Source: Giardia intestinalis (Eukaryota). Taken from it: a stretch of DNA of 64,000 nucleotides. Positions within the stretch are counted from its first letter, which is position 1; each line of letters opens with the position of its first letter. The notes beneath the pieces are model-generated. The model searched no databases and was not told where the DNA came from. It was given only the letters and a program-made list of their open reading frames with translations. Shown here piece by piece: positions 1 through 64,000 of this stretch. The stretch lies in the NCBI GenBank assembly GCA_000002435.2, contig CM018793.1, one strand, 5' to 3'. The translations under genes were made by a program, and so were the position numbers.

Positions 1-584
1 ATGCTTTATGATACATGTTGTGTAGTTGCTAGTTGTCTGCGCACGGTAGCTATTCCTGTATGCCTCACTCTGTAATGGGTGAGATGATAAAAGTAGGAGA
101 AACTGGAAGGTAGTTGTGCAGGTAGTTTGGAGACTTCATTCTAGGAAGCGTCTACATGCTCCAAAGAAGCTGTGCAGACGTTGAAGCAAAGTGGGAGCGC
201 TCTCTTCTATCACACTCTAGAGGGATGCGCCCCGTGAAAGATAGCTCTTCTGAAGTCACGGAATCTTTGCTCTGTGACTACATTCTCGCGCCTGCAACCC
301 TCATTTTCATCTGAAGGCACGTTAGCCGTTAGCTTCTCCAGGCTTGCTCATTGGCTTTCTGAAAAAGGCATGAAAGGTGAGCTCTTCTGCTACTAAACTA
401 TGCTACATAAGTACCAGAGCAAAGGTGCAGCAATAACTGGGTCATAGCTTGAATTTCACTTCGAGGATAGAATTCAAGAACGGTAATGTGGATCGAAGTA
501 AAGCTCTAGTTACGTACGCGACATCCACATCTTATACAAGCATCGATGGTGCAGTAATAGCGTAGTCACGCACTAAATGTGAAT

Positions 585-591
585 ATTTACT
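585..591 (-). promoter_or_regulatory. putative polyadenylation signal (AGTAAAT on minus strand) for the kinase gene
   Basis: The plus-strand sequence atttact at 585-591 is the reverse complement of AGTAAAT. It lies 12 nt downstream of the kinase stop at 603-605. It matches the Giardia AGTRAAY poly(A) consensus, which is established knowledge. Confidence 0.4.
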
Positions 592-602
592 ACACTGTGT
601 AC

Positions 603-2231
603 TCAATAACGTGTGTCTCGTATTTTGGGGAGGAGTGCTCCCCGTGACTGGGGATTCTTGGGGATACCATATTTAGGAGGGTTTAGAAACATATTATTGC
701 CACCAACATTCATTACTGTCAGGCTATTACCCCTGGACGGTGCTTCTCGAACCTTCGCTGCTCGAGACCCTGACCGGGACGCAGGAAGAAACGGAAGTCC
801 ACTGTCTTCAACATTCAGCGCATAGTGGGACTGTCTGGTTGCATTTGAGATAGCTCGCGCTTGTGCAGCAGCTGGGGACAGGGATTGCTGGACAGGATAA
901 TGATAGTTAACAGTGTTGTGCACGCTGTGTGCAGGATAGTTTGTATGATGCTGACCAAAATTAGACATGACCATAGGTCCAGTAATATTTGACACGCCCA
1001 TAGTCGTACCTGATGGTCCTATTGTATGATAGGTGGAGTGACTGCTGCCAGGCTTCCCAGAAGAAGTTGGTACCGTAGTTGCTGGATACCCGATGCCTAA
1101 GCTGCTGGCCCCAATATTCTGCCCTGACTGTGCGGTGGGATTAATGGAATGGGATGAAGTAGTGTGTAGGTTGTGTTGAAGATTTTGCTGAAGTTGTGTG
1201 CTGCTTATGTCTCCTGACAATGTGTTTGATGAGTACTGGGGCTCCTTAACAAGGGGACGAATACCCATGTCTTCCATGCACTTCATTTCAAGCTGAAGCG
1301 CTCGCTGACGTACAGAATCAAAAAACTCGTGATCTAGACACTGTGTTGCGCTCGGCCTTTCCGCAGGGTCCATCTTCAACATCATTTTGAGAAGAGAGAT
1401 TGCTTGCTTGTCTTTTATTTTTCCTGTAAGCTTCTTCTCCAGTCCCTCGGGCCGCGAGGTAGGAAACTCCACGCCGATGAATTTGGGATTTCGCAAAAAC
1501 TTTTCCATCTGCTTCCGAGTAAGGTTTCCGAGTACACGCTGAATCAAGTACAGCTGATCCACGTCACTGTCCCCGGCAAAGAGAGGCTCTGATGTGATCA
1601 TTTCTGATATTATGAGGGCCGCCGCCCATATATCAACTGTTTGGTTATAGTCAGTAGCGTTCAGTAAGAGCTCCGGAGAGCGGTACCATCTAGTGGCAAC
1701 ATAGTCTGTCAAATTAGACTGAGGAAAATTCCCAGCAGCTCCAGCCGTTTGGGCACCGTTTATATGGCGCGCAAAGCCAAAATCACAGAGCTTTAATGTC
1801 CACTCACCATGCTTCTTGACTAGAAGAAGATTTTCCGGCTTCAAATCTCTGTGACATATCTCCATGAACTCCCACAAAAATTCGACACCACGAAGCATCT
1901 GAAAGGTTAGAAGCTTAACAGTTTCTATTGGAATCCCGCCAGGACTGTCTTCTATCAATTCTAAGAGGGTTTTCTCGCAATATTCAAAGACTAAATAGAG
2001 CCGTTGCTTGCGCTTGAAAGCCTCTTTGAGACATACTATATGAGGATGCTGCGCGTTTTTCAAGATCTTGACCTCCCGGAGTGTAGTCTTCTTGAAAGTA
2101 GAGTCTTCTGGGTCATCCGTATCTTTGAATTTCTTAATGGCAACCAGCTCGTTTGTCTCCTTATTCCTGCACTTTAAAACGACTCCATATGCTCCTTCCC
2201 CAGAGACGCCTAGGATCTCGTACTTGTTCAT
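603..2231 (-). CDS. Ser/Thr protein kinase, CDKL (cyclin-dependent kinase-like) family with TDY activation loop
   Basis: The translated ORF carries a GEGAYGVV glycine loop, VAIKKF, HRDLKPENLLL, DFGFAR and a TDYVATRWYRSPELLL activation loop, followed by a long S/T/Q-rich tail. It aligns convincingly with CDKL1/CDKL5 as I recall them. The track ORF begins further upstream at 2303. The first in-frame ATG with an AT-rich context (aatttaaaaag...ATG) is at 2231, giving MNKYEILG. Confidence 0.85.
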   Translation of the reverse strand: MNKYEILGVSGEGAYGVVLKCRNKETNELVAIKKFKDTDDPEDSTFKKTTLREVKILKNAQHPHIVCLKEAFKRKQRLYLVFEYCEKTLLELIEDSPGGIPIETVKLLTFQMLRGVEFLWEFMEICHRDLKPENLLLVKKHGEWTLKLCDFGFARHINGAQTAGAAGNFPQSNLTDYVATRWYRSPELLLNATDYNQTVDIWAAALIISEMITSEPLFAGDSDVDQLYLIQRVLGNLTRKQMEKFLRNPKFIGVEFPTSRPEGLEKKLTGKIKDKQAISLLKMMLKMDPAERPSATQCLDHEFFDSVRQRALQLEMKCMEDMGIRPLVKEPQYSSNTLSGDISSTQLQQNLQHNLHTTSSHSINPTAQSGQNIGASSLGIGYPATTVPTSSGKPGSSHSTYHTIGPSGTTMGVSNITGPMVMSNFGQHHTNYPAHSVHNTVNYHYPVQQSLSPAAAQARAISNATRQSHYALNVEDSGLPFLPASRSGSRAAKVREAPSRGNSLTVMNVGGNNMFLNPPKYGIPKNPQSRGALLPKIRDTRY

Positions 2232-2337
2232 ATATCTCTTTTGCTTTTTAAATTCCAGGTTTTTGGGACCGAGGGTTCCCGTTAAGGGTTTACTTAGAAG
2301 CAAGCCGAATACAGGATTTTAGAGACCACACCGCAAC

Positions 2338-3948
2338 TCAGTCTTTTCTTTGATCCTTGGCTGGCTTTTTCTCGCAGAGCATGATGGCGTTCCGGCATTC
2401 TTCGTAAGCTTCCGTAGACGCAAACTTGCTTTTATACTTCATAAGACGATTTAGAGGCGTTTGCCCGTTCAATGCAGGTATATTTCCCTCCAGAGGACCC
2501 AATGCTACAATCATGTCCCTGTTCGCCTTCGTGATGGATATCAGTAGACCCGTTTCGCCCTTGGCATCTGGAATTCTTGCTTCGTGCTTGGCAAGCAGGC
2601 GCACTGTATCCACATTAGCTCTCTCTACTGCCATATGAAGCGCTGAGCGACGCTTGCGAGCCGTCAATCCCGATTCGTGAAGGCAAAGAACTCTTGCTGC
2701 GTCATAGTTATTTAGTTGTGCTGCCTTCATGAGGGACGTATACCCATACATGTCTCTAGTCCGTACCTCGTACGGCACGAGCTCCTCTATACAATTAGTA
2801 TGGTTCCCAATCGCCGCCATCATGATCGCAGTTTCATCTCTCATATTCCTTATGCGAACCTCTCTGATCAGTAATCTTACTCCGTCAAGGAATCCTGTTC
2901 TGGCTGCTATCATCAGCGCAGTTGTCCCCGGAGGAAACGATACTGTCTTATCGTCTATATCAAGGACCAAGGTCTTCTCTGTTGCGTGTCCAAGAAACGA
3001 GAGGTTTTCGTTGAGAGCCACAGAATCCTTGTTGTACACTGCATCCATGAGAGGCGTTTTCCCACCTAAGGCAACCGGCTTCTGATATCTTTTCGAGTCT
3101 GCAAGAAAGAGCTCATGCGAGTTAGCCAATGATGTCTTTTTCATAGGTGGCTCTTCACTAGTACTAGTAGTGCATCCATATCTACCAGAGTTTGCCGAGG
3201 AATCGCCATTAGTCAACTGAGTGGGAGTCTTTGGGGCCTCGCCTCCCAACATAGCATGCAGAGAGAGCGCCTGTATGTGGCTCTCCTGTGAATTATAATC
3301 GTCCTGGTCGCTCATGGAAAGATCTATGACAAAAGGGACCATGGAGAAGCAACTAGTGAAGCTGCGCACGTCATCGACACTTGTCAGCCCAAGCTCTACC
3401 GCAGTAAAAAGCGTTCCAGTGTCCTTCCTTAGGTCATATGGGGTTTTTCCGTGAAAGTAGCTGGATAAAACCTTAGACATTCGTTTCAAGGTCAATGTTG
3501 AACTTTGCTCACAAATTTCTGTTAGTAGCTCTACTTCCTTCTCCTGTATGCAGCATTGGATGCGTTTAACTAATTGTACAAAGGCATCAATGATGGAAAT
3601 CTCTGTACACTGGGACCGAACGTATGGGATAAGAGGCAGATAGTCGCCCGGAACAACAATCTTTTCTGGGGATAGAAGAGGTGTACAGCCCTCTGAATGG
3701 ATCAGCATGGACCGTTCCAATATCCCTAGCGCTAATGTAGCTCCCATACCTTCTAAAAATCTCACTTCACGCTTGATAAATAAGGCGGTAAGATCTTCAA
3801 GTGTGGGCATGTATCTCGAGGTTGAATTCGCCCACGCAACACGCGGAAGATCATATATAGCTTTATAGGGAAGTGCAGTTTGTAAAGGTAACTGTTTGTT
3901 AAAGTAGTAGGCAGAGCTTTGTACCGAATTACGCTCCAGCTCTGTCAT
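2338..3948 (-). CDS. ankyrin-repeat protein (Giardia 'protein 21.1'-type)
   Basis: The C-terminal half holds at least four ankyrin repeats (TALMIAARTGFLDGVRLL, TAIMMAAIGNHTNCIEEL, TSLMKAAQLNNYDAARVL, SALHMAVERANVDTVRLL). The track start at 3993 is a GTG codon. The first ATG is at 3948 (MTELERN) with an upstream gcattttaaaaagtggATG. Confidence 0.7.
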   Translation of the reverse strand: MTELERNSVQSSAYYFNKQLPLQTALPYKAIYDLPRVAWANSTSRYMPTLEDLTALFIKREVRFLEGMGATLALGILERSMLIHSEGCTPLLSPEKIVVPGDYLPLIPYVRSQCTEISIIDAFVQLVKRIQCCIQEKEVELLTEICEQSSTLTLKRMSKVLSSYFHGKTPYDLRKDTGTLFTAVELGLTSVDDVRSFTSCFSMVPFVIDLSMSDQDDYNSQESHIQALSLHAMLGGEAPKTPTQLTNGDSSANSGRYGCTTSTSEEPPMKKTSLANSHELFLADSKRYQKPVALGGKTPLMDAVYNKDSVALNENLSFLGHATEKTLVLDIDDKTVSFPPGTTALMIAARTGFLDGVRLLIREVRIRNMRDETAIMMAAIGNHTNCIEELVPYEVRTRDMYGYTSLMKAAQLNNYDAARVLCLHESGLTARKRRSALHMAVERANVDTVRLLAKHEARIPDAKGETGLLISITKANRDMIVALGPLEGNIPALNGQTPLNRLMKYKSKFASTEAYEECRNAIMLCEKKPAKDQRKD

Positions 3949-4212
3949 CCACTTTTTAAAATGCAACACCCTCCATTCGCTGTCGATACCCACTGCTCTG
4001 CATACCTTCTTCTATACGTGCACGCGGTGAAGTGCAACTAACACGCAGAAATTGCCCAATCAGTCATGAATATCAAGAGATAAAATTGTATCTACAAATG
4101 TACCTTAAGCGGCGTAGTACCGCACTTGCTCTATTAAAGCGTGTCACTGTTAGATGGCGATCAACATATAGTAAGCTACTGCTAAACAAGAAGACAAAAT
4201 GCGTATTTCAGA

Positions 4213-4635
4213 ATGACGAGATATCGCGTAACGAGTTTTTTGAGAAAAGAAATGCTTGTTGTCCTCTTAGCCACAGCGACACTTGCGTCTTATGCAGATA
4301 GATATATCCTCAACCCAGGTGGGCATATGTTTGCAACATTCGCCTCGTATGACTTAACAATTGCTACCTCTTCTGATGTGATTAATGTCTTGCCAAGTGG
4401 TCTTTGCGAGGAGACGCCTAGCATAGTTCCACAAGAACAATCATATATTCAAAGCTTGATCCATGAGAGAGAAGCCCTCAGAACCAAAAAGGAGGTGCTT
4501 CAAAAATTCTCACACCAGGCTCCAAAGGCCATCATGGCAATGGATGCAATCCAGCAGAAAATAGATGAAATTGAATCTAAAATACAACAAGCTCCAATCC
4601 TCTATGATATAGTAGACACAGACTTAACGTCTTGA
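4213..4635 (+). CDS. small hypothetical protein with hydrophobic N-terminus (possible signal peptide or TM) and a C-terminal coiled coil
   Basis: This 140-aa ORF lies in the about 1.1-kb divergent spacer between the ankyrin gene and the EF-hand gene. An internal ATG at 4252 (MLVVLLATATLASYA) has a strong AT-rich context (ttttttgagaaaagaaATG). No homology was recognised, so coding status is uncertain. Confidence 0.3.
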   Translation: MTRYRVTSFLRKEMLVVLLATATLASYADRYILNPGGHMFATFASYDLTIATSSDVINVLPSGLCEETPSIVPQEQSYIQSLIHEREALRTKKEVLQKFSHQAPKAIMAMDAIQQKIDEIESKIQQAPILYDIVDTDLTS

Positions 4636-5103
4636 GGCCCATCACAATCGAAATCCCAGTGAATCAAGTAAATTATCAATTAGACCTGGTTCATATATTT
4701 ATTTCTGGGCATTCCCTGCGTCACTCCCTGCAGGATTACTATCGTTAGCAGACACGCAGGGAGCAAGGTTCATAACCAAGACCTCATTTATAATACAAAA
4801 CTCTCCCTTCTGTCCTGGATTGTCCAGGAGACGTGTTGTTGGAAGAGTTTCGCGGTGAATCTGGAAGATGTTATTACCCGCGGTACCAAAGGACAAGTCT
4901 GGAACGTCAAGGTACGAAGGCAGCTTGAGAGGGAGGCGTATTTGTGTGCTAGGAGCCGCAAGCCCAGAGTCTAGAGATAGCAAGTAGTATTCTTCACTCA
5001 CGACATCCTGGGAAACAATCTCCTGCATGCCCCAGATCAAGGTGTTTCGCAATTTTTGATAAGATCTTGTGTCTTCACTTTTTTGAAAGAAAAACCGATT
5101 CCG

Positions 5104-6465
5104 ATGACATCTCTGGGTGCCATGCTAAAGGAATTTGCTGAAAGGCACCCCATCATTGAGCCGACGTATGCTGAAATGCAGAAGCAGATTTCAGCCTTCC
5201 TCCCGCCAATCTCTCCGTCTGTGTCAGTTCCTTTGTTTTCAAACCCCGGACTTCTTTCCTCAAGAGACGACCTTCAGGACACCTTTTATCGCATCAGCCG
5301 CACAGCCACACTGCGAAAGGTCTACGAACCCCTTCAACTCTGTACGATAAATGACCTCATAACGATCGTGGATACGCACACGCCAGCTGATCAGTTGATT
5401 GACTACAGGATTTTCCGTAGGATTCTAGCTGATATCTATCAGCGGAGCCCGATTTACAAGAATATTCTGACAGTTAAGACGTTTCTTGCTTTACCGCGTA
5501 CGAAGGACGTGGCGGCTTATCCTATAAAGACTCTCAAGTTCCACTCTGACGTTGTCAAGCTTTCTATTGTGCGCATTGTTTCTTCAGCCCAAACTCGAAT
5601 TACGCTTACAACGTGCGATGTTGACGGAAAAGGCTTTCTTTTAGAATCCGATGTTGAAAACTATATACTCGATATCTCGCATCTTTATCCACACTTGCAG
5701 GACTGTGACGAAGTGTTTCGCCCGTTCTATCTCTGCACCATCATCAAGCCCTTGTTTTTCTTTCTCGATCCTTATCACCGAAAGCGCATAGCTATATCAG
5801 ATTTGTTAATCAGCCCGTATCTTGACCAAATCTTTGCTAACCCATCTGATCAGCCGCAAGAAGCCCTGGGCACCCTGCAAGGGCCACTCGCACAACGCTA
5901 CTTAACTTGGTTCCATCCTGACGCTGTAATGGATCTCTACACCTCCTACATCAGCGCTGATACCGACCAGGATGGGCTCTTGAGTGATAAAGAGTTAGCA
6001 GCGTTGGCCAAATATAAGTTCACTAGCAGATTTATCAAGGCGTTGCTCTTGACAATTCAAACATTCAACGGCAAAATGGATTACCGTGGCTTCATAGATC
6101 TAATGCTCTGCGTCTCCTTCCCGCGCAGCAAAGCTGCGGCAGTCTATATCTTCAAAATACTAGACTTTAATTGTAAGGGACATCTAACTAGAGACGATGT
6201 GCTATATTTCCTACAGGAAATGGTAGATGGGCTTCAGGGGTACTGCGGCGAGGGCGTGAAGTTTAACGTCGATGACCTTTGTGATGAAGTGTTTGACAGC
6301 ATCTCTCCCAAAAGCAACAGCATGGTTACTCTTTCGGACATAATTAGCTCTCGTAGCGGCGACATTTTGATTACCTTTTTAATTGATCCACTCTTGTTCA
6401 TTGAAAAGGAGTTGCAGCTTCAACAAGGCCACGTGATGATGAGGCCCTTGCCTTTTGAGGTCTAG
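5104..6465 (+). CDS. EF-hand protein resembling protein phosphatase 2A regulatory subunit B'' (PR72/PR130/TON2 family)
   Basis: The protein has a canonical EF-hand loop DTDQDGLLSDKE plus two weaker loops (DVDGKGFLLESD, DFNCKGHLTRDD). The order and spacing of its hydrophobic blocks follow the B'' family: KGHLTRDDVLYFLQEMVDGL...FNVDDLCDEVFDSISP...VTLSDIIS corresponds to GVLSMYELEYFYEEQ...FHDLLCQMLDLV...ITLRDLK as I recall it. The track start at 5056 is TTG. The first ATG is at 5104, preceded by ttttttgaaagaaaaaccg. Confidence 0.55.
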   Translation: MTSLGAMLKEFAERHPIIEPTYAEMQKQISAFLPPISPSVSVPLFSNPGLLSSRDDLQDTFYRISRTATLRKVYEPLQLCTINDLITIVDTHTPADQLIDYRIFRRILADIYQRSPIYKNILTVKTFLALPRTKDVAAYPIKTLKFHSDVVKLSIVRIVSSAQTRITLTTCDVDGKGFLLESDVENYILDISHLYPHLQDCDEVFRPFYLCTIIKPLFFFLDPYHRKRIAISDLLISPYLDQIFANPSDQPQEALGTLQGPLAQRYLTWFHPDAVMDLYTSYISADTDQDGLLSDKELAALAKYKFTSRFIKALLLTIQTFNGKMDYRGFIDLMLCVSFPRSKAAAVYIFKILDFNCKGHLTRDDVLYFLQEMVDGLQGYCGEGVKFNVDDLCDEVFDSISPKSNSMVTLSDIISSRSGDILITFLIDPLLFIEKELQLQQGHVMMRPLPFEV

Positions 6466-6512
6466 AGCATGAGGGGTTATAGAATGCACTGAACCAAACT
6501 GATTCCAAGCTT

Positions 6513-9500
6513 TTAGTCTGATGAACCAGGTCGGCGTTTAAATTTGGTGTCTCTCCACTCCACCAGGATATTGTGGCCAAACATGATCACGGATTTGAGA
6601 TGTTTTAGACGGCCAGTCGACCAAATGAGAGCAATGATGCTAATTGTATAGACAAAGACTACGACGACTAAAACAATCACCACCGTCACAATCCTGTTAT
6701 AGAGGTATGTGTTTATTTGCTTGGACACCGCCTCCATCGCTACCTGAAGAGTGTCACTCATTACTCTAAAGGTTTCTAAGTTGCTTGTGAGGTTGATGTT
6801 ACTTAGAGGCACAAGAAGGTTTAAAATCTGACCTAGAGTGATACTTCCGGTAACGTTGGTGCCATTGGTGCTGTTGATGAGATTGATTGTATAATTAGCA
6901 TTGATTCCGAGAGGACTAATTTGGTCTGCGATATGAGTTATCCTCGTGAGGGCTGGGATACTCAATTCTGTAAGCCTCTCATACAACTTCCTGCAGGACA
7001 CATGACCCGTCGTCACGGATTCGTGTTGGTTCCAATAGAGGAGCGTTGAGTCTATCTCTGCAGAGAATCCTTGGATCCTCTCGCCAAAGCGCACACTGGG
7101 GCTACTAAACTTCAGCACATACTCAGAGCCATAGCAGATTGACTCTAGCATGATACGTAGCAAATGTATATGCTCTGCGTGAAGATCACAGAAAGACTGA
7201 AATCTCTGCGCGCTTTCCTTGATCGCAATCTTCTCTTCCACACTTAAGTTGTCCGTTGACGAGTATGAGTACTTAGATGCATATTCCGGGTGTGTTTCGG
7301 CCTCTGTAATCAGATACTGGTTAATGTAGCGGACGCTTTCTACAAGCATGGGCATGCCCTTTACATAGCTACTTATGCTGTAGTATTTTGCATACATGAA
7401 AATAAGCCCTATGCTCCCCCATAGAAAGAACAGCCCAAAGGTTCCAATAAGTAACGGAACTAGTGTATAGAAGACGATTTCTCCTAAAAAGAGCTGTTTT
7501 GTCCCAACGATTTGCGACGACGCTATCTTGTCAAATAGCTTTCGCACCTTGTCATTCCTATGAAGATGCTTTGCAGCATGCTCATCCATCTGCATGTTAT
7601 ACATGCTGTTCACCATGTGCCCTGTCTGCTCCAGTAGCATCTCGACTTCAATCGCAGAAACCTCCTGTGGAGAGTCTGAAGAACTCGAAGGGCTATCCTT
7701 GAGCATTCTAGCGTACACTGTGTATATGGGAAGGGAAGAAAATACTATACTGATCGATATAGTAACCAGCGTAAGGAGAACACTGCAAATGATTAACAGA
7801 GACCTAACTTCGAGCTTAGAGTCGTGCTCTTTTTGCTTCTGGACAAAGAGAGACATTATGCCATCGTAGAGTCTGCCAAAAGCATACTCCATTCCCATGT
7901 TTGCCTGATCAAGAGTATCTAGATGCATCTGAGCAATAGAATCTAAAATATTAATGTGGCTGTCTGGAGAATCTGCGGTTGGCTGATAGAGGGCTAAAAC
8001 GTAATTGTCTCTGAGATGTTTCTGAATTAAAATTGAAAAGCTTCTTTGCTCTGCAAACGAATAGAATGACGATAGCACTTCCTCGACAGTTCCCTGTGTG
8101 AACCTAGCGTTTCCAAGGTTCTCATTCCATCTAATCAGGGGTATATTCGGCTCTATTAACTTCTTTGCTGCATAGATGTACTCCTGGATGGAAATAGGAA
8201 AATCACTAAGGATGTAAGAGCTGTATGAAGGCATGGAGTTATAGAGCTGGAGCTCAGAGATATACGATGTCTCATTGTATCCGGAAAGCGCAGCATTCAA
8301 CAGGTCTTCCTTCAAGGCAGATATATTGTAGTAATCTTGGCGGTTTAAATGAGGAATGAAGAAGCCGTAGTAGTAGAGAAGCGATAGGCTTTCATGATAT
8401 ATAGTATCTAAGCGGTCTTGTGCCGGAACGAACACGTCTGTTGGTGAGTAGGCAACTGGTTGGTCTAGAAACGTCGCGATGCTGTCTCTTCGATAACGAA
8501 GGTGATAGCTGCTTAATTCATGGAGCGAGCGAATTAAGGCGTATTCTCTATCGATGCGAAATGCATATGCTAGATTAAAACCTGACAAGGAGACCAGCAT
8601 ACAGCCAGCAAGTCCTGCTGAAAAAATTCCGATGATTATCAAAATGTTAATATATTTTCTGATTTTCCCGGAGTTGAACCCGTGACTATGTCCATTAGAG
8701 AAGAGCAAGTGCTTGAAGCTCCAAAAAACATAGAGGCTGCAATAGAGAGCTAGAGGAATAATTGTTAGTAGAAGCACAGACAAGGAGATGATGGACATTA
8801 TGAAGTTAGTCGAAAGATTAAGGTCCACCAAACGGATTGTACCCGATGTATCTTTGAGTATATATTCCGTGAAGTTGCCGAACAGATAGAGCTTCATGGC
8901 ACGTTTCATAGTATCGTACACAGACTCACTGGAATTTTTGGGGCCCAAGTGAATCTCAACCTCTTGGTTAAAGCGCGCAGAGAAGAGATAGAAGAGGCTT
9001 TTGAAGCTTGTCATGTCCAGTATCTTATTTGCATGGTGATATAGGTCGCTGAAAGACCGCACAGCATCCTTGTTGGGACTATCGAAGTAATCTACAAGGA
9101 GAGTTGCTGGGGATCTTGGGTCCAAATAATGCTCCAAAGAATACGTATCATATAAAAGATTGCTGAAAAGTGTCTTCTTTAGGACGCATTCTGCGCTATC
9201 ATTTTCAACATCATAGTTTGTAGCGACGAAGTCGTAGGAGCTATCTTTTGCTTTGATCATTGGCAGCTCCAACATCGTATTTGAAACGTCTATAAAGTAG
9301 CGCAGAAGCTTGTAATATGTCAGGACCGTACTGTCGCTATAGAACGGCTTTACTTCTAAATGGTAATCGAGTTGGCGATGGATAACATTGCCGTCTCTAC
9401 GAGTATACTCAAGAAGTTGAGACGGAGCAACAATGCGGGTTAAGAACAAGAGGGGGGCTCGAAGCACAGTGAACAAATAACGAGGAGCCGTCAACAATGG

Positions 9501-12500
9501 CTCAAACACGAATGTTAATGCGTAGAACAAATTGCTGCATGGAGCTAAAATCCTTGCATAGGAGGTAAGCGGTATGGAGAAGACGTTGTACCTATTGAAC
9601 TCCGAAAACATGCTTTCTAACTCCTCAACATTGAGGTGCTTGACTGCGCTGGTATAGGTTTCTTTGTAAGTAGAAACGTTGGCGCCCATGCGAATGTTCC
9701 AGATCCCTGTTTCAAGATAGTTCAGCATGTGCTGAAAAAAGTGCAACTTCCGTGTCAAGAGGAGCGCAGACTCTGATGACATTACACGGTGGGTCAATGT
9801 CATGGAAATAGACCCCAGCACGTGAACAGATGCCACCGAAAGTACTACAGACAATATGACCAATAGGAGAAACAAACAGATAGGTTGGATGTTGTCTGCT
9901 TTGCGCTTTAAAGCCACGTATCGATAATTCATCTTGGAGTGCCTGGCGTTGATAACATTTATTGCACCTTCAACAATTTGCTTTTCTTCTGCTGATTGTG
10001 TGCTTAATGAACTTAGAAGGTCCAACTCACCCTTCAGCCTCGTGCACGTCTTCTCAAGCGCTTCCAGTCTTGACTTGAAGGATATAAAGATGCCCAAAAA
10101 GGGGCAGCAAATGAACACTCGCTGCATGAATGTTAAGCTGAGTGTGCTATCAGCTTGCTTTTTAATCTCTTTGATTTTTTCTAATACCTTGTGCGCCATC
10201 AGGTTGCAACAAAATCTCCTAGATTGCTTGAAGTGACTGACCCTGTGGCTTGATGATGTTGATCTGGTCTCTGCAATTAGACTCTCATTGTTCAGGTCCT
10301 CTGAGCGAAGGGGTGTGCTAAACCGTGATTTGGTTGTGCTTCTGTCACCCGTATTCTGTGAGCGACTGTCTAGCATAGTAGACAAGATTTCGGGACAATG
10401 ACGATGAGAGGATGATAGAAAAGATTGCTGGTTCTGCTGGCTCGTAGATGCCTCTGCTATTCTTGGCAATTCTCCGTGAGTCTTAACATCGTCTACCTCT
10501 TGAACAGACGGCTCTGCAGACGTTGCTGGGGTCTGCATCGTAGTCCCCGAAGCTCTTGTCTGGAGTTTAGATGTGCTAATACTTGTGCTAAAAGGGGTCA
10601 TCCGAGACTGACTAGATGACTTGTTAATGTGGGGGTCTCTTAAGAGCATCTGCAAGGCATTAATATCGTAAAACTGGATCACAAAGTCACATATCTTAAA
10701 ACAGATCGCGTTAGATAAACGAGAAATGTCATTGTAGTTAAGCTGCTGATAAATGCTGAGAATTCTAAAGAAAACAATGATGAGTTTGCGAAACTGGATG
10801 CTGCGGATAGTTGATATAACGATAACAAGACATAGCGTGCATATCAGTATGTGAATTGGGAGCTCTATGTTGAAAAGGTATTGAACAGCGAGATCCCTTG
10901 CGACTGTGGAATATAGAATCAACTTCTTGACCCCCTGTGGCGCTGTTTCAAAGATATTTTGATCAAATAACGGGGTCGTCGTGAACCTCGAATCATCAAA
11001 CTTGATATGGAACCTCTCGTTGTCGGGCAGATACGTCTTCTGATACAATAGAGACGACAAGATGTCTGCATATTCTCTGAAGGATACGGTATAGGCAAAA
11101 ATTGGGGATAACGCCTTGGACTGCTTAAGCACACTAGGAGTTATGCTAATACGAGGGATATAATTCTCCAGCTGTGCCTGATATTCCCACAGCCAGTGAA
11201 AGGTCTCTGGTATTTGCAATACTTTAGACAGTAGCGGGTTTGTTCGCATAACACTAATATATGAAAAGATTTTGGAGGGGTCTATGATCCCAGAGAGCAA
11301 ATCTTGGAAGGTCTTGCTGGGAGTTGTTAAATTGGTAAAGAAGCTTAAGAAGATTGTAATGTCATCACTATTCTCGTTGTAGAGCTCTGATGGAAATAGA
11401 TTGATCAGCTGAGACTTGTAGAAGGAATCGTTTTCTAGTGCGTTGACATCATTTGTTATCGCATTGCTGCTACCATTGTAAAGTAAGTAGTCCTGCGTGG
11501 AACTTGATTCGTTTCCATTTAGAAACGAGTACTGGGACAGGTGCGTTAAGATCCCGTTGCACAACCCTTCTCCATAAAAGCATGACAAGCTCAGACTCGC
11601 AGTGGCTACAGTCTCATACTGCTTCCGCATCTCCGCGGAGCACTTACCTCTAGTGTTGCTTGTGAGTTTCTTATCAATCGACCAAAGTCTAACGTTGTGT
11701 ATGTATTTATAGAGTAGAAGATCTAAGTAGTCTGACAATGTGAGACCTCTAACCCACAGATCGCCAAGATAAAAATAAATTATACAAAAGAGTACAAAAA
11801 GGAAGAGAGCCGTTCCTGCTAAGGATATGTAAAATGATGCAGTTGTATGGGGAGCGTTATCTAGCTGGTGAGGTAGATTGAACCAACCCTTTAGGGTCCT
11901 CATGCGTTCTGATATGAAGCCTAGATGCACCTTTCTCCCAACAATTGAGATTGCCCGGATTCCATCTGCACGCTTTGCAATCTGCTCTTCAAGTTGTCGC
12001 CTATAGGTTTTGCTCAGATTTGCACCAAAAATATCATTCTCATGAGCGGCTGCATGTTCTTCGTGATTGTGCGAATCAAATAAGGAGCCCAGATACCCTC
12101 TAGCCTTGATGTCAGAATAGTTATCTATCTGCGGGTCATAGTGCTGCGAAATGGGCAAGCCTTCGCTGAATATTTCTGTACTAGAATTGTCATTACCCGC
12201 AGAGCTCTGTGAAGCCGGCGTGTTTCGTCCTGAACTGTGCACGTGGTATAAGCCAGACATGCCGGGACTGTCGTGATGTGCCACGTTGATTCCGCTGTGT
12301 GTATGAACTACAATATTTAAGAAGCTTCTCAAGTGAGGCGTCCTATCTGCTTCTATCGCTTCTGGTATGATCTCTCTGCAAATCTTTGCAAAGCGTGCCG
12401 TATCCTTTGGGCAGAAATTAAAAGAACGAAGAAAACCATAATACATAAACAAAATCGATTGGTCCTTGTGTCGAATTGTAGTTGTGGACGAGAGGACTTT

Positions 12501-15500
12501 TCTTACGATACAGAACTCATTGTAGATTAACTGTAGTACTGTCACAAGGGTCCAGTTTTGCAAGGTAAGAGATTGATGACTCTTTGCTCCGAGAAGATCG
12601 TGATACATCGAGGTTTCCCCCTGGCCCCTAGTTAAGGGCTTGAAAAGTACTATAAACCCAGACAACAATCTAAAAAACCGAAGGAAATTGTTTTTAAATA
12701 GCGTATCCACAAATATGTGCCCAGTATTCCCTACTGTGAGGATGGAGTTGTTGTTATCTGCCGCCTCAAATGTATAGATGTTCTCAATCAAATCGATGAG
12801 TACAACTAATGTCATAATTGAGAAAGTATCTTGTGAAACGCCCCCAACGCGAACAATCTTTGCCTCGGGTCTAATTAGCTCCCCAACCGCCTGAGTGAGG
12901 AGTTTCTCGCTAGTAAGTAACTCGGAAACGGAGTGCTTCTCATCCTTAGAAGAAATACCGGCCAAGTCCCGCTGTACTTGCTCAGCGGTGTAATTACCTG
13001 GGGTGGGTACTGGATGGCCTCTTACTGGTGGTGTTGGTGCTGTTGTTGCGAAAGCCAGGTTTGAACTTGATCGGGACACGGACGAAAAGGCAGAGTCGGT
13101 TATTGCGATCGGTTCTAGCTTAGTTGAACCGAGAATAATTGAGGATGATGTGTCCTGTGTTTGGTCCGAGACCACAGACTCACAATACCCATTTGAATGG
13201 CCCTTATGAGGTTGTTCAGGGACCTTTTCCTGCTTCTTGGCATGCTTCTTCTGCTTTTTTCTCCGCCATATCTGTACCAAGTTTGGCCAGCGGGCTAGCT
13301 TGAATAGGCTGTTTTCAGATCTATTTCCCAAAGGATCTACTATCGTTTTAGTCTTGCGTTTACCGAAAATAAATTTCTGAAATGTGTTTTGGCCTATTGA
13401 AGTATTAATATATGCATAGTATTTAATGAGACGTGAAAGGGCAACTGCCGGAGGAAGATCATAGGTGATCGAGGGCGCAAACCTTGTACTCCATCTTTCC
13501 GTTGTGCCGATACCCAGTTTTCCACCGTCAGTTCCATCATCTACAAGATACACTTCATCTCCAGATACTTCTTTTGGACTGGAGAGTGTGTACTCCGAGT
13601 TCTCAAGAGAGGTGTACTTAATTCTCTGCTCCCGCAAGAAAAGCTGAAAGCTGTGTCCATATGGTGTAGCAGATCCCGGTGAATCATCTAACAATTGAAA
13701 TTGTGAGTGCATAGTACTGCGCCCAGCTAGATGCGCATCTGACCAGCACTTGAACAAAGGGGTGAAAACCTCCCTTTCGCTATACGTGTGTATGGTCACT
13801 AGTGTGCCCTTCTCAAAGCGGCTGTACAGAGTGGGCACGTAGGGAACTATAATCACGGTTCGGTCCTTTCCATCCGGCATCCTCTGTTGCAGATATGTGG
13901 AGTCTGTATCTGCGATCTTAGACCCTTGACCCTGTATCTTAACTGTAAAGGCGGTAAAAGCGGGCACATATGGGAACAGAGTGTCATAAATCAGAGAAGG
14001 ATAGCTCACCTCCTGATAGACAGACTCCAACTCAAAAATCTTGAAGTCAATCTTAGGGAACAAGGAGAGCAAGTGGGTCTTAAAGAAGTACTGCGCAGGC
14101 GATAGATGTTTTCCTGCTAGTGAAATGAAATTGAATAAAGTCGTCGTATCTTGATGGATTGCAGATTGATTTCCAGTCAACTTTTTAGAATTTAGTGCTG
14201 CAAATTGGAGCGTCTTCTGATGAATTTGTTCTTCGTAACGCTTGTTCCCCGTCATCCCAGTGTAATTCAACATAATTTCCAGAATAGTGCCGAAGTATAT
14301 AAAGACCCAGGGGCTTGCAAAGTAGCTCCAGGCGAAGTCCAGGGCCATAGTAAGCTCCGCGCTATGCAATATGCGTATGTGAGAAATGCTTACAGATTTG
14401 GTGAAAATGACAGCCAAGATCTGGCCAAACTCTGCACAGGTCGACGTTATAAATGGTACAGCATACTTCCTTGCCAAATACATTGCAATACAGTGCTCGC
14501 GATAAAGATGTTGGGGCATGAAAAACGAGTCCGTAATGGTCCGGGCCTCGGATGAGACGAGCACAGAACATATATCGATATATCTGAAGAAGCTTGTGCT
14601 GTGCAATTGAGACGCCAGCTCCTTGTAGTCATCCGCCTTTGTGGCGCTGTCATTGAGAAGAAGAAGAATAAACCCCAAGATTGCCATTTCAATCTTCTCC
14701 TGTCTAACAATGAGACAATTAAAAATAAGCTTTATCAAATATCTATCTAGTGCTGTATCCATTCCGTATGTGCGAAGCTCACAAAGTCGCGCAAGCCTGA
14801 TATTGTGGATAGAAAACTGCTCAAGGAGAAACGGTGGCTGCTGTCCGCGTGCATGCAAGGCAATTCCATACTTTTTATTCAAGAGGATTTCCTCTTGTGG
14901 GGTGCCCAAATTAACAAGGTCTATATCCTTAGAAAGGGTCATTCCTCTAACAAACTCGTAGAAGGACAACAAAAGGGACAGAGGATAGTAGATGCATATT
15001 AAGTACAGCAGTATCCCCGGAGGAAAAAGGAAGATCTTGGTGTTGAAGTAAGTTGTGGCCTTTTGTGTTTCTATGCTTAGTTGAATGCATGAGGCTTCAA
15101 ACCTGTGGATTGGAATCCCGTCTCTTTCATTGCAGTTTCTGACAAAGGTGGTTAGAAGCGCATATAGCCTAGATGACGATCTTCCCATCAGGCTGCTTCC
15201 CTCTAGGAACCGCATGAAGGAAATGGAGCGAGTGAAGTGCTCAACGCTGTCATGGTATTTGCTGTACTTATAAAGGACCATGAGTAACGCAATTAGTAGG
15301 GCACTTAGATACGTAATGGCATAGAAGCCTGCACTGGAAAGGCCTGGAGAAATTGTAGAAAAGAAGTACACTAGTGAACTAATTACCGTTATAGATGCAG
15401 TATACACTGTCACAAAGGTCAAGAGGATGTTACTAATAAGTGACGCAAAGATTTCAGCTTGAATTACAAAGAATATTAAGATGAGTGAGTGAAGTACATA

Positions 15501-16139
15501 GATGTAGTTGTCATAAAAAGGGTAGAGCTGTGCAAGAAAAGGCCCCAACGAAAAGAGCTTAATAATGGCCAGGAGCTGGCGAGTATCCAACACTGCAGAA
15601 ATAGTTAATATGTGGACATTGTGAACGTTAAAGCGGGAGATGATATTCAAATCAATGACTTGCTTAATAAGCCACCCCAACGTCAAGATCACGAGCCAGA
15701 GGATCTTCATGGAGGTACGAATATACACGACTTTGGCTATAAACTGACCCATGTTAATTAAAATCGGGGCTTCTGTCACTAAAATTAAATTGGTGCATAG
15801 TCCAAAGCTAAACCAATAGATATATGGATGCCGGAGAAGGGCGCGACTCAGGTAAGCTGTTAAAAGATAAAATAGAACGGCTCCTAGATATGCAAATGCT
15901 GCAACAGAAATAACGACTCTTTGCCAATCATCAATACCACACAGGAATCTGCTGATAGAAAAGGGAAGATGGGTGTGGTCCATCATACCCGGGGCTATGC
16001 ACATTCCTACGATGTTCTGAAAACCGATGAGTACAAAAACTATTAATAGCGGTCCAAGGGTTGTCTTATAGAGGTAATTATTTGGCCGCCAGCGCACAAA
16101 GCCCTTAGAAATAATTAAGAGTAGCCGGCGTAGGCCCAT
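6513..16139 (-). CDS. giant (3208 aa) polytopic membrane protein, function unknown
   Basis: A single uninterrupted 9.6-kb ORF begins with a true ATG whose upstream context is tttaaaaaataag. The first 620 residues or so contain roughly 10-12 strongly hydrophobic segments. Additional TM-like segments (ALFLFVLFCIIYFYLG, ICLFLLLVILSVVLSV, SIISLSVLLLTIIPLALY, INILIIIGIFSAGLAGCMLVSL, LLIICSVLLTLVTISISIVF, LVPLLIGTFGLFFLWGSIGLIF, C-terminal VTVVIVLVVVVFVYTISIIALIW) are scattered between long soluble, partly S/T-rich regions. I saw no Walker or other catalytic motif. Confidence 0.65.
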   Translation of the reverse strand: MGLRRLLLIISKGFVRWRPNNYLYKTTLGPLLIVFVLIGFQNIVGMCIAPGMMDHTHLPFSISRFLCGIDDWQRVVISVAAFAYLGAVLFYLLTAYLSRALLRHPYIYWFSFGLCTNLILVTEAPILINMGQFIAKVVYIRTSMKILWLVILTLGWLIKQVIDLNIISRFNVHNVHILTISAVLDTRQLLAIIKLFSLGPFLAQLYPFYDNYIYVLHSLILIFFVIQAEIFASLISNILLTFVTVYTASITVISSLVYFFSTISPGLSSAGFYAITYLSALLIALLMVLYKYSKYHDSVEHFTRSISFMRFLEGSSLMGRSSSRLYALLTTFVRNCNERDGIPIHRFEASCIQLSIETQKATTYFNTKIFLFPPGILLYLICIYYPLSLLLSFYEFVRGMTLSKDIDLVNLGTPQEEILLNKKYGIALHARGQQPPFLLEQFSIHNIRLARLCELRTYGMDTALDRYLIKLIFNCLIVRQEKIEMAILGFILLLLNDSATKADDYKELASQLHSTSFFRYIDICSVLVSSEARTITDSFFMPQHLYREHCIAMYLARKYAVPFITSTCAEFGQILAVIFTKSVSISHIRILHSAELTMALDFAWSYFASPWVFIYFGTILEIMLNYTGMTGNKRYEEQIHQKTLQFAALNSKKLTGNQSAIHQDTTTLFNFISLAGKHLSPAQYFFKTHLLSLFPKIDFKIFELESVYQEVSYPSLIYDTLFPYVPAFTAFTVKIQGQGSKIADTDSTYLQQRMPDGKDRTVIIVPYVPTLYSRFEKGTLVTIHTYSEREVFTPLFKCWSDAHLAGRSTMHSQFQLLDDSPGSATPYGHSFQLFLREQRIKYTSLENSEYTLSSPKEVSGDEVYLVDDGTDGGKLGIGTTERWSTRFAPSITYDLPPAVALSRLIKYYAYINTSIGQNTFQKFIFGKRKTKTIVDPLGNRSENSLFKLARWPNLVQIWRRKKQKKHAKKQEKVPEQPHKGHSNGYCESVVSDQTQDTSSSIILGSTKLEPIAITDSAFSSVSRSSSNLAFATTAPTPPVRGHPVPTPGNYTAEQVQRDLAGISSKDEKHSVSELLTSEKLLTQAVGELIRPEAKIVRVGGVSQDTFSIMTLVVLIDLIENIYTFEAADNNNSILTVGNTGHIFVDTLFKNNFLRFFRLLSGFIVLFKPLTRGQGETSMYHDLLGAKSHQSLTLQNWTLVTVLQLIYNEFCIVRKVLSSTTTIRHKDQSILFMYYGFLRSFNFCPKDTARFAKICREIIPEAIEADRTPHLRSFLNIVVHTHSGINVAHHDSPGMSGLYHVHSSGRNTPASQSSAGNDNSSTEIFSEGLPISQHYDPQIDNYSDIKARGYLGSLFDSHNHEEHAAAHENDIFGANLSKTYRRQLEEQIAKRADGIRAISIVGRKVHLGFISERMRTLKGWFNLPHQLDNAPHTTASFYISLAGTALFLFVLFCIIYFYLGDLWVRGLTLSDYLDLLLYKYIHNVRLWSIDKKLTSNTRGKCSAEMRKQYETVATASLSLSCFYGEGLCNGILTHLSQYSFLNGNESSSTQDYLLYNGSSNAITNDVNALENDSFYKSQLINLFPSELYNENSDDITIFLSFFTNLTTPSKTFQDLLSGIIDPSKIFSYISVMRTNPLLSKVLQIPETFHWLWEYQAQLENYIPRISITPSVLKQSKALSPIFAYTVSFREYADILSSLLYQKTYLPDNERFHIKFDDSRFTTTPLFDQNIFETAPQGVKKLILYSTVARDLAVQYLFNIELPIHILICTLCLVIVISTIRSIQFRKLIIVFFRILSIYQQLNYNDISRLSNAICFKICDFVIQFYDINALQMLLRDPHINKSSSQSRMTPFSTSISTSKLQTRASGTTMQTPATSAEPSVQEVDDVKTHGELPRIAEASTSQQNQQSFLSSSHRHCPEILSTMLDSRSQNTGDRSTTKSRFSTPLRSEDLNNESLIAETRSTSSSHRVSHFKQSRRFCCNLMAHKVLEKIKEIKKQADSTLSLTFMQRVFICCPFLGIFISFKSRLEALEKTCTRLKGELDLLSSLSTQSAEEKQIVEGAINVINARHSKMNYRYVALKRKADNIQPICLFLLLVILSVVLSVASVHVLGSISMTLTHRVMSSESALLLTRKLHFFQHMLNYLETGIWNIRMGANVSTYKETYTSAVKHLNVEELESMFSEFNRYNVFSIPLTSYARILAPCSNLFYALTFVFEPLLTAPRYLFTVLRAPLLFLTRIVAPSQLLEYTRRDGNVIHRQLDYHLEVKPFYSDSTVLTYYKLLRYFIDVSNTMLELPMIKAKDSSYDFVATNYDVENDSAECVLKKTLFSNLLYDTYSLEHYLDPRSPATLLVDYFDSPNKDAVRSFSDLYHHANKILDMTSFKSLFYLFSARFNQEVEIHLGPKNSSESVYDTMKRAMKLYLFGNFTEYILKDTSGTIRLVDLNLSTNFIMSIISLSVLLLTIIPLALYCSLYVFWSFKHLLFSNGHSHGFNSGKIRKYINILIIIGIFSAGLAGCMLVSLSGFNLAYAFRIDREYALIRSLHELSSYHLRYRRDSIATFLDQPVAYSPTDVFVPAQDRLDTIYHESLSLLYYYGFFIPHLNRQDYYNISALKEDLLNAALSGYNETSYISELQLYNSMPSYSSYILSDFPISIQEYIYAAKKLIEPNIPLIRWNENLGNARFTQGTVEEVLSSFYSFAEQRSFSILIQKHLRDNYVLALYQPTADSPDSHINILDSIAQMHLDTLDQANMGMEYAFGRLYDGIMSLFVQKQKEHDSKLEVRSLLIICSVLLTLVTISISIVFSSLPIYTVYARMLKDSPSSSSDSPQEVSAIEVEMLLEQTGHMVNSMYNMQMDEHAAKHLHRNDKVRKLFDKIASSQIVGTKQLFLGEIVFYTLVPLLIGTFGLFFLWGSIGLIFMYAKYYSISSYVKGMPMLVESVRYINQYLITEAETHPEYASKYSYSSTDNLSVEEKIAIKESAQRFQSFCDLHAEHIHLLRIMLESICYGSEYVLKFSSPSVRFGERIQGFSAEIDSTLLYWNQHESVTTGHVSCRKLYERLTELSIPALTRITHIADQISPLGINANYTINLINSTNGTNVTGSITLGQILNLLVPLSNINLTSNLETFRVMSDTLQVAMEAVSKQINTYLYNRIVTVVIVLVVVVFVYTISIIALIWSTGRLKHLKSVIMFGHNILVEWRDTKFKRRPGSSD

Positions 16140-17528
16140 ATCACTTATTTTTTAAATCGCGCCCTCACCTTTTTCAATCAAGATAGCACTGTGAGTATAA
16201 CAATTGCTCACGATTGGCAAAGGTATGCAAGGCTACAAAAGATGTACGCATCAGTAACACCTTGTAATTATGCCATAAGAACTTGTACGACTTAGTACTG
16301 CTTTACTGAATCCATAGTGCTATTTGCTCACCAAGCTTTTGCACATACCACTGATACACACGAATGCTGGGTATGTTCTTGCATCTAATTGTACCAATCG
16401 ATATGTAGTTTAGATAGATTGTAATTTTGCGGACGAAGTATCGTCTTCTATGCTGCTTCATACTGCTGCGCATCACCTTGTTGTAGTAGGAATCCTTCTT
16501 TAGGTTTTTGTGTCTATTGCTCTACTCATGCTATACTGAGAGAAACATCGACTGTCTGGAGCAGTGCAAAAAGCTTCCTAGCTGCAGGGTATTTCCGGAG
16601 TTTGAATAAGGAGTGTCTCCGGAGCGTGTCCCTTTCTAGGTTATCACCTGCCATTTCTGGTATACCGCCAAATGATGTACAAACTTTCAAGTCAGTGCAG
16701 CCGGTCTCAAGTTAATAGCAGCAACGCTCCTAGATGATAAAATAGCCCCAGAGGTGTTATGAAGCCAGTACATGGAATAATTTTATCTAAAGGCTCTGCT
16801 ATGCATGCATACTGTCTCAATGGTTCCAAGATAGTTGTGATCACTTGCCTTTAAGTGAGATGCTTGTAGTGCGGTGTGCAACCGCAGCAGACGTTGGCTC
16901 CGCTGCCACGTAGATCTTAAGCAATGATCTGTAGCATCCACAAGTATGCGGCTAGTTTAATATTGATCATAAACTGGAATGCCTTAGTCCGGCTGACTAT
17001 CACAAGTGACTGTGCAAAGATATGGGCACTGAGTAAACGGATATAACTAAAGAGAGCGGAAGTTATAGGGGTGCAATGCTCACTGACAAGTTGGAGGTTG
17101 AGGTACAGAAAGCTTCAGTCACCCTCGAGGTCCGTTCTCTTGTTACCATAAAGCATATCTGACATTGGTAGTAAGTATAGAGAGAAGGTTGTTACCACAA
17201 TACACACTTAGAGTAGGAGGTTTCGATAGACCAACCTTCGAATATGACGTATCCACAAATAAGAGCAAGACTTTCATAGAGAATTGAGGAGGTAGGACAG
17301 CATCAAGGCGCTCAACCTGGGCAAGGTTTATAAAACCTGTAAAGGACAGGTTGCAATCAAACTATCAAGTATTGACGTCAAAACCTTTTACACAATTCCT
17401 CCTTCTATCAAGACACGACACTAGTGTCTACTAAATTGGGCTCGACAAGCATAGCCGTCGTATTTCATGTTAATAAGCTAAAATGTTTTATCGTTTAATT
17501 CTTTGAGTAGCCAAATCAACGTATTGAT

Positions 17529-19040
17529 ATGCTAGTACTACTACTATTTTCTATTGCTTTGGGATGTGCCCTGGGTACACCTTTTACTAACGAACCTGAA
17601 CATGGAATGGGTGTCCGCTTCACCCGACGCGGACTGGAGAAGTTCTGCCAGAAGGGCTACTCTATCATTCCTGACGTTATCTCTGCTCTTCCAGCGTTTC
17701 CAGAGATACCCATAACTGTCGGGATTTTGCAGATTACTCTCTCCAATATCAGACCCCGTGCAGTGCGTGTTTCAACCATGAAGGTTTATTTGCAAGACAA
17801 CAACTTTGTCAAGATGGAGGCTCGGGACGGCATCATGCAGATCTCGATGCGGCTTAAAACTACCATTACTGGGATCACCGGGACCGTCGACTGCATCTTC
17901 ACCCTCAAGGACTTCGGGGCAGACATCTCCCTGAGGCTCGGAGACGACCCCACCTGCCCGTACCATTTCGGGCTTTCCGAGATATCGAACGTCGTGTACT
18001 CGTCTGGGCTCGACATCGATGCCATCGGACTTGACACGGGGGGATCTGTCCTTGCAACTGCCATCCAGGGCATGGGGCCCACGCTGGAGACCCTGGTGAA
18101 GGATACTGTGCTGCAATTCCTTTTAGATACCATCTTTAAGTCGATAAAGCAGTCAATGCTTAACCTGCCCATAGTTGTCCAGATCAACAATGACTACATG
18201 TCTGACCAGCGCTACATCAATGGCATCAATGTCGTCGATAACAAGATAGTGGCAGACCAAGGTGGCTTTTCAATGATCGTTGCTATCCCAGATTGGTCGG
18301 TCAGAGCTCTCTATCCAAACAAGATCACCTCTCCCCCTCCGAAGACAGTCTACACCGACAGGGACTATGAGTTCTATGTAGACAGGGAGTCGGTCAACTC
18401 CTACCTGTATGCCTGGCACGTGGCGTATGACAAGTTCAAGGCAGACGGTCTCACTGTCCCGTACAGCACCATCAGGGGGCAGAACATACCCGGCCTTGCA
18501 GAGGCTCTTGTGAAAGCAGGCATGTTAACCGATGTCAGTGATCCCGGAAATGATGTCACCCTGACTCTATCGGTCAGTCCCTCCAAGGATGCCGCACCCC
18601 ACATCCCGTGGATCGGGGCAGCTGCACTGTTGACCAATCTCACAGGAACACTTGTTGTGACAACCAGCAAGGTATCAGGCCAAACTCCGGTGACTTTAGC
18701 CAATCTCGAGGGCAATGTGCTCTTCTCTTCTGCGGTCAAGCTTAGGAAGTTTACCTACGGGTTTAACAACGACCAAGTTCGTGCATATGCAGAGTTCCTT
18801 GATGTGTACGATATTGCCACCAAGAAGCACAGCGAAGGGATGGATGATCCTGTTCCTCTACTGAAGCGTCTTCTTCTAGATAAGTACCTCCCCCTTGTTA
18901 ACCCGATCCTGGCCGAGACAGGGGTGGCCCTCATGAACGGGAACTTCATCGACTACGCTACCATCGACACTGTTTATCTGTGCAGCGAGGACAGAGTGCT
19001 CTTTGTTGCTGACATCGAGAAGAATCGATATTTTTCCTAA
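17529..19040 (+). CDS. secreted BPI/LBP/CETP-family (bactericidal/permeability-increasing-like) lipid-binding protein
   Basis: There is an N-terminal signal-peptide-like MLVLLLFSIALGCALG. The following 480 aa or so repeatedly match my recollection of the BPI N-terminal barrel (GVRFTRRGLEKFCQKGYSI vs RISQKGLDYASQQGTAA; VGILQITLSNIRP...; DCIFTLKDFGADISLRLGDDPTCPYHFGLSEISNVVYSSGLDID vs [40 protein letters not shown]). The start is a true ATG. Confidence 0.55.
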   Translation: MLVLLLFSIALGCALGTPFTNEPEHGMGVRFTRRGLEKFCQKGYSIIPDVISALPAFPEIPITVGILQITLSNIRPRAVRVSTMKVYLQDNNFVKMEARDGIMQISMRLKTTITGITGTVDCIFTLKDFGADISLRLGDDPTCPYHFGLSEISNVVYSSGLDIDAIGLDTGGSVLATAIQGMGPTLETLVKDTVLQFLLDTIFKSIKQSMLNLPIVVQINNDYMSDQRYINGINVVDNKIVADQGGFSMIVAIPDWSVRALYPNKITSPPPKTVYTDRDYEFYVDRESVNSYLYAWHVAYDKFKADGLTVPYSTIRGQNIPGLAEALVKAGMLTDVSDPGNDVTLTLSVSPSKDAAPHIPWIGAAALLTNLTGTLVVTTSKVSGQTPVTLANLEGNVLFSSAVKLRKFTYGFNNDQVRAYAEFLDVYDIATKKHSEGMDDPVPLLKRLLLDKYLPLVNPILAETGVALMNGNFIDYATIDTVYLCSEDRVLFVADIEKNRYFS

Positions 19041-20765
19041 ATCTTGCATCACGTATATCCTCGCACGTCGAGGGTTCAGTCTGTACCATATGAACGGCTT
19101 GACTGAACGAACGCGTGTCTTATTAGTAACACTACTTAGTAGTAAATGTTTGTAGACCTCCTCGGCGAAACGCCTTAGGCCAGGGCTTCTGAGCATCGAC
19201 GTGCACCGTCGCACTGATGATGCACAGGAGCATGAGTCTTCTCCAATGACGAGGACAAGCGGACCGGGGAGATGCGTGTGCTCGTGAGCTCCTGGGCTGG
19301 GCTTAGCAGGGTCGGCCGATGGACGTTTGCAATCACAGACCATGACATTGAGAATGCATCTTCAGCGTGTCACAGATAAGCCCTGGTATCCCTGAGCTCT
19401 GGAACTGCAAACCGGATCCCGTGCAGACATGTGGGCGTTGAACTGTATACTGAGCCGCGGACGCTTGCTTTGTTCCTTGATCCTCGGGATTGGATACATG
19501 GTCACTAGCGATTGACTGTGCTCCCTGCCAAATGCACCAGCTATGCGCCGTCATGGCTGCACACATCCATTCACAGTATGCGATGTGCCTACTATCCGGG
19601 TAGACACTAATCCTTAGTCGCAGAGGCTACTTGCAGATACGCTCAGCCACTGCGGCCTCTGACTGTATCTGTGTACTGGGGCAGCTCCGTGCATGCCTGG
19701 GCCCTTGTCGTGCAGCTACCCTTTGCCTACAAGCGTCCACTTGCACATGCTAGCCTGACTGCTGTCGACGCCCCGTGTGTCCAGCAGGCGTAGTTACAAT
19801 GAAGACACAGGCTAATGACCACTATGCAGTCGTTGACACACGAGTAACAGCTGTGCCGTGCAACTGCAGTCGATTCTCACCATTTACTAGGCACCAAGAT
19901 GAAAGTGACGCACTGTGGGACCTACGCCTTTGTGTGCCTTAGATCTACGACCCTCGATCCTAGTGTTGGTTCAGAGGTCTCTTGCTTGACCACAGTGGGG
20001 GTCTTGCAATGGTGTGCTCTCAGTCCCCATGGTCAAGATAGGGTGACTGGTATGAGTCACGACGCATATCCTGCTCATGCTCAGACAGACGGACGCTCCA
20101 GAGGCTCCGAAATACACGGTGCTCTCCTGTTCTGTGGGAATCGGTATGCTCAGGGATACCCGGGACTTGGATGTGTGTCCGGGTGGGCACCAGGCACTCC
20201 GGCAACACTGGCGGTAGAGTGGGATAGGAGACAGGTGTATTCTGTCGGGTGCTGATGGCAGTGCTCCCGGTGGCCATCCACTACACGTGCCCGTCCGTCT
20301 CATAAGGCCAGGTTGGCCTGCACAGCCCCTCAATGTGGTCAGCTAATGGGAGACCCAGTGGAAGAGAACCCTCGGAGACCGGAATCCATGGGAGACGGGT
20401 GGACTCAGACACTGGTCATGCAAGGAGCTGCCATAGCCCTATCGAGCTCCAGCATTTGCTTGAAGCAAAAAGAAGGTTGTTCTGGTAGATTCAGGACATG
20501 TCGGAACCATCAGATCTAGTAGAAGGAGACAAACATGAATACTATTTCATAGTGAAAACATTGTCCAGCTAGTGGCCACCATTTTTTCACCTTGGAAACA
20601 ACGCTTGAGGCCCCATACATTCAGTTAATGGTCATGAATAGTGGTACTGTGTAATAATTCTATGCCCATAGTAGTTGGTATTGGCGTTTTGTTAGCGCAA
20701 GAAGGTCTAGTTCAGCCATATCTGTGCACTAAAAATTTAAATAAAGAATTTAAAAATACCCTCTC

Positions 20766-21626
20766 ATGCATTTAGCGCAATCACTTGAAGAGCTCATTGC
20801 ATCGAGAAATGTGCAAGATGCGGTTAAATTTACAGCTGCAATGACCCAGGAGCAAAGGCTCACCATATCAGAAGACTTTCAAGAGCAATATGGCTCAAGT
20901 GTGGGAGATCATATTAGAAAGCTGATGTCACCATCAAGTTCCACCTCTCTTCTAATAAATATGTGGCTTCCTACAAAGATACTCCGTTTGCGTGTGTTAG
21001 AGCGGAACTTTAAGGAGCTCGTGCCTCTGGAGCTAGCGCACTGTGCAATCACCTGTCCCCAAGAAGAATTTGTAGAGATCTGCGACATTTACAATACTAC
21101 GGCGAAAGCCTCTCTGTATGCGGGGATTCGCAGGCAATGCATTGGGCCAGAGCCCTGGAAGTATCTCGTTCAACAATGGGTCACCTTCAATCATGGATCT
21201 ATAAGCAATTTGGTTTTTCTGAGAGACCAAGCGCGTTGTGCAATCGAAAGTGTCGACGGGAGGCTCTTCGTGGACACCATTTTCAGCGCAGATCGTACCG
21301 TTTGGCCAGTTGTCTGCAAAGAGTACGAATGCCAATATGGAGCACCACTGATCAAAGACCTAGCTGTGTTTGGTGAGGATTCTGCCCCTATTCTTTCGTT
21401 TGCATGCTTATTTATCTGTGACCAAACGCTAGCAATCTCTTATTTACTCAACCAGTTTATCATGACAGGTGACAATGATGGCGCAGGAATCGTATCCGCG
21501 CTGTATTCGGAAGAATGGCATGGGGTTCCTATGGCATATGTGCAGTATGGTTCTTTGAAAGAGGACATACGTGCCAACTTCAGCTCCCGATACACTGAGG
21601 CACTTGCAACAGTCTGGAAGATATAG
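20766..21626 (+). CDS. alpha-giardin (annexin-like, family E) paralog, first of a + strand triplet
   Basis: The 286-aa protein is built from annexin-like roughly 70-aa helical repeats. Its size, a C-terminal ...YTEALATVWKI and its tandem placement with two clear alpha-giardins support the call. The start is an ATG with a very AT-rich upstream (aaaaatttaaataaagaatttaaaaatac). Confidence 0.65.
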   Translation: MHLAQSLEELIASRNVQDAVKFTAAMTQEQRLTISEDFQEQYGSSVGDHIRKLMSPSSSTSLLINMWLPTKILRLRVLERNFKELVPLELAHCAITCPQEEFVEICDIYNTTAKASLYAGIRRQCIGPEPWKYLVQQWVTFNHGSISNLVFLRDQARCAIESVDGRLFVDTIFSADRTVWPVVCKEYECQYGAPLIKDLAVFGEDSAPILSFACLFICDQTLAISYLLNQFIMTGDNDGAGIVSALYSEEWHGVPMAYVQYGSLKEDIRANFSSRYTEALATVWKI

Positions 21627-21680
21627 TAAAGGCGACTGTAGTTTTGACGTTGATTGGCGGTATTGCTATTCCATAAAATT

Positions 21681-22613
21681 ATGTCCTACACTCAACTGAG
21701 TCGAGAGCTTCATGGGCTGGTTGAGGCTGGAGATGAGGTTGGCCTGGCTGTGTTTACTCGCAGGTTCAACGAGCTTCAGCGATCAGAGATGCAGATAGCC
21801 TATCAGGCTTTTCGCGGAGTGGACCTAACGTCCGAGATAAATAAGCGCCTTAAGAACAAAGCTCATGCAGAGCTCCTATCTTCGCTGTGGAAGGAAAGGA
21901 CCACAAATATCGTGGACACGCTCCAGGTCTTGATTAAGCGCAAGAAGAAGTGCCCCAGAGTCGTGCTTTCTGTGGTGTTTGGTAGTTCTCAGAACCAATG
22001 GGAGAAGGTGTCGGCAAGCTGGACAGCAATGTATAAGAATGATCTTTTGACTGCAATCAAGCAAGCCATTCAGCCTAGTGATTTTGTGAATCAGCTCATT
22101 GATAAGTGGGCAGCGGGGCCGCGATCTAACAATGGACAGCTTCGAGAAGGTGCCTATGCTTTAAAACAATCTTTACATGGAGAGGAACAGCCAGCTTTTG
22201 CAAATATTGACGATACAATGGACTACGACAAACTTTCTACAATTCTTGCCACCACCTCCTCCACAGAATGGCCTACCATAGTTTCCATTTATGAAAAGCT
22301 CTCAGGTGTTGCATTCGATAGCCTCCATATATTAGGTTCAAAGAAGTCCAAGATGGCATATGACACAGAGATATTGCACCTCGCAGCCCAGTTTGCTCGC
22401 AGCCCGGCAGAAGGCGTGGCTTATGCATTGAACTGGGCTGTTACTGACAAGGATCTTAGCGACATTTGTTCTTTGACAGCCCTCTTTGTCGACAAGGCTC
22501 CTCAGACAAACATCAGGTACCAGAAGTACGGGGTTCTCCGAGATGATCTCATAGCTGTGCTTACAAGTAAAGTGGCGGCTCCTATCGTCGAGCTTTGGGC
22601 TCCCGAGGCATGA
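21681..22613 (+). CDS. alpha-giardin paralog (annexin-like), second of + strand triplet
   Basis: The protein reads MSYTQLSRELHGLVEAGDEVGLAVFTRRFNELQRSEMQIAYQAFRG..., showing annexin repeat architecture. The track start at 21654 is TTG. The ATG at 21681 sits in ccataaaattATGTCC, the same MSY start context as the other alpha-giardins. Confidence 0.75.
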   Translation: MSYTQLSRELHGLVEAGDEVGLAVFTRRFNELQRSEMQIAYQAFRGVDLTSEINKRLKNKAHAELLSSLWKERTTNIVDTLQVLIKRKKKCPRVVLSVVFGSSQNQWEKVSASWTAMYKNDLLTAIKQAIQPSDFVNQLIDKWAAGPRSNNGQLREGAYALKQSLHGEEQPAFANIDDTMDYDKLSTILATTSSTEWPTIVSIYEKLSGVAFDSLHILGSKKSKMAYDTEILHLAAQFARSPAEGVAYALNWAVTDKDLSDICSLTALFVDKAPQTNIRYQKYGVLRDDLIAVLTSKVAAPIVELWAPEA

Positions 22614-22640
22614 CGTGGATGGATGTTAGTAAATTAAAAG

Positions 22641-23738
22641 ATGTCATACGGGAATATAGTAGGCCAGATAAGGGACATCCTAGATAACAGAGACCTTAAT
22701 GGGCTAATAGATGCAACAATTAGATATTCTCGACGCCAGCGGCGAGAGATCTCGCACCATTATGAAGAGTCATATGTATCAAGTTTTTCGCCAGGGAAGG
22801 AAGAAGAAGCCACGCAGCCCCTGAAAACAAGGAGAACAGTGTCAGAGAAAATGAGAAAGAACTACTTGTCAGATGCTGCGGATACCATCTTATCTGTAGA
22901 AGATACGGGGGTCATCCGACGTGATCTAACTGTAACAGAAGCACGGATGTTAGACTTAGCGACGATGGTGGCAGCAAGTAGCTATTCACCAGTGCTTGCA
23001 GAAGACATAGGAAAGTGCTTTAGAGGTGACGTGGGGGCTCTTCTTTCTTACTGGTGGTCAGACCCACTTGATTTACAATGCAGACTTCTCCACGATGCTT
23101 TGCGAGGAAAGGGGTGGCACGAGTATGTAGTCTCGATGTGTGTGTTTATGTGCCGGACAGAGGTTGACTGGCTGCGTCTCTGCAACACTTGGCATGCTAA
23201 GCACGGGACCGACCTTCGTGAACACGTTTACAAATGGGCGAATCCAAAACGCTCAGGGCATTCACTAGTGCTTTCGTGGCTGACCTACGATAAAATCACG
23301 TCTCCAAGTGCAGATGCAGATGCACTGACAATCAAGGAGGCTCTTGATAGGTCGGATCCCGACTTTGATTCTATAATCAGGGTTTTTGGTCTCAGATTGC
23401 CTGAAGAGTGGAAGGTAATCGTAGCTGCATACAAGAGAAGGTTCGGACACACTTTAGAAGAGGCCCTTGCCTCGATTCGATCTAAGCAGAAAGACAAGAT
23501 CTTCTTTGCCCTAGCACATGCCTCACTTCTGGGGCCAACTGCATTCACATGCTCTGTCCTTGATATTGCTGTACAGAATAAGGCATCTCCATCGTACTTT
23601 GCACTGATAGCAGGGGCCTTCTGTGATGCTGCCCTGAGAGGGGACGACGTATACGCAGACGAACTCTATAGCACTCTCACGCGCTACCCGCGGCAGTTCA
23701 CGGAGATATTCGTGAGCTTGTGGACGGCGGCGCCATAG
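22641..23738 (+). CDS. alpha-giardin paralog (annexin-like), third of + strand triplet, with C-terminal extension (365 aa)
   Basis: The protein reads MSYGNIVGQIRDILDNRDLNGLIDATIRYSRRQRREISHHYEESY... with repeated annexin-like helical units. The start context is taaattaaaagATGTCA. A plus-strand AGTAAAC lies at 23789-23795, downstream of the stop. Confidence 0.75.
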   Translation: MSYGNIVGQIRDILDNRDLNGLIDATIRYSRRQRREISHHYEESYVSSFSPGKEEEATQPLKTRRTVSEKMRKNYLSDAADTILSVEDTGVIRRDLTVTEARMLDLATMVAASSYSPVLAEDIGKCFRGDVGALLSYWWSDPLDLQCRLLHDALRGKGWHEYVVSMCVFMCRTEVDWLRLCNTWHAKHGTDLREHVYKWANPKRSGHSLVLSWLTYDKITSPSADADALTIKEALDRSDPDFDSIIRVFGLRLPEEWKVIVAAYKRRFGHTLEEALASIRSKQKDKIFFALAHASLLGPTAFTCSVLDIAVQNKASPSYFALIAGAFCDAALRGDDVYADELYSTLTRYPRQFTEIFVSLWTAAP

Positions 23739-23985
23739 GAGCAAAGCAAAATTCGTACCATTGTTTACTCTTATAGGAGCCTACGGTCAGTAAACTGCTG
23801 CGGAGCCTGTCCGACGCTCTACTTGCTCCTGGCCTTCATGTGCCGCCTCTTACGCTTGAGCTTGCGCATACGCTTCTTCGCCCACTTCGCCCTCATAATT
23901 TCGTTTTCAAAGTCCTTCTCCTGCACTGTCCTTTTACCGTTTAATGCAGTATTGCTTATGATGCAGAACACAGATTCCCATCAAT

Positions 23986-26900
23986 ATGGAGGAGGGTACA
24001 AGGCACACAATACCGCTCCAGGACATTGTACGCGAGGCGCTGGCAGAGCAGGTGGAGTCCTTCACCCCCATTAAACCACCTCCGCCGCACTTTCTCAACG
24101 AAATTGCAGCTGGACGTAATCGTCAAGCTGCTCGGAGCCAGATGCTTGAGGCGGCACGGAAGAGGGTTTCGGAAAGAAAGGACAGCAAACGGTCCCACAC
24201 CGCCAACATGGATTACTTCACTGGTGATACTATTAATCTACGCCACCTTCGGGAGGAGAAACGTCGAGCAGCTCTCATTGTTGATCGTGCAAACTATCTA
24301 GAGCACGTGGAGGATACTCGTAAGCCACTGCAGCTCTCCAAGAAAGAGATTGAATTTCACAGTTACTTATCAGGAAATATCTATTCCCAGACGATTGTGC
24401 TCACCAATCCAGGACCAACGTCTCGGAGGTATAATATTCTACCTCCGGATGCACCTTTTACTTGCGCTACACTTGCAGGGGAGCTGAAGCCGGGGCTTTC
24501 TAAGACAATAGAGGTACTCTTTCGTCCAGAAAGCTGTGCAGATGCTCAAGGTGTACTTACAGTCCGAGCAAAAAATTTTCAAGCAGTAGTGCCAATTCGA
24601 GCAGCGAATGAAAAGGCTAATTTCGTGTTTTTAGATTGCTGTTTAGACAATAATGAAAGCTCTGACATCTCGAACATCAAAGTAGAAGAGATAGCGCCTT
24701 CAGACTCACGTAAATATAACAAAGTGTTTAACGTCGATCTGGGTCCAATGATGTGTCGCCACGCACAGAAGCACAACCTTAGTCTTATATTGCAACACAA
24801 GGCCACCATGCCATGGCAAGAGTATGTGCAAACTCATAGGTTGCCAATTCAATCACAATATGCAGAGCAACCTCAGGAAGTTCCAATCCTACATTCGATC
24901 CATGTTACAAGTGTTTCAGTAGAGAACTCTAGCGGTGAATGCAAGATGGATTTATATCTAAATAAGGAATCGTGTGAAGGTTGCTATTTTCCGCTAGATC
25001 CTCCGCTGAGCGGCATGCGAACAAAGCTGGGGAAAGACAGACACGCGCGCTTAGAGACTGCTATGGCTCTTGCAGAGAGCGTTGGGCTTCTGGATCCTGC
25101 TGGGGTAGGTATTCATCTGCGGACTTCGTTCAGAAAAGATGCGAGTCTGAATGCGGATAGCCCAGTCGCTGTTGGTTCTTTGTCCTCATCTGCTAGAGAT
25201 AGGCCGGAATATCTGTGTAGAATGGAGCCGGATGGCATATTGTCCTTGGAGCTGGAGTTTGGAGATAACATACAAGCGACAGATACGCATATCGTTTCTA
25301 TTCTAACTGCAGAACGATCGTCCTTGGAGATTCGGCTGCAAGGATACATTAGCAGTGGGTTTGTCGAGATATCTTCGGTAGGCTCTACGCCCCTATCTAC
25401 CAAACCACGTAGTCTCATCAATATCAGCCAATTTCTCGATGGAAACTATACCCTTCTACCAGACCAGCTTTTGAATATTAAAACTAGCCTGTATACTGAT
25501 GGAGTGCAGAGGCTTCCTATTTACATTAATATTAGTAGTCTTCCCGACAAGCTGCTGCATGTATCATTATTGGAGTATACCCATGAGTTAGCCAGAGGTA
25601 TTGTGCCTGCAAACAGATTTCTTGAGAATCCACGAGCAGCATACCCCTGCGAATACATCGATACTGTTCGTCCAACTTCTACAAGTAGCTCGTCTCAATT
25701 GGGTATCTTTTCAATTCAGGATATCAAAACCCTTGCTGACATCCCAACAGAAGATAATGGTCAGATTGACAGCTATATGAAAATACTCAATCTATATTTG
25801 CATTTTTCTGAAAACATTACCACACCACAGAGATGCATCTTGGAACTTTCATACTATCTTCCTGGTGTGTATGCACCGATATTGCGAATTCTATTCACTG
25901 CTGTTCCTATCAGACGTAATCCAGCTTCAGTCAACATGCTGGAGACGGCATTAGCAGAACAGCTGCTGATAAACAGTTTGACGGAGCTCCGATCTGAAAA
26001 GAGAACCGATTATATATTTATTTCCAAGCCGTCTATTGACTTTGGTCTAGTTGCCGTATCTGAGACGGCCAGATTCTGTTTCAGCGTCCGTAATTGCAGC
26101 AAGACAGTCTTTTTCCCATTCATAGTGAGTATAAATCTGAAATCTCACGCAGTATCTATTACAGCGGGCCAGACTCCAGGAGGAATCAATTTCGTCTTGC
26201 ATGATAACACAATAGAGGGGAAGAGTCGTAAAATCTCAGAGACTGTTGAGTTCCCAGATGTTGTGGAGATGCTAGATAATGCTAAGCGCACTTCAGCTAT
26301 TGAAAAGCTGAAGCCGGTCATCACCACAGCTGGAATGGAGCTGAAGGGAGATGATGAAGCTTGTGAAGAAGATGTTTCTCAGTTGAAACAGGCTCTTCCA
26401 GGAAATGTTAATGAATTCCTCAAGCATAACAAGGTATTTGTACCAACTAATGTCCCAACCATCAGAACAACTCAAGGTAATACAAAAGCGCTCAAGGAAC
26501 TAAAGATAAGCAAGCACTTGGCTAACAGCTGTCTCGGTACTAGCACTGGATCTGGATTAAGTGTCAGTGGAAAAGCTTCCATCACATTTGGGGTCACCCA
26601 CTCCAACGACGCAGAGCACACCTCTTCCGTTCCTGAACTAGAGACTCTTAAGTCACGGATGCTGAAGAACAAAGGGAATATAACAGGACTCAACGATGTG
26701 CTGAGTGTTTATCCCTCTTGTGGTATTCTTCCACCTCGTACACAGGTGCAAATTAATGTGGAGCTTTGTCCTCTATCTATAGGTCCCATAGAGGCATTTC
26801 TGGTTATAAACACACCCTCGTCTCAATATTATGCCAATGTCATTCGGAGGATACAGGTACACTTGAAAGAGCAAGAAATGCGCATGTCAACTTATCAGTC

Positions 26901-29900
26901 TGGGTTGAACAAGACGGCCCTAGATCGCATCTACAAGGAGCGTTGCCTTGTAACAGTCCCCGAGCTCGAGCTTATACGCTATCAAGAAAAGCTTAATAAT
27001 ACGCGTCTTTACTCTGCGTCTGACAAACCTATAGACGGTATACTAGGCCATACTAGAAGCACGGCAAGTCTTACCCATGTTAGAAGCAGGAAAAGTCTTA
27101 AGAGCTTAACAGATACGTCTTCACTGGACGACGAGCAGCCGCTGTGGCTTGGGAATGCGGATACAAATCTTTCGGATGACACTAGAGATGAATTCCTCAC
27201 TGAAACTCCCGAAGGAATCATGTCTAATGATAGAGACGTCTGTTGTAGGGTATTTGGTGTTGTTGCTGCACCATCTGTAGCATTTCTAGAAGAATTTATA
27301 GAGCCGACAATGGACAGCGTTAAGTCTGTTACCATTCATCTTAAAAATACTGGACTAACAGAGATAACCGTCAATCTAACTGTTCTGAAAGGAGATGCAA
27401 TGCTAATCCAGCCCATCACCGATGAACAGCGAGCGATACTGACACCAAACTCACTCATGGCATTGGTTAACTCGACCCTTTTACGAAAAGATATTACACT
27501 TACATTGGGTGTTAACGAGACTATACCAGTAGACGTGATGCCTGGTGCCGAGCACGACTCTTATGTTGTGGCGCGCAAGGAGCTATCCTCTTTCGGAGCG
27601 TTAGCGTACAAAATTAGTAAGGACCAGCTAGATCTTTCTGACAACGTAATGCTTTCTGCAGTTCTTATTAAGGCCCGAGTAGAGTCTCCGCGGCCTTATA
27701 TCTACCTTGCTAATGATCCACAGAATAAGTACATAATTAGTGACCCTAAGATACCCCTTACACCAGAGATATTCCTAGATACAAAGCCATACAAGCCGGT
27801 AGTCGTTGAATTCGTTATTGCTAATCCATCCGGCAACCCCTTTACTGCCGAGCTCACAACAGGTCCCGACTTGGTTGCTCCCAGTACTATCAAGATCCCG
27901 CCCAAATCAAAAACGTTTGCCGCTTTTGCAATTCTTCCAGATAGATCCGGTCAGATGACTACGTTTATTAATTTCCACGATTGTCCAGTGCGAATTACCC
28001 TTAACGCAATTGGACCAGATATTGTTATCTCTTCTCCCTATATTAAGAACTCTAATTTGTTGGTTGATCATCAAGGCATGGCAGACGACGTTCTTCCTAT
28101 TACTGGGCCACTGGACCTCTCTAAAGACATGTCAGTTAGCCACAGACAACCAAAGAAGAGCTCAAAGTGGGACGAGATATTAGCCATTTTGCCAAACAGA
28201 ATCATCCACGTGCCTCTTACTTACACTGAACTAACAAATATAATCTCTGACTGTGTGGATACGCGGTCAGTAGATAACGAAGGAGACGACCCCGGTGACC
28301 CTAACGAAGATGCAACACAATCACAGATGGAAGTACTAGATACTCATCTAGCCGGCGGAGTCAAGCTGCCCAGCTCGCAGCAAGAAGCCTTTGCCCCTGT
28401 AAATAGGGACGCAAATCCTATATACCGCATGACAATAGAGGACACAGGAAAGGTGGTGCGTCCCTTGCAAAATTATCTTGACATACTTGACAGCAAGAAA
28501 TATGGAACCGTCATCTCTCAAACTGCAACTTTCAATCGTAGAGAAAACAATAAAAAGCCGCTAGATTTTTCTCGTATGCTGACAAGCAGAGAGCGATTCC
28601 TTGAAATCAGACAGTATCTGCCATCTATCTCTTTCAGCAAGACTGTCGGTGAAACAGCCAGTAGGGTATGTATTAATGTATTCAACCCCACAGTCACCGA
28701 TATGGACGTCGATATCAATGTCTATGACATCCCCAGCAGCTTTATAGGACTGAGAGCTGCACGAGACACTTCTGGCCATATCTATTTACATCCCTCGGGA
28801 CCATTTGTCTCTGAGTCTGTAGAGCACAAGCCTGATTTTGGGCGTCTAGGTCCAGAGTTTGACATGACTGTGCTGCATAGTGACCAGAATTCAGAATCAG
28901 CTACAATCAATACCCCTTCAACTCCAGCAGTGGACTCTACCACGGGTCACCATTTTGCAGCGCAGCTATTGCAGAGGAATGATGATAAGGGGAAAGGAAT
29001 CAACAAGTATTTTAAGGCATCGCCTGAGCACGTGGTTGTTGGCTCTCAGAAGTCCGCAAAGGTCTACATAGAGACCATGAACTTTGACGCCTTTCGAGAG
29101 TTTGAGGGGCTACTAAGTATAAAAGGGCTCTTCTTGTTGCTGAAGTGTCAACGTGTGCAGCCTCAGATATCTCTCAGCGACGGTATTGAGCTTATAAACA
29201 TTGCTGGCTCGTACGAGCGAGATACAGACTTGTTGCTCAATATTTCCAATCCTACGGATGACTGTATGTACACCTTGCTGTTGGACGTGCCTCCGCCCTT
29301 TGAGCTTCTTCAGAAGGAGCTAGCAGTTACCCCTACGCTTTTACGGCCGCACGGACTGCTCAGCTTCAAACTCATCTTACCTGCAGTCAATTGTCTCAAG
29401 ATGGCGCAAAACCAGTGGGTTGGGAAAGTCCCGAGGTCTCTTGAGGCAGCAACGACAATTCTAGATTTACTCAAGCAAGAGAGGACCAAGTTCCTGTTTG
29501 ATTCTACGCTCACCGTCATATTTCCAGAGTGTCGTGATGCGGAGAATACACCATATAATATTGTCTTCCCGATAGCATGTAGGATTGATGCGCCTGCCAT
29601 CACCCCAGAGTTCAGTAATGTAACCTTTCAACCAGCCTTTGTGGGTGAGTACTCTACGAAGTACATCAAGATTGAAAATCCAATCCATCTCTCTGCGTCC
29701 TGGGAAATGCTCCACGTACCACTAGGAGATGCGCAGAAGGTTGCAAACTTGGCCATTAGGAAGCTTCCACCCATGCATCATTTAGAGAACCTGCGCGAGC
29801 TCAAAGAGAAATACCTAGTCAACGAGCTTAATGACATTAAGGCCATTCTTCAGGCTGTGAACAGCACGTTTACGGAGAAGGCTTATGGATCTCTGTTTTA

Positions 29901-30186
29901 TGATGGGCTGACAAATACTATCATGGTCGATGATCCATCAGTCTTCACATTCGATTGCTTTAATGGAGTCATTGAGGGGCACAACAATACACACCCCTAC
30001 AAAAACTTCACAATTACGGCCAGATTTACTCCTGCAGATAACACGAAGAACTGTGCACTGTGTGCTACCAAGGATGGCGAAAAGAAAATAAAATTCTTTT
30101 CAGTATTCTATATTAGAGTGTATGGTGGTGCCGGCGCGTGGATTTTCATGACTGGAGAGGTCACGGAAGATATCTTCCAAATATGA
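23986..30186 (+). CDS. large (2066 aa) protein with multiple ASH/MSP (PapD-like) domains, likely cilia/flagella-associated (CFAP65/CFAP74/hydin-like)
   Basis: At least five segments fit the ASH/MSP beta-sandwich signature: IEFHSYLSGNIYSQTIVLTNPGPTSRRYNILPPDAPFTCATLAGELKPGLSKTIEVLFRPE..., FGLVAVSETARFCFSVRNCSKTVFFPF..., PSCGILPPRTQVQINVELCPLSIGPIEAFLVINTP..., FGVVAAPSVAFLEEFIEPTMDSVKSVTIHLKNTGLTEITVNLTV and PVVVEFVIANPSGNPFTAELTTGPDLVAPSTIKIPPKSKTFAAFAILP. The gene starts at a true ATG. Confidence 0.5.
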   Translation: MEEGTRHTIPLQDIVREALAEQVESFTPIKPPPPHFLNEIAAGRNRQAARSQMLEAARKRVSERKDSKRSHTANMDYFTGDTINLRHLREEKRRAALIVDRANYLEHVEDTRKPLQLSKKEIEFHSYLSGNIYSQTIVLTNPGPTSRRYNILPPDAPFTCATLAGELKPGLSKTIEVLFRPESCADAQGVLTVRAKNFQAVVPIRAANEKANFVFLDCCLDNNESSDISNIKVEEIAPSDSRKYNKVFNVDLGPMMCRHAQKHNLSLILQHKATMPWQEYVQTHRLPIQSQYAEQPQEVPILHSIHVTSVSVENSSGECKMDLYLNKESCEGCYFPLDPPLSGMRTKLGKDRHARLETAMALAESVGLLDPAGVGIHLRTSFRKDASLNADSPVAVGSLSSSARDRPEYLCRMEPDGILSLELEFGDNIQATDTHIVSILTAERSSLEIRLQGYISSGFVEISSVGSTPLSTKPRSLINISQFLDGNYTLLPDQLLNIKTSLYTDGVQRLPIYINISSLPDKLLHVSLLEYTHELARGIVPANRFLENPRAAYPCEYIDTVRPTSTSSSSQLGIFSIQDIKTLADIPTEDNGQIDSYMKILNLYLHFSENITTPQRCILELSYYLPGVYAPILRILFTAVPIRRNPASVNMLETALAEQLLINSLTELRSEKRTDYIFISKPSIDFGLVAVSETARFCFSVRNCSKTVFFPFIVSINLKSHAVSITAGQTPGGINFVLHDNTIEGKSRKISETVEFPDVVEMLDNAKRTSAIEKLKPVITTAGMELKGDDEACEEDVSQLKQALPGNVNEFLKHNKVFVPTNVPTIRTTQGNTKALKELKISKHLANSCLGTSTGSGLSVSGKASITFGVTHSNDAEHTSSVPELETLKSRMLKNKGNITGLNDVLSVYPSCGILPPRTQVQINVELCPLSIGPIEAFLVINTPSSQYYANVIRRIQVHLKEQEMRMSTYQSGLNKTALDRIYKERCLVTVPELELIRYQEKLNNTRLYSASDKPIDGILGHTRSTASLTHVRSRKSLKSLTDTSSLDDEQPLWLGNADTNLSDDTRDEFLTETPEGIMSNDRDVCCRVFGVVAAPSVAFLEEFIEPTMDSVKSVTIHLKNTGLTEITVNLTVLKGDAMLIQPITDEQRAILTPNSLMALVNSTLLRKDITLTLGVNETIPVDVMPGAEHDSYVVARKELSSFGALAYKISKDQLDLSDNVMLSAVLIKARVESPRPYIYLANDPQNKYIISDPKIPLTPEIFLDTKPYKPVVVEFVIANPSGNPFTAELTTGPDLVAPSTIKIPPKSKTFAAFAILPDRSGQMTTFINFHDCPVRITLNAIGPDIVISSPYIKNSNLLVDHQGMADDVLPITGPLDLSKDMSVSHRQPKKSSKWDEILAILPNRIIHVPLTYTELTNIISDCVDTRSVDNEGDDPGDPNEDATQSQMEVLDTHLAGGVKLPSSQQEAFAPVNRDANPIYRMTIEDTGKVVRPLQNYLDILDSKKYGTVISQTATFNRRENNKKPLDFSRMLTSRERFLEIRQYLPSISFSKTVGETASRVCINVFNPTVTDMDVDINVYDIPSSFIGLRAARDTSGHIYLHPSGPFVSESVEHKPDFGRLGPEFDMTVLHSDQNSESATINTPSTPAVDSTTGHHFAAQLLQRNDDKGKGINKYFKASPEHVVVGSQKSAKVYIETMNFDAFREFEGLLSIKGLFLLLKCQRVQPQISLSDGIELINIAGSYERDTDLLLNISNPTDDCMYTLLLDVPPPFELLQKELAVTPTLLRPHGLLSFKLILPAVNCLKMAQNQWVGKVPRSLEAATTILDLLKQERTKFLFDSTLTVIFPECRDAENTPYNIVFPIACRIDAPAITPEFSNVTFQPAFVGEYSTKYIKIENPIHLSASWEMLHVPLGDAQKVANLAIRKLPPMHHLENLRELKEKYLVNELNDIKAILQAVNSTFTEKAYGSLFYDGLTNTIMVDDPSVFTFDCFNGVIEGHNNTHPYKNFTITARFTPADNTKNCALCATKDGEKKIKFFSVFYIRVYGGAGAWIFMTGEVTEDIFQI

Positions 30187-30197
30187 TACTTTTGCAA

Positions 30198-31121
30198 CTA
30201 GAAGATTGATGTGCTGGTACTAGAGATGCCTGTTGTGTACTGCTGCTTCAGCTCCTTATACTTGTTATCTATTGCTGTGTTTTGAAGATGAACCCGTTTC
30301 TGAAGGTTGTGATAGTATTCAGACATGTGGCTGTCAAAACTTACATATCCTTGGCCAGGGGGTGTCTTTAATTCACCCCCCTCAGCGAAGATATCACTTT
30401 CTACATACTGAGGTAGTAAGGATTCCTGCGGTGGGGGTGCCACGGTAACTAACGATGAAGGCTGCTCAGATGCAGGGTTGAAACCGACTTCAACCGCAGT
30501 GGGGCCAGGTGGTGCAGGTTTGGCCGGTTCATCTTCATGAATACAACATTGGCAAGGGCGTGGAAGCGGCGCAAATGATGGAACTGGTGGTTTGGGATCT
30601 GGATAGCCCGGGTGACGTCGCCTATGATGGGCCAGCAGGAATTCATAGGCTCCGAACATCTTCCCGCAATGTAGACATGTTGGTAGGGCCTCGACAACCT
30701 CCGGACGCACAGACATTAGCCTATACATCATGTTCTCTGTCTCATGCTTTTGTTGTATGTGCTTAATCTCAGCCTTCAGCCTCTCAATCTCTTGTTGCAG
30801 GGATACTGCCAGATTGGGATCTGTTTGAGGAGTGACAAGCTCTCGGAGATATGCCTCACACTGAGATGTAGTGTAGAGAAGATACTGTGCAAAATATTGC
30901 TGCACTTGGCAGAGCTTTACCGCCCAGTTTGGTGTGTTTCTACTGCACACAAAAGCCCCTATATCTCCGTACACTAATGAACTCAGTGACGTGTTCAATC
31001 TAGCTATGTCCATATAGTCAGGGTTTAGCTCCATAACCTGCCGTTCATTAAAAAGCCCTGTGGTTCTTTGAAAGGTAAATTCGCTAGTTGGCGTGAAGTC
31101 TATGGTAGAAAACGGTTCCAT
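30198..31121 (-). CDS. DZIP1/Iguana-like protein: Dzip-like N domain, coiled coil and a single C2H2 zinc finger
   Basis: The zinc finger CLHCGKMFGAYEFLLAHHRRRH follows the C.HC.K.F...EFL..H..RRH pattern of the DZIP1 finger as I recall it. N-terminal FTFQRTT...NPDYMDIARLNTSL...AVKLCQVQQYFAQYLLYTTSQ resembles the Dzip-like N domain, and a heptad region (QQEIERLKAEIKHIQQKHE) sits between them. The C-terminus is proline-rich. The gene is divergently paired with the proteasome gene across only 42 bp. Confidence 0.45.
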   Translation of the reverse strand: MEPFSTIDFTPTSEFTFQRTTGLFNERQVMELNPDYMDIARLNTSLSSLVYGDIGAFVCSRNTPNWAVKLCQVQQYFAQYLLYTTSQCEAYLRELVTPQTDPNLAVSLQQEIERLKAEIKHIQQKHETENMMYRLMSVRPEVVEALPTCLHCGKMFGAYEFLLAHHRRRHPGYPDPKPPVPSFAPLPRPCQCCIHEDEPAKPAPPGPTAVEVGFNPASEQPSSLVTVAPPPQESLLPQYVESDIFAEGGELKTPPGQGYVSFDSHMSEYYHNLQKRVHLQNTAIDNKYKELKQQYTTGISSTSTSIF

Positions 31122-31163
31122 AAGCTGTAGCTCCGCTCCAAATGTTTATTAAAAGTTTTGAAG

Positions 31164-31808
31164 ATGTCAGGCAAGTACGACTCGTCCCTCACCGTCTTTA
31201 GCCCCGACGGACACCTTATCCAGGTCGAGCATGCACATAAGGCGGTTGAGCGAGGAACATCTGCGGTGGCAGTCCGCTCTGCAGCAGGCATTGTACTTGC
31301 CATTGAACGTAAGCAGACAGCAAGGTTACAGGATCCACGCGCCTCCCAGAAGATCTTCGATGTAGACGACCACATCATTGCAACATTTGCTGGACTCACG
31401 GCCGATGCTCGCGTCCTTATTGATAGGGCAAGGCTGGAATGTCAAGCGTATAGGATGACGTATGATGTGGCCCCGTCTGTAGAGATAATTGCCAAGGCTG
31501 TTGCGAGCATTCTACAAAGCCACACGCACAGGGGAGGCACTAGGCCCTTTGGGGTCTCGATCATTCTGGCTGGAAATGATCTCAATGGTTCCCATGTATT
31601 CATGTGTGATCCTTCCGGAGTGTATACCGAATGGAAGGCACTGGCCATCGGAAACCAGTGTGTCACCATAATAGAGTTTTTGGAGAAGAAGCTAAAGGAG
31701 GGAGAGCCGCAGAACACAAATGATGCACTTTCATTAGCAAAGGCTGCACTCAGTGAGCTTATTGATGTCAACGATGAGACATTTCAGTGCAAGGTATTGA
31801 AGGCCTAG
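31164..31808 (+). CDS. 20S proteasome subunit alpha type-7 (alpha4/PRE6-like)
   Basis: The protein reads MSGKYDSSLTVFSPDGHLIQVEHAHKAVERGTSAVAV... The segment ATFAGLTADARVLIDRARLECQAYRMT...RPFGVSIILAG...DPSGVYTEWKALAIG matches the human PSMA7 sequence I recall almost block for block. The track start at 31158 is TTG. The ATG at 31164 is preceded by tttattaaaagttttgaag. Confidence 0.9.
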   Translation: MSGKYDSSLTVFSPDGHLIQVEHAHKAVERGTSAVAVRSAAGIVLAIERKQTARLQDPRASQKIFDVDDHIIATFAGLTADARVLIDRARLECQAYRMTYDVAPSVEIIAKAVASILQSHTHRGGTRPFGVSIILAGNDLNGSHVFMCDPSGVYTEWKALAIGNQCVTIIEFLEKKLKEGEPQNTNDALSLAKAALSELIDVNDETFQCKVLKA

Positions 31809-31914
31809 ACCACTTCACTGCTCTTGTTACAGTCGTTCCTATGTCACACTTAACGATCAAGCATACTCTGACAGAGTAAGCGTCCAGCGTCCACTTAATT
31901 TACAGTAAATAACA

Positions 31915-33753
31915 TCAGTTTCGACTCACGCTTATTCTATTCTTCACAGATGAGAGATTCTCGTGGTACATCGCTGTTGAGATGTTGTCTCTGCGTTCAG
32001 TCATGGAATTTATGGAGCGAAGGCGCTTGGAGAGACAGTCACTCATTTGGAACTTGCTGGGAGCTTCTCCAGAAGGACCACTACCTGCCGTTCCAGATAA
32101 AGAGGCCGCTGAAACGGGGATAGGTCCACGGGACGTTTTGACATGCTTCATATACGGAGGCCGTATCGTACTAGGATCAGTGACGCCGGCTGCTTCCTGA
32201 CGGCGAATGGGCTGTGCCCGCAACTGCCCTGGGTTAACTCCGTGCTGCACGATGTTGATATTCATCGGTGAGTCATCCACGTAGTAGTTGCAGGATATCC
32301 CCTGCGCTGTAGGTTCATCGTCTAAGAAACCATTGAAGGTATCTGCAGAACCTGCTGGATTACCGCACCCAGGCACCTGGGCTATCCCTCCCTTTGTGTA
32401 AAGAAATGCTTCATGATTGACTGGGCCACCAAGTGTCCCACCAGAGGTGGGCTCATGCTCAGCTCCAGCTAGGAAGTCCTGATAGTCACAATCTGTCTTT
32501 GCTACAGCAATCTGTTCGGAGAGGATGGTCTGCTTCCTCGTGTCACCCGTCACATTACTACCAATCACATTGTCTACGGCCCCGACAATTCCCTGCAATG
32601 CCCCCCGCAACGTGCCATCGTGATCAAGCGCCGTTGTTGCCTCATCTGTTAAAGCGTTGATCCCTCGCAAAAAGGCTTGCTTCATTTGGTCCTTTAAGCC
32701 CTTCTCCTTGACAAGGTACTCATTACGCTCTGCCTGTAACAGCTCTATTTCCTGCTTGTACCGCTCACGCTCCTCCTTAAAGTAAAGCTCCCTTTCCTCC
32801 CTGACTTTGGCTACAGCGTCGTGCGCATCCTCAAAGACACGCATATAACGCTTCTTATAGCATATAAGCCTCCAGTGTGTGAGTGCGTTACGAATCATCC
32901 TTCCTCTACGGAGGTCATCCATCGTGCTGATTACGTGATTGTGACTGGCTTCAAGTCGTGCGTTACGTTTCCACCGGAGGAGTAGTCTGTGGAGCATGAG
33001 TGCATCCCTTTTCTCTTGCTTAAGATGGCTAATGAAGTCTGACATTCTCTCACAACACTCTGTTTTATGGACTTCGAGAGCCTTCAAGGCCTTGTGCTCC
33101 TGTTGAAGCTTTGCCAGTTCTTGTTCGGCATATGCCAATTTCTCTCGCAATATGGAGTTATCCTTAGAGAGAAGGGCTACCTCGTGCTCAACAGATTCGC
33201 TAACACCTTGAGCATAGGCATCTAAAACCATTCTTCTAAATGTGTGCATAGCGTCATCCAAGCCCATGATAAAGATGCCATTTTGGCTTGATGGTAGTGC
33301 ACCAGTTGATGCATGTTGTGTTCCATTAGAAAAAGAATGAGTCCCTGTGCCTGGCGGGGCTCCAGTAGAATGCCCGAGAGAAGTTGTTGTAATAAAAGAC
33401 TGTGACGGATGCTGCTGGCTTGCATAGCTAATGTTATGCTGGGTGGTAGATAGTGCGGCAGACAGTGGGACTGGTGGAAACGAAGCGCTATTTTGATTCC
33501 GTTTAGGCTCCACAACTTGAGCTAAATACGCGTCAGAATCAGGTAATCCACTACTATGCTCGTCATGTCTTTGCGATTTGCTCAGCTCCACGTCTGGCTC
33601 GGCCTGTGGGGCGGGATCTATCAAATCAAGTTGCTCGTGTTCCTGAAACGAAACGGTTGCATTTTTGGCACTTCTTGGCCGCCGACCACATTCGTGCTTG
33701 TAGGATGTCGATAAAGACTCTAGTATGGATGCATATGAAAGGTTAGTGCTCAT
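31915..33753 (-). CDS. coiled-coil protein with two Sfi1/POC5-type centrin-binding repeats (POC5-like)
   Basis: The N-terminal half is S/T/P-rich. The C-terminal half is a long coiled coil containing LLLRWKRNARL and ALTHWRLICYKKRY, which both fit the [F/L]xxW[K/R] core of centrin-binding repeats. The nearby KQAFLRGINAL resembles the POC5 conserved box as I remember it. The start is a true ATG with an AT-rich upstream. Confidence 0.3.
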   Translation of the reverse strand: MSTNLSYASILESLSTSYKHECGRRPRSAKNATVSFQEHEQLDLIDPAPQAEPDVELSKSQRHDEHSSGLPDSDAYLAQVVEPKRNQNSASFPPVPLSAALSTTQHNISYASQQHPSQSFITTTSLGHSTGAPPGTGTHSFSNGTQHASTGALPSSQNGIFIMGLDDAMHTFRRMVLDAYAQGVSESVEHEVALLSKDNSILREKLAYAEQELAKLQQEHKALKALEVHKTECCERMSDFISHLKQEKRDALMLHRLLLRWKRNARLEASHNHVISTMDDLRRGRMIRNALTHWRLICYKKRYMRVFEDAHDAVAKVREERELYFKEERERYKQEIELLQAERNEYLVKEKGLKDQMKQAFLRGINALTDEATTALDHDGTLRGALQGIVGAVDNVIGSNVTGDTRKQTILSEQIAVAKTDCDYQDFLAGAEHEPTSGGTLGGPVNHEAFLYTKGGIAQVPGCGNPAGSADTFNGFLDDEPTAQGISCNYYVDDSPMNINIVQHGVNPGQLRAQPIRRQEAAGVTDPSTIRPPYMKHVKTSRGPIPVSAASLSGTAGSGPSGEAPSKFQMSDCLSKRLRSINSMTERRDNISTAMYHENLSSVKNRISVSRN

Positions 33754-33807
33754 AAATCACCAATTGTAAAATTTCACACATAATATTTTTGGCGAAGCCC
33801 ACGATTA

Positions 33808-34563
33808 ATGAGCTCCTCTAGGTCTACCTCATCGGCACGCCGCACCCCAGCACGAGCAGGGTCAACTGCCAGTCGCGCTACGTCACAGTCTACTCAGGGC
33901 ATATCCTCTTCAAATAGGGTAGCCAGCTCAGCAGCGCAAGATAGGCGCACAGTGTCTAATACTTCTCGAGCATCCTCCAGTACATCACGGTCAGCATCCA
34001 ACGCTGTCAGAAACAGGAGCCTGCCGAGCACAAATGTCGCGGACATGTTTCATGCGAAGTACGGTCGCCTGGACACAGAATCAGAGCTTGAAAAGCGCAT
34101 TATCAAACAGTTAGAGTCCGAGTTAATTAAGGTAAAGAAGCAGCATGAAAAATCAATTACTGAAGCAGCCAATTTACAGCGTTTATTGGACGAACGTGGA
34201 AGGGAACACGACAAGGCGGCAAAGAAGTTCCACAATCTTCGAAAGCAACTAGATGACCTTAATGATCAGCTTGCACAGACAAAAGACGAAAAAGTGCAAG
34301 TTGGAATGCTTGTAGAGCGACAGAAGGAGCAGACGCTGGCTGCCTCGGGAAACCTGAATCGGTACCACATAGCCGTTAAGGATCTTCAGAAAAAGGTCAA
34401 TGAGCTTCAGGAGCAGAGGAATCTTGCAGAGACTACAAATCTGGCCATGAAGCAGGAAATTAAGAAGCTCAATTCAGAGACAGCCTCTCTAGAACAGTCT
34501 AACGCAGCACTACAACGACAAATCGACAAACTGAGTGAGTTAATGTACCTAAAGTTTGAATAG
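33808..34563 (+). CDS. hypothetical coiled-coil protein with Ser/Arg/Thr-rich N-terminal low-complexity region
   Basis: This 251-aa ORF starts at a true ATG. Its first 85 aa or so are S/T/R-rich (SSSRSTSSARRTPARAGSTASRATSQS...). The remainder forms a continuous heptad coiled coil (LESELIKVKKQHEKSITEAANLQRLL...LEQSNAALQRQIDKLSELM). Confidence 0.5.
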   Translation: MSSSRSTSSARRTPARAGSTASRATSQSTQGISSSNRVASSAAQDRRTVSNTSRASSSTSRSASNAVRNRSLPSTNVADMFHAKYGRLDTESELEKRIIKQLESELIKVKKQHEKSITEAANLQRLLDERGREHDKAAKKFHNLRKQLDDLNDQLAQTKDEKVQVGMLVERQKEQTLAASGNLNRYHIAVKDLQKKVNELQEQRNLAETTNLAMKQEIKKLNSETASLEQSNAALQRQIDKLSELMYLKFE

Positions 34564-34665
34564 TCTCCATCGTACAGTATCGTTCCTGTCTTTGGTGTCT
34601 TTAGTATCAGTAACTCACTATGATAGCTTCATAAATTTGTTTCTGGTTAATTAAATAAACCTCTG

Positions 34666-35493
34666 ATGGAGGACACTCACAACAGTGCTCCAGAGGTGGC
34701 TGCGGCGGATTTCAAGATTCTGTGGTTGCAGATCCTTGATTACAAGCCTGCTCCCCTCTACTTTTCCCTTCTTGACAACAGTGAGCGTGTGAATTTTTTC
34801 GTAACGGGGGTTCCTTACATCCTGACGCAGACGCATCTTAACCTTGTCTTTTCTTTCTTTGGGAGCGTGAAAGAGGTTATACTCCGAGACTTTGCTCTGA
34901 GAACGGCGCAGCCGCACTGGTCTGTCTGCGGTCCCCGCTTGCCACGGTATGCAGAAATCCGCTTTGACTCGTACCCAGACAAACTGACAGACTACACAGA
35001 AACAACTCTTTACTTTAATGGCAAGGACGTGAGTGATAAGAAGGACTCTGTCCCGCTGGAGTATAACTTTCTGTCACTTGTAGCCATGTATACACAAGCA
35101 TACGTTCGGGATACTTGTATGCCCGCAGATATCCTTGCAGAAGTGGCAGAGATATTTGTGAGAAAGTACGATGCATATTTGGGAGAAGCAGCGTCTGATC
35201 GCTCTCAGAAAGATGAGGATGGATGGAAGACGCTTAGACCTGACAGCAAATACTATAGGAACACCTATGTTTCGAAGAATAAGATATTAGGAATAGATGA
35301 GGAGTACACAGCTATGAAGCTTAAACAGATGAACCAAAAGATGGTGGAAAAGGGCTTCTATAAGTTTCAGCAAATAGAGAAAAAGCAGAGCGATTTGGAG
35401 AAGCTGAGACGCCGGCATGCGGCAGATAAGGAGGTTATAGAGAGGATGCGCTGCGCTGGCCGGCTCAATCCCTTCTTGCACAACATGAAATAG
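34666..35493 (+). CDS. RRP7-like ribosomal RNA processing protein
   Basis: The C-terminal DEDGWKTLRP...KGFYKFQQIEKKQSDLEKLRRRHAADKEVIERMRCAGRLNPF fits the RRP7 C-terminal signature (DEDGF..V.R...K...DFYRFQ.RE.K...L..L+.+FEEDK..I..M+..R+F.PF). The N-terminal part is compatible with a degenerate RRM-like fold. The start context is ggttaattaaataaacctctgATG. Confidence 0.55.
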   Translation: MEDTHNSAPEVAAADFKILWLQILDYKPAPLYFSLLDNSERVNFFVTGVPYILTQTHLNLVFSFFGSVKEVILRDFALRTAQPHWSVCGPRLPRYAEIRFDSYPDKLTDYTETTLYFNGKDVSDKKDSVPLEYNFLSLVAMYTQAYVRDTCMPADILAEVAEIFVRKYDAYLGEAASDRSQKDEDGWKTLRPDSKYYRNTYVSKNKILGIDEEYTAMKLKQMNQKMVEKGFYKFQQIEKKQSDLEKLRRRHAADKEVIERMRCAGRLNPFLHNMK

Positions 35494-37437
35494 CTATTCC
35501 AGGACGTCTGTCGTTTTCCTGAGATAAGTGGCAACAACGCGGGCTGCCTTATTCAGCACGAAGCGCATTCTATCAATTGAAAAGTAGATCCGTCGTTGAT
35601 ATTTTGATATCGCCTCTATCCGTGTTGCACGGGGAAGCGCGGGCCTGTCATTAAAGTAGGGTACTGCCACATTAGCAATGGCATAGCTCTTAAGAGGTAA
35701 CGACGGAGCAATGATGGACACTTCCAAGAGCACATGTGTGGGTTTAAGAGCCACGTCAAAAGGCAGAATAAACTGAGCTGTTTGCAATAGGTTGCCACTA
35801 CGAGGAATAAAAATAGCATCTGGGTGTTTGTAAAGAACAAAGCATAAGGTCGCCCAGACGAAGTTCCGCTCCATGGGGGAAATCAGCAAGCCATCAGGTT
35901 CATAGAAAAAACACTTCGCTAGCCGCTCTCTTAGTGTGTGTATAGAAGATACATTTATAACAGTATTACCAATCAATAGCAAGGGCTCTACAATGTTACC
36001 GATATAGCGACAACTACTTTGACCGAGTGCAAGAGCATCGGGGCACACAAGCTTAATTACATTAGTCCCTGTTATAAAGGCCTTCATAGCGTGTGGGCTA
36101 AACATCAATGTGTGTAGTTGCATAGCGTTTGTATGTTTAATAGAAGGTGCTGTGCAATTCGAAAACATAGGAGCACAGACACTAGCACCATCCTCTACTT
36201 GGTTGTTGTAGGTATTTGTGGGGTCTTGACCTTTCTCTGGAACAACAGTGTCTTTGGATGGAAGATATGCGCAGCCCTCGCCAAACGGCTTCTGATCTTG
36301 ATGCATGCTCTGACGCAGACGAGATTGTGCTAGTATAGGGAACAGTGCTGAGGATGTTTGGTTGTAAAGGTCATTTGGAGCGCATGAAGAAGAGGTTGGC
36401 GCGGCAATAGGATCCCTGATTGCAGATACTACATATTCTGGCACAAGCCTTTCTCCACGGTGAGAGACCGATGCTGTGGAAGGTCGTATACCAGCTGTAA
36501 CTTTTGGTGCAGAACATTTTGTGGGCAAGGGAGTAAGTTTGTCATAGCTTCCAAGGAGGTAACTTTTGAGATACTGATCGGCAGAGAGGTGGCCGTCCTT
36601 CAATTCATGGCTCCTTTGCTGCAGAGCCATGAGGCATGCCTGAATGAGCTTTTCATTATCTTTAAGCTGTGTCTTCAGCAATTGATTCCGCGAGTCTACT
36701 TCATTGGAGGCTTTTGCAATAGTGCGTCTCAGAATGTCTCTATCTTTGTAAAGATTCTCCAACATTCCATGGAGATCTAAATCAGTTTTCGTATCTCGAA
36801 GCGTGGCGCACAGTGAAGCTGTTTCGGTCGTGCTACTAGTAGCAGCCAGGTCAGCAAGTGTGTTACATTTTGTAGCATTGGCTGATGAAGGCCGCACCAG
36901 GCGAGTACCTTGTGTCCTTTGGCGCTGAGATTGCTCCATCTGCAGTTGCTTGAGCCGGTTATCAAACTCTCCGGCAAAAATGGGATTAGTATTGCTATGA
37001 GACGAGGCAGATGCTTCAGGGCTTGCAGAAGACTTGCTACAGCTGCTTTTCTGAGACTCTCTCCGGTGCCTTGAAGATGTAAGGGGAGACACCTGTCCAC
37101 CGGTACAGCCACGATCAAGAGGGTCAGAGTGATCGCTATCGTCCAGAATGCGCTGTTGTATCCGATATACTTGCGAGGCCAAGGACTCAGCCCGCCGCTT
37201 ACTCCGCAGTTCTGAGATAGAGAAGCTTTTTAGGACATCGTCACTAAGCTGGGCAAGAAAGTCATCCTGCAGCAGCCTGGTCTGGAACTCTGCCACTGCA
37301 GATAGCTGGTCAGCTTGTGGGGGCGGACTTTCGTGGGTTGGAGCTGCAAGGTAGGGCTTTACGTCAAGGATGGTTGCGTCTCGCAGTCGACGGGTGCACG
37401 TCCGCAGGCGCTCGTCGCGAGGGCGGGGGTCCAGCAT
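35494..37437 (-). CDS. hypothetical protein (S-rich linker, coiled coil, conserved-looking C-terminal globular domain)
   Basis: The track ORF begins at a TTG at 37446. The first ATG is at 37437 (MLDPRPRDERL...). There is a coiled coil (LENLYKDRDILRRTIAKASNEVDSRNQLLKTQLKDNEKLIQ) and a roughly 300-aa hydrophobic-core C-terminal domain. I recognised no family. Confidence 0.45.
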   Translation of the reverse strand: MLDPRPRDERLRTCTRRLRDATILDVKPYLAAPTHESPPPQADQLSAVAEFQTRLLQDDFLAQLSDDVLKSFSISELRSKRRAESLASQVYRIQQRILDDSDHSDPLDRGCTGGQVSPLTSSRHRRESQKSSCSKSSASPEASASSHSNTNPIFAGEFDNRLKQLQMEQSQRQRTQGTRLVRPSSANATKCNTLADLAATSSTTETASLCATLRDTKTDLDLHGMLENLYKDRDILRRTIAKASNEVDSRNQLLKTQLKDNEKLIQACLMALQQRSHELKDGHLSADQYLKSYLLGSYDKLTPLPTKCSAPKVTAGIRPSTASVSHRGERLVPEYVVSAIRDPIAAPTSSSCAPNDLYNQTSSALFPILAQSRLRQSMHQDQKPFGEGCAYLPSKDTVVPEKGQDPTNTYNNQVEDGASVCAPMFSNCTAPSIKHTNAMQLHTLMFSPHAMKAFITGTNVIKLVCPDALALGQSSCRYIGNIVEPLLLIGNTVINVSSIHTLRERLAKCFFYEPDGLLISPMERNFVWATLCFVLYKHPDAIFIPRSGNLLQTAQFILPFDVALKPTHVLLEVSIIAPSLPLKSYAIANVAVPYFNDRPALPRATRIEAISKYQRRIYFSIDRMRFVLNKAARVVATYLRKTTDVLE

Positions 37438-37501
37438 ACACAGCAACTTTGCTTTTCAAAGAGAGCTAGAGAGTCTATCCATTCTGCTTCCGGGCAAGCG
37501 T

Positions 37502-37583
37502 GACAGTTTGGCCGAGTGGTTAAGGCGATTGACTAGAAATCAATTGTGCTCCGCACGCATGGGTTCGAATCCCATAGCTGTCG
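37502..37583 (+). tRNA. tRNA-Ser (anticodon AGA), class II tRNA with long variable arm
   Basis: I folded it by hand. The acceptor stem GACAGTT/AGCTGTC has 7 bp including one G-U pair. The D arm is GCC-GAGTGGTTAA-GGC, typical of Ser/Leu tRNAs. The anticodon stem ATTGA/TCAAT carries the loop CTAGAAA, giving anticodon AGA. There is a long variable arm (TGTGCTCCGCACGC), the T arm is ATGGG-TTCGAAT-CCCAT, and the discriminator is G. No CCA is encoded. Confidence 0.85.
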
Positions 37584-37605
37584 CTTTCGCCCCCAAAGAA
37601 AAAAG

Positions 37606-39693
37606 ATGCCCGACTTCGTCACCGAGCGCCTCGCCAAGTTCAACGCCCTGCGTGAGAGGCACGCCGCCTCGCAGCCCACCGGGGGCCCTTTCACTGTCAC
37701 GCTGCCCGATGGAAAGACCACCGAGATCCCCGCAAGCTTTACAGCCCTCGACGTGGCCAAACAAGTCGTCAAAAACAAGAAGGTCTACTCCAAGTTTCTG
37801 GCCGCCGTTAGGGACGACGAGGTCATTGACATGTCTGCAAGATTAGGGAAGACCTGCAAGCTCGAGTTCCTCACCTTTGACGACCCTCGGGCAAGAGAAG
37901 TTTTCTGGCACTCCTCTGCGCATCTTCTGGGCTATGCACTTGAAAAGACATTCCAGGCCCACCTAGGTCATGGCCCGGCTATCGACTCCGGCTTCTTCTA
38001 TGACGCCTTTTTCGAGAACTCTCTGAAGATGGAGCCCGAGAGTCTCCTGCAGCTCGACAAGGCAGCTGCAGAAATCGTGAAGCAGGCCGCAGCAGCACCT
38101 GGCGATTCTCCTGTCCGCCGCTTCACACGTCTCGAGGTGACCAAGCAAGAGGCTCTCGATCTCTTTAGCTATTCGAAACTGAAGTCAGAGCTTATATCGG
38201 ATCACGTGCAAGATGGAGAGATGTGCAGTGTGTACCAGTGCGGGGATTTTGTCGACTTCTGCCGCGGCCCACATATTCCTGACTTGGGTCTTATCCAAGC
38301 CTTCAAGTGCATGTACTCCTCTGCTGCCTACTTCAAGGGCGATCAGAACCGCGAGTCTATGCAGCGCGTTTATGCGGTTGCCTTCCCCAGCAAAGACCAA
38401 CTAGATAAGCACATTGAACTTCTCGAGGAGGCAAAGAGACGAGATCATAGAAATCTAGCCAAGGAAATGGATCTTTTCATGACGCACAAGTATGCTCCGG
38501 GCGCGCCAATGTTCATGAACAATGGCACACGGATCTACCGCAAGCTCGAAGCTTTTATTCGCGAGCTCCTCCATGAGTTTGATTATGAAGAGGTCATGAC
38601 ACCGACGTTTCTCAACACTGATCTTTGGGGTATCTCTGGGCACCTGCAGCATTATAAGGAGAACATGTTCTTGTTAGAACGCAAGGAGAAAACCGATCCC
38701 CAATACGGTCTGAAACCCATGAACTGTCCGTGTCACTGTCTCCTCTATAAGAACCAGCACCACTCAGTACAAGAGCTTCCGATACGGATGGCAGAGTTTG
38801 GAGTTGTGCACCGCAATGAGCTTTCCGGTGCCCTCTCTGGCCTGACTCGTGTAGTGCGTTTTGAGCAAGATGATGCACACATTTTCTGCACCGTTGATCA
38901 AATAGAGCAGGAAATGACTGGCTTGATCGAATTTATCAAACGCGTTTATACACCCTTCGGGATTGACTTTGCTCTATCCTTATCTCTGAGACCAGAGAAA
39001 AAGATGGGCTCCGATGAGCTCTGGGATCGTGCAGAGGGCACCCTTCGCAAAGTCTTGACGAACACCGGCCTCGATTTTAAGGAAAATCCCGGGGATGGAG
39101 CGTTTTACGGCCCGAAGATTGATGTCCATCTAACAGATGCCTTAGGAAGACAGCATCAGTGCGGTACCATTCAGCTTGACTTCAACCTCCCCAGTAAGGA
39201 TAGGTTCGACCTGCTTTACAGTGTTTATGACGAAAAGACAGGCAGCGTGAAGCAGGAGCACCCAGTGATGATTCATAGGGCTATCCTTGGATCCGTTGAG
39301 CGCTTCATGGCCATCCTTATTGAAAACACGGGAGGCCGCTTTCCCTTTTGGATCAGCCCTCGTCAAATTGTGGTCATTCCTCTCCATGGCGAAGATATCG
39401 TTGCATACGCCAAGACCGTCCGCGAGCGATACCATTCAAAGGGCTATTTTGTAGATCTCGATATATCTTCCGAAAAGATGGAGAAGAAAATAGCTGTTGC
39501 ATGGAACAAGAAGTACAACTTCATTATGGTTGTGGGAGCTCAGGAGAAAGGAACCTGCAGTGTAGCTCTTAGTGGCCGCACGCTTAGCGCTTACATCGGT
39601 GAAAAGGACAACCAGCGAGCACGCAAAGTCCTTACCCTAGAGGAAACGGACGCCCTGCTGGCAGAGCTGTCGAGTGGCCGCGCGAACATGTGA
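37606..39693 (+). CDS. threonyl-tRNA synthetase (cytosolic, class II)
   Basis: The protein has an N-terminal TGS-like region, an editing domain, a class II catalytic core (LKPMNCPCHCLLYK, FGVVHRNELSGALSGLTRVVRFEQDDAHIF, HRAILGSVERFMAILIEN) and a C-terminal anticodon-binding domain. The track ORF at 37546 starts inside the tRNA gene at a non-ATG codon. The real ATG at 37606 is preceded by ccccaaagaaaaaag. Confidence 0.92.
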   Translation: MPDFVTERLAKFNALRERHAASQPTGGPFTVTLPDGKTTEIPASFTALDVAKQVVKNKKVYSKFLAAVRDDEVIDMSARLGKTCKLEFLTFDDPRAREVFWHSSAHLLGYALEKTFQAHLGHGPAIDSGFFYDAFFENSLKMEPESLLQLDKAAAEIVKQAAAAPGDSPVRRFTRLEVTKQEALDLFSYSKLKSELISDHVQDGEMCSVYQCGDFVDFCRGPHIPDLGLIQAFKCMYSSAAYFKGDQNRESMQRVYAVAFPSKDQLDKHIELLEEAKRRDHRNLAKEMDLFMTHKYAPGAPMFMNNGTRIYRKLEAFIRELLHEFDYEEVMTPTFLNTDLWGISGHLQHYKENMFLLERKEKTDPQYGLKPMNCPCHCLLYKNQHHSVQELPIRMAEFGVVHRNELSGALSGLTRVVRFEQDDAHIFCTVDQIEQEMTGLIEFIKRVYTPFGIDFALSLSLRPEKKMGSDELWDRAEGTLRKVLTNTGLDFKENPGDGAFYGPKIDVHLTDALGRQHQCGTIQLDFNLPSKDRFDLLYSVYDEKTGSVKQEHPVMIHRAILGSVERFMAILIENTGGRFPFWISPRQIVVIPLHGEDIVAYAKTVRERYHSKGYFVDLDISSEKMEKKIAVAWNKKYNFIMVVGAQEKGTCSVALSGRTLSAYIGEKDNQRARKVLTLEETDALLAELSSGRANM

Positions 39694-39707
39694 CGGTGGC
39701 GAACATT

Positions 39708-39714
39708 AGTAAAT
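39708..39714 (+). promoter_or_regulatory. putative polyadenylation signal AGTAAAT for ThrRS
   Basis: AGTAAAT lies 15 nt downstream of the ThrRS stop codon and matches the Giardia AGTRAAY consensus. Confidence 0.4.
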
Positions 39715-39748
39715 TGAAGAGTGACACGCGGCCATTCACTAAAGTAGA

Positions 39749-40672
39749 TCATTTAGCAAGCTTCCAGAACATGAGGCATGCATCGCGGAAGTTAACCTTG
39801 TTGGCCTCCTTGCTCTGGAATCTGCTGAGGATGTCGTCGCGCATAACGCCCCAGCACGCGTAGTGGACCCAGGCGAACTTGTGAAGATCATGGAAGAGCC
39901 CGGTGATGCGGGCAGCCTGCTCGTAGGCCATATCATCGTTCTGCGTCTCTACTGCGCTGTGGAACGCGTAGGCGACAGCACGAGCAGGGGCCAAATTGTA
40001 GTAGTGTGCAATGCACAAACCTCTAGCATTCTCCTTGTCGGCATACCTTGTCTCAATTGCCTCTTGGACGCTCTTGCCCGTAAGGACCTCAAACCTGTGG
40101 TTAATCTCCTTGTACTCGTCGGCGGTGCTCGTGATAATCAGACGCACGACGGCCTCGTGGTCGGGCTCGTCTGCATCTATGAGGTTGTGCTTTAGAACCT
40201 CGGCATCGCTGGCCACCGATCCGCGGGGGGTACGGTTCTCTCTGATGGCAAGGTGGCAGAGGTAGCTCGCAGCAGAGGTGAGGGGTATCTGGTCCACGAA
40301 GTCTTGAAGGAGGTCATTTCCGGTCTTCTCTTTGTAGGCCTGGGCCAGCTTGAGGCGCTCATCGGGCGTGGCAATAAGAACGACGTCGTGGATAGCACGG
40401 AAGTCGTTAACATTCTTCATGGCCTTCTTGATAACGTTCACACGAGCGCTGATGTTGCAGTCCCAACCGAGAGCCATAACATCCTCGTATGGGCCATTCT
40501 TGATGCACTTCTTGAGGAAAGCAATGAACTCCAGCCCGGTGGTATCCTGGAACTGCGTGCGAAGCTCCTTGCGCTCCTCTGCGCTCCACCTTGACGTGAA
40601 AGTCACGAGCTCCTCCTCGTTTTTGGCTTCCAAGATGGCCTTGACCTCAGGGATAGCGTCTCCGTAGGACAT
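39749..40672 (-). CDS. alpha-giardin paralog (annexin-like), third of - strand triplet
   Basis: The protein reads MSYGDAIPEVKAILEAKNEEELVTFTSRWSAEERKELRTQFQDTTG... with annexin-like four-repeat architecture and a family-typical C-terminus. The track start at 40699 is TTG. The ATG at 40672 sits in ttttaaaataATGTCC. A minus-strand AGTGAAT at 39734-39740 lies 9 nt after the stop. Confidence 0.8.
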   Translation of the reverse strand: MSYGDAIPEVKAILEAKNEEELVTFTSRWSAEERKELRTQFQDTTGLEFIAFLKKCIKNGPYEDVMALGWDCNISARVNVIKKAMKNVNDFRAIHDVVLIATPDERLKLAQAYKEKTGNDLLQDFVDQIPLTSAASYLCHLAIRENRTPRGSVASDAEVLKHNLIDADEPDHEAVVRLIITSTADEYKEINHRFEVLTGKSVQEAIETRYADKENARGLCIAHYYNLAPARAVAYAFHSAVETQNDDMAYEQAARITGLFHDLHKFAWVHYACWGVMRDDILSRFQSKEANKVNFRDACLMFWKLAK

Positions 40673-40716
40673 TATTTTAAAACAGTCACACCTTTTCAAA
40701 TGCTTTTGAATTCAAA

Positions 40717-41628
40717 TTATGGGCACAGGGAAGGGATGCCCCACAAAGTAGCGCATGCGCGCGCAACTGGCTCGCGGAATACACGTCTTATATCGCTTCC
40801 AATGTCTCCATACCTTTTGTAGTGTTCTCCTATATCCTTCACTCTATCATAGCAGAAGGCTGTAACACGTATGAGTCTATCGTGGTCTCCATAGTCTGCA
40901 ACAGCCCTGTATATCAAGAGAGCAGCCGCCTCGGCCTGGCCTAGCAATGCTTGAGATGCTAGCTGGCAAGCAACAAGATCGTGCCGCCTGAGGGTGTTGC
41001 TAAGAACCGACATGAGGGTGTCTCCAGCCTGGCGCTCGAACGCATTCAAAGTAAATTGCCAGGTGCTGGGGTCTGCGGTCCCTATTATGAAGGCTATTGC
41101 ATCTATATCCTTCGTCCGAAGAGCAACAAGGAGCTTGTTAGCGTCAGCTTCAGGGTCAGTGCTCCGCAGCTTCTGTGACTCTATCCACAGGAGGCAAAGT
41201 TTCGCCCAGAGGGACGGAAGCTTCGAAAGAACTATGTTGAGCGTGGCTGGGAGCTGAGTCTTGTAGGTGGTACTGTACTCCTTGCAGATTGTATGCCATT
41301 CATTATTCCCCGCAGAATCACTTACTGTAGGCGATAGAATAATGGTATCGATCAAGGAGGGCGGATTAATGTTATCTACGATACCCGCATGAATGGTGCG
41401 GACTCGTGCCGCGGTGTTCATGCTCCACACTAGGGTCATAAGGAGCTGGATATGTCCCCTGGGCAGATAGAAAACGATAGAATCAGCTAGAGAACGGTTG
41501 TGAATAGAAAGGTAAGTGGCGGATAAATCCTTTTTGTCTTGTGCAAGCTTGCTTAGTTGCACAAGCTCTTGCTCATCCTGCGTCGTGAGACATCTGTGCA
41601 ATTCGGTGCATAAAGAGATGTGGTCCAT
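40717..41628 (-). CDS. alpha-giardin paralog (annexin-like), second of - strand triplet
   Basis: The C-terminal ...YKRYGDIGSDIRRVFREPVARACATLWG matches the alpha-1 giardin end motif Y.MYGD.G.DIER.F......LW that I recall. The track start at 41667 is GTG. The ATG at 41628 (MDHISLCTELHRCLTTQDEQELV) is preceded by caagcaaaaaactct. Confidence 0.8.
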   Translation of the reverse strand: MDHISLCTELHRCLTTQDEQELVQLSKLAQDKKDLSATYLSIHNRSLADSIVFYLPRGHIQLLMTLVWSMNTAARVRTIHAGIVDNINPPSLIDTIILSPTVSDSAGNNEWHTICKEYSTTYKTQLPATLNIVLSKLPSLWAKLCLLWIESQKLRSTDPEADANKLLVALRTKDIDAIAFIIGTADPSTWQFTLNAFERQAGDTLMSVLSNTLRRHDLVACQLASQALLGQAEAAALLIYRAVADYGDHDRLIRVTAFCYDRVKDIGEHYKRYGDIGSDIRRVFREPVARACATLWGIPSLCP

Positions 41629-41714
41629 AGAGTTTTTTGCTTGACTGGAGACTGTGACTTCCCACACATTTACTGACTGCTGACTACTTTTACTAGATTA
41701 CTAAGTTTACTAAG

Positions 41715-42605
41715 TTATAGAACCCCCCACATGGTACAACAGGCCTCGCCGAAATTGCTCTTGAACACTCTGCGAATATCGCGTGCTAGATTACCGAAAA
41801 TAGCGTAGTTAAGCTTCACGTGCGGGCATTTGTCGTAATACATTGCCGTTGCGCGTGCACATCTCTCAACGTCACCCTTCTCTTCGACCGCCCTGAAGAT
41901 CAGGTACGCAGCGCCCTCGTTGGCATTGTTCAGGAAATGATGTGCAGTATGCGCGGCCGTTAGATCGTTCCCCTTGAACACTGTGCGCATACAATCGTGG
42001 ACAGTGCGCGACGTGGAAATTTCAAAGGCCTTTGAAATGCGCGCCCACTCATCGGGAGTTGTGGTGCCCAAGAGCTGAACAACGGCGTCCTCGTCTGCTT
42101 TCTTGCCACTGAGCGCCACGCGAAGCGCCTCTGCGTCTCCGGCGGGGTCATTTCGGGGTGCTCGACGAAATGCTATCCAAGAGAGGCAGAGGCGCGCCCA
42201 AAATGTCTTCGACCCAAGCTCTTGGAGCAGGTCGTTTGATAGATCGCGTCCAGTGCTGTTCTGATAGTACCTAGTAATGTAGTCCCATTCGTCCGGATTC
42301 GTTGTCAAAATATAGTCACATATTGCCTTTGGATTTTTGCCACCCTTCATCAGGGTTGTAAGATTTTGCGCCTTCATCTCTGGATACGGCTCCCAGGCCA
42401 TTGACATAAGACTTTGGAAGGGTCCTTTTTTGCAGTACATCTTGATGGCCTCACTTATGACGCGACCATGGTGCGCTTGGAAGGCGTTGGAAATCTCCTG
42501 ACGTTCTGCAGTTTTGTACCTCGCTGTTATCTTAAGCAAACCATCGTCGTTGCCATCGATTAGATGACGATTCAGCTCGTCTGCAACCTTGATAAAATCG
42601 ACCAT
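41715..42605 (-). CDS. alpha-giardin paralog (annexin-like), first of - strand triplet (296 aa)
   Basis: The protein reads MVDFIKVADELNRHLIDGNDDGLLKITARYKTAERQEISNAFQAHHG... and ends ...NYAIFGNLARDIRRVFKSNFGEACCTMWGVL. I prefer the ATG at 42605 (context gataaaaaccaaATG) over the upstream ATG at 42701. That upstream ATG would add a lysine-rich 32-aa extension encoded by the AT-rich promoter itself. Confidence 0.8.
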   Translation of the reverse strand: MVDFIKVADELNRHLIDGNDDGLLKITARYKTAERQEISNAFQAHHGRVISEAIKMYCKKGPFQSLMSMAWEPYPEMKAQNLTTLMKGGKNPKAICDYILTTNPDEWDYITRYYQNSTGRDLSNDLLQELGSKTFWARLCLSWIAFRRAPRNDPAGDAEALRVALSGKKADEDAVVQLLGTTTPDEWARISKAFEISTSRTVHDCMRTVFKGNDLTAAHTAHHFLNNANEGAAYLIFRAVEEKGDVERCARATAMYYDKCPHVKLNYAIFGNLARDIRRVFKSNFGEACCTMWGVL

Positions 42606-42715
42606 TTGGTTTTTATCTGCTCGCGTGTTTGTAAATTGACAAGGACAGATATTTTTGTCAACTTTTTTGTTAATTTTACTCTTTTCATAGAATTTTTTCA
42701 TCTATTTGGCGGACG
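42606..42715. promoter_or_regulatory. AT-rich divergent promoter region shared by alpha-giardin (-) and the 888-aa hypothetical gene (+)
   Basis: A 110-bp spacer (ttggtttttatctgc...tttttgttaattttactcttttcatagaattttttcatctatttggcggacg) lies between two divergently oriented ATGs. Giardia promoters are short AT-rich initiator regions placed directly upstream of the ATG, which is established knowledge. Confidence 0.4.
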
Positions 42716-45382
42716 ATGTCTCTGGCCGATATTTCCAGTAAACGGGACAAGTTGATCTCCGTCCTGGAAGCAGCGCGAGAGGAAGTAAAGAAACACAAAA
42801 AGTCTATCGCTAGTTGCAACCACGAAAGCTTCGACTGTAATGCAACCATGAAGGGTCTTTACGATACCAAGACAGTGATCGTTATGGCTCTAGGCGAAAA
42901 CGACAGTCTCATAGAAGATATAAACACGGCTATATCACAGGAGGATAACATTCTTAGCGAACCTTCTACGAAAGGACGACTCTTGTTTGCGGATTTGCTA
43001 GCTTTGAAAGAGAGTTTTTTAGCGACTAACGATCTCACAGATACATCCATTATAGAGCTCAAGTCATTGCTGGCACGGATAAAACCTGACTTGCTCAACA
43101 CCGCACTGGAGATGGACAAGCAAGTTCCACATTACTTGCCCACCCGGTCCACCCCAGATATTAGCGCGTCTAACGATCGCCGGTCGTTCTTGAGTAATCT
43201 GGATTCGTCCCGTGATGAAGGGCCTCAACCAGCTTCGGCAAAGGACGAATCAATGACTCACAAAGCTGACACTCTTCCATCTTCTGATTTGTCCGCTAAA
43301 GATGCTTATAACAAATTGGTATATTCGCACATCCCTGTTATCGATCACTATATGACTGCGCCAAGAAGCACGGAGTGTGTTGAAACAAAAGATCAAGCGT
43401 CTGCACAGAGAAGCGACTCCATAGCAATGCAGCAGGAATCGCAAGCTGATGCAGCAGCAACAGCCAAAGATATGGCCACAAAGCTGGAACGTCGCAAGAA
43501 TCGAGTGACCGCTGCACTGTCTGCTGCAGATTCGATTCGCAAAAACAGGTCCAAGCCTGCCTCCGCATTGTGCACTGATTCGGAGAAGGCTGCTCCTAAA
43601 GTGAGAATTAATCTATCCTCTTCTTATAACCGAAGACCTAACGCATCAGTAACCACTGACGATGATGCCCGTGTAGACATTGCAGCACGACGTGTTATGT
43701 ATAGACAACTTATGTTTCCAAGGTCTCAATCTGAACGGCGCCCTAGACGACAACAGCACACGAGTTCGAGCCTGCCGCCGCGCTCTCTGGAATCAAGTCT
43801 CTCTCTTAGACAAATGTGTACCCCGAAGCTTGCTGTCTCAAAGCGCCCTCTGTCTTCCATCTGTTCCACTGCACCGCATCCGTCTCATAGAGATTACACT
43901 ACAGAGCGAGAAGCCAAGGGCTGGCCAAAAGCGTCAGACAAATATGATATAGCACAGATTATGCATCCACCAAGAAACATATATGGGTGCAAGAAGCAAA
44001 TGAAGACAAGCACATGGAAGCGCTATAAGTATCAGGAGGAAGCATGTGCTCCATTCCGCAAGCTCAATCCTACGTATGACAATTCTCTCCACGGTGGGTT
44101 ACGCTATGATAAGGACCCCACACTTACCTACTCCGTAAAAAACAGGCCTCATTACCACCCATCATGGAGAGGCCCAGAAGATGTGCAGCAGGAAGTAGCG
44201 TCCAAAATACATTACGAAGGATTGCACAGTAAAGAAGATTATGTCCACTCAAGCATAGAGCATAACCCATTCCATAATAATGCGACCACGTCAGCGACGC
44301 GCGCTGGGCGCAAAGAACTTACGGAGGATCACTATAGCAACGGTGCTAATCGACGTAAGCTCGCTTGGGACCACTCTGCAAAGAAATATGAGAGCAGGAT
44401 GGAGGTAGCAGAAAGAAAACACACAACAAGGCGGCACCACACCTACGTTACTCACACCCCTCAGCCGACCATCGAAGAGCCAGGCCTATATAGCATAAAA
44501 AAGACAGTGTACTCTCTCAAAAACCAACTCAACGACGCGAAGGCAGAAATCAGATGGCTTAAGAACCAGATGGCGTCTCAGAACAACACTGTAGCCTCCT
44601 TTGGAAACTCTATTACCGATGTTGCCAAGGGCATCATGAGGGATAATGTTCGTGTTGCATCGTTAGTCCGCGCCAACAATGACTTGGTGAAAAGGGAATC
44701 AAACCTGCTAAACGCCAAAATTACTGCAGTTAAGCTCAAAGCGGAAAGGCAGCACAACGCTACAAGAGCAGAATCCAGAAGCTATCGTGAGCAAGATACT
44801 GCACACTATAGTAACACTGACAGCGAAGTAGAATCTGACGATCACCACTTTGTTGATCTACTTGCGCCATACAAGACGGGCGACGGGATTATGAGTGCCC
44901 AGAAGCCAGTCGTTGTTCTCGGCCACATTTTAGACAGTCAAGAAAATGTCATGCTGCGTCGTAGTGCAGATGCAATTGACACGTTGTCAACCATGTCGAC
45001 AGCCCTCGACAGTCTGCACTTGTCTAACTCACGTTCACAACCAACATCTGCTCTTCAGGACTCTAACAAATCGTTGCAGCGACCTAAGATCAACCCTACT
45101 CACGACATACTATCCATACCAAGCACTCAGGATGCATGCAAAAAGGGCTTGAGAAGAACATGTGATTGCTCGCGGTGCTCACGTAACATGAATAGAGGAT
45201 TCCTGCAAACAATGGGGGACTTCGCAGATCCACCACTGACGGGATCAGCGCCCAAAGCCAACGCAGACTCCATAGCATTTGCACAGAAAATGATGTCAGC
45301 AGATATGGCCGATGGATACTATCAGCGTAGATTTGTTGCTGCTGCTGTTAAGAATATATCAAATAGACCCAGGTATGATTGA
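42716..45382 (+). CDS. hypothetical protein (888 aa), largely low-complexity/basic with a short coiled coil
   Basis: The ORF begins at a true ATG and is long and uninterrupted. It is S/T/R/K-rich with a predicted heptad region (LKNQLNDAKAEIRWLKNQMASQNN...NNDLVKRESNLLNAKITAVKLKAERQ). I recognised no catalytic motifs. Confidence 0.5.
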   Translation: MSLADISSKRDKLISVLEAAREEVKKHKKSIASCNHESFDCNATMKGLYDTKTVIVMALGENDSLIEDINTAISQEDNILSEPSTKGRLLFADLLALKESFLATNDLTDTSIIELKSLLARIKPDLLNTALEMDKQVPHYLPTRSTPDISASNDRRSFLSNLDSSRDEGPQPASAKDESMTHKADTLPSSDLSAKDAYNKLVYSHIPVIDHYMTAPRSTECVETKDQASAQRSDSIAMQQESQADAAATAKDMATKLERRKNRVTAALSAADSIRKNRSKPASALCTDSEKAAPKVRINLSSSYNRRPNASVTTDDDARVDIAARRVMYRQLMFPRSQSERRPRRQQHTSSSLPPRSLESSLSLRQMCTPKLAVSKRPLSSICSTAPHPSHRDYTTEREAKGWPKASDKYDIAQIMHPPRNIYGCKKQMKTSTWKRYKYQEEACAPFRKLNPTYDNSLHGGLRYDKDPTLTYSVKNRPHYHPSWRGPEDVQQEVASKIHYEGLHSKEDYVHSSIEHNPFHNNATTSATRAGRKELTEDHYSNGANRRKLAWDHSAKKYESRMEVAERKHTTRRHHTYVTHTPQPTIEEPGLYSIKKTVYSLKNQLNDAKAEIRWLKNQMASQNNTVASFGNSITDVAKGIMRDNVRVASLVRANNDLVKRESNLLNAKITAVKLKAERQHNATRAESRSYREQDTAHYSNTDSEVESDDHHFVDLLAPYKTGDGIMSAQKPVVVLGHILDSQENVMLRRSADAIDTLSTMSTALDSLHLSNSRSQPTSALQDSNKSLQRPKINPTHDILSIPSTQDACKKGLRRTCDCSRCSRNMNRGFLQTMGDFADPPLTGSAPKANADSIAFAQKMMSADMADGYYQRRFVAAAVKNISNRPRYD

Positions 45383-45439
45383 AACTTCTACCTATTGTAA
45401 ATTTATGACTGTTAGATCTTGCTTGTTCACTTAAATTCA

Positions 45440-47656
45440 ATGACTACAAATCCCGTTGTAACTAGCCTCCTGTTAACTATCAACGAGATATCCCAACGCC
45501 AGGACACAACAATGCGTTTTGTTGAGCGGATAACGAAGCAGCTAGGTCATTTAAAAGGCGTAGTAGAATCCAGTCAGGGCCCGTTCCCAGGCTCCAAGAT
45601 GACAAAAGAGGAGTTAGCTACATCGTTGGGAGAGATACTAAAATACATAGAAGCTAATTTATTAGAGACTAACGATGTTCGTGAGCTGCTTTCAGGCTTG
45701 GAGGAGACACTTAATGGAATTGGTTCATCGTCAGACAAAGCCCTATTGAAAACCAAGCTGAGCCTAGGTCTTTCTGATTGCTACCTTATAATGGAGGGAC
45801 TTCTTGCAGCGAAAGACATAGGGCAATACATCCTATTAAATACTGACAAAGAAACTAAGCAAGACACGCCTTCAGAATTAGATACCGATAAGCAAGATGA
45901 TGAGCTTTCCATTCACGTTGATATATTATCAGAGAGCCTCGCCGATGAAGCGTCCTTATTGACAGTGGGAGAAAAGCTACCTGACCTTGAACGACGAGTC
46001 AAATTCGATCACGATAACGGGTCCTCTCTCAGTAGCCTTCCTGAATCAACTGTGCTGACTAGTTTGACTAGCGTCTGCCCTGCTGGATCACCTAATTCTG
46101 CGAAGAGTGCTTCAAAAACATCTATACAAGCAAAATTAGAAGAGTTTCTAGCAATTAGAGCTAGTGCAAAACAGAAGAAGCCCGAACTTGTCACCAAGCT
46201 TCCTCCAGCTGTGCCCCAACAACATGGAAAGAACCCCCCGATCTCATCTCTCAACCTAAGCGTGACCAGTGTGGATTCCAATGCAAATGATAGCCTGATA
46301 ACAGAGCCAGCTCCCTTGGCCGTTAGTGCCAGTGTGCTAGACCCCACGGAGCCACAGAATGGCCGCCAAAACATCGCACCAATACAATCTCTCAAAACCC
46401 TGGAATCTGTCTCAGAACTAGAACAGCGAAACCTGGAGAAGAAACATAACCCTATGACTAACCCACAGCAAGCATTGATAAAGTCTAATCGAAGTAATAA
46501 AAGTTGCACTGGGACTAGTACACGCTCTGGAAGTACTAACAGGACCCCCTTAAGAGCCATAAATACACCTCACCAGAGCAGCCAACCAGCCCAGACTGCA
46601 GTAAGACCTAGCTCTGTTAAGAAGTCTAGACCTATAGTGTTATTGGACAATGTTTCTTTGAGCATGGCGACTTCACCGCAACAGGTTCAAGCCACGGAGC
46701 TTACAGGCCATCCTGTGAAGAATTATTCGGGTAAAATATCCAAGCGGACTCCGTGCTCGATGCCTGCCACGCCGACAAAGTTTATATCTCCTAAGCAGCC
46801 TCAAGCGAAGTCATACTATAGTACCCCTACCTCCACAACACCAACCTCAGTACAGGTGGGGCGTTTACCCTCGCCACCCAAGCTATCATCTCGTTCTCCA
46901 TCCTCTGGTTCCCCAGCAACGGCCTCTTCGCAGGCTCGGCTAGTTATTAAAAACATGGAGGAGCAGGCTTTGAAACAGGACGCTATAATAAAGGGTTTGG
47001 CTACAGAGCTACAATCTATGAAACGGAAGGTCGAGGACATGCAGACTGATTATAGGCAGCAGGAAGAGGAAGTTAAGCAATTACTCTTAGAGTCTTCCAA
47101 GGTCCAGAATGAGTACGAAGAAAAAATCCGTAAACTCAAAGATGAGCTCGCTGAGCAAAGAGATCTAGCAATTTATTGGAGAGAAAAGGCACAGCAATGG
47201 GAGGAGATGAATCAGGCTTTAAGCCACCAGATTGCAATGTTTAAATACAACAAAGATGATTCCATTATACCCGTTTCACATGGGGACACCGATGGTGAGA
47301 ATTCAGAAGGTGCCAGCTCAATTGCAGGTACATATGCACACAAAAGCAGAGAGCCTACACACTCTACGTCCATAATTCAGCAACCCAGCAAAATACAGAG
47401 TAAGCCAGACTACACTACCTTATCTGATGAGAAGTACAACAGGCTAGAAACAGACTATCTTAATGGACGCCTAGGAAACTATTACAGCCTCAATAGAGAA
47501 AGATTTTCACAGAAGACCTTATCTGTGATAGATCTATACAAGATTCTTGGTAACTATGATCGTCAAATTGCAGAGCTGATGCATTCAAACAAAGATTTAG
47601 AGGAAAAGTTGGATGTATATCAGGGTCTGTTTAGGGCTATTTCAGGGGCCGATTGA
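45440..47656 (+). CDS. hypothetical S/T/P-rich protein (738 aa) with C-terminal coiled coil
   Basis: The track start at 45419 is TTG. The ATG at 45440 is preceded by cttaaattca. The central region is S/T/P/Q-rich. The C-terminal 230 aa or so are heptad coiled coil (MEEQALKQDAIIKGLATELQSMKRKVEDMQTDYRQQEEEVKQLLLESSKVQNEYEEKIRKLKDELAEQRDLAIYWREKAQQWEEMN). Confidence 0.5.
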   Translation: MTTNPVVTSLLLTINEISQRQDTTMRFVERITKQLGHLKGVVESSQGPFPGSKMTKEELATSLGEILKYIEANLLETNDVRELLSGLEETLNGIGSSSDKALLKTKLSLGLSDCYLIMEGLLAAKDIGQYILLNTDKETKQDTPSELDTDKQDDELSIHVDILSESLADEASLLTVGEKLPDLERRVKFDHDNGSSLSSLPESTVLTSLTSVCPAGSPNSAKSASKTSIQAKLEEFLAIRASAKQKKPELVTKLPPAVPQQHGKNPPISSLNLSVTSVDSNANDSLITEPAPLAVSASVLDPTEPQNGRQNIAPIQSLKTLESVSELEQRNLEKKHNPMTNPQQALIKSNRSNKSCTGTSTRSGSTNRTPLRAINTPHQSSQPAQTAVRPSSVKKSRPIVLLDNVSLSMATSPQQVQATELTGHPVKNYSGKISKRTPCSMPATPTKFISPKQPQAKSYYSTPTSTTPTSVQVGRLPSPPKLSSRSPSSGSPATASSQARLVIKNMEEQALKQDAIIKGLATELQSMKRKVEDMQTDYRQQEEEVKQLLLESSKVQNEYEEKIRKLKDELAEQRDLAIYWREKAQQWEEMNQALSHQIAMFKYNKDDSIIPVSHGDTDGENSEGASSIAGTYAHKSREPTHSTSIIQQPSKIQSKPDYTTLSDEKYNRLETDYLNGRLGNYYSLNRERFSQKTLSVIDLYKILGNYDRQIAELMHSNKDLEEKLDVYQGLFRAISGAD

Positions 47657-47744
47657 TATCTTTTGAGAGTCCTGATGTGATGCGGATAAGAAAGTTGTTT
47701 TATCTGCTTCGGAAGAGAAGAGATAAAAACTTCACATCACAAGC

Positions 47745-49754
47745 ATGCGCCGAACATTTGTGCTCGTTGCGTCATCCGATATCCTTTGCGTCAGTTTCTG
47801 TCTTTCTCGTATCACCGGTGCTCCTCTTACAGCAACAACATTTCGCGCTCCCTCTGACGAAACTGCTGATCTTCGTCGACAACTGTTTTCTGGCCTACTC
47901 TCCGTCAGAAACAGGGTGGTCTTGCCCTGGATAGATATTATTAGTGAAGATAATGCGTCTTTTTGCGTGCTGACTAAGATGTCGACTGGTATGCCTCTGC
48001 CGATTTTTTGGAAAGTATATAGGGCAGTTGAGGGCTCTGATGCTGCTTTCAGAGTGATTCGTTTATTAGTAACATTTATACTCACTGTAGAAAATCAAGT
48101 ACAATCTTCACTTATAAAAATATTGGTGTACAGCTTAGCCAATTGTCACGACTTAACTGTTAACGGAGATGGGTTCCTCGTGCTGTATATAGATGGGCCC
48201 AAGCTAATTAGTCGTTTGCCACTCGTTATGAGACCAGTACTTGGTCTTCAACAGCAGTTTCTCTGGCGTATAATGACTCACCTTCTCAAAGACCCAGATA
48301 GAGTTGGTGATACTACAGTAGAGCCTCCATCACTGTCTCAATTACACGGTTGGCCGGATAAGGTACTTTACTTTTTGAGGGATTTGTGTGCATATCCGGT
48401 TGTTTTGTCTGTAGGTGTTGCTGATACTTGCTCTTATCTAAGCAGCTATCCCAACCCTTGGCACATCCCCTTGCACACACTGCGGGCAAACCCGGTTTCA
48501 AGCTCCCTCAACTCGGTACAATCGTCCGAGCTCTTTGGGGAATCTATGGAGCTGCTCAACACATACATCGATATGAACTCTCGGTTGCGACAGCCTGAGT
48601 TCAAGGGCCTCCTACTTACAGCCGAGATATACCCGTGGAAGATTCCCGTTGGTGCTCTGGCCCGAGCATATATGTACGGCAGGTCAACTCTTGCTGTGGA
48701 GGAAGCATTCTCCTTAGCCATGCAGCGAGGCAACTACGGCATCCTGGCTGGCATGGCACACCTTTGTAAGTCAACCAACATAAAGCTGACATCTCTTATG
48801 CTGGAAGTTCTGCGTCAAGCAGATCCTGATGTCTCATGCTGCAGCTTCGTCTTATCTGAAAAAGATAAAGAAACCTTATGGCTGAACTCCACACATGGGT
48901 ATTCTGCACTTATGTTTGCTGTATTGACACGCAATAAGACAATAGTCGAATGCATTTTGCCCCATGAAGTGACTATGACGAATGCCTGCGGACACAGTGC
49001 CCTCGCCATTGCCCGGCAGCTTAGGCTAGAGCCTATATGTGCTGTGCTTACGCGCTACCTTCCTACTTATGATGCATTTGGAAACACCTATTTACACACG
49101 GTTGTTCAAGAGAACGGCGAGAATACAGATGCAATTAAGCAACATATATTTCTTTCTCAGATACAAAATAGCGCAGGAGAGTACGCCATCATGATAGCCT
49201 ACCGGCTAAAGAAATATAAGGTCCTTTCTGTCCTTTCGCAGTCTGAAGGCCGCCTCGTCCATCCAGTGACTATTTGTCATAACAATCTATCTATCTCTAA
49301 ACTCTCTGTACTTCAGCTTGCTGCTCTTGATGGGGATGGTGCCGCTGTGCGTGCTGTTAAGCAATACGGTCACTCTGTTGTCACCGATCATGGCTACACT
49401 GCATTGATGTTTGCCGCCGAAAGAGGACACAGTGACATAGTTCGTGAGCTGGCTCCATTTGAGGCACGACAGACAAATGACGCGGGAAAGACAGCCTTGT
49501 TGTTGGCTATATGTGCCGGACACTTGGATGTGGTTAAGGTCTTGGCGGACTATGAGACAAGGCTAACAGATAGCACAGGGTGGTGCCCTCTTGAACAGGC
49601 AGTGAGACGTAGCAGAATAGGCATGGTCGAAGTGCTTGCACCATATGAGGCCAAGATCTTTGGGGCAAGGGCCATCGATGCAGTTGACTCATCAGCATTT
49701 ATTGCACAGGCTAACCGCCGTTCTATTAAGGAGATCATCAGAAAATACATGTGA
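47745..49754 (+). CDS. ankyrin-repeat protein (protein 21.1-type)
   Basis: The C-terminal half holds multiple ankyrin repeats (YSALMFAVLTRNKTIVECIL, HSALAIARQL, NTYLHTVVQENGENTDAI, YTALMFAAERGHSDIVRELA, KTALLLAICAGHLDVVKVLA, WCPLEQAVRRSRIGMVEVLA). An ATG is present at 47745. An alternative start at 47979 (MSTGMPLPIFWK) cannot be excluded. Confidence 0.7.
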   Translation: MRRTFVLVASSDILCVSFCLSRITGAPLTATTFRAPSDETADLRRQLFSGLLSVRNRVVLPWIDIISEDNASFCVLTKMSTGMPLPIFWKVYRAVEGSDAAFRVIRLLVTFILTVENQVQSSLIKILVYSLANCHDLTVNGDGFLVLYIDGPKLISRLPLVMRPVLGLQQQFLWRIMTHLLKDPDRVGDTTVEPPSLSQLHGWPDKVLYFLRDLCAYPVVLSVGVADTCSYLSSYPNPWHIPLHTLRANPVSSSLNSVQSSELFGESMELLNTYIDMNSRLRQPEFKGLLLTAEIYPWKIPVGALARAYMYGRSTLAVEEAFSLAMQRGNYGILAGMAHLCKSTNIKLTSLMLEVLRQADPDVSCCSFVLSEKDKETLWLNSTHGYSALMFAVLTRNKTIVECILPHEVTMTNACGHSALAIARQLRLEPICAVLTRYLPTYDAFGNTYLHTVVQENGENTDAIKQHIFLSQIQNSAGEYAIMIAYRLKKYKVLSVLSQSEGRLVHPVTICHNNLSISKLSVLQLAALDGDGAAVRAVKQYGHSVVTDHGYTALMFAAERGHSDIVRELAPFEARQTNDAGKTALLLAICAGHLDVVKVLADYETRLTDSTGWCPLEQAVRRSRIGMVEVLAPYEAKIFGARAIDAVDSSAFIAQANRRSIKEIIRKYM

Positions 49755-49799
49755 TGCCTTTAGACGAGAAAAGCAATCCTACCTTAATTTACAAGCGTT

Positions 49800-50306
49800 C
49801 TACTTGGAGTCCTCATTGAACAGAGTAACGTACTGTGATAAAACTTCTTCTAAATTATCATCTCCAAAGATGGCAAATGGCTTCAAGACAATGCATTGAA
49901 AAAGCCGACCCATGGCACACACAGGTCTTGATATTTCATAAGGCGTTATGGTTTCCATGTAACTATCTAAGGTAGCTCCGCAGGTCATTATTACGCGCCA
50001 CTTCTTCTGTGCAAGTGGCTTCTGAGCACCCCCTGCCCATTCTATAGTGAACACACAGTCCAGAAATGCCTTCATAGATGCTGGACAATTATACCAATAC
50101 ACTGGGTACTGGAAGAAGATGGCGTCTGCCTTTTCGATGCGTCGCTGCTCCTCGGCTATCTGCTCTTTGGATAAAACGAGGGCGGGATATAGCCCATCGA
50201 GATGCCGTATCTTTATATTCTTCTGGTCGCGCACCTTGTCTAGGAGGGTCTTATTTACTTTGGAAGCCGGCTCCAACGGGTGTGAATAGTAAAGAAGAAT
50301 CCTCAT
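49800..50306 (-). CDS. NAD(P)H oxidoreductase, flavodoxin-like fold (KefF/MdaB/general stress protein 14 family; Flavodoxin_2)
   Basis: The protein reads MRILLYYSHPLEPASKVNKTLL...IKIRHLDGLYPALVLSKEQIAEEQRRIEKADAIFFQYPVYWYNCPASMKAFLDCVF. It aligns closely with E. coli KefF as I recall it (MILIIYAHP...IRSLYQLYPDFNIDIAAEQEALSRADLIVWQHPMQWYSIPPLLKLWIDKVF). The track start at 50330 is TTG. The ATG at 50306 is preceded by gtacataaaa. Confidence 0.8.
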   Translation of the reverse strand: MRILLYYSHPLEPASKVNKTLLDKVRDQKNIKIRHLDGLYPALVLSKEQIAEEQRRIEKADAIFFQYPVYWYNCPASMKAFLDCVFTIEWAGGAQKPLAQKKWRVIMTCGATLDSYMETITPYEISRPVCAMGRLFQCIVLKPFAIFGDDNLEEVLSQYVTLFNEDSK

Positions 50307-50361
50307 TTTTATGTACCTTCTCCAATCCAAGGTTGTGCCTTTGAAACATGCAAACCGGAAT

Positions 50362-50856
50362 TTACTTAAAGAGCTTCAAATAGTTATCCACTAGTGTGTC
50401 CTTGTCAGTGTCAGCAAAAACGATGAAAGGCGGGAGCGGATCGCACTTGCAGAACTTGAAGCTTTGGTTAAAAGGCTTAGCTAAGTCGCTTGCAGAAAGT
50501 TCTCCGCCATAGCCTTCCATCTTCCCTCCGCACGTGCAGATGACACGGAACTTCTTGCCCGCGATCACGGCCTTGGAGCCGAAGGCCCACCCGTACGTCA
50601 GCACGCTATCCATAAAGACCTTAAGAGAAGGCGGTGATGAATACCAATGCACGGGGAACTGGAAGAAAACTGCGTCCGCCTTCTCTATGATCCTTTGCTC
50701 CTCGCTGACCTGCTCAGGGGTCATATGCAGGCTCGGGTAGAGCTCATCCAGCCAGCGGACTTTTACGTTTCCGAGCTTCTTGGCCTCCTCAACGAGGGGT
50801 GCGTTGACGACGCTCTTCAACTCCGCAGGGTGGGAGTAGTAGAGGACGATACGCAT
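50362..50856 (-). CDS. NAD(P)H oxidoreductase, flavodoxin-like fold (tandem paralog of the preceding gene)
   Basis: The protein reads MRIVLYYSHPAELKSVVNAPLVEEAKKLGNVKVRWLDELYPSLHMTPEQVSEEQRIIEKADAVFFQFPVHWYSSPPSLKVFMDSVL. It is roughly half identical to the neighbouring paralog by eye. The ATG at 50856 is preceded by ccgtttaaaa. The track start at 50886 is TTG. Confidence 0.8.
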   Translation of the reverse strand: MRIVLYYSHPAELKSVVNAPLVEEAKKLGNVKVRWLDELYPSLHMTPEQVSEEQRIIEKADAVFFQFPVHWYSSPPSLKVFMDSVLTYGWAFGSKAVIAGKKFRVICTCGGKMEGYGGELSASDLAKPFNQSFKFCKCDPLPPFIVFADTDKDTLVDNYLKLFK

Positions 50857-50904
50857 TTTTAAACGGCTGAATAATATCAACCACAATAATTTGAGGCAAA
50901 TTGT

Positions 50905-51678
50905 TTATAGCCATATGAGGCAAACGATAAGAATGACCCCAAAGACAATCGCTAATGTCAAATATTTGCAGTCATTGTGACGGCAGAGAAGGCGAGAGGC
51001 TGCCTTGGCACGGCCCGTCGCAACCCTTGCATCTGCAGTTCGAGCATCAATATCCGCACCCAGGTCATCAATCAGTCGAGCATCTTCGTCTAGCCCAGCA
51101 CGGAGTAAAATCTGGTGGTGTTTGAGCTTTGTAACAGGGTCTTGCAGATTCGCTGCCATGGAAACCAGCTCCTGCATCTTAGAAGCCTGGTCGTGCGCCC
51201 TTTCCCATGCATCTATGGCTGCCATTCCCCCTCCCATCTTCTTCGCACTCATGGAATTGATAGCTTTTACAACTGTCTGCTTGAGCGCCACATATTCTTC
51301 AATATACCCATTGAGGATCTTTGTCTGCTGCATGGTGTTCGCATTCTCTAACGACCCTCCCGCCTTCATGTCCTGGTGACGAGCCTTTTCGCTGGAGTGA
51401 ACCCCGGTGCCGCCACCTGTATCCGCGCCTTCGTCGGTGCCAAGGCCAGCATCAGCGTCATCCTCTAGGCTCGGACTCACGCCTTGCAGATGTGTCTTCG
51501 TCTCCAAAAGACGCATTAGGGTCGTCTCGATCTCCCGCCGGATAATGGTGCCCTGGCTCTCCAGCCCCGGGTCGAACCCTACAGACCGAGAAACGGCCTG
51601 TGTAAATCCTTGCACACGTGATTCCAGTGCAGGCAGCTCCCTGCTAATCTTATAGTCGATCTCAATGAAACTGTACAT
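50905..51678 (-). CDS. tail-anchored coiled-coil protein, SNARE-like (Q/R-SNARE candidate)
   Basis: A C-terminal single TM (YLTLAIVFGVILIVCLIWL) sits at the extreme end. It is preceded by a roughly 55-aa heptad segment (ILLRAGLDEDARLIDDLGADIDARTADARVATGRAKAASRLL), the typical SNARE-motif-plus-tail-anchor layout. There is also an N-terminal helical region and an acidic/Gly-rich linker. The start is a true ATG with an AT-rich upstream. Confidence 0.35.
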   Translation of the reverse strand: MYSFIEIDYKISRELPALESRVQGFTQAVSRSVGFDPGLESQGTIIRREIETTLMRLLETKTHLQGVSPSLEDDADAGLGTDEGADTGGGTGVHSSEKARHQDMKAGGSLENANTMQQTKILNGYIEEYVALKQTVVKAINSMSAKKMGGGMAAIDAWERAHDQASKMQELVSMAANLQDPVTKLKHHQILLRAGLDEDARLIDDLGADIDARTADARVATGRAKAASRLLCRHNDCKYLTLAIVFGVILIVCLIWL

Positions 51679-51720
51679 TAAGTTTATATCTTGGCGTTTT
51701 CAGATTTCACACTACAGCCG

Positions 51721-54084
51721 TCACTCGCGCACGTCTAGAAGCACCAGGTAGGAGAAAAGAAAGACCAAGAGAGACATTATGATCTTAGACATGTGGAAGG
51801 GAGACCGAAAAAGGAACAACACCCATGCTGAATAGAACAGGCCCATGCTTATGGCATAGGCACACACGTTGCGTTGCGATATACAGAAGTTGAAAATGTG
51901 AGAGTGGAAAATACGACGGCATACACAGACAGAGCAAAAGTAGCAATACGTCCCCTGCTCAGGTTTCAAACAGGTTGAGCACAGATGGCTAGCCTCTGGT
52001 AATGCACTATCAGGTTTCACGGAAACCAAAACTCCGGCTAAATGCTGTCTATTTTCCTTGTCGCTGGAGAGGTCAAAAGGTGGCCGAGGTTCTACTGTAT
52101 AGAGGCAGTTGGCAGATCGGGTGAGCGACCTCGACACCAGAACATCACAGATCCTATAGACGGGTTCGGCGCTCATGATAGCCGAACAGGATGCAGAAGT
52201 GTCCGGAGTGTGTGTGCCTGTGCCTGTGCCTGTACCTGTACTTGTACCTGCATCAGTGTGCTCTTCTATCATCCTCCGGCTATTCCACATGTCATCGGAG
52301 AACCTTGAACTTTGCATGAAATCGTTCTTCGCTAGCGATATTGATGCCGTGCGGTCCAACCGCAAAGCATAGGTAGTAATAAAGAACAATGCTGAGAAGA
52401 CAACAGATACTAAAGAGCCTATTTGCAAGGTAAAATTATAGAGCCTGTGCTCAAGCAAGGTGCGTAGAGATGGTAGTAAGAAAAGCATGTAATTCTGCAC
52501 CCGTTTTGAAGTATGTGTCTGTATCGGCAGCTGAGTAGATTGATCTAAAAATAACTCGATCAGAATGCTGATTCCCAATCCAAGAAGCGATGCGGCATAC
52601 AGCAATATACCTGTATATCTAGATAGGCAGTCCAGGACTATGCCATACGTTGAACAGGTATTAGTGAGTATCTTGCAAGCAAGGGAATTTGGACACACGC
52701 AAGACAGATCAGAATTCATACAACACCCCTGCTGCATGAACCTCCGAGCTGACCTCTTATCAGATGCTGTGTAAACCATCTGCATAGAGCCGCAAATTTT
52801 CGCTTTGCAGAACTTCTCCGCTGCCCGAAAGAGCATTTTCTTTTCTGCGATTGACCTAGATATTATGAAATTGTAAATGTTGTGATACTGTTCTGTGTAA
52901 AATAAAAGCTCAATTACGCTACATCCCCTTGCAAAGGCATGTAGCAGAGGTAACTGCATATGTGGCTCATCATCTATTTTTAGGGGAAGCATTGTTACCA
53001 ACAGGTCGTCGGCTATAGAATGCTTTATCAAAAGGGACACTATGTCTCTGTTACTATAGAGTATGGCAAGGGCGAGGGCATTCGTCTGCAGGTTTCCAAA
53101 CCTGTGCTGCAGCTGCTTGCGGAGTGCAGTTTCTCCACCGATCTCCTTAATTAAATGGACTATGGCCGATACACAGTCAATAGAGTTAGACGAAATAGCA
53201 CAGCTTAAAAGATTGATGTTCGTGTCTTTTGTGAGTACGTCAATCATCCCCTTGTCATACTGCAGCAGCCAGAGGACACAGGAAAGGCGACCATTGAGGG
53301 CGGCAGCATGTATAGGAAGCATGCCGCAGGTGTCATAAGCATAGCAAAGAGGTGTCTCCGTGTCCTCGCCAGTCGTTAATTTGGAGGACATTAGGTATGA
53401 AAGACTATCAAAGTTGACCGCAGAGAGTGTGTGCATATCATTCGTTATGATAAGGTCGCGAAAGCTAACCCCTCCTCCAAACTGTGAATAGACTGAGAGA
53501 ATATACTTAATAATAAATGTGTTACCACGAATAATAGCTAACTGGAGGAGCCTTGTAACGTCCACAACATTCATTATGCTAAGTACGCAGTGGGCCTGCA
53601 ATGTTTGACTAAACAAGCTTGTAGCGAATTCATCTATGTAGAAGTTTGCTGAAATCACCATGGGCTCAGCAGAATGTCTATCAGTCAGTGCCGCCAACTC
53701 AATGGGCAGGAGCTGAAGAGAATTCGAGGACCTCGTCTCAAGCAGGAGTCGGAGTGAATCTGGACACGATTTTCTTAGGTCAAGTAAGCTGTATGTTGTG
53801 ATCTCTCCTAACACTATCAGATGCGCAATGTTGAATCCCCGCAGCGTAAAAGAACCGATATCATCTATTGATGCATTCTGAATACTAGCAAATCCGTTCT
53901 CGTTCAGACGCTGTACAGCTCCGGTGGGATTGTCCGGTTTAGTATCCTCGAACTTACGGCAATCTAAAACAGCTCTGGCCAGGGTAGAGTCGACATTATC
54001 CTCGAGCTCTTCGAGGGTCGAGGGAGCGACTACACAAAGATCATTTTGAGTCCTAATCCCCATGCGCCGGATTAGCTCAAAAGG
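51721..54084 (-). CDS. ankyrin-repeat membrane protein with a degenerate DHHC-type cysteine-rich domain (AKR1/ZDHHC13/17-like architecture, catalytic Cys apparently lost)
   Basis: Ankyrin repeats (MLPIHAAALNGRLSCVLWLL, NLLSCAISSNSIDCVSAIVHLI, NALALAILYSNRDIVSLLI) are followed by TM segments (ILLYAASLLGLGISILIELFL, LQIGSLVSVVFSALFFITTYAL). Near the C-terminus, CSTCLKPEQGTYCYFCSVCVCRRIFHSHIFNFCISQRN parallels the DHHC-CRD C-x2-C-x9-HC-x2-C-x2-C-x4-DHHC-x5-C-x4-N, but has HSHI where DHHC should be. Two further TMs follow. Start choice is uncertain: in-frame ATGs occur at 54405, 54177 and 54084. The ATG at 54084 has the best AT-rich context (aaaatattaATG) and avoids overlap with the phosphatase gene. 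Confidence 0.45.
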   Translation of the reverse strand, partial: PFELIRRMGIRTQNDLCVVAPSTLEELEDNVDSTLARAVLDCRKFEDTKPDNPTGAVQRLNENGFASIQNASIDDIGSFTLRGFNIAHLIVLGEITTYSLLDLRKSCPDSLRLLLETRSSNSLQLLPIELAALTDRHSAEPMVISANFYIDEFATSLFSQTLQAHCVLSIMNVVDVTRLLQLAIIRGNTFIIKYILSVYSQFGGGVSFRDLIITNDMHTLSAVNFDSLSYLMSSKLTTGEDTETPLCYAYDTCGMLPIHAAALNGRLSCVLWLLQYDKGMIDVLTKDTNINLLSCAISSNSIDCVSAIVHLIKEIGGETALRKQLQHRFGNLQTNALALAILYSNRDIVSLLIKHSIADDLLVTMLPLKIDDEPHMQLPLLHAFARGCSVIELLFYTEQYHNIYNFIISRSIAEKKMLFRAAEKFCKAKICGSMQMVYTASDKRSARRFMQQGCCMNSDLSCVCPNSLACKILTNTCSTYGIVLDCLSRYTGILLYAASLLGLGISILIELFLDQSTQLPIQTHTSKRVQNYMLFLLPSLRTLLEHRLYNFTLQIGSLVSVVFSALFFITTYALRLDRTASISLAKNDFMQSSRFSDDMWNSRRMIEEHTDAGTSTGTGTGTGTHTPDTSASCSAIMSAEPVYRICDVLVSRSLTRSANCLYTVEPRPPFDLSSDKENRQHLAGVLVSVKPDSALPEASHLCSTCLKPEQGTYCYFCSVCVCRRIFHSHIFNFCISQRNVCAYAISMGLFYSAWVLFLFRSPFHMSKIIMSLLVFLFSYLVLLDVRE
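52207..52250. repeat. imperfect (GT/AC)n-(GCCTGT)n microsatellite inside coding sequence (encodes TGTGTGTGTH on the minus strand)
   Basis: The sequence gtgtgtgtgcctgtgcctgtgcctgtacctgtacttgtacctg is read directly. On the coding minus strand it translates as a Thr-Gly dipeptide repeat within a disordered linker of the ankyrin/DHHC-like protein. Confidence 0.6.
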
Positions 54085-54175
54085 CATTAATATTTTAGGG
54101 TGCCATAAAACAGAAACGGCCGCTTCAAAAAATCGGCACTGTAAAAAAAGCCGTTGGGCCGAAATTTGAGGAGCC

Positions 54176-55432
54176 ATGGGTATGACACATTCCTTCATCA
54201 CAGAGTGGGATAATACCCCCAAGACCAAGATGCGTTTTAGTCGGGAGGTAAGCTTTGCAGAACTCCAAAGGGTGACCAACTGTATGGCTAAGCACGAAAT
54301 TCCCAGCATTGAGGACTTTATATGGGTGCTTAAGGAAGCTGCTAAGGTTCTTTCCACTTTACCAAATAATGTCCACGTGATTCCTGAGCCTAATGACCGC
54401 CTCATCTTTGTTGGGGATTTGCACGGGTGCTTTGAGACATTGATACGTTTATTCCTTGGGTATCCGCAACAAAATATCCCCAGAACGGGCTTCCCAGGTG
54501 AGATAGTTGATGGCAGACGCCTTGTTTACTTTTTCAACGGAGACTTTGTTGACCGAGGAGGGTCTGGATATCAGATTGTCTTCCTCCTGGCGTACATGGC
54601 AATTGCCTGCCCTGGTTCGTGCTATCTAAATCGCGGAAATCACGAGTCCGAAATGTTCGGTCTTTCGACGCAGGGCATGCTTGGGAACAAGTTCATGTCG
54701 GAGATGGCTGGTAAATTTTCTGGAATGGACCCGGAGACGTACAGGCCAGCTATTGGCGAATTCTTTTGCGCCCTTCCCATTGCCCACACCATAGATCGCA
54801 ATATATTTATGGTGCACGGTGGGGTACCCCTGGGAGACGACCTCAGTAATGTTCCGCGAGCTGCTCCGCAATCGTATTTCAGCACCGGGTCGCCTGCCCC
54901 CATACCCAAGGGGCTCAAGCCATACAAGATAAGCAACCTGGACAACCTAACTCCCTCACGCCAAAAAACAACGAACTTTGAAGACAATCCTCGCAAACAA
55001 AATGAGCTCTGGCACTCCTTTGTCTGGAACTATGACCGTCTACCGTACAGCGCCGACTTCATGGAAGAGAATAATTTCAAGACTATGGTTCACTCACATA
55101 CGGCCACCCCGTTCCACCAGATAACGTCCTTCCTTCCGCTTGAGAAAACCTCGGGAGAAAAGTACTCCATCCAATCGGTCATTAAGAACCAGGAGATGTT
55201 CGATAGAATGAAGGCTTTCTTCGCGAGCCACCAACTAGCAAACAGCAGTAAGCTCTCCATCTTGGAAATCTTCTCTTCTCCCACTAATAACGGGACTGTG
55301 TACGCAGCCTGTGTTGACGCCGTCCCCGGGGAGCCAGGCCAACGCATCAACTACGACCCCTTCCAGTGGACTTACATCTTCTTGGGTAACGCATCAGAGT
55401 ATAACTTTATACAGCAAGGAACCACGTACTAG
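54176..55432 (+). CDS. PPP-family Ser/Thr protein phosphatase (calcineurin-like metallophosphoesterase fold) with insertions
   Basis: The protein carries GDLHG (VGDLHGCFETL), GDFVDRG, GNHE (NRGNHESEMF) and HGG (MVHGGVP) in canonical order. The pre-GDLHG region resembles the PP1 N-terminus. ATG candidates are at 54176, 54182, 54230 (MRFSREVSFAELQRV, which gives a PP1-like 57-aa lead) and 54284. The C-terminal 120 aa or so are a non-canonical extension. Confidence 0.75.
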   Translation: MGMTHSFITEWDNTPKTKMRFSREVSFAELQRVTNCMAKHEIPSIEDFIWVLKEAAKVLSTLPNNVHVIPEPNDRLIFVGDLHGCFETLIRLFLGYPQQNIPRTGFPGEIVDGRRLVYFFNGDFVDRGGSGYQIVFLLAYMAIACPGSCYLNRGNHESEMFGLSTQGMLGNKFMSEMAGKFSGMDPETYRPAIGEFFCALPIAHTIDRNIFMVHGGVPLGDDLSNVPRAAPQSYFSTGSPAPIPKGLKPYKISNLDNLTPSRQKTTNFEDNPRKQNELWHSFVWNYDRLPYSADFMEENNFKTMVHSHTATPFHQITSFLPLEKTSGEKYSIQSVIKNQEMFDRMKAFFASHQLANSSKLSILEIFSSPTNNGTVYAACVDAVPGEPGQRINYDPFQWTYIFLGNASEYNFIQQGTTY

Positions 55433-55598
55433 TATCAGCTCCCATGGTGTGTTGAAATTGTGATTTATCTTTGGTGATAGGTAAACAAGTAAACAGGCAA
55501 CGGCAATCTAAATATTCTAGTGCAGATTGATACAATTAATAATTTCGGTTAGGTGCTTCCTTGCGGGCGCCTGTGGGTTAGTATCTATCACTCTCCAG

Positions 55599-55970
55599 CT
55601 AAAGCTCTAGAAGGGATGCGGCGTCGGCCACCTCCGCTGCTAGGCGTACAGGTATCGGGGCAAAAACGGGGATGTCGGCGGTGGTCTTATTCTTGGCCAC
55701 TTGTGCCCCATACCGAAGCTTATAGTAAAGATAATGTATCACCACTCCCATCACATCAGAAGAAATGTCGAGCTTTATGGGGCCTTCCTGGTCAACCCTT
55801 TTAAAGTATGGGCTCTGGAGGTAGGCCCTCTTAGATATAAAGTGTCTTCCACCGTCTTTATCGTGAAGCTCCCTGTATTGTTCTTGTGTAGGATCAATGG
55901 GAAACGGATATTCCACGGCAAATCCCCCAGATCTTCCTGACGGCACAAGTTTTTGTCCTGCATGTTTCAT
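55599..55970 (-). CDS. Elongin C (SKP1/BTB-fold adaptor of Cullin2/5 E3 ligases) homolog
   Basis: This is a 123-aa protein. [51 protein letters not shown] aligns with human Elongin C [64 protein letters not shown] aligns with [20 protein letters not shown]. The start is a true ATG with the context ataacaaaaATG. Confidence 0.7.
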   Translation of the reverse strand: [123 protein letters not shown]

Positions 55971-55998
55971 TTTTGTTATAGAATTTATTATAGAATAC

Positions 55999-58900
55999 TC
56001 ACTCAGCTTTCAGCCGCGCAAGAAGCTGGCCCAGAGCCGCATTTTGTATGGGTCCCTTGTTTAACCGGTTGACAATCTGTTGCACCTTTTCATTCACGAG
56101 CACCCTAGGGTCCTTTTCACTTGCCTCTGCTATAGCGGTCAACAAAGCCACCAGTGTATTTGTTTCTATTCTAGAAGAAGTAACGATATAAGTATGCGTG
56201 CATGACACAGGATCTAGCTGCGTATATCTTTTCAGTAATAGGTCAGTGACAGGTCCACAATCAACTTCAAGACTCAGCCGAAGGGTATACTCCATCAGCT
56301 TGGTCAAAAGCTCCAGGTGTCCTGTACACTCTATAGTGGCCAGGATAGCTGAGGACATCCCGTTGCATTTATCTTTTCTTATCAGGGATATCTTAGTTGC
56401 TATTAGTATTAGTAGTACAGAGTACTGAAACATGATTTGTACCAATGGTATTTCTGACGCAAAAACCTGTAAAGGTGTGGAATTATTTTCTTGCTGCAAT
56501 CTACCAATCAGTTTAAATATATCTGATATGGAAATAAATGTGAAGGCTTGACCAGTACATCGAGCCGTTTTAACTGGGAGTTGCTCCTGGTTTGGAACCG
56601 CTCCCTCAGAGATGATACTGAGGTAGTTCCCCAAGGCCGAGAGCATGCTTACTACTATGTCCAGTTGCTTGTCTGTAGTTGCTGTCCACGATAGCACATG
56701 CTGGCAGATAAGCCCAACAAATGTATCCTGTCGTAATATGGAAGTAGCAGGGCGGTTAGAATCCACTGTGCATAGTATCAATCCAACATTCAAATTAATA
56801 TTTGTCTCTATAAAAGATGATGCTGTAGACAACGTGTTTTGTGAACCATGACGCTGTGAAGATACAGGTAAACAAATAGGGTCTACTAGACCTTGTGGGT
56901 CCTCTCTGTGGATGGTGAAAAACGATCTTTTGGTAGGGGGCTCTCGCTCTTCAATTGCGGTGGTCAGTTCTATTAGAATTCTATAGAGGACAATAACATC
57001 ATATATAGCAATGGGAGTATTCTCTTTACGGTCTTTATTGATAAGGGAAGACTGGCCTGCTATGAATAGCTTGTACAGTGCACACTGTGTGGTATATAAC
57101 TCGTGTGGCATGAGCCTGCCTATCCCAACCCTGTCGGTATATAACTCTATTATCTCTCTGGCTTGTGAAAACATCTTAGAGTTTGCTTCGGGTGTCTGTG
57201 CTTCTGTCTGTATTAAATCATGCACTAGCTCGATAGAATATTCTATTAGAAGCTTTAGGTATTTATTATGCAAGGCGCAAAGGGACAAGTATCTTCTTGT
57301 GAGAGCCAAGAGCATAGTTGTAAGAATACTCGTTATCGCTGCACTAGGATTTACCAGAGAACCTCCCACATTGTGCTGGCGAGTAATGTATAGGCCCATG
57401 ATGGCTGCCAAGACCTCAAAGTCGAACAGCTGAAGATCTTCGTCTACTTCTAGCAAAGTGATCACGTGCTTTGTGAGCTGGATGGCGCTATCTATGTCTT
57501 GGCCATATATTAGGACACTTATGAACAAGTAATAGAATTCATATCGTGTTACGCCGTGCTTCCTTGCTAAAACGTTACTGGGCATACTTTTGTCAGTAAA
57601 CCACTGCTGAATATCTCGGAGAAGGGATGTTGACTGACTAATTAAATTGGCAGAAAGCTCCTTTATTGCTTCTCCGTTATTCTGAGAGGGCGTAGAAAAA
57701 GACGATGAGGATCCCTGAGAAGATACTCTGGCCTTACCGCACAGAGCCTCTATCTCTATAAGTGCGCACTGCACTACTAAGATGATGGACCGAGGATTGC
57801 TTTTCATACCATGCACAAGCTCAAGCAGCTGTGGGCACGGTATATCGCCTCTGGAAATTAGTGCTGTCAAGAGGTAAAACGAACGGTCATGTAGCATGGC
57901 CGTCATTTCTTTGTATTCATTGGTATTACTATTGTCAATATATACTCTGAATATACTTTTCAGTGTTGGCAGAATAGATGTAAGTTCTTGTCGATCTACA
58001 GTGTCTCCAGTTAAGATTACAATGTCCAGAACTAAAAGCACAATCTTGGTAGCGTATAGCTGATTGTTCTCTGAAATCTCTGTGGCGTATTTACCATCTT
58101 TCGGTTGTGTGGAGCGAAACGGAGACAGGCTACCTTTGTTAATCTCCTCGCGAAATATAAGCAAACCTGTTAGTGTGCGATCTATAATGGCTTTTGCAGC
58201 ACGAATCGCAGAAGATAGAAAGCCATTTTCTGCCAGGAATGACAGTATATTGGACAGCCCTGCAAACATAACGCCAGCTGGATCCTGAATACAGGAGCAT
58301 GTATCTAGGGCGTCCTGGATGCTACTATTTATTTGCTGACATGACTCTGCGCGGGCGGGTGCTGGCTTGCTTGTGACTAAGTGCTGGACTGTGCGCTTCA
58401 CCTTCAAGATTGCATCTGCAAAGGGCCATGGACATAGTTCCTGAGGCTTTGTTATACAGTAGTCAATGCTATAGCCAACAGAGATAGGCGTCTTCATCAG
58501 CGTCAGTAGTATAGATGCGTCTGCAAATGTGCGCAATATATTGGCAAGTGACTGCTTTGATGCTGCCTTGAGCTCAAACATCTGCTTGAGGATTCGAAAG
58601 ACACGGTCAATGAAGGAGATATTTGTTTTATAAAGAGATTGTCTATATGAGCGGATTGCAATCCCATCTAAGATGAGGTTTATAATAGCATCTTGCTGGT
58701 CGCCCTTTCTATAGAATGAGGCAGCATATGCAAGGCGATCAAGGAGCACGCTGCTATCCCCTGATTCGTAGACTTGAATGAAAAGGAATTTGAGCTCAAC
58801 AATATGATACATGAATATCTGCTGCAGAAGCTCTGGTGACCCAGACTTGAACAGAAAGGACGGCTGAAGAACAAGCTTGAATACTGTTGAGAGACAAACC

Positions 58901-59307
58901 AGTAAATCGTCGTACGTCTTAGAGCTCCATATCTTGCTACTGAATGCCGTGGGTGGTCGACTCCAGTGGTGCCTTATTAGCTGACCGAGCGATCTGAGAG
59001 CAACTACGAAGAGCGTAAGACCACGCTGCATATCCATGGTCTCACTTTCAACCTGATACAAGCGAAAGGCCAGCAAATGGAGGGCACAGTATATTTGAGT
59101 AAAGTCCTCAGTGGTATCAGTCATCGCGTCAAGCTCTTTATCAAGTTTTATGCAGAGATGCCAAAGGTCAGGCCCCATTTTCGCTGTGTCTTCACTTCGA
59201 GTCTCTGCTACTTTATCCAAAAGATCCGTGAGAGTCTCTAGCTTTGGGAGCACTCCTCTTTCTAGTCCAACAATGAGCCCCACCATATTCTCAGAAAAAG
59301 AGGACAT
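55999..59307 (-). CDS. large (1102 aa) alpha-helical repeat protein, function unknown
   Basis: The ORF starts at a true ATG (ttaaaacggcATG) and is uninterrupted. Its composition and periodic hydrophobic helices suggest a HEAT/ARM-like solenoid. I recognised no catalytic motifs. Confidence 0.5.
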   Translation of the reverse strand: MSSFSENMVGLIVGLERGVLPKLETLTDLLDKVAETRSEDTAKMGPDLWHLCIKLDKELDAMTDTTEDFTQIYCALHLLAFRLYQVESETMDMQRGLTLFVVALRSLGQLIRHHWSRPPTAFSSKIWSSKTYDDLLVCLSTVFKLVLQPSFLFKSGSPELLQQIFMYHIVELKFLFIQVYESGDSSVLLDRLAYAASFYRKGDQQDAIINLILDGIAIRSYRQSLYKTNISFIDRVFRILKQMFELKAASKQSLANILRTFADASILLTLMKTPISVGYSIDYCITKPQELCPWPFADAILKVKRTVQHLVTSKPAPARAESCQQINSSIQDALDTCSCIQDPAGVMFAGLSNILSFLAENGFLSSAIRAAKAIIDRTLTGLLIFREEINKGSLSPFRSTQPKDGKYATEISENNQLYATKIVLLVLDIVILTGDTVDRQELTSILPTLKSIFRVYIDNSNTNEYKEMTAMLHDRSFYLLTALISRGDIPCPQLLELVHGMKSNPRSIILVVQCALIEIEALCGKARVSSQGSSSSFSTPSQNNGEAIKELSANLISQSTSLLRDIQQWFTDKSMPSNVLARKHGVTRYEFYYLFISVLIYGQDIDSAIQLTKHVITLLEVDEDLQLFDFEVLAAIMGLYITRQHNVGGSLVNPSAAITSILTTMLLALTRRYLSLCALHNKYLKLLIEYSIELVHDLIQTEAQTPEANSKMFSQAREIIELYTDRVGIGRLMPHELYTTQCALYKLFIAGQSSLINKDRKENTPIAIYDVIVLYRILIELTTAIEEREPPTKRSFFTIHREDPQGLVDPICLPVSSQRHGSQNTLSTASSFIETNINLNVGLILCTVDSNRPATSILRQDTFVGLICQHVLSWTATTDKQLDIVVSMLSALGNYLSIISEGAVPNQEQLPVKTARCTGQAFTFISISDIFKLIGRLQQENNSTPLQVFASEIPLVQIMFQYSVLLILIATKISLIRKDKCNGMSSAILATIECTGHLELLTKLMEYTLRLSLEVDCGPVTDLLLKRYTQLDPVSCTHTYIVTSSRIETNTLVALLTAIAEASEKDPRVLVNEKVQQIVNRLNKGPIQNAALGQLLARLKAE

Positions 59308-59381
59308 GCCGTTTTAAGGGTTAAACCCAAGGAGAGAGACACGACATAAATTCACTAAACGTTTACCGCGAGTGGCTAATG

Positions 59382-60446
59382 TCATACGGTTGGAGATAAT
59401 AAGGAGGATACGTTGCCAAAGTGATGACTGGAAAACTTGACGAAAACCGCCGGTGGATGGCTACCCTGAGCTAGCTTCGTGACATGTATCCAGGTAGACA
59501 AGAGGAAAGCACGCTCAGACGCCAGCATCTCTGGACTGTAAGTGGTAAAAAAAGACAGCCTTTCAGTCCAGCAAGGCAACCCAAACGCCTCATTGACAAG
59601 TAAAACGCCTGCTGCCGTCAAGGCCGAAGGCTTATACCTATAACTTTCTGGAGTCATGGCGCACATCTGAGTGAGGTAATGCAAGAGAGACTTCTGTTGC
59701 ATCGTGAATCCTGCGGCATTGCTGAAGAACTTCACGTAGTGATAAGGAGTAATTGTCTCGACATGGAAATTAAGATAGTGTAGTAGGACAATCTCATTTC
59801 CGTATAGATCGGTGCTGGTGAAATGGGTATTGTTCTCCCCAAATAGTTTCGATAAAAGTCTAGATCCCGGTAAGATCCCCCACTGGCTTGGCTCTACTTT
59901 TTGGGCCACGAACAGAGCCGTCGCAAGAAGGTAGGGGCTCGTTGTTCCTATGTTAATTTGGGTCAAGATGCGGTGCACAATGTCGATTGCCAGATAAATC
60001 GCGGTCTCACACATCTTGAGTGCATTAGCACAACGGAGGAGATTGTTGAAAATAAGTCTAATGTCTTCATCTGATAAGCCCTGGACACGCTGGGGATAGT
60101 CTGGAGACACTCTATTTATATAGTCCTCTTCGTGATCCAGGTAGAACCTCGAAAGATTGACACACTCACGGTTCACATTCATATTCATAGATACCAATTC
60201 ATCCCAGGTTATCGACACGTGGCGAATTGTTGGATATAAAGAAGCTTTTGTAATGAAGAAGCAGGATGGGTCCGGGGCAAGAATCTGCTGCGCCTCAAAC
60301 TTAGTGCCAATATCATCATGAACCAGCTGGTGACTTGGCAATGCAGATGGCTCCAATGCCATTTTGTGTCCTGACTGTGCAAGCGCCCTTTTTAACTTCA
60401 ATTTTTGTATGTAATTCTCACATTTGCTAATGAAGGAGCCCTGCAT
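59382..60446 (-). CDS. cyclin (two cyclin-box folds)
   Basis: The first cyclin box reads ...LRCANALKMCETAIYLAIDIVHRIL...SPYLLATALFVAQKVEP. The second reads NEIVLLHYLNFHVETITPYHYVKFF. Both match consensus positions (MR.IL.DWL..V...LQLVG.TAMFIASKYEE; E..IL..L.F.L..PT...FL.R). The track start at 60569 is GTG. In-frame ATGs occur at 60446 and 60362, and the choice between them is uncertain. Confidence 0.7.
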   Translation of the reverse strand: MQGSFISKCENYIQKLKLKRALAQSGHKMALEPSALPSHQLVHDDIGTKFEAQQILAPDPSCFFITKASLYPTIRHVSITWDELVSMNMNVNRECVNLSRFYLDHEEDYINRVSPDYPQRVQGLSDEDIRLIFNNLLRCANALKMCETAIYLAIDIVHRILTQINIGTTSPYLLATALFVAQKVEPSQWGILPGSRLLSKLFGENNTHFTSTDLYGNEIVLLHYLNFHVETITPYHYVKFFSNAAGFTMQQKSLLHYLTQMCAMTPESYRYKPSALTAAGVLLVNEAFGLPCWTERLSFFTTYSPEMLASERAFLLSTWIHVTKLAQGSHPPAVFVKFSSHHFGNVSSLLSPTV

Positions 60447-61249
60447 TCCACAAAGCCATGTCTTATCAATCACACTATCCACCTGTATCTTTATATGCCA
60501 TAGATGTAGGTGTCGTGCGCTTTCTAGTGGAAGCCCTATGTACCCGTCTTGCCCCAACAGCTTATGCACCTCGATACATTCCTTTCAGTAATGTATTACG
60601 GGGTATTGCGGCCTTCACTCTAACCAAGTAGGTTAAGCTACAGCCTCTATTGATGAAAACTAATGAGTAGCTAGAGATAAAGGCAATTAGATAAGGAGAC
60701 CTAAACATATAGAGGTGACGCTTGCGTATACTGCACATCCTTGAGTAGTCTGGTACCAAAATGCATCACTAAACTTTGGTTGAGATTGGCGATGAAGAAG
60801 CAATTCTCTTTTCAGTTTGCAAAGAAGCGTAGCACACACCTAAAAGTAATGTTGAGAATGCACGCATGTGAATACAAATACCATATTACGGGTCAGAGCT
60901 CGGGCACATCAGTGAGAGAACTGTCTCTAGTTCCATTGAAGACGCTCTATTTTTTATCGTAAGAAACTGTAGTCGTGATAACCTTCATAAACTGTTAATA
61001 TCACACGTTGGACAGAGATTACTCCATGTTCCTGTCAACAATCTGTACAAATTTAAAGCACTATCTCATAGATTCCAAAGGTAATATCTGCAGGTAGTGT
61101 GCTCTTCCACAATATAGGGTTTGGTACAATTACTGACAAATCGCTGGGCTATGATACTGGTTACACCTAAGCAAGTGATTTTGGGTTACCTTGACCGCTA
61201 ATACAGACCTTAAAATTGAGGTTTTTCACTCTTCTCCAAATTGGACGAA

Positions 61250-64000
61250 ATGGCAGGCAGAATCAGATCATATCTTCATATTTTCTCTCCCCAACAACAC
61301 CATTTCCCTTTGATAGACCCTGGCGCAAGACAGCTTCCTATGGCCTTGGAAATCCCAGAATATATTTGTCCATTGCATATTTGTGATAATAATCCCACTC
61401 TTCAATCGCTACACCAATCCGAGCCATGTATTTCACTGGCGTCTGAAGCGGGTGGGACTTATTTATTCGACGGAATCATTACAGACCAGACCGTTTACAG
61501 AGCAATGAATAGCGTCTACCTTTATGAACAAGTCGTTCCACCCAATCCCCTGGAGAAACTAGACACTATTGCGTGTGATATTGCAGCCGGCGCTAATGCA
61601 GGAGTGTCTCAATTGGTCGTATCGGCCGGACCGGTTGGTTCTGGCCATGGAACAATAGCATTCAGCTGTCTTCAATCTTCAGTCGCTGCAGATAGAGGTT
61701 CTGCTTCCAGGATATCCGCAGATCAGAGGTGTGGGACCTGCTCGACTTGCGAGTATCAGGGGTCCTACCAGTCTGCAGATCTCAACCAGTTAATAACCAG
61801 TTGTGTAGATGATGCCTTGAAGCAGGTGGGTTCGTCACAACATCATCGCCTACAGACTATGACCCCTGCAAAAGAGCCAATCAGGCGTGAATCCTCACCT
61901 ACTCCTCAGGGGCTCCTTTGGCGAATACTTAAGCACCTCACCTTTGCTAGCAACAAGAATGACACAGAGTGGCCTAAACTGGCTTGTTTCACTCTCGATA
62001 GCGGGCAACAGGTTATGGATCTTCTCGACTATCCCGGAATTACCGAGGCTTATGGGATGGGAGACCATCTCGATATGCAGTCTATAGACTATGTGGATTG
62101 TCCAGACAAATCAGTAGAATATCAGATGTATACTGAAAAGTTTGGTGATAGAGCTCAGACCTTCGAAGGAACAGCATATGGAAATGTCCATGACGCAGCT
62201 TCAGCCTTCTTAGCGAGTGGAATTGTACAGCCAGGCGCTAAGGACCTTACTCTACCATTCCGCAAAGCCATGTCCATGTCGCAGCACTTCAATCCCTTAA
62301 AATCAAGCGTAATAAGCAATTCTAATACATTTACGACAAGTGGCACTGTGCTAGAAAAACGCACTAATGCATCTGGTACACTTCACATCCAATCGCTATA
62401 CCCAGACGATCCTCAAGACCAATCTGGAAGTAAAACAACCAGATCTCATGTGAGCGAGCTATCGGTTGAGGCTAGAACTTATTTAGGAGCCACTAGCCAA
62501 TCAGCAATAAGAAAAATGAGGCTTATCTCTACCATATCTACTAAGACACTTATCAAGGCTCTGTCAAAGCCATCACTTGTTACACTCAAAACACATAATG
62601 GGCTAATAACACCAGAGTGTATGGGTAAGTCTGGCTTAAGGATACTCAATCTTAACCCGTCATCTCTCTCATTGCTAAAGCGATCTCTCTCTGATCGTAG
62701 ACGACCAATTTGCACATGGGACGAGCTCATGAGTGTTTCAGATGGCACTGCACAGCGTAGAGGAAGCGAGTTGGAACTTCCGTGTTTACTGAATATCCGG
62801 AAGCAAACGGGGTTGCCAAATTATGTTCTTGCTATGGATTCTTGTGGGCCCACAGTAGTGGTCATATACCTTGGTCCTTCACAGGCTTATTCATGCATTA
62901 TCTTCGTTGACATCTGCACATGCACAACTCAGACACCACTCCAGCAGTTCTCTCTTAAGCCACAATTTAAAACTAGCCTTGAGTCTTTAGCAGCTCTAAA
63001 GTCGCTTGTTGATAACCTATCTACTGAAAAACGTGCATCGCAACCGGCAAAAGCATACATGCTTACGCGTTTGATACTAGGTCATGTTCCCAACCTATCA
63101 CTGTCTTCCAAAGAAGCGAAGCGATCAGTTCAGCATGTACCTACCACGCATCGATTTACATACTTGCAGGATATTTGCAAGTCTACGCAGAAGGCATCTG
63201 GTCAGTGTATGTATAGAGAGGCTGATACTGCCTTGGAATCAATAAGTATTTCAGATTCAAATCTGAATGTTGCTGAAGAGCACGATACACTCTCAGATGT
63301 CTTAGATAATGATCATATCCACGAAAGCGCTCTTCAACAGATTTCTGACTCTGTAAGTACAGATCTTCCCGGAATTAACTATGCCCCGCGTGATATAACA
63401 TTTATACACAGCGTGCAGATATGCGAGACGGATGCCAAGAACACACTACAGCAGCTGCGCTTAGCCTCTTCTCTGGACAAAAAAGTGGAGATGGGATTCT
63501 ATTGGTCTACTCAGCTTTACAATGACGCTATGTGCTTAGCTCGCATAGATCTTCTGCAAAAGGAAGGAGATGATAACCTGTCCAGCATGCCTGTAAGTCA
63601 TATAAGTGACCAATATGATTCACAATCTGTTGCAGACTGCAAAGAGAACCCTTATGCATCCCATGGCTCCCAAGTGAGTCGCAGCTGCACTGTTGTCAAT
63701 CTGGTACGACCGGATCAAGGCGATACGCTCGATAGCAATCTAGTTTCAGCTTATGATAAACTGCAAACTAACAAGGAGGATAATTGTGGCGAGTCAACGG
63801 TCATGAATTCTGGTCTTCCAACAAGGAAAGAGGAATCTCAATATAAGAGCTTTTCTTCACCAAGCAAAACTGAAGAAACAAAGGATTTCTTACCTAATAG
63901 ACATCTACCAATCCTGCAATCTCCTAGCGCTCCAGACTCTTCCCAATCTCAAGTCGTCACCACACTATTGCTGCGACTGCACAAATATATAGACAGAGCA
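61250..64000 (+). CDS. partial CDS (5' end present, continues beyond window end), hypothetical protein of at least 917 aa
   Basis: I checked a reading frame with codons at 61250+3n codon by codon. It has no stop from the TGA at 61217-61219 to position 64000. The first ATG is at 61250 (MAGRIRSYLHIF...) and a second at 61340 (MALEIPEYICPLHI...). The gene is absent from the supplied track, presumably because it has no stop inside the window. I recognised no domain. It is S/T-rich with several Cys pairs. Confidence 0.45.
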   Translation, partial: MAGRIRSYLHIFSPQQHHFPLIDPGARQLPMALEIPEYICPLHICDNNPTLQSLHQSEPCISLASEAGGTYLFDGIITDQTVYRAMNSVYLYEQVVPPNPLEKLDTIACDIAAGANAGVSQLVVSAGPVGSGHGTIAFSCLQSSVAADRGSASRISADQRCGTCSTCEYQGSYQSADLNQLITSCVDDALKQVGSSQHHRLQTMTPAKEPIRRESSPTPQGLLWRILKHLTFASNKNDTEWPKLACFTLDSGQQVMDLLDYPGITEAYGMGDHLDMQSIDYVDCPDKSVEYQMYTEKFGDRAQTFEGTAYGNVHDAASAFLASGIVQPGAKDLTLPFRKAMSMSQHFNPLKSSVISNSNTFTTSGTVLEKRTNASGTLHIQSLYPDDPQDQSGSKTTRSHVSELSVEARTYLGATSQSAIRKMRLISTISTKTLIKALSKPSLVTLKTHNGLITPECMGKSGLRILNLNPSSLSLLKRSLSDRRRPICTWDELMSVSDGTAQRRGSELELPCLLNIRKQTGLPNYVLAMDSCGPTVVVIYLGPSQAYSCIIFVDICTCTTQTPLQQFSLKPQFKTSLESLAALKSLVDNLSTEKRASQPAKAYMLTRLILGHVPNLSLSSKEAKRSVQHVPTTHRFTYLQDICKSTQKASGQCMYREADTALESISISDSNLNVAEEHDTLSDVLDNDHIHESALQQISDSVSTDLPGINYAPRDITFIHSVQICETDAKNTLQQLRLASSLDKKVEMGFYWSTQLYNDAMCLARIDLLQKEGDDNLSSMPVSHISDQYDSQSVADCKENPYASHGSQVSRSCTVVNLVRPDQGDTLDSNLVSAYDKLQTNKEDNCGESTVMNSGLPTRKEESQYKSFSSPSKTEETKDFLPNRHLPILQSPSAPDSSQSQVVTTLLLRLHKYIDRA

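What the first reader, a model, noticed from the sequence alone, without database searches (positions are those of the whole stretch)
6513..16139. 3208-aa polytopic membrane giant with no recognisable catalytic motif
It is one of the largest uninterrupted ORFs expected in a Giardia-sized genome. An N-terminal bundle of about a dozen TM helices is followed by long soluble S/T-rich regions, interspersed with isolated TM hairpins all the way to the C-terminus. This layout resembles large channel or transporter-like scaffolds such as Piezo, but I cannot confirm any specific family by eye.
Basis: seen in the sequence. Interest (0 to 1): 0.6.

Follow-up and report, generated by a model that had tools for sequence, protein, structure and literature searches.

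The report
Orphan giant Giardia membrane protein
This is a real, conserved 3,208-residue protein that crosses the membrane about 16 times, is found only in Giardia and two close unnamed relatives, and resembles neither Piezo nor any other known protein family, so its function remains unknown.

Summary
The ORF is real. It lies on the minus strand at 6513..16139 and encodes 3,208 aa (chance P about 1e-78). It is Giardia duodenalis WB GL50803_96605, annotated "hypothetical protein". The identical protein is encoded in 23 contigs from separate sequencing-run assemblies. Full-length collinear orthologues exist in three other assemblages and in two unnamed deep-branching Giardia-like genomes (22-26% identity). 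dN/dS is 0.11 overall and at most 0.27 in every 150-codon window. mRNA is detected in two studies and is higher in cysts.

About 16 TM segments are conserved: 7-9 in aa 22-394 rather than a dozen, then eight more. Those eight frame four acidic, apparently helical "TM-ectodomain-TM" cassettes. Serine/threonine-rich, disorder-like linkers lie in the predicted cytosolic parts.

Nothing links it to Piezo or any known family. Pfam, NCBIfam and PDB profile searches gave no hit. An exhaustive HMMER scan of 1.84 billion proteins with the N-terminal 960 aa found only its orthologues. There is no PF(X2)E(X6)W or QxxRW motif and no internal repeat. AlphaFold failed (pLDDT 31 and 42).

Verdict: a genuine single gene for a lineage-restricted orphan membrane protein. 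Its function is unknown and the mechanism offered is inferred only. No protein-level evidence was found. Interest is moderate to low.

The parts
6513..16139 (-). Complete CDS of GL50803_96605 (3,208 aa plus TAA stop)
   Evidence: ORF list and translation. 100% match to NCBI 'hypothetical protein GL50803_0096605'. dN/dS 0.106 between WB and P15.
16140..16160 (-). AT-rich stretch directly upstream of the ATG (TTTAAAAAATAAGTGAT), a likely initiator/promoter element
   Evidence: Sequence read. The assignment as a Giardia-type AT-rich initiator rests on general knowledge and was not tested.
14958..16076 (-). N-terminal membrane module, aa 22-394: 7-9 hydrophobic helices carrying conserved polar or charged positions (Q41, S98-R99, H104, T122, P125, N165, R169-F170)
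   Evidence: Hydropathy in six orthologues. Invariant columns. Best-matching part of the profile to P0005 and P0006.
15099..15242 (-). Invariant juxtamembrane block, aa 300-347: E300-x3-R304-S305-x2-F308-x-R310-x2-E313-G314 ... N335-x-N337 ... G341-x-P343 ... F347. It sits in a net-basic loop.
   Evidence: Invariant in all six orthologues despite 22-26% overall identity. dN/dS 0.05 in this window. The loop is net positive in 6 of 6 orthologues.
13950..14957 (-). Best-conserved soluble domain, aa 395-730, predicted helical. It contains R456-x2-G459-x-D461-x3-D465-R466 and A608-x-P610-W611.
   Evidence: dN/dS 0.01-0.05. Invariant columns. Helices in the low-confidence AlphaFold model.
11829..13949 (-). 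Remainder of the large predicted cytosolic region S1 (aa 731-1437). It includes polar, S/T-rich, disorder-like linkers (aa 817-894, 926-1084, 1274-1352), a polybasic patch at about aa 958-972, and a conserved island at aa 1096-1254.
   Evidence: Composition scan. Highest dN/dS in aa 900-1050 (0.22). BLASTP block 1096-1254 shared with P0005.
10800..11828 (-). Cassette 1: TM9 (aa 1438-1458), acidic domain S2 (aa 1459-1759), TM10 (aa 1760-1780)
   Evidence: Both TMs are conserved in six orthologues and S2 is net negative in 6 of 6.
9882..10799 (-). Predicted cytosolic linker S3 (aa 1781-2086): basic, with an S/T-rich disorder-like stretch at aa 1825-1984
   Evidence: Net positive in 5 of 6 orthologues. 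TM11 has 3 more K/R upstream than downstream in 6 of 6. Composition.
8739..9881 (-). Cassette 2: TM11 (aa 2087-2107), acidic domain S4 (aa 2108-2446), TM12 (aa 2447-2467)
   Evidence: TMs conserved and S4 net negative in 6 of 6 orthologues.
8652..8738 (-). Short basic loop between TM12 and TM13 (aa 2468-2496), predicted cytosolic
   Evidence: Net +3 to +6 with no acidic excess in 6 of 6 orthologues.
7737..8651 (-). Cassette 3: TM13 (aa 2497-2519), acidic domain S5 (aa 2520-2780), TM14 (aa 2781-2801)
   Evidence: TMs conserved and S5 net negative in 6 of 6 orthologues. dN/dS 0.04 at aa 2531-2680. Long helices continuous with the TMs in the low-confidence model.
7485..7736 (-). Linker S6 (aa 2802-2885), predicted cytosolic
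   Evidence: Placement follows from parity in the topology model. The charge evidence for it is weak.
6588..7484 (-). Cassette 4: TM15 (aa 2886-2916), domain S7 (aa 2917-3151, the most sequon-dense loop at 2.6 N-x-S/T per 100 aa), TM16 (aa 3152-3174)
   Evidence: dN/dS 0.05-0.06 at aa 2829-3125. Identity to P0005 peaks at 32% in aa 3001-3100.
6516..6587 (-). Basic C-terminal tail (aa 3175-3208), predicted cytosolic. G3176, F3187 and N3190 are invariant, as is the adjacent W3173 at the end of TM16.
   Evidence: Net positive in 6 of 6 orthologues. Invariant columns.

Best explanation
SHOWN: this is one genuine, single-copy, transcribed protein-coding gene (GL50803_96605). It encodes a multi-pass membrane protein of about 16 TM segments. 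Its full-length architecture is conserved in four G. duodenalis assemblages and two unnamed, standard-genetic-code, compact Giardia-like genomes. No relative was detected anywhere else.

INFERRED architecture: the N-terminus is cytosolic. It is followed by a polar N-terminal bundle of 7-9 TM helices with an invariant basic juxtamembrane block. Next comes a cytosolic region of about 1,040 aa: a tightly constrained helical domain at aa 395-730, then S/T-rich disorder-like linkers. The rest is four tandem 'TM, acidic helical ectodomain of 235-340 aa, TM' cassettes. These are joined by cytosolic linkers of 306, 29 and 84 aa and end in a short basic cytosolic tail.

INFERRED mechanism (my commitment, weakly supported): a non-enzymatic, lineage-specific membrane scaffold or sensor. 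The four cassettes would build about 1,100 aa of helical-bundle surface on the luminal or extracellular face. The flanking TM helices would couple that surface to the N-terminal TM module and to the large cytosolic domain, which may be regulated by phosphorylation. The ectodomains have few cysteines, unlike Giardia's cysteine-rich surface proteins, so an endomembrane (ER, nuclear envelope or peripheral vacuole) location is slightly favoured over the exposed cell surface. The higher mRNA level in cysts is compatible with a role at excystation, but it is shared with about 1,800 other genes.
For: Real gene: the ORF itself; chance probability about 1e-78; the identical protein in 23 contigs from separate sequencing-run assemblies; orthologues of 3,208, 3,184-3,198, 3,227, 3,460 and 3,014 aa that are collinear end to end; dN/dS 0.106 overall and at most 0.27 in every window; mRNA at log2CPM about 7.3-8.8 in trophozoites and 10.2-11.2 in cysts.

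Restricted distribution: exhaustive HMMER with the aa 1-960 profile against 1.84 billion representatives returned only P0001, P0005 and P0006. Three k-mer-seeded searches of 5.8 billion proteins and a JGI metagenome scan added nothing. L007 and L008 use all three stop codons.

Architecture: all 16 hydrophobic cores are present at aligned positions in six orthologues. The N-tail, the TM12-13 loop and the C-tail are net positive in 6 of 6. S2, S4 and S5 are net negative in 6 of 6, and S7 in 5 of 6. S3 is positive in 5 of 6. Sequon density is highest in S7.

No catalytic signature: Pfam, NCBIfam and PDB profile searches were empty.
Confidence: 0.4

Rival explanations
1. It is a highly diverged ion channel or transporter, with a Piezo-like mechanosensor. 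The polar N-terminal TM bundle would form the permeation or substrate path, and the ectodomain cassettes and cytosolic domain would regulate it.
For: Conserved polar or charged positions lie within or at the ends of the N-terminal helices (Q41, S98-R99, H104, T122, N165, R169). An invariant juxtamembrane block sits at aa 300-347. Constraint is very strong on aa 301-750 (dN/dS 0.01-0.05). The protein is large and multi-pass.
Confidence: 0.22
2. It is a member of a known eukaryotic family (for example a GT-C or processive glycosyltransferase, a bridge-like lipid-transfer protein or a Pecanex-like ER protein) that has diverged beyond sequence recognition in the fast-evolving Giardia lineage. The most interesting sub-case is the still unidentified cyst-wall GalNAc polymer synthase.
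For: From general knowledge, Giardia proteins are often extremely divergent. The cyst wall synthase is still described only as an enzyme activity 'tentatively called' CWS (PMC13315228). Membrane polysaccharide synthases are large polytopic proteins. The mRNA is highest in cysts.
Against: No glycosyltransferase, lipid-transfer or other model is hit. There is no QxxRW motif and only 2-5 DxD triplets per 3,000 aa. The modelled regions are almost entirely helical, with no Rossmann-like alpha/beta segment or beta-groove (low confidence). The mRNA is flat from 0 to 31.5 h of encystation, the period when wall synthesis is induced, and rises only in water-treated mature cysts. 1,786 genes show that pattern.
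Confidence: 0.12
3. It is an artefact: a mis-assembly, a fusion of several genes, or a decaying pseudogene that happens to stay open.
For: No peptide evidence was found in four proteomic data sets. The middle of the protein contains poorly conserved low-complexity linkers.
Against: The identical ORF is present in 23 contigs read from separate sequencing-run assemblies. It is intact and collinear in six lineages down to 22% identity. dN/dS is at most 0.27 in every 150-codon window, linkers included. The chance of such an ORF is about 1e-78. It is transcribed.
Confidence: 0.01

Closest known systems
Piezo mechanosensitive channels
   Same: A very large eukaryotic multi-pass membrane protein with long extramembrane regions interspersed between TM segments.
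   Different: No Pfam hit of any kind. No similarity to any solved Piezo chain in PDB profile searches. No PF(X2)E(X6)W motif. About 16 TMs rather than 38. No repeated four-TM units and no internal repeats. No match in fold searches (weak model).
Four-helix-bundle sensor modules of bacterial chemoreceptors and sensor histidine kinases (QseE, TorS, NarQ, MCP ligand-binding domains)
   Different: The match is a generic up-down helical bundle at 6-11% identity, to a model with pLDDT 42. De novo bundles, ApoE, catenin and talin match equally well. No HAMP, kinase or MCP signalling domain is detected. The ectodomains here are 235-340 aa against about 120-160 aa. This is a resemblance only, not homology.
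Processive membrane polysaccharide synthases (GT2 cellulose, chitin and hyaluronan synthases; GT48 glucan synthase), as candidates for the missing Giardia cyst wall synthase
   Same: Large polytopic proteins with big soluble domains between TM clusters. Giardia needs such an enzyme and none has been identified.
   Different: No glycosyltransferase model is hit and no QxxRW motif is present. The soluble regions are predicted helical rather than Rossmann-like. The expression timing does not follow wall synthesis.
Other Giardia 'hypothetical' lineage-specific membrane proteins
   Same: Annotated as a hypothetical protein, with no domains and expression rising in cysts. The largest group of cyst-upregulated genes is hypothetical proteins, several of them multi-pass (PMC8700996).
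   Different: It is far larger. It is single-copy, with no paralogue in the exhaustive N-terminal search. Its architecture is conserved into two deep-branching relatives.

Membership tests
Piezo | Match to the Piezo sequence models in Pfam-A | tested here: not met
   hmmscan of P0001, P0004, P0005 and P0006 against all of Pfam-A at E<=1 returned no Piezo model, and no credible family at all.
Piezo | Sequence similarity to solved Piezo1/Piezo2 chains | tested here: not met
   Profile searches of PDB sequences with A1 (full length), A2 (aa 1-960) and A4 (aa 2400-3208) at E<=10 gave only three noise hits, none of them Piezo.
   Regular-expression searches for PFEW, PF.W, PF..E......W and relaxed forms found nothing in any of six orthologues.
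Piezo | About 38 TMs arranged as nine repeated four-TM units plus a C-terminal pore module | tested here: not met
   About 16 conserved TMs: 7-9 clustered at the N-terminus, then eight singles that pair around large loops. hhalign of all soluble blocks against each other gave probabilities of 3.5% or less.
Piezo | Piezo blade/pore fold | tested here: inconclusive
GT2 processive polysaccharide synthases / cyst wall synthase candidate | GT2 catalytic domain with D, DxD, D and QxxRW signatures | tested here: not met
   No glycosyltransferase model in Pfam-A or NCBIfam is hit. QxxRW is absent from six orthologues.
GT2 processive polysaccharide synthases / cyst wall synthase candidate | Induction in parallel with cyst wall synthesis during encystation | tested here: not met
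   log2CPM stays at 7.8-8.5 from 0 to 31.5 h and rises only in mature cysts (PMC8700996 Table S1).
GT2 processive polysaccharide synthases / cyst wall synthase candidate | UDP-GalNAc-dependent beta-1,3-GalNAc polymerising activity | not testable with these tools
   This needs biochemistry on purified or knocked-down protein.
GT48 / GT-C membrane glycosyltransferases | Match to the family models (glucan synthase, STT3, PMT, ALG/PIG mannosyltransferases, DPY19 and others) | tested here: not met
   No hit at E<=1 for four orthologues. The fold-level test is inconclusive because the models are poor.
Bridge-like lipid transfer proteins (VPS13 / BLTP1 / Csf1 type) | An N-terminal anchor followed by a long repeating beta-groove | tested here: not met
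   No Pfam hit. The modelled 1,769 aa are almost entirely helical (low confidence). TMs are distributed along the whole length. aa 961-2399 were not modelled.
Known channel/transporter superfamilies (voltage-gated-like, ABC, P-type, RND/SSD, MFS, TMEM16/OSCA, MscS) | Match to any of their sequence models or solved members | tested here: not met
   Pfam, NCBIfam and PDB profile searches were empty. The MscK, ABC and TTYH rows in Foldseek have E>0.2 and TM-scores below 0.1.
GL50803_96605 orphan family (defined here) | Length over 3,000 aa, the invariant E-x3-R-S-x2-F-x-R-x2-E-G block after the N-terminal TM bundle, A-x-P-W at about aa 608, and eight collinear C-terminal TMs | tested here: met
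   Present in P0001, P0002, P0004, P0005, P0006 and P0007. E-values are 0 for P0005 and 1.8e-93 for P0006.

The most novel reading that the evidence does not exclude
GL50803_96605 founds a structurally new class of giant eukaryotic membrane protein. It would have a polar N-terminal TM core plus four tandem 'TM, helical ectodomain, TM' cassettes. It would perform an active, Giardia-specific membrane function: a new type of channel, transporter or sensor, or a membrane-cytoskeleton tether needed at the cyst-to-trophozoite transition. It would be neither a passive scaffold nor a diverged member of a known family.
Probability: 0.15. Interest if true: 0.7.

Novelty: categorically new. Interest (0 to 1): 0.35.

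Why it matters
If the protein is made and is essential, it is a parasite-specific target. It is large, strongly constrained (dN/dS 0.11) and has no detectable relative outside the Giardia clade, so none in humans. It probably exposes more than 1,000 residues on one membrane face, which would suit drugs or diagnostics. It would also add a new architecture to the short list of giant multi-pass eukaryotic proteins.

This should be kept in proportion. "Categorically new" here means only that no search could classify it. Hypothetical proteins are very common in Giardia, the ORF is already catalogued in public databases, no protein-level evidence was found, and nothing yet shows a new mechanism. The practical result is that the Piezo and glycosyltransferase leads can be dropped. 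The gene is better described as a conserved orphan with a defined topology model that can be tested by tagging.

Tried and rejected
- Pfam-A on the WB protein and three orthologues, and NCBIfam: no credible hit.
- PDB sequence-profile searches with the full-length, N-terminal and C-terminal alignments at E<=10: noise only.
- Three k-mer-seeded searches of 5.8 billion proteins: only the G. duodenalis assemblages plus P0005.
- Exhaustive HMMER with the aa 1-960 profile: one extra orthologue, P0006.
- JGI metagenome scan: nothing.
- AlphaFold2 on aa 1-960 (pLDDT 31.2) and aa 2400-3208 (pLDDT 41.8): both too poor to use.
- Internal repeats by self-BLAST and by hhalign of 12 blocks: none.
- Piezo and GT2 motifs: absent.
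- Hydrophobic-moment periodicity, to guess alpha versus beta structure in the unmodelled middle: uninformative and discarded.
- N-terminal di-arginine ER motif (R4-R5): seen by eye in the alignment and rejected, because it is not conserved in assemblage B, P0005 or P0006.
- Neighbouring giant ORFs in L007 and L008 as possible paralogues: the L007 neighbour is unrelated by BLASTP, and neither neighbour hits any Pfam family.
- Literature: neither gene ID occurs in the main text of any searchable paper, and searches on the bare number returned only unrelated papers among those listed. The G. muris genome supplements do not mention it.
- Proteome supplements: no peptide evidence. Stored supplement texts can be truncated.
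- Rfam on the whole window, to explain the long upstream spacer: only one unrelated tRNA.
Full report
**Observation.** The window carries a single uninterrupted ORF on the minus strand from 16139 to 6513. It has 3,208 codons plus a TAA stop and begins at an ATG. No other ORF of 150 aa or more overlaps it. With the local base composition, the chance of 3,208 stop-free codons is about 1e-78. The ATG is immediately preceded by TTTAAAAAATAAGTGAT. From my own knowledge, that is the AT-rich initiator context typical of Giardia genes. The encoded N-terminus aligns with the conserved N-terminus of the most distant orthologues.

**Identity and gene model.** The product is 100% identical to NCBI 'hypothetical protein GL50803_0096605 [Giardia duodenalis]'.
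- The exact protein is encoded in 23 contigs read from separate public sequencing-run assemblies. A mis-assembly or sequencing frameshift is therefore very unlikely.
- Full-length orthologues exist in assemblage E isolate P15 (3,208 aa, 85% identity), assemblage B (3,180-3,198 aa, about 70%) and a further assemblage (3,227 aa, 69%).
- Two unnamed deep-branching genomes also carry it: P0005 (3,460 aa as called, probably about 3,350) and P0006 (3,014 aa), at 22-26% identity.
- BLASTP to P0005 is collinear from aa 84 to aa 2611, and the multiple alignment runs to the C-terminus.
- The contigs carrying P0005 and P0006 are gene-dense and 50% and 55% GC. They use TAA, TAG and TGA as stops. That fits Giardiinae rather than the code-reassigned Hexamitinae. 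This is an inference, and the organisms were not identified.
- Nei-Gojobori dN/dS between WB and P15 is 0.106 for the whole gene and at most 0.27 in each of 22 windows of 150 codons. The minima of 0.01-0.05 are at aa 301-750, 2531-2680 and 2829-3125.
- The whole 9.6 kb is therefore constrained as one coding sequence. Transcript structure was not tested directly.

**Expression.** In the encystation RNA-seq map (PMC8700996, Table S1) the gene sits at log2CPM 7.8-8.5 in trophozoites and through 31.5 h of encystation. It rises to 11.2, 10.3 and 10.2 in the three cyst replicates and returns to about 8 after excystation. This is real but not distinctive. 1,786 genes are up in cysts in that study, and most of them are hypothetical proteins. 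A second study (PMC8866875) again detects the mRNA at log2CPM 7.3-8.8, but its proteomics columns for this gene are NA. The gene number is absent from the held supplement text of three other proteome papers. I therefore found transcript evidence but no peptide evidence. Stored supplements may be truncated.

**Architecture.**
- Hydropathy analysis of all orthologues shows 7-9 hydrophobic helices in aa 22-394. Eight further TM cores lie at about aa 1438, 1760, 2087, 2447, 2497, 2781, 2886-2916 and 3152. All are present at aligned positions in all six sequences.
- The charge distribution is conserved. The N-tail, the 29-aa loop at aa 2468-2496 and the C-tail are net positive in 6 of 6. S3 (aa 1781-2086) is positive in 5 of 6. 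S2, S4 and S5 are net negative in 6 of 6, and S7 in 5 of 6.
- S7 has the highest N-x-S/T density.
- By the positive-inside rule this gives a model with both termini cytosolic. The C-terminal 1,770 aa then form four tandem cassettes, each a TM, an acidic ectodomain of 235-340 aa and a second TM. Cytosolic linkers of 306, 29 and 84 aa join them.
- The large S1 region (aa 395-1437) and S3 are cytosolic in this model. They contain the polar, S/T-rich, disorder-like stretches at aa 817-894, 926-1084, 1274-1352 and 1825-1984. Those stretches overlap several of the fastest-evolving windows.
- Parity inside the N-terminal bundle is unresolved. The aa 292-371 loop carries the invariant E-x3-R-S-x2-F-x-R-x2-E-G block and is basic in every orthologue. 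Helix 372-394 is proline-rich and weakly hydrophobic in the distant orthologues.

**Search for relatives and folds.**
- Pfam-A gives no credible hit for the WB protein or three orthologues at E<=1, and NCBIfam gives none.
- Profile searches of all PDB sequences with full-length, N-terminal and C-terminal alignments at E<=10 give only three noise hits.
- An exhaustive HMMER scan with the aa 1-960 profile against 1.84 billion cluster representatives finds only the family itself.
- Three k-mer-seeded searches of 5.8 billion sequences and a JGI metagenome scan add nothing.
- No paralogue exists. Self-BLAST and hhalign of twelve blocks against each other find no internal repeat.
- AlphaFold2 with the shallow alignments fails, with pLDDT 31.2 for aa 1-960 and pLDDT 41.8 with pTM 0.38 for aa 2400-3208.
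- Both models are almost entirely helical, and in the second the TM helices run on into helices of 50-80 residues.
- Foldseek against PDB gives nothing (best E 0.11, TM-score about 0.1).
- That is a resemblance of low evidential value, not homology.

Piezo fails every test I could run. There is no model hit and no similarity to solved Piezo chains. PFEW and PF(X2)E(X6)W are absent from six orthologues. The TM count and spacing are wrong, and there are no repeats. The fold-level test is inconclusive only because the models are poor.

Glycosyltransferase folds are also unsupported. No GT model is hit, QxxRW is absent, and the modelled soluble regions are helical. I considered the attractive idea that this could be the still-unidentified cyst wall GalNAc synthase, which is still described only as an activity (PMC13315228). 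However, the mRNA is flat during the hours when the wall is built.

**Most likely explanation.** What is shown: this is a genuine, single-copy, transcribed, strongly constrained gene. It encodes a membrane protein of about 16 TM segments, restricted as far as can be detected to the Giardia clade.

What is inferred: my best guess, at about 0.4, is a non-enzymatic membrane scaffold or sensor. The four cassettes would present about 1,100 aa of helical ectodomain on the luminal or external face. They would be coupled to a polar N-terminal TM module and a large cytosolic domain that may be regulated by phosphorylation. The ectodomains contain 0-3 cysteines each in WB. That differs from Giardia's cysteine-rich surface proteins and slightly favours an endomembrane location.

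The main rival, at about 0.22, is a diverged channel or transporter built on the N-terminal bundle. The conserved polar residues there would fit that reading. A diverged member of some known family, including a glycosyltransferase, is at about 0.12, and an artefact at about 0.01. The remaining probability is for functions I have not thought of.

**Novelty and interest.** By every available measure the family lies outside known families, so I rate it 'categorically new' in the narrow sense of unclassifiable. The ORF is already catalogued as hypothetical, such orphans are common in Giardia, and no new mechanism has been demonstrated. Interest is therefore moderate to low (0.35). The useful outputs are a confirmed gene model, the removal of the Piezo and GT leads, a defined orphan family with signature motifs, and a testable topology model.

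Noticed in passing
window 16140-17528: A 1.39-kb stretch with no ORF of 60 aa or more lies between the giant gene's ATG and the divergently oriented 503-aa ORF. That is unusually long for this otherwise tightly packed window. The same gap (1,428 nt) exists in the P15 locus L009. It has no Rfam hit and is only 68% identical between WB and P15, against 84% for the CDS. It looks like weakly constrained spacer or a shared promoter region.
   Followed up: partly
window 17529-19040 (+): A 503-aa ORF with a signal-peptide-like N-terminus (MLVLLLFSIALGCALG). It has no Pfam hit and only noise in the PDB sequence search. From gene order in a published table it is probably GL50803_112630. It is another orphan, probably secreted or membrane-bound.
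   Followed up: partly
window 20766-23738 (+): Three tandem annexin-type genes (alpha-giardins) of 286, 319 and 365 aa. Neighbouring entries in the PMC8866875 supplement are named alpha-18, alpha-17 and alpha-16 giardin.
   Followed up: no
window 23986-30186 (+): A 2,066-aa ORF whose only recognisable part is an ASH/HYDIN/CFAP65-type Ig-like domain at aa 113-196. It may be a flagellar or cytoskeletal protein.
   Followed up: no
window about 600-33700 (genes GL50803_96616, 27836, 17157, 96605, 15101, 10036, 10034, 10033, 17155): In the PMC8866875 supplement, this whole run of adjacent genes is mildly down (log2 -0.4 to -0.9) in the same metronidazole-resistant lines. That looks like a segmental copy-number or aneuploidy effect rather than regulation of individual genes.
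   Followed up: no
L007 2646-10004 and 10001-20383: The gene call for the distant orthologue P0005 overlaps an upstream unrelated 2,452-aa ORF by 4 nt. It is probably over-extended by about 111 aa, because the conserved N-terminus starts at its Met112. In L008 the orthologue is also flanked by another domain-less giant ORF of more than 3,300 aa. Synteny with G. duodenalis (EF-hand gene downstream) is not kept.
   Followed up: partly
window 5056-6465 (+): The convergent downstream neighbour is an EF-hand protein. The ORF is 469 aa from a TTG start, and it is called as 453 aa in the public assemblies. It is listed as PP2A regulatory subunit B (GL50803_17157) in a published table. This neighbour is conserved next to the giant gene in P15 and assemblage B.
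   Followed up: no
window 37502-37583 (+): The single tRNA gene in the window (Rfam RF00005, 61 bits). It overlaps the first ~38 nt of a 715-aa ORF (37546-39693, GTG start as listed), so that ORF's true start is probably further downstream.
   Followed up: no
window 51721-54405 (-) and 54176-55432 (+): Two long ORFs on opposite strands overlap by 230 nt, so one of them is probably not a real gene over its full length.
   Followed up: no

Follow-up and report, generated by a model that had tools for sequence, protein, structure and literature searches.

The GC-rich block between a BPI-like (BPIL) gene and the alpha-18 giardin gene of Giardia intestinalis WB probably belongs to an old segmental duplicate of 1.6 kb that is present twice in the genome, and is non-functional or at least not constrained in sequence; we put the probability of this reading at about 0.7. 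The block contains no hidden protein gene and no structured RNA gene (the missing RNase P/MRP RNA, snRNA or telomerase RNA).

Results

The largest gap in the window is GC-rich over about 1.35 kb

The window (the whole stretch of DNA that was analysed, 64,000 nucleotides) lies on the 4.02-Mb chromosome of Giardia intestinalis WB. The stop codon of the BPIL gene, which ends at 19040, and the ATG of alpha-18 giardin (20766) are separated by 1725 bp (19041-20765); among ORFs of 150 aa or more no wider gap occurs in the window, where the median is about 47 bp. An earlier note on this DNA had singled out the spacer for its exceptional size, for its lack of a long ORF and for the many short ORFs that overlap on both strands, and each of these descriptions holds. 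In particular, no ORF in the gap exceeds 155 aa, and the longest stop-free stretch (135 codons) is what dinucleotide shuffles yield (127 +/- 30, with 32% reaching 135). The 155-aa ORF, the longest in the gap region, lies mostly antisense to the BPIL coding sequence (Table 1), and the corresponding model, GL50803_98220, is absent from the 2020 annotation. Moreover, KAE8304690 and KAE8304691 are consecutive accessions, and thus there is no annotated gene between BPIL and the next gene.

The GC content over 19101-20452 is 55.6%, as against 46.4% for the whole window. This is the top 1350-bp GC window, nearly tied by a coding stretch at 37042-38391 (55.6%), and the adjacent BPIL gene is itself 50-56% GC. 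The GC-rich run quoted in the earlier note was located at 19262-19326. What had been called a GC-rich 1.7-kb island is therefore enriched in GC, but modestly and over about 1.35 kb only (about 19100-20452); enrichment ends sharply at 20452 and the last 313 bp of the gap are AT-rich. Homology to the second copy described below also ends at 20452, and P15 (assemblage E) is 75-85% identical from about 20458. Conservation of the spacer 20453-20765 in assemblage B and in locus L017 is confined to its last ~45 bp. Tandem Repeats Finder (TRF) returned only a 13-bp, two-copy AT repeat at 20730-20754, and no direct repeats were found in the block. Two inverted-repeat pairs (19381-97/20148-64 and 19680-95/20417-32) gave BLAST E values of 0.1-0.3 and are not nested, and were set aside as chance matches.

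Table 1 Features of the BPIL to alpha-18 giardin interval (window positions)
Feature	Start	End	Strand	Remarks
BPI-like (BPIL) gene GL50803_112630, 503 aa	17529	19040	+	Exact match to KAE8304690.1/XP_001705085.1
Repeat unit copy 1, about 1.62 kb	18832	20452		96.4% identical to L014 10365-8748; sharp boundaries
155-aa ORF, old model GL50803_98220	18876	19343	-	Mostly antisense to BPIL 3' end; judged spurious
BPIL 3'UTR and poly(A) signal	19041	19160	+	AGTAAAT at 19141-19147 by motif scan
GC-rich (about 56%) non-coding core of repeat	19161	20452		No coding signal, no excess structure, mosaic
Hammerhead_II match, rejected	19163	19231	+	20.5 bits against a gathering score of 37
AGTAAAT	19882	19888	-	Speculatively, poly(A) signal of a sterile transcript running divergently from the alpha-18 promoter
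AT-rich (about 39%) unique spacer and alpha-18 giardin promoter, 313 bp	20453	20765	+	Outside repeat
Alpha-18 giardin GL50803_10038	20766	21626	+	Context gene

The BPIL gene belongs to a multi-copy family (described in PMC4570179) with paralogues at least 90% identical in GL50803_112938, 113130 and 61453. Its poly(A) signal lies within ACTTAGTAGTAAATGT (19134-19149), which differs from the VSP-type extended poly(A) motif by the deletion of one base. In VSP genes the extended motif, ACTTAGGTAGTRAAYGC, is found within 0-15 bp after the CRGKA C-terminus (PMC3091692); here the variant lies ~95 nt past the BPIL stop codon, and no VSP C-terminus of the CRGKA type precedes it. The element is conserved in DH, in L014 and in both P15 copies, where it takes the form ACTTGGGTAGTAAATAG, a 3-mismatch variant. 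Since the signal lies upstream of the GC-rich core, a normal BPIL mRNA would exclude the core. Note that AGTAAAT is not enriched in the window (40 matches compared to 36 expected by chance).

The block belongs to a repeat unit that occupies two loci

The repeat unit consists of ~1.3 kb of GC-rich non-coding DNA preceded by the last 209 bp of the BPIL coding sequence and by the 3'UTR with its poly(A) signal. A second copy, on scaffold L014, adjoins a polysaccharide-lyase gene in a context unrelated to that of copy 1. The A2 pair comprises L006, from the DH assembly, and the metagenome scaffold L014, on which the lyase protein matches DHA2_150118 exactly; these two paralogues are 96.5% identical. 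In P15 both copies come from one assembly, where L022 15621-16379 and L012 5453-6211 are 98.2% identical. The two-copy arrangement of P15 is homologous to that of assemblage A, with the same left boundary at the lyase locus.

WB probably carries copy 2 as well, as indicated by gene models, accession adjacency and contig breaks. GL50803_5135, the twin of GL50803_98220 (94% aa identity), marks copy 2 in WB; its accession (XP_001707511) is three numbers from that of the WB lyase (XP_001707514), and the WB lyase orthologue (KAE8305899) is on the same 4.02-Mb contig as the window. The two repeat copies thus account for GL50803_98220 and GL50803_5135 as a pair of spurious twin models. Short-read assemblies of A isolates (several samples) break inside the block, and those of assemblage B and of one further sample end 286-736 bp upstream of alpha-18, as a result of the two-copy repeat; the P15 assembly spans the locus.

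The length of the BPIL fragment differs by copy, from the full gene in WB copy 1 to 82 aa in L014 and 31 aa in P15 copy 1, and at the A2 lyase locus and in both P15 copies the BPI-like 3' fragment is the sole remainder of the BPIL gene. We considered the idea that the block is part of a BPIL paralogue repeat and rejected it, as homology to the DH paralogue L013 stops exactly at the stop codon. The surroundings of the block also differ between assemblages. In P15 a NEK kinase gene lies upstream, an intact VSP gene separates the block from alpha-18, and a VSP C-terminal fragment is found at a greater distance upstream; in assemblage B the sequence immediately before alpha-18 contains VSP-like fragments interrupted by stops. 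The P15 block is 65-74% GC and carries an extra 825 bp that are missing from WB. Neither of two candidates in this P15 sequence was upheld: a 213-aa ORF in the P15-specific, 74%-GC insert is rich in Ala, Arg, Gly and Pro, as is expected of GC-rich non-coding DNA, and has no Pfam match, and the P15 block had no rRNA match even at E<=10, so that an rDNA fragment was dismissed as the origin of its GC-richness.

The two copies evolve in concert and diverge at or above the synonymous rate

Copies within a genome are 96-98% identical, whereas the A/E orthologues of the block are 62-72% identical where alignable; for comparison, the neighbouring genes reach 72.9% at their third codon positions. Between WB and DH, divergence is 0.057 per site in the block and 0.033-0.059 at the third codon positions of the neighbours. 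Thus, the block diverges at or above the synonymous rate in the A1 versus A2 and the A versus E comparisons alike. In addition, variable sites form a mosaic in which 41 W, 40 D and 16 copy-2-specific sites fall into 16 runs compared to 41.5 expected, a degree of clustering reached in 0 of 10,000 permutations (p<1e-4). The finding that paralogues are more alike than orthologues, together with the clustered mosaic, argues for concerted evolution by ectopic gene conversion, and a repeat that evolves in this manner accounts for the hyper-divergent look of the locus between A1 and A2. Polarised substitutions in assemblage A gave no W>S excess that would indicate GC-biased conversion (62 S>W and 24 W>S); this ratio is not distinguishable from that at synonymous sites (69:42; Fisher p=0.17), and the polarisation is confounded by conversion itself.

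The block carries no coding signal

Codon usage in the six frames of the block gave a top log-likelihood of 0.04, compared to a median of 0.17 and a 5th percentile of 0.037 for true genes. Among five copies of the stretch 19041-20452, variable sites are distributed over the three positions modulo 3 as 31/38/29 (p=0.50), and the WB-DH comparison alone gives p=0.43. The BPIL coding sequence, in which substitutions are strongly 3-periodic, and four larger neighbouring genes gave p values from 1e-16 to 0.02 in the same test, and the smaller neighbours alpha-16 and a 307-aa gene (19 and 13 substitutions) gave p=0.08-0.09. A six-frame Pfam scan of the block returned no domain, PF03302 included, at E<=10. 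Searched with phmmer against 1.84 billion representatives, a piece of a plus-strand frame had as its sole match another, near-identical version of this block, and nothing matched a minus-strand piece in a word-indexed protein database of 5.8 billion clusters.

These results bear on an explanation that we consider unlikely, namely that the block is the relic of a VSP/HCMP-type cysteine-rich gene, or of a gene from another variable family, that was once located 3' of the BPI-like gene and is now too decayed to be recognised. In its favour, synteny breaks at this variable-region locus, with an intact VSP gene and a VSP fragment in P15 and VSP-like fragments in assemblage B, the poly(A) element at 19134-19149 is a variant of the VSP-type motif, and the GC content of the block (55-60%) resembles that of VSP genes. 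However, CXXC motifs are no more frequent than in shuffles (1 on the plus and 2 on the minus strand versus 3.1 and 2.2, with 16 in frame in a P15 VSP control), and tblastn with five VSP or cysteine-rich proteins produced only non-colinear compositional matches, on both strands. Codon scores are never in the coding range, substitutions lack periodicity, the Pfam scan and protein database searches brought up no homologue beyond the variant of the block, and the poly(A) motif is not preceded by a CRGKA-type C-terminus. A VSP or HCMP pseudogene in the form of a recognisable relic is accordingly rejected on Pfam, CXXC, tblastn and C-terminus evidence. Of the decayed gene that had been suggested earlier, the repeat unit does hold a BPI-like 3' fragment, but its 1.3-kb GC-rich core retains no coding signal. 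Note that the relic explanation concerns the ultimate origin of the DNA and is compatible with a segmental duplicate.

The block is represented in RNA-Seq assemblies

Logan contig L005, which derives from an rRNA-depleted, strand-specific WB RNA-Seq run, covers 19748-20715, and contig L002, from another WB RNA-Seq run, starts at 20089. RNA-Seq-derived contigs thus cover at least 19748-20765 and the block is not silent, with the proviso that such contigs show presence only, without strand or abundance. Pervasive transcription and transcription from bidirectional promoters have been reported for Giardia. For this reason presence in RNA-Seq assemblies is weak evidence of function, and the signal over the block fits pervasive or bidirectional-promoter transcription best. 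A minus-strand AGTAAAT (19882-19888) might, speculatively, serve as the poly(A) signal of a divergent sterile transcript.

It is improbable, in our estimation, that the block is a functional lncRNA or sterile transcript unit, for example one that gives rise to endo-siRNA or antisense RNA against the BPI-like family or neighbouring variable genes. The two WB RNA-Seq contigs, the retention of two copies through the A/E divergence and the 209 bp of BPIL coding sequence in the unit are in keeping with such a role, and VSP-like Girep RNAs provide a precedent for repeat-derived non-coding RNA in Giardia (PMC2817412). Against it stand divergence at or above the synonymous rate, the extra 825 bp of P15, the absence of a structural signal and the slight weight of presence in RNA-Seq assemblies given pervasive transcription. 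Two copies would supply sense and antisense substrates. The antisense or sterile transcript proposed in the earlier note is thus possible, in that RNA-Seq-derived contigs lie over part of the block.

Both copies (about 1.4-2.2 kb) have survived since the A/E split in a very compact genome. Pure junk would not quite be expected to last so long, so that a role that is independent of sequence is conceivable. We give little credence to the idea that the unit has been retained for a role of this kind, such as that of a recombination or conversion site or of a source of dsRNA or endo-siRNA; maintenance at the same two loci through the A/E split, where spacers are about 50 bp, and presence in RNA-Seq data are compatible with it. 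Ectopic recombination or gene conversion may take place preferentially at the unit and so promote turnover of the adjoining cluster of BPI-like, VSP and NEK genes, or the unit may be a bidirectionally transcribed source of dsRNA or endo-siRNA directed against the BPI-like family through the 209-bp coding fragment.

The repeat shows no domain or terminal feature of a mobile element

The repeat is very unlikely to be a fragment of a mobile element, such as the non-coding part of a dead GilD/Genie-2-type non-LTR retrotransposon, or a BPIL read-through transcript that was truncated at its 5' end and retroposed. The copies are dispersed, the BPIL fragments share a 3' end but vary in length, much as 5'-truncated copies would, and retrotransposon sequences are associated with synteny breaks in Giardia (PMC3091692). 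Nevertheless, no reverse transcriptase or endonuclease domain is present in the six frames, the boundaries have no poly(A) tail, target-site duplication or terminal repeat, and only two loci are occupied, the same pair in A and E. Moreover, the BPIL poly(A) signal is upstream of the core, which a normal BPIL mRNA would lack.

No structured RNA is evident in the block

No Rfam covariance model reached its gathering threshold in the block, the sole match in the window being a tRNA-Ser at 37502; the related loci L006, L012 and L014 gave no matches, and the block and its P15 counterpart gave only sub-threshold chance matches. One of the RNA candidates weighed is a type II hammerhead (RF02276), the catalytic core of which consists of CUGANGA, GAAA and NUH: in WB a 69-nt stretch has CUGAUGA and GAAA boxes in the right order. 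It differs from a genuine member in that it scores 20.5 bits against a 37-bit threshold and in that the catalytic GAAA is lost from the other copies, being GAGA in DH, L007 and L014 and absent in P15, and we regard it as a chance match. Our criterion for a telomerase RNA was a template complementary to at least 1.5 (TAGGG)n repeats and conserved in homologues. Only a 7-mer, CTACCCT (19716-19722), was found, of which about one is expected by chance, and the match in P15 is on the other strand at a non-homologous place, so that this candidate too was rejected. Likewise, a tandem repeat of the Girep type, with 7-10 units of 222-228 nt and similarity to VSP genes, was not found in the block.

Single-sequence folding of the block compared to shuffles gave mean z scores of +0.39 on the plus and +0.05 on the minus strand, with z = -2.2 for the segment 19125-19274, and A/E consensus folds of four alignable segments gave z scores from -1.2 to +0.7. 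The exception is the plus strand of 19150-19347, where the consensus fold scored modestly below column shuffles (z = -2.1 to -2.7) and contained 5 compensatory pairs; 13 of its 61 pairs are broken in P15 and the signal is lost after correction for 10 tests. A folding outlier on the minus strand at 20625-20774 (z = -3.25) was discarded, given an A/E consensus z of +0.36 and no support from conservation in assemblage B.

A structured housekeeping RNA (snRNA, snoRNA, RNase P/MRP or telomerase RNA) or a ribozyme, which the earlier note had listed among its candidates, is therefore close to refuted: for it there are the weak hammerhead match (19163-19231) and the folding values at 19125-19274 and on the plus strand at 19150-19347, and against it the lack of any Rfam family at gathering score in the window or the three related loci, the unconserved GAAA, a telomere-like 7-mer at chance level whose strand is not conserved in P15, mean z scores near 0 with no convincing structure conserved between A and E, and divergence that is neutral or faster. 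The absence of an Rfam match and the absence of A/E conservation are also among the outcomes that the same note had named as arguing for a neutral spacer, and they point to neutrally evolving DNA.

Discussion

Our preferred explanation is that of an old segmental duplicate. Copy 1 would lie between the BPI-like gene and alpha-18, and copy 2 just beyond the polysaccharide-lyase gene on the same 4.02-Mb chromosome of WB; the occupation of both loci would predate the split between assemblages A and E. From that time on, patchy ectopic gene conversion, in tracts of about 100-400 bp, would have moved sequence between the two copies, with the outcome that paralogues in each genome are kept at 96-98% identity and the whole unit drifts at a neutral rate between assemblages. 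The GC-rich island would then simply be the extent of the repeat unit. Its GC-richness may have been inherited from GC-rich variable-region source DNA or been raised by GC-biased conversion.

BPIL genes sit in flexible regions with VSP, HCMP and NEK genes (Ankarklev et al. 2015, PMC4570179), and the variable regions of Giardia have a higher G+C content and synteny breaks (Jerlstrom-Hultqvist et al. 2010, PMC3091692). The block resembles such regions (the variome) in its place beside a BPIL gene at an A/E synteny break marked in P15 by NEK and VSP genes, in being richer in GC than the core genome, in its unusually fast A1/A2 divergence, and in the fact that short-read assemblies break in or near it. 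It differs from them in that it is neither a member of a gene family nor a recognisable pseudogene, and in being a defined non-coding unit at exactly two conserved loci with direct evidence of concerted evolution. Overall, the block is fairly ordinary variable-region DNA. Gene-converted low-copy repeats likewise show paralogues (96.5% in A2, 98.2% in P15) that are closer than orthologues (62-72%), mosaic sites and sharp boundaries; textbook cases are mostly multigene families or rDNA, whereas here the tract is mostly non-coding and lies in a compact protist genome. The Girep-1 to -5 elements (Chen et al. 2009, PMC2817412) are also repeated, non-coding, transcribed and linked to variable gene families, but their tandem arrangement and VSP similarity are not shared by the block. 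We found no published description of this particular repeat.

The chief value of the analysis is a clean negative, namely that the largest unannotated gap in the window hides no RNA or protein gene. A modest by-product is a well-delimited case of concerted evolution in a largely non-coding, two-copy repeat of Giardia in which conversion tracts are visible. The sexual and recombination biology of Giardia is still debated, and the repeat could be a handy marker for ectopic recombination and for any GC bias of conversion.

A GC-rich, ORF-free block in the largest spacer of the window

The proteins flanking the block are exact matches to Giardia intestinalis WB (ATCC 50803), and the 4,018,654-bp chromosome record carries both the gene for a BPI-like protein (BPIL), GL50803_112630, and that for alpha-18 giardin. 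The 2020 annotation gives them consecutive accessions (KAE8304690 and KAE8304691), so no annotated feature lies between them. No other spacer between ORFs of 150 aa or more in the window is as large as this gap (19041-20765, 1725 bp); the median is ~47 bp. GC content is 55.6% at 19101-20452 versus 46.4% for the whole window, which places this stretch first among 1350-bp windows, in a near tie with a coding stretch (37042-38391); the BPIL gene has 50-56% GC, and 3' of 20452 GC drops to ~39%. The longest stop-free run in the block is 135 codons, versus 127 ± 30 in dinucleotide shuffles. An earlier note had described a GC-rich 1.7-kb island without a long ORF at 19050-20760; the ORF-free GC-rich block is real, but its rise in GC is modest and covers ~1.35 kb, the last 313 bp lying outside.

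Features of the locus and of the repeat unit (window coordinates)
Feature	Position	Strand	Description
BPIL gene GL50803_112630	17529-19040		503-aa ORF
Old model GL50803_98220	18876-19343	minus	155 aa; dropped from annotation
Repeat unit, part 1			last 209 bp of BPIL CDS
Repeat unit, part 2			BPIL 3'UTR with poly(A) signal AGTAAAT (19141-19147) inside ACTTAGTAGTAAATGT
Repeat unit, part 3			1.3-kb GC-rich core
Alpha-18 giardin ORF	20766-21626		3' neighbour of block

Other spacers of the window were also noted. A second large ORF-free spacer (16140-17528; 1389 bp, GC ~42%) separates a divergently oriented 3208-aa gene from the BPIL gene. It is 96% identical in DH (assemblage A2), gives no blastn match within the locus of P15 (assemblage E), lacks coding potential and has substitutions without periodicity (20/20/13). 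This spacer, the BPIL gene and the block make up a ~4.3-kb segment at an A/E synteny break. The spacer at 3994-5055 (~1.06 kb), where no ORF reaches 150 aa, scores slightly above zero in codon usage on either strand (maximum 0.22) and may contain one or more small unlisted genes. The 247-bp "spacer" after alpha-16 giardin (23739-23985, minus) is the place of a tiny ribosomal protein L41 gene (PF05162), called at the orthologous position in DH (L006 13054-13206) and in assemblage B (L015 3787-3912). Finally, at 60570-64000 a strong coding signal in plus frame 2, from ~61400 to the window end, marks a long gene cut by the window edge and absent from the ORF list.

The block is one copy of a two-copy repeat

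A second copy of 18832-20452, 96.4% identical and inverted relative to the window as fetched, is present on another scaffold (L014), which we assign to an A2-type Giardia from the identity of its lyase protein with DHA2_150118. The context of this copy is unrelated, ~390 bp past a glycosaminoglycan polysaccharide-lyase gene, and its boundaries are sharp; the right boundary of the repeat, 20452, coincides with the drop in GC. Within the unit, ACTTAGTAGTAAATGT is a variant, with one base deleted, of the extended poly(A) signal described for the VSP variable-gene family (PMC3091692). WB very probably has the same two copies, given that an old WB ORF model, GL50803_5135, shares 94% protein identity with GL50803_98220, that its accession (XP_001707511) is three from that of the lyase (XP_001707514), and that the WB lyase lies on the same 4.02-Mb chromosome. 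Because the block is repeated, assemblage A short-read contigs from many samples end within it (at 19085, 19748, 20089, 20283, 20379 and ~20314). The block does not belong to a BPIL family repeat, since the BPIL paralogue locus of DH (L013) has only CDS in common.

The block is neither a structured RNA nor a hidden gene

The earlier note had offered a structured non-coding RNA or a decayed gene as candidates; the block is neither a structured RNA nor a hidden or recently decayed gene. Six-frame Pfam scans of the block gave no match at E ≤ 10, and its codon-usage log-likelihood (trained on window genes) is below the coding range in all frames (maximum 0.04 versus a true-gene median of 0.17). 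When the longest plus-frame piece was compared exhaustively by phmmer with 1.84 billion representatives, the sole match was a 92-aa near-identical variant of the block, and a homologue search with the main minus-frame piece gave no match. Because P15 and assemblage B have VSP sequence just 5' of alpha-18, a VSP origin was tested specifically: there is no PF03302 match, tblastn matches are scattered and compositional, and CXXC counts are 1 and 2 versus ~3 and 2 expected (a real VSP has 16 in frame).

At gathering thresholds, Rfam returned only a tRNA-Ser elsewhere in the window and nothing in three related loci (L006, L012 and L014). A permissive search of the block gave one weak Hammerhead_II match (19163-19231; 20.5 bits versus a gathering score of 37), which we judge to be chance because its GAAA core is GAGA in three other copies and missing in P15. 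A search for a telomerase template in the block found only a chance 7-mer. Sliding-window folding z over the block averaged +0.39 (plus) and +0.05 (minus), and consensus folding of the four A/E-alignable segments gave no signal save for the plus strand of 19150-19347 (z = -2.1 to -2.7 versus column shuffles, not significant after ten tests), where P15 disrupts 13 of the 61 pairs. (Note that the lowest single-sequence z of the scanned region, -3.25, falls on the minus strand of 20625-20774 in the AT-rich spacer upstream of alpha-18; its A/E consensus z is +0.36, and conservation of that spacer in assemblage B is limited to its last ~45 bp. Imperfect inverted repeats of 16-17 nt form two similarly spaced pairs, 19381-19397 with 20148-20164 (750 nt) and 19680-19695 with 20417-20432 (721 nt); the pairs are not nested, have BLAST E-values of 0.1-0.3 and are taken as chance.)

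The block diverges as unconstrained sequence

The gap is also present at the orthologous DH locus (L006). Between WB and DH, neighbouring genes are 97-99% identical and the block 91-97%, or 0.057 substitutions per site, which equals or exceeds the third-codon-position divergence of the neighbours (0.033-0.059). Variable sites among five copies of the block are distributed 31/38/29 by position modulo 3 (p = 0.50); 3-periodicity is strong in the BPIL gene and in the four larger neighbours (p from 1e-16 to 0.02), and the two smaller neighbours alpha-16 (19 substitutions) and a 307-aa gene (13) have the same tendency (p = 0.08-0.09). With P15 the block is alignable only as colinear patches of 62-69% identity; between WB and P15 the neighbours' third codon positions are 72.9% and short spacers 85.7% identical. 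Judged by conservation between assemblages and by Rfam, which the earlier note itself had named among its refuting checks, the block is thus unconstrained.

The P15 block contains an extra segment (~825 bp, L012 5873-6696, 70-74% GC) with no WB counterpart; up to ~L012 6211 it is also found in the P15 lyase-linked copy, whose contig stops there. A 213-aa ORF in this segment encodes an Ala/Arg/Gly/Pro-rich product without a Pfam match and scores marginally in codon usage (0.06-0.16).

The two copies evolve in concert

In P15 the repeat sits at the same two loci as in assemblage A, and its lyase-linked copy starts at the same BPIL position as that of assemblage A, so both loci were occupied before the A/E split. 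The P15 alpha-18-linked block, 65-74% GC, starts with a 31-codon BPIL remnant (L012 5458-5550); an intact VSP gene (L012 8139-9413) lies between this block and alpha-18. Within one genome the two paralogues share 96.5% (A2) or 98.2% identity (E; L022 15621-16379, to the contig end, compared with the alpha-18-linked copy), orthologues of different assemblages share 62-72%, and in the alignment copies cluster by genome, not by locus. Within assemblage A, informative sites (41 W, 40 D and only 16 copy-2-specific) form a mosaic in which the lyase-linked copy matches the alpha-18-linked copy of DH, then that of WB, in alternating long runs (16 runs versus 41.5 expected; 0 of 10,000 permutations reach the observed value). 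Such a mosaic is the mark of ectopic gene conversion acting repeatedly and in patches, in tracts of roughly 100-400 bp, and it also accounts for the apparent A1/A2 hyper-divergence of the locus.

In the BPIL CDS, patches at 18000-18200 and 18500-18800 have 72-86% WB/DH identity and the rest of the gene 95-100%, a pattern suggesting that other BPIL paralogues have donated sequence by mosaic gene conversion. Gene calling split the DH orthologue in two (121 aa and 353 aa).

Representation of the block in RNA

Two Logan contigs overlapping the block derive from WB RNA-seq: L005 (19748-20715), from the rRNA-depleted, strand-specific library SRR17933276 (bioRxiv 10.1101/2022.03.07.483299), and L002 (20089-31247), from WB1B trophozoites (SRR2642202; PMC5224939). 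RNA thus covers at least the block's right half, along with the AT-rich spacer. Giardia promoters have been reported to be bidirectional, and sterile and antisense transcripts to be abundant, so a divergent transcript from the alpha-18 promoter is a reasonable guess. Such a transcript could terminate close to an AGTAAAT on the minus strand (19882-19888); no function is implied. A sequence-independent role for the repeat, as a recombination hotspot or a source of dsRNA, is very improbable, the sole observations in its favour being that both copies have persisted for long and that the block has RNA-seq coverage.

Variable-region setting and origin of the GC content

Higher G+C and coincidence with synteny breaks are known features of variable regions that harbour VSP and other dynamic families (PMC3091692), and BPIL genes are located in such regions (PMC4570179). 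The high GC of the block would be either inherited from variable-region DNA or raised by GC-biased conversion inside the unit. Such conversion would fit two observations: the GC island stops at the very base where the unit does, and P15, with more similar copies, has higher GC. Polarised changes in the assemblage A block (S>W 62 versus W>S 24) do not differ from those at synonymous sites (69 versus 42; Fisher p = 0.17), a comparison confounded by gene conversion, and thus give no sign of a current GC-raising force.

Near alpha-18 in other genomes, P15 has a VSP C-terminal fragment (L012 1640-1850; …GFLCWWFICRDKA*) with the exact extended poly(A) motif, further upstream than the block, and assemblage B has VSP-like frames with stops just 5' of alpha-18 (L015 1-500), where the contig ends. 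Three contigs from Logan (L017-L019, ERR33333xx) carry an alpha-18 variant that shares 85% identity with the WB protein and differs from that of assemblage B; they too end upstream of alpha-18, by 357-445 bp.

The block is copy 1 of a mostly non-coding repeat with two copies, which changes neutrally and whose copies are kept alike by ectopic gene conversion; its setting is the margin of a variable region of a known type. The general phenomenon is already known; this repeat and its concerted evolution seem to be undescribed.

Follow-up and report, generated by a model that had tools for sequence, protein, structure and literature searches.

Two oppositely oriented alpha-giardin triplets of Giardia intestinalis are probably old tandem duplicates rearranged after duplication

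A 64-kb stretch of the Giardia intestinalis WB genome (hereafter the window) contains six annexin-like genes and no more: the + strand carries α18, α17 and α16, the - strand α11, α15 and α10. We consider it probable that these genes are old, strongly diverged tandem duplicates, and that their mirror layout was left by later rearrangement rather than by duplication. The balance of the evidence tilts towards an ancient single tandem array that was broken at different points in each lineage. The genes, the family, their clustering and the rearranged loci of Giardia muris have all been published already; the useful results here are a clean rejection of an inverted duplication and an explicit, testable rearrangement model for the presence of α18 in different clusters of the two Giardia species, with little importance beyond bookkeeping.

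The + strand triplet spans 20766-23738 and the - strand triplet 39749-42605. The initial annotation had placed six alpha-giardin ORFs, three per strand, at these positions, and ORF, Pfam and PDB comparisons all bear this out. It had left the naming of the paralogues to a database comparison; an exact-sequence look-up identified all six as named proteins in NCBI and UniProt:

20766..21626, + strand: alpha-18 giardin gene, 286 aa (exact match KAE8304691 / XP_001705087)
21681..22613, + strand: alpha-17 giardin gene, 310 aa (exact match KAE8304692)
22641..23738, + strand: alpha-16 giardin gene, 365 aa, long insertion within repeat 1 (exact match KAE8304693)
39749..40672, - strand: alpha-11 giardin gene, 307 aa (exact match KAE8304702)
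40717..41628, - strand: alpha-15 giardin gene, 303 aa (exact match KAE8304703)
41715..42605, - strand: alpha-10 giardin gene, 296 aa, less diverged than the other members (exact match KAE8304704 / XP_001705104.2)

In a Pfam scan every one of the six matched an annexin or alpha-giardin model. Above the Pfam cutoff were PF00191 in α10, α11 and α16, PF22293 in α10, α15, α17 and α18, and PF21397 (188 bits) in α11. The individual scores were 31 bits (α18), 40 bits (α17), 85 bits (α15) and 98 bits (α10) for ANXE1_4th, 51 bits (α10) and 37 bits (α16) for Annexin, and 188 bits (α11) for Annexin_3. Residues 2-307 of α11 are identical to PDB 2II2/2IIC. The four-repeat core of about 300 aa is complete in α18, α17 and α15, which align end to end with the alpha-1 giardin structure 4EVF (α17 and α15 also with 2II2), and the whole of α10 can be aligned with α11 and α15. 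The match of α16 to 4EVF is limited to residues 110-339; its PDB matches are alpha-1 giardin and annexins A2 and VI, and its repeat-1 insertion occupies columns 47-125 of the six-protein alignment (A1). Neither the type II calcium site GxGT nor the relaxed form [KRM]GxG[TSD] was detected in any of the six proteins, which agrees with the poor preservation of type II sites in alpha-giardins (PMC4863580) and leaves membership of the fold unaffected. In the literature the encoded proteins are annexin homologues associated with cytoskeleton and membranes, and they localise differently (summarised in PMC5329650).

Each triplet is a same-strand run of three homologues, separated by 54 bp (α18-α17), 27 bp (α17-α16), 44 bp and 86 bp. 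An AGTRAA polyadenylation signal follows the stop codon in five of the six genes, and each gene would constitute its own small transcription unit, the ATG being immediately preceded by an AT-rich initiator. No further annexin-like ORF turned up when the 64 kb were searched with an HMM of the six proteins. PMC4863580 and PMC2723961, citing Weiland et al. 2005, give 21 alpha-giardin genes for G. intestinalis. Taking the gene number from PMC4863580 and the genome size from PMC2723961, random scatter over 11.7 Mb gives P ~5e-12 for six or more of 21 genes within 21.8 kb (0.04 expected), by which chance co-location was rejected. A hotspot of tandem birth, the fallback of the initial annotation, is the reading that survives.

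The paralogues are strongly diverged, with pairwise identities among the six proteins of 17-31%. The best paralogue of α15 is α10 (30% identity, 152 bits), whereas α10 itself is most similar to α7.1 (200 bits) and α4 (157 bits), and is nearer to α7.1, α4 and α9 on other contigs than to α18. More generally, α10, α11 and α15 have closer relatives in α7.1, α4 and α1, at other genomic sites, than in the α18/α17/α16 triplet. Relatives were collected by an exhaustive search of representatives, used instead of a profile search with a word-indexed protein search, which gave only relatives of α10 and α16. In a neighbour-joining tree of about 290 columns, from which ten WB family members are missing, the G. 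intestinalis and G. muris copies of α10, α11, α16, α17 and α18 paired with 89-100% bootstrap. Five of the six genes thus have their own G. muris orthologue, and those splits are therefore older than the divergence of the species. Bootstrap values for other groupings were 52% (α16+α17), 62% (α11+α7.1), 9% (α10+α15) and 3% (α18+α17+α16); α18 grouped with α15 at 46%, probably through long-branch attraction. Since the deep nodes are weakly supported, the phylogeny does not demonstrate that neighbours in the arrays are sisters. Identity between species is about 30% for α16-α18 (33% for α18, whose orthologue pair has 100% bootstrap) versus 56-68% for α10 and α11 (68% for α10), and α16-α18 evolve much faster than α10 and α11.

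The corresponding G. muris locus (CM016925.1, 364-396 kb, TNJ29449-TNJ29461) reads <α18 <α11 <α10, eight unrelated genes within a spacer of 8.4 kb, then α17> α16> ASH>. Orthologues of α10, α11, α16, α17 and α18 occur there one-to-one within 14 kb. The adjacencies α17-α16-ASH and α10-α11 are common to both species, and α18 lies head-to-tail with α11 in G. muris and head-to-tail with α17 in G. intestinalis. A 31-kb segment of G. muris held neither α15 nor a remnant of it; the gene may have been lost in that species or acquired later.

Between the two triplets of G. intestinalis lie the following features:

23986..30186, + strand: ASH/CFAP65-like Ig-domain protein, 2066 aa, the first spacer gene (Pfam ASH, Ig_CFAP65_4th)
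30198-31121, - strand: DZIP1-like, a weak match (18 bits, cutoff 27.9)
31164-31808, + strand: proteasome alpha type-7 (Pfam scan, PDB search)
31915-33753, - strand: unknown, 612 aa
33808-34563, + strand: coiled coil, 251 aa
34666-35493, + strand: RRP7 (Pfam scan)
35494-37437, - strand: unknown, 647 aa
37502..37584, + strand: tRNA-Ser, anticodon AGA (ARAGORN; Rfam tRNA, 61 bits)
37606..39693, + strand: threonyl-tRNA synthetase (ThrRS), 695 aa (Pfam tRNA-synt_2b, tRNA_SAD, HGTP_anticodon)

An earlier list of these genes holds for the ASH/CFAP65-like protein, proteasome alpha type-7, RRP7, tRNA-Ser(AGA) and ThrRS; its DZIP1-like assignment is weak, its POC5-like gene has no Pfam match, and it had left out the 251-aa and 647-aa genes. 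The ThrRS is 99% identical to a named Giardia ThrRS, with 55 bp between its 3' end and that of α11. The ASH gene adjoins α16 in G. muris too (orthologue 42% identical), but the next genes after it there are Snf7 and an ABC transporter instead of the series from DZIP to ThrRS. No orthologue of the six spacer genes at 30198..37437 was found in the G. muris interval between the clusters.

Both gene orders are stable within their lineages. The G. intestinalis order is kept in two divergent assemblage-level contigs, α18-α17-α16-ASH-DZIP-proteasome in L003 and α10-α15-α11-ThrRS-...-proteasome in L008, and the accessions of P15, DHA2 and GS run in a matching order; all 21 alpha-giardins were reported as syntenic in isolate GS (PMC2723961). 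The G. muris order is kept in a second muris-like genome. A search for an intermediate Giardia lineage via homologues of α11 and α16 returned only G. intestinalis-type (L003, L008) or G. muris-type (L007) layouts, and so does not polarise the rearrangements. The best non-intestinalis ThrRS contig, from a muris-like sample (L004, 71% identity), has no neighbours in common with the window. At a broader scale, the alpha-giardins of G. muris have been described as similarly placed, with certain genes absent or in rearranged positions (PMC4863580), and small-scale rearrangements are frequent between the two species (PMC7641422).

Three genes beyond the - strand triplet serve as synteny anchors, with orthologues on the flanks of the alpha-giardin clusters in G. 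muris. A further element is an ORF-free stretch directly upstream of α18:

49800-50330 and 50362-50886, - strand: two flavodoxin-like genes
50905-51678, - strand: 257-aa gene
19041..20765: ORF-free 1.7-kb stretch

When the G. muris genes were compared with the window by tblastn, the flavodoxin genes were 60% and 42% identical and the 222-aa gene of G. muris, the counterpart of the 257-aa gene, 31%. By signed-block reasoning, one inversion of the stretch that runs from α18 to flavodoxin in G. muris re-creates two adjacencies of G. intestinalis together, α18|α17 and 222-aa gene|flavodoxin (window 50905-51678 and 50362-50886). The sole two-reversal path between the two orders goes through a single array, α10-(α15)-α11-α18-α17-α16-ASH, and the single-array reading is favoured because of this. 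The most economical history would thus start from one head-to-tail array, α10 > (α15) > α11 > α18 > α17 > α16 > ASH, which would have been broken between α11 and α18 in the G. intestinalis lineage and between α18 and α17 in the G. muris lineage. Both the array and the inversions are what we infer from the two observed orders. The ancestor could have possessed either of the two present layouts, that of G. intestinalis or that of G. muris, and the single array would then have been just a transient intermediate in one lineage. Moreover, the G. muris neighbours of ASH and the unrelated neighbours of the muris-like ThrRS indicate that more than two events occurred, and neither set of neighbours confirms a second breakpoint for the inversion proposed in the G. 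intestinalis lineage.

The ORF-free stretch is possibly a rearrangement boundary, and two independent assemblies terminate within it. Stop-free runs in it reach at most 135 aa (121 ± 28 in shuffled sequences), its GC content is 0.53, and no ORF with a Pfam match was found in it. Tests of this stretch for decayed remnants of an annexin or of a neighbouring gene, for an RNA family and for a tandem repeat were all negative. We tentatively propose that one six-gene array was cut on both sides of α18 by independent inversions, and that 19041-20765 is either the scar of the inversion in G. intestinalis or the substrate on which it recombined. If true, the alpha-giardin array would be a place where Giardia chromosomes have broken repeatedly during evolution.

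A single array may never have existed: (α10, α15, α11) and (α17, α16) would then have arisen independently at nearby sites, and α18 relocated in one lineage. Two clusters with unrelated genes between them are present in both species, the spacers are not homologous, and the phylogeny ties α18 firmly to neither cluster; the several further rearrangements in the wider neighbourhood also make complex histories plausible. However, such a history needs α18 to land precisely at the end of the other cluster in head-to-tail orientation, requires more breakpoints than the inversion path, and leaves unexplained why one G. muris inversion jointly restores two adjacencies. We therefore regard it as unlikely.

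It is considerably less probable that the clustering has been kept for function, as a co-regulated unit with a paralog-specific promoter architecture marked by a shared ATG context. The initial annotation had quoted two start contexts as a sign of such promoters, and both sequences exist: ccataaaattATGTCC at 21671 (α17) and ttttaaaataATGTCC on the - strand at 40682 (α11). Six of six alpha-giardin genes, versus 9 of 21 other genes of the window, have an A-tract no more than 20 nt from the ATG (Fisher one-sided p = 0.017), and an MSY start is common to three of the six proteins (α17, α16 and α11). Still, the A-tract occurs at 14 of the 27 window genes, including the unrelated ThrRS and a 3208-aa gene; it is the general AT-rich initiator of Giardia, and a paralog-specific promoter structure is not supported. 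No alignable sequence was found among the upstream regions of the six genes, the clusters have been broken and reoriented between species with five genes retained, and the localisations of α10, α11, α15, α16 and α17 differ (PMC5329650).

The initial suggestion of an ancient inverted duplication of a three-gene unit, with mirror pairs α18/α10, α17/α15 and α16/α11, fits the mirror orientation with three genes per strand and the best match of α18 among the six, which is α10 at only 57 bits, but it is highly improbable. The mirror pairs score 57, 50 and 37 bits versus 152 and 128 bits within the α11/α15/α10 triplet, their clades have bootstraps of 1.7%, 0.3% and 0%, respectively, and α17 and α16 each match α10 better than their supposed partners; the closer relatives of α10, α11 and α15 elsewhere in the genome also count against it. 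Between the arms and their flanks, blastn at word size 7 returned only chance matches of up to 30 nt, self-blastn of the window was empty, and a repeat search found no inverted repeat pair joining 20.7-23.7 kb to 39.7-42.6 kb. Finally, the 3+2 split in G. muris, with α18 beside α11 and α15 missing, is incompatible with a conserved 3+3 mirror unit.

Old tandem duplication followed by rearrangement remains our preferred reading, and the locus can be compared with three known systems. The first is the alpha-giardin family (group E annexins), to which the six genes themselves belong; this is the locus of the reference strain, and no difference exists. The G. muris locus is alike in having two oppositely oriented head-to-tail clusters, but α18 follows α11 instead of preceding α17, α15 is missing, the clusters diverge whereas those of G. 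intestinalis converge, and the eight spacer genes are other than those in G. intestinalis. The annexin clusters of S. salmonicida on chromosomes 3, 4 and 6 are likewise local groups of paralogues, interpreted as duplication loci, but they represent an independent expansion, with no orthologues between Giardiinae and Hexamitinae (PMC4863580).

The ORF listing of the 19-45 kb region includes three successive + strand ORFs and, further on, three successive - strand ORFs, as described in the initial annotation. Exact-sequence look-up matched each of them to a named public protein, which supplied the paralog names:

20766-21626, + strand, α18 giardin
21681-22613, + strand, α17 giardin
22641-23738, + strand, α16 giardin
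39749-40672, - strand, α11 giardin
40717-41628, - strand, α15 giardin
41715-42605, - strand, α10 giardin

The two triplets carry consecutive WB accessions (KAE8304691-693 and KAE8304702-704), which identifies the window as belonging to the G. intestinalis reference strain. All six proteins have annexin-type Pfam matches (PF00191 Annexin, PF22293 'Annexin E1 fourth repeat', PF21397 'Alpha-11 giardin annexin domain'). The innermost - strand gene, α11, is identical at every residue to the crystallised alpha-11 giardin (PDB 2II2). The alpha-1 giardin structure was aligned end to end with α18, α17, and α15, as was alpha-11 with α17 and α15; the match of α16 to alpha-1 is limited to residues 110-339. 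A motif search revealed that the canonical GxGT type II calcium loop is absent from all six proteins, in accord with the published description of alpha-giardins (PMC4863580). We regard the gene identities as practically certain. An HMM made from the six found no seventh annexin-like ORF across the 64 kb. Six of the 21 family genes lie within 21.8 kb of an 11.7-Mb genome (0.04 expected, P ~ 5e-12); this clustering is far from chance. Neither the genes nor the way they cluster is new.

Compared with the other five proteins, α16 is lengthened within its first annexin repeat by an insertion of ~60-80 residues (alignment columns 47-125); the α16 of G. muris has only 320 aa. The α10 ORF has two possible starts, ATG 42701 (328 aa, older annotation XP_001705104.1) and 42605 (296 aa, current annotation), of which only the latter has an A-rich context and agrees in length with the G. 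muris protein (295 aa). Directly upstream of α18, 1.7 kb (19041-20765, GC 0.53) lack a credible ORF, compared with neighboring spacers of 27-250 bp, and gave no Pfam, Rfam, or tandem-repeat match. Two independent short-read assemblies end within this stretch, at 20283 and 20089, and a divergent assemblage has only its last 51 bp in common.

Between the triplets lie the following genes:

ASH/CFAP65-like Ig protein (ASH)
DZIP1-like protein (weak match, under the Pfam cutoff)
proteasome alpha type-7
612-aa protein without Pfam match, initially called 'POC5-like'
251-aa coiled-coil protein
RRP7
647-aa protein without Pfam match
tRNA-Ser(AGA)
threonyl-tRNA synthetase (ThrRS)

The spacer content first proposed was thus essentially right, with two genes missing. 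The mechanical ORF list also contains two artefacts that overlap tRNA-Ser, a 158-aa ORF (37370-37846) and a GTG-extended ThrRS start (37546-37605); ThrRS starts at ATG 37606. Elsewhere in the window, one 3208-aa ORF occupies 6513-16139 (-), and two tandem flavodoxin-like (FMN reductase type) genes, 44% identical, lie at 49800-50330 and 50362-50886 (-).

The mirror layout had been attributed either to an ancient inverted segmental duplication, pairing α18 with α10, α17 with α15, and α16 with α11, or to tandem birth. All-against-all BLASTP does not bear out the pairing: identity among the six proteins is only 17-31%, and the mirror pairs score 57, 50, and 37 bits, respectively, versus 152 bits for α10-α15 and 128 bits for α10-α11, the strongest pairs, both within the - strand triplet. 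The top match among the six is α10 for each of α18, α17, and α16, α10 being simply the least diverged member. In a wider family set, α10 is nearer to α7.1, α4, and α9, and α11 to α7.1, while α18, α17, and α16 are about equally distant from all members. A neighbor-joining tree with 300 bootstraps gave the mirror-pair clades 1.7%, 0.3%, and 0% support. In nucleotide comparisons, blastn (word size 7) returned only chance matches of ≤30 nt between the arms and their 1.5-kb flanks, blastn detected no internal repeats in the window at E ≤ 1e-3, and a repeat search of the window found no inverted repeat pair joining the two arms. Very probably, then, no inverted duplication lies behind the mirror layout; tandem birth is supported, in the modified form developed below.

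A shared, paralog-specific promoter structure had also been suggested from two start contexts. Both are present in the sequence, but 14 of the 27 gene-sized ORFs in the window, unrelated ones included, have an A-tract ≤20 nt upstream of ATG, the upstream regions of the six share no alignable sequence, and the MSY start is common to α17, α16, and α11 only. The A-tract is the AT-rich initiator typical of Giardia genes in general. Once the α10 start is corrected, it precedes all six giardins versus 9 of 21 other genes (Fisher one-sided p = 0.017); a stronger initiator at giardins fits high expression rather than paralog-specific structure. Shortly 3' of the stop, five of the six genes carry AGTRAA, the Giardia polyadenylation signal, which together with the 27-86 bp spacers indicates separate transcription units. 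Just after the α10 stop (41689-41716), a 9-nt unit (CTTAGTAAA on the gene strand) in three tandem copies triplicates a polyadenylation-signal-like AGTAAA and is followed within a few bases by a fourth copy.

Separate α10, α11, α16, α17, and α18 genes also exist in G. muris, each grouping with the G. intestinalis gene of the same name (bootstrap 89-100%). Five of the six lineages are therefore older than the divergence of G. intestinalis and G. muris; the deep nodes of the neighbor-joining tree lack resolution. Interspecies rates are sharply unequal: identity is 68% for α10 and 56% for α11, versus 33% for α18, ~33% for α17 (partial alignments), and 29% for α16.

Gene layouts are stable within each clade. 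The G. intestinalis order is kept in two divergent assemblage-level contigs (α18-α17-α16-ASH-DZIP-proteasome in one, α10-α15-α11-ThrRS-...-proteasome in the other), and accessions from P15, DHA2, and GS run in a matching order. A second muris-like genome (Logan sample SRR30592944) has the same α10-α11-α18 order as the G. muris reference. With 82-85% DNA identity and protein identities of 98% (α10), 91% (α11), and 85% (α18), this Giardia is close to but distinct from that reference.

Merging two G. muris loci gave 31.4 kb of CM016925.1 with exactly five annexin ORFs (<α18 <α11 <α10, 8.4 kb, α17> α16>); neither α15 nor a remnant of it was found in this segment. The 8.4-kb spacer holds eight unrelated genes (L18A, TOR1L1-like, lipase, NAD synthase, two unknowns, a dynein C-terminal fragment, and flavodoxin), and α16 is followed by an ASH-domain gene orthologous to that of the window (42% identical), then Snf7 and an ABC transporter. 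The single-copy flavodoxin adjoins α17 and a 222-aa gene adjoins α18, while their window orthologues adjoin each other at 50362-51678. In G. muris α18 follows α11, and in G. intestinalis it precedes α17.

With signed blocks B1 (222-aa gene), B2 (flavodoxin...α10, α11), B3 (α18), and B4 (α17, α16, ASH), the order is +B1 +B2 -B4 -B3 in G. intestinalis and +B1 -B3 -B2 +B4 in G. muris. The sole two-reversal path between them passes through +B1 +B2 +B3 +B4, which corresponds to a single head-to-tail array, α10-(α15)-α11-α18-α17-α16-ASH. Relocation of α18 alone between clusters would also account for its position, but inverting the G. muris α18-to-flavodoxin segment restores two G. intestinalis adjacencies together, α18|α17 and 222-aa|flavodoxin, which makes the inversion more credible. 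A head-to-tail array is, moreover, the natural product of tandem duplication. We therefore lean slightly toward one ancestral array that inversions later broke up; with these two clades compared, the ancestral layout could be either end of the path or its midpoint. Given Snf7 and the ABC transporter after G. muris ASH and the unrelated neighbors of ThrRS in a muris-like contig, the second breakpoint in G. intestinalis is only putative, and further events must have taken place.

Together, the G. muris locus resembles the window in its two head-to-tail clusters of opposite orientation, yet the spacers are unrelated and the clusters are divergent in G. muris and convergent in G. intestinalis. Published work agrees with stable layouts and rearrangement between species: all 21 alpha-giardins are syntenic in the GS isolate (PMC2723961), those of G. 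muris occupy comparable loci, where some genes are absent or rearranged (PMC4863580), and the two genomes differ by frequent small-scale rearrangements (PMC7641422).

Follow-up and report, generated by a model that had tools for sequence, protein, structure and literature searches.

Two adjacent NADPH oxidoreductase genes of Giardia intestinalis: flavodoxin-fold enzymes of the YwrO/KefF branch, probably derived from a single bacterial gene

The KefF protein of Escherichia coli, known from the glutathione-gated K+ efflux system, is itself a quinone oxidoreductase. YwrO, representing the general stress protein 14 type, likewise reduces quinones with NADPH and has nitroreductase activity (PMC7912051). 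A group of three paralogous genes related to these proteins, GL50803_17150, GL50803_17151 and GL50803_15004, has been described in Giardia intestinalis. Recombinant 17150 has been characterised by Mueller et al. (2021) as a flavoprotein with absorbance at 450 nm and about 0.7 flavin per monomer, which strongly prefers NADPH over NADH and accepts menadione, dinitrotoluene, 7-nitrocoumarin and metronidazole as substrates. The same study lists 15004 (86.6% identity) and 17151 (44.2%) as paralogues, notes bacterial best matches and suggests a lateral transfer, and reports that no peptides of 17151 were detected in one proteome (PMC7912051). The part in quinone and nitro-drug reduction that the initial annotation of this DNA had proposed is thus borne out for 17150 by published enzymology (PMC7912051). 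These enzymes matter for Giardia in the detoxification of O2 and quinones and because they activate or detoxify drugs of the metronidazole type.

The adjacency of 17150 and 17151 and their inferred duplication, at 43% identity, have been reported by Ansell et al., who also found that all three paralogues can be modelled on KefF (3EYW) and lack the residues that contact KefC (PMC5355454). In their data the transcripts of 17150 reach about 800 TPM vs about 40 TPM for 17151, and 17151 is down-regulated in all three of three metronidazole-resistant lines (PMC5355454). The three genes have been listed by Ankarklev et al. (2015), with 17150 highly diverse within assemblage A (PMC4570179). In the trees of Jimenez-Gonzalez et al. 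(2019) the Giardia 'NADPH oxidoreductase' is bacterial in origin, with a donor that is not identifiable, and is independent of the enzymes of the same name in Spironucleus and Kipferlia; diplomonads and Kipferlia are the only groups in which their survey reports the enzyme (PMC6934886). The adjacency, the duplication, the bacterial origin and the quinone and nitro reductase activity are hence all already published, and the present scan adds nothing to them.

The window analysed in the current study, a stretch of 64,000 nucleotides (64 kb) of Giardia intestinalis DNA, contains two of these genes side by side on the minus strand. The upstream gene, GL50803_17150 (50362..50856), reads from an ATG at 50856 to a TAA at 50362 and encodes 164 residues. 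The downstream gene, GL50803_17151 (49800..50306), extends from an ATG at 50306 to a TAG at 49800 and encodes 168 residues. On the same strand, an intergenic spacer of 55 bp (50307..50361), read off the sequence, separates the two, and an upstream region of 48 bp (50857..50904) precedes 17150 and reaches up to the stop of a neighbouring gene of 257 residues. An AGTAAA at 50361-50366 overlaps the stop of 17150, and we take it to be a putative polyadenylation motif of the Giardia type. A-rich stretches are located 5' of both start codons: TTTAAAAATG precedes the ATG of 17150 within the 48-bp upstream region, CATAAAAATG precedes the ATG of 17151, and ACATAAAAATG is found in the spacer directly 5' of the 17151 start codon. 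These are presumably the usual initiator signals of Giardia genes, here in putative form.

The two proteins share 44% identity over 163 residues in a gap-free BLASTP alignment (E 4e-55). Their translations are exactly those of the WB C6 proteins XP_001705109.1 / A8BSH8 (17150) and XP_001705108.1 / A8BSH5 (17151), both named 'putative NADPH oxidoreductase' in the database and both on a 4.02-Mb record. The primers with which ORF 17150 was cloned (PMC7912051) agree exactly with the two ends of the upstream gene. The pair is that of the annotated genes of Giardia intestinalis WB (assemblage A, chromosome 5). The two adjacent, same-strand paralogues of about 165 residues noticed in the initial annotation have therefore been recovered with exact ORF limits, 164 and 168 residues long and 44% identical, an agreement that chance does not explain. 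The third paralogue, GL50803_15004, is located elsewhere in the genome (PMC7912051), and no third copy is present within the 64-kb window. Rfam and tRNA scans revealed nothing related to the locus.

Both proteins belong to the Flavodoxin_2 family of Pfam (PF02525), with 109.2 bits over model positions 1-180 of 198 for 17150 and 92.1 bits over positions 1-194 of 198 for 17151, the gathering threshold being 27 bits. The solved structures that match 17151 best by sequence are an NAD(P)H-FMN oxidoreductase (5lva), general stress protein 14 with FMN (3f2v) and E. coli KefF, and 17150 matches the same PDB entries more strongly (for 5lva, E 4.5e-25 with 17150 and 1.6e-15 with 17151). An AlphaFold model of 17151 (pLDDT 93.1, pTM 0.90) superposes on 5lva, 3f2v and KefF in Foldseek with TM scores of 0.85-0.89, and a flavodoxin-like three-layer alpha/beta fold is thereby predicted with confidence for this protein.

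The conserved residues of the family are also found in the pair. Both genes keep H9, P10, S15, N18, Y40, E53, Q66, P68, W71, P75, K79, D83 and G93, and further K101, G110, Y116 and P128, which are near-invariant, that is, 90-100% conserved among 149 relatives outside Giardia. The N-terminal HP..S..N loop, the QxPxxWY..P..LK..D segment, G110 and Y116 are accordingly present in 17150 and in 17151. Three positions of the downstream protein deviate from the consensus of the family: G89E, G100Q and S73N. The closest relatives of the pair are proteins of the YwrO / general stress protein 14 type, in the KefF-like branch of Flavodoxin_2.

The highest-scoring NCBIfam models for both proteins are KefF and KefG, and E. 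coli KefF is among the top structural matches, observations that would suit regulatory subunits of KefF/KefG type in a glutathione-gated K+ efflux system. The scores themselves are far below what such an assignment would call for. The KefF model NF002044 gives 114.2 bits (17150) and 93.6 bits (17151) against an equivalog cut-off of 210, and the KefG model NF003430 gives 88.6 and 85.8 bits against a cut-off of 240, so that the range of 86-114 bits does not reach either. The window has 27 further long ORFs, and in the 24 covered by the Pfam scan, a set without the ORF of 3208 residues, no K+/H+ antiporter or other transporter domain has been found. The residues that contact KefC are reported as not conserved (PMC5355454), and 17150 alone acts as a soluble reductase (PMC7912051). 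We consider a role as efflux subunits very improbable. The label 'KefF/MdaB' of the initial annotation accordingly holds in part: the placement in the general stress protein 14/KefF branch stands, and the names themselves do not, as the proteins fall below the KefF and KefG cut-offs and MdaB is distant (E 2.7e-4).

When 1.84 billion cluster representatives were searched with a profile, 4165 matches were obtained, some of which could be named by a word-indexed profile search. Among the best matches the named proteins from outside Giardia are bacterial (Paenibacillus, Bacillus YwrO, Brevibacillus and others, and Campylobacter), except for one entry of Dysnectes brevis. The named close relatives are from Bacillota and Campylobacter. 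Two of the relatives could also be viewed with their neighbouring genes, which are bacterial: a LysR regulator and an aldo-keto reductase beside P0043, and a murein peptidase, BON and TerC beside P0285. A lateral acquisition from bacteria is supported by these sequence comparisons. This had been put forward as a candidate explanation in the initial annotation, and it agrees with the bacterial relatives found here, with the distance of the pair from NQO1/NQO2 and with the published tree (PMC6934886).

An alignment of 161 sequences, 12 of Giardia and 149 others, was used for the trees, which are neighbour-joining (NJ) and home-made maximum-likelihood (ML) trees on only about 170 columns. The Giardia sequences form one clade in 98-100% of NJ bootstraps across five distance corrections and two alignment methods. 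The ML analysis, with a rate matrix derived from BLOSUM62, four gamma categories and an NNI search on 28 taxa and 166 columns, also gives a single Giardia clade in the best tree, with a stem of 0.49 substitutions per site. The sister of this clade varies between NJ bootstrap replicates. The likelihood falls by 30 +/- 12.7 and 50 +/- 14.8 lnL (RELL <=0.006) when 17151 is taken out of the clade and placed beside the nearest sequences outside it.

The sequences of the 17150 type and of the 17151 type also have rare characters in common, namely three extra residues before Glu53, four residues lost after Tyr116, and Phe81. The last is restricted to Giardia, the other 149 sequences having Trp (130) or Tyr (19) at this position. 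One acquisition followed by duplication is well supported by the NJ monophyly, the ML cost and these shared characters, and the tandem duplication proposed in the initial annotation rests on the same three lines (98-100% of NJ replicates, a cost of 30 +/- 12.7 lnL, and the indels with Phe81). It could be argued that 17150 and 17151 came from different bacteria by two independent transfers and are adjacent by chance, as their mutual identity of 44% is little above the 35-39% that they share with the best bacterial homologues aligned. Such an origin would have to accommodate the monophyly of the Giardia sequences, the 30-50 lnL lost (RELL <=0.006) on placing 17151 outside Giardia, and the presence in both genes of the insertion, the 4-residue deletion and a Phe81 that is absent from the other sequences of the 161. 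On this evidence two independent transfers appear effectively refuted, and we give them almost no credence.

The preferred reading, a single acquisition with later duplication, concerns genes that are now ordinary residents of the genome. The flanking genes are typical of Giardia: a Pfam scan of 24 of the 27 long ORFs revealed ankyrin-repeat proteins, a metallophosphoesterase, alpha-giardins, a proteasome subunit, ThrRS and a cyclin. No sign of a mobile element or of a KefC-like transporter was seen among the flanking genes scanned. The same tandem pair with the same flanking genes is encoded in a metagenome contig of Giardia resembling assemblage B. Contamination or an assembly artefact has been rejected on the basis of the chromosome-scale record, the conserved synteny and the Giardia-like composition.

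The GC content at third codon positions (GC3) is 0.707 for 17150 and 0.512 for 17151, and the 27 other genes of the window have a mean of 0.512 (sd 0.065) and a maximum of 0.726, in alpha-11 giardin. The similarity of codon usage (RSCU) to the window pool places the two genes at the 14th and 20th percentile, which is unremarkable. Compared with the window genes in GC3 and codon usage, the pair thus reveals no compositional sign of a recent transfer. The comparison of codon usage and GC3 with the neighbours, which had been called for at the outset, places both genes within the range of the window and marks them as Giardia-like. The high GC3 of 17150 fits strong expression (about 800 TPM, PMC5355454) and not foreign composition, and it is close to that of alpha-11 giardin, which represents the other type of highly expressed gene in the window.

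Comparison of the window with the assemblage-B-like contig gives dN/dS of 0.081 (dN 0.108) for 17150, 0.021 (dN 0.047) for 17151 and 0.134 (dN 0.160) for the neighbouring ankyrin gene, ratios that are rough as dS is near saturation. Both genes of the pair are under strong purifying selection, and 17151 is clearly the more constrained. This bears on the question whether 17151 is a decaying or non-functional duplicate, as might be thought from its low expression (about 40 TPM, PMC5355454), from the lack of its peptides in one study (PMC7912051) and from its long ML branch (0.665 vs 0.137 for its sister group). Its reading frame is unbroken in assemblages A, B and E. Its dN/dS is 0.021 and its dN of 0.047 is below the 0.108 of 17150; it keeps the core residues, with a fold predicted with confidence; and it is regulated in drug-resistant lines (PMC5355454). 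Decay is therefore extremely unlikely in our estimate, and 17151 is better described as a diverged paralogue and a putative quinone reductase.

The time of the duplication has been considered with the help of Giardia muris. Its genome encodes three identical copies of the 17150 type (61% identity) at three loci, and at none of these is a second Flavodoxin_2 gene found beside the 17150-type gene. A word-index search with 17151 returned only clusters of G. intestinalis, and as it also missed the 44%-identical neighbour it is uninformative on G. muris. The two kinds of trees differ in the placement of 17151. In the NJ trees 42-98% of replicates have it as the basal branch of the Giardia sequences, the figure varying with the distance correction used. 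The ML analysis places it as sister to the group of G. intestinalis 17150 and 15004 (RELL 0.69 vs 0.30), the difference being 3.6 +/- 7.0 lnL. The ML branch of 17151 measures 0.665 substitutions per site vs 0.137 for the sister group, and the basal NJ placement is possibly due to long-branch attraction. If the ML placement is right, 17151 would be younger than the separation from G. muris and would have changed fast.

An entry of the gene before Giardia itself has also been considered. Only two homologues from other eukaryotes were found, both among the closest representatives, and they show that the family is not confined to Giardia and bacteria: P0153, from Dysnectes brevis (EukProt), and P0188, which is encoded on a Logan contig of 30.5 kb (SRR31929897_48327) among genes for CBF, UDPGP (UDP-glucose pyrophosphorylase), BIVM and WD40 proteins. 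The contig has 51% GC, and the genes called on it lie close together, none with a spliced model. All three stop codons are used in it, which rules out a genetic code of the Spironucleus/Hexamita type. These homologues raise the prospect that an earlier metamonad or fornicate ancestor acquired the gene, which then descended vertically to Giardia, D. brevis and the organism of this contig and was lost or replaced in diplomonads of the Spironucleus type.

The setting of P0188 among eukaryotic genes speaks for such a history, as does the fact that P0188 is the reciprocal best match of the Giardia proteins outside Giardia. An insertion of 2-3 residues with a 'PE' motif is found only in Giardia, P0188 and P0153 among the 161 sequences, and an ML tree with P0188 as sister is just 0.08 lnL below the best tree. 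In the best ML tree and in the majority of NJ bootstraps, on the other hand, it is P0265, P0285 and the Campylobacter sequence P0174 that stand next to Giardia. The loop is also lengthened in these bacterial or metagenomic sequences, although it is aligned elsewhere, and the insertion shared by Giardia, P0188 and P0153 is for this reason suggestive, not decisive, as a sign of acquisition before Giardia. Placing Dysnectes as sister costs 10 +/- 9 lnL; the best matches of P0153 are bacterial, and it is a transcriptome entry that could stem from contaminating bacteria. In the published survey the enzyme is reported from diplomonads and Kipferlia only (PMC6934886). We regard an ancestral acquisition with these later losses as a substantial but minority possibility.

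The homologues P0188 and P0153 are nevertheless a small new lead, and the acquisition may predate Giardia. If the two are true relatives, the entry took place before Giardia, and the reading as a lateral transfer would be refined, not overturned. A more specific combination seems to us rather doubtful when taken as a whole. In it the family would be older than Giardia and would form a small metamonad clade, marked by the unique loop insertion, with the D. brevis protein and the gene of the compact, standard-code SRR31929897 genome, and 17151 would be a paralogue younger than the divergence of G. muris that first changed in a burst and later came under strong constraint. The parts of this combination would have separate consequences, if true: the older family would contradict the published acquisition specific to Giardia, and a burst followed by constraint in 17151 would suggest a new substrate or partner.

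In sum, it is very likely that 17150 and 17151 are flavoenzymes of the YwrO/GSP14/KefF branch descended from a bacterial gene that was acquired once and then duplicated in tandem. They are two of three paralogues of a small flavoenzyme (about 18 kDa) with a single domain of flavodoxin fold. According to the literature, the bound flavin of 17150 takes up a hydride from NAD(P)H, for preference from NADPH, and passes electrons to quinones such as menadione and to nitro compounds including metronidazole, and in the case of the 15004 paralogue electrons go to O2 as well; 17151 would by analogy act in the same way as 17150. The role suggested for the enzymes is that of a general soluble quinone and nitro reductase in redox stress and drug metabolism. 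A single bacterial gene would have entered either the lineage of Giardia itself or a metamonad ancestor before it, and would by now be completely adjusted to the composition and the signals of the host. After the acquisition, a tandem duplication probably gave rise to the present pair. Of the two copies, 17151 would have diverged strongly (to 44% identity) and then been held by tight purifying selection at low expression, and 17150 is the highly expressed copy, probably codon-optimised.

The comparison with known systems places the pair nearest to the bacterial YwrO / GSP14 type and its structures 5lva and 3f2v. The likeness consists of a single domain of about 170-175 residues and of conserved motifs in common with the Giardia proteins. 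The Giardia proteins differ from this type in that the identity is only 26-39%, in the 3-residue insertion before Glu53 and the 4-residue deletion after Tyr116, and in having Phe81 where the YwrO / GSP14 type has Trp or Tyr. E. coli KefF belongs to the same subfamily and has the same fold, with 3eyw matched at E 7.5e-21 and a TM score of 0.85-0.87.

The vertebrate DT-diaphorases NQO1 and NQO2 have in common with the pair the Flavodoxin_2 superfamily and the chemistry of two-electron reduction of quinones and nitro compounds. They are far more distant than 5lva (E 5e-10 for NQO2 and 2e-6 for NQO1, TM about 0.7, 17-19% identity), and are proteins of 230-273 residues with extra segments, compared with the 164 and 168 residues of the Giardia proteins. 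Best matches to NQO-type enzymes would speak against a lateral transfer, and it is the bacterial-type 5lva that is far ahead. Orthology with NQO1/NQO2 has accordingly been rejected, given the E-value of 4.5e-25 to 5lva vs 5e-10 and 2e-6. E. coli MdaB resembles the pair as a flavodoxin-like quinone reductase; its structure 2amj is matched at E 2.7e-4 over 34 residues, with a TM score of about 0.7 and 18-19% identity. An identity with MdaB has been rejected as well, the similarity being marginal and without a match to the NCBIfam MdaB model. The remaining described system is the Giardia set GL50803_17150, GL50803_17151 and GL50803_15004, known as 'DT-diaphorase' or NAD(P)H:menadione oxidoreductase: the genes of the window are 17150 and 17151 themselves, and 15004 is located outside the window.

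The quinone reductases of Giardia have their closest relative outside the genus at positions 8001-8525 of L008, a Logan contig (SRR31929897_48327) of 30.5 kb that is eukaryotic and has a GC content of 51%. The gene calls on this contig are tightly packed, with no spliced gene models among them, and TAA, TAG and TGA are all in use as stops. The quinone reductase homologue is adjoined by CBF, UDPGP, BIVM and WD40 genes, and its 3' end reads AAG-TAA-ATTCC, as does that of the Giardia gene 17150 (GL50803_17150). Seven L008 proteins were looked up, six of which are present in the collection, and named cluster mates were found for none of the seven.

A further member of the family is encoded in the transcriptome of Dysnectes brevis (P0153; EukProt EP00768 P008469). 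Part of the three-residue loop insertion preceding Glu53 in the Giardia proteins is also present in this homologue. A survey (PMC6934886) has reported the enzyme solely in diplomonads and Kipferlia. The Dysnectes sequence could represent a true fornicate gene, or else could stem from bacterial contamination.

The genome of G. muris encodes three copies of the 17150-type gene, identical in protein sequence, which are situated at ~833 kb and ~846 kb of CM016925, in inverted relative orientation, and at ~541 kb of CM016928. Two of the three belong to a large inverted duplication, together with one gene each for a peroxiredoxin (AhpC-TSA), an ankyrin-kinase (NEK-like) and a VSP.

Within the window, alpha-giardin (annexin-like) genes form two tandem clusters, each with three members, at 20766-23738 on the plus strand and at 39749-42701 on the minus strand; alpha-11 giardin (39749-40672) has the highest GC3 of the window (0.726). 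The threonyl-tRNA synthetase gene (37606-39693) has a single tRNA-Ser(AGA) gene (37502-37584, plus strand) directly upstream.

The window further encodes a low-complexity coiled-coil protein of 738 residues (45440-47656, plus strand), whose N-terminal match to the Pfam Rrf2 (winged-helix) family is borderline, the score of 30.0 bits being equal to the cut-off of 30; an equally weak Rrf2 match has been recorded for its orthologue on an assemblage-B-like contig. Encoded at 51721-54405 on the minus strand is an ankyrin-repeat membrane protein of 894 residues, in which a short Thr-Gly repeat specified by (GT)n (TGTGTGTGTGTH), at ~52150-52200, is likely to be a site of length variation.

Antisense to 17150 (50362-50856, minus strand), ORFs of 68 and 71 residues are seen on the plus strand at 50534-50862. 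Ansell et al. (PMC5355454) have described a 'pseudogene GL_34649' that confounded their counts of antisense transcripts, and these putative ORFs probably correspond to it.
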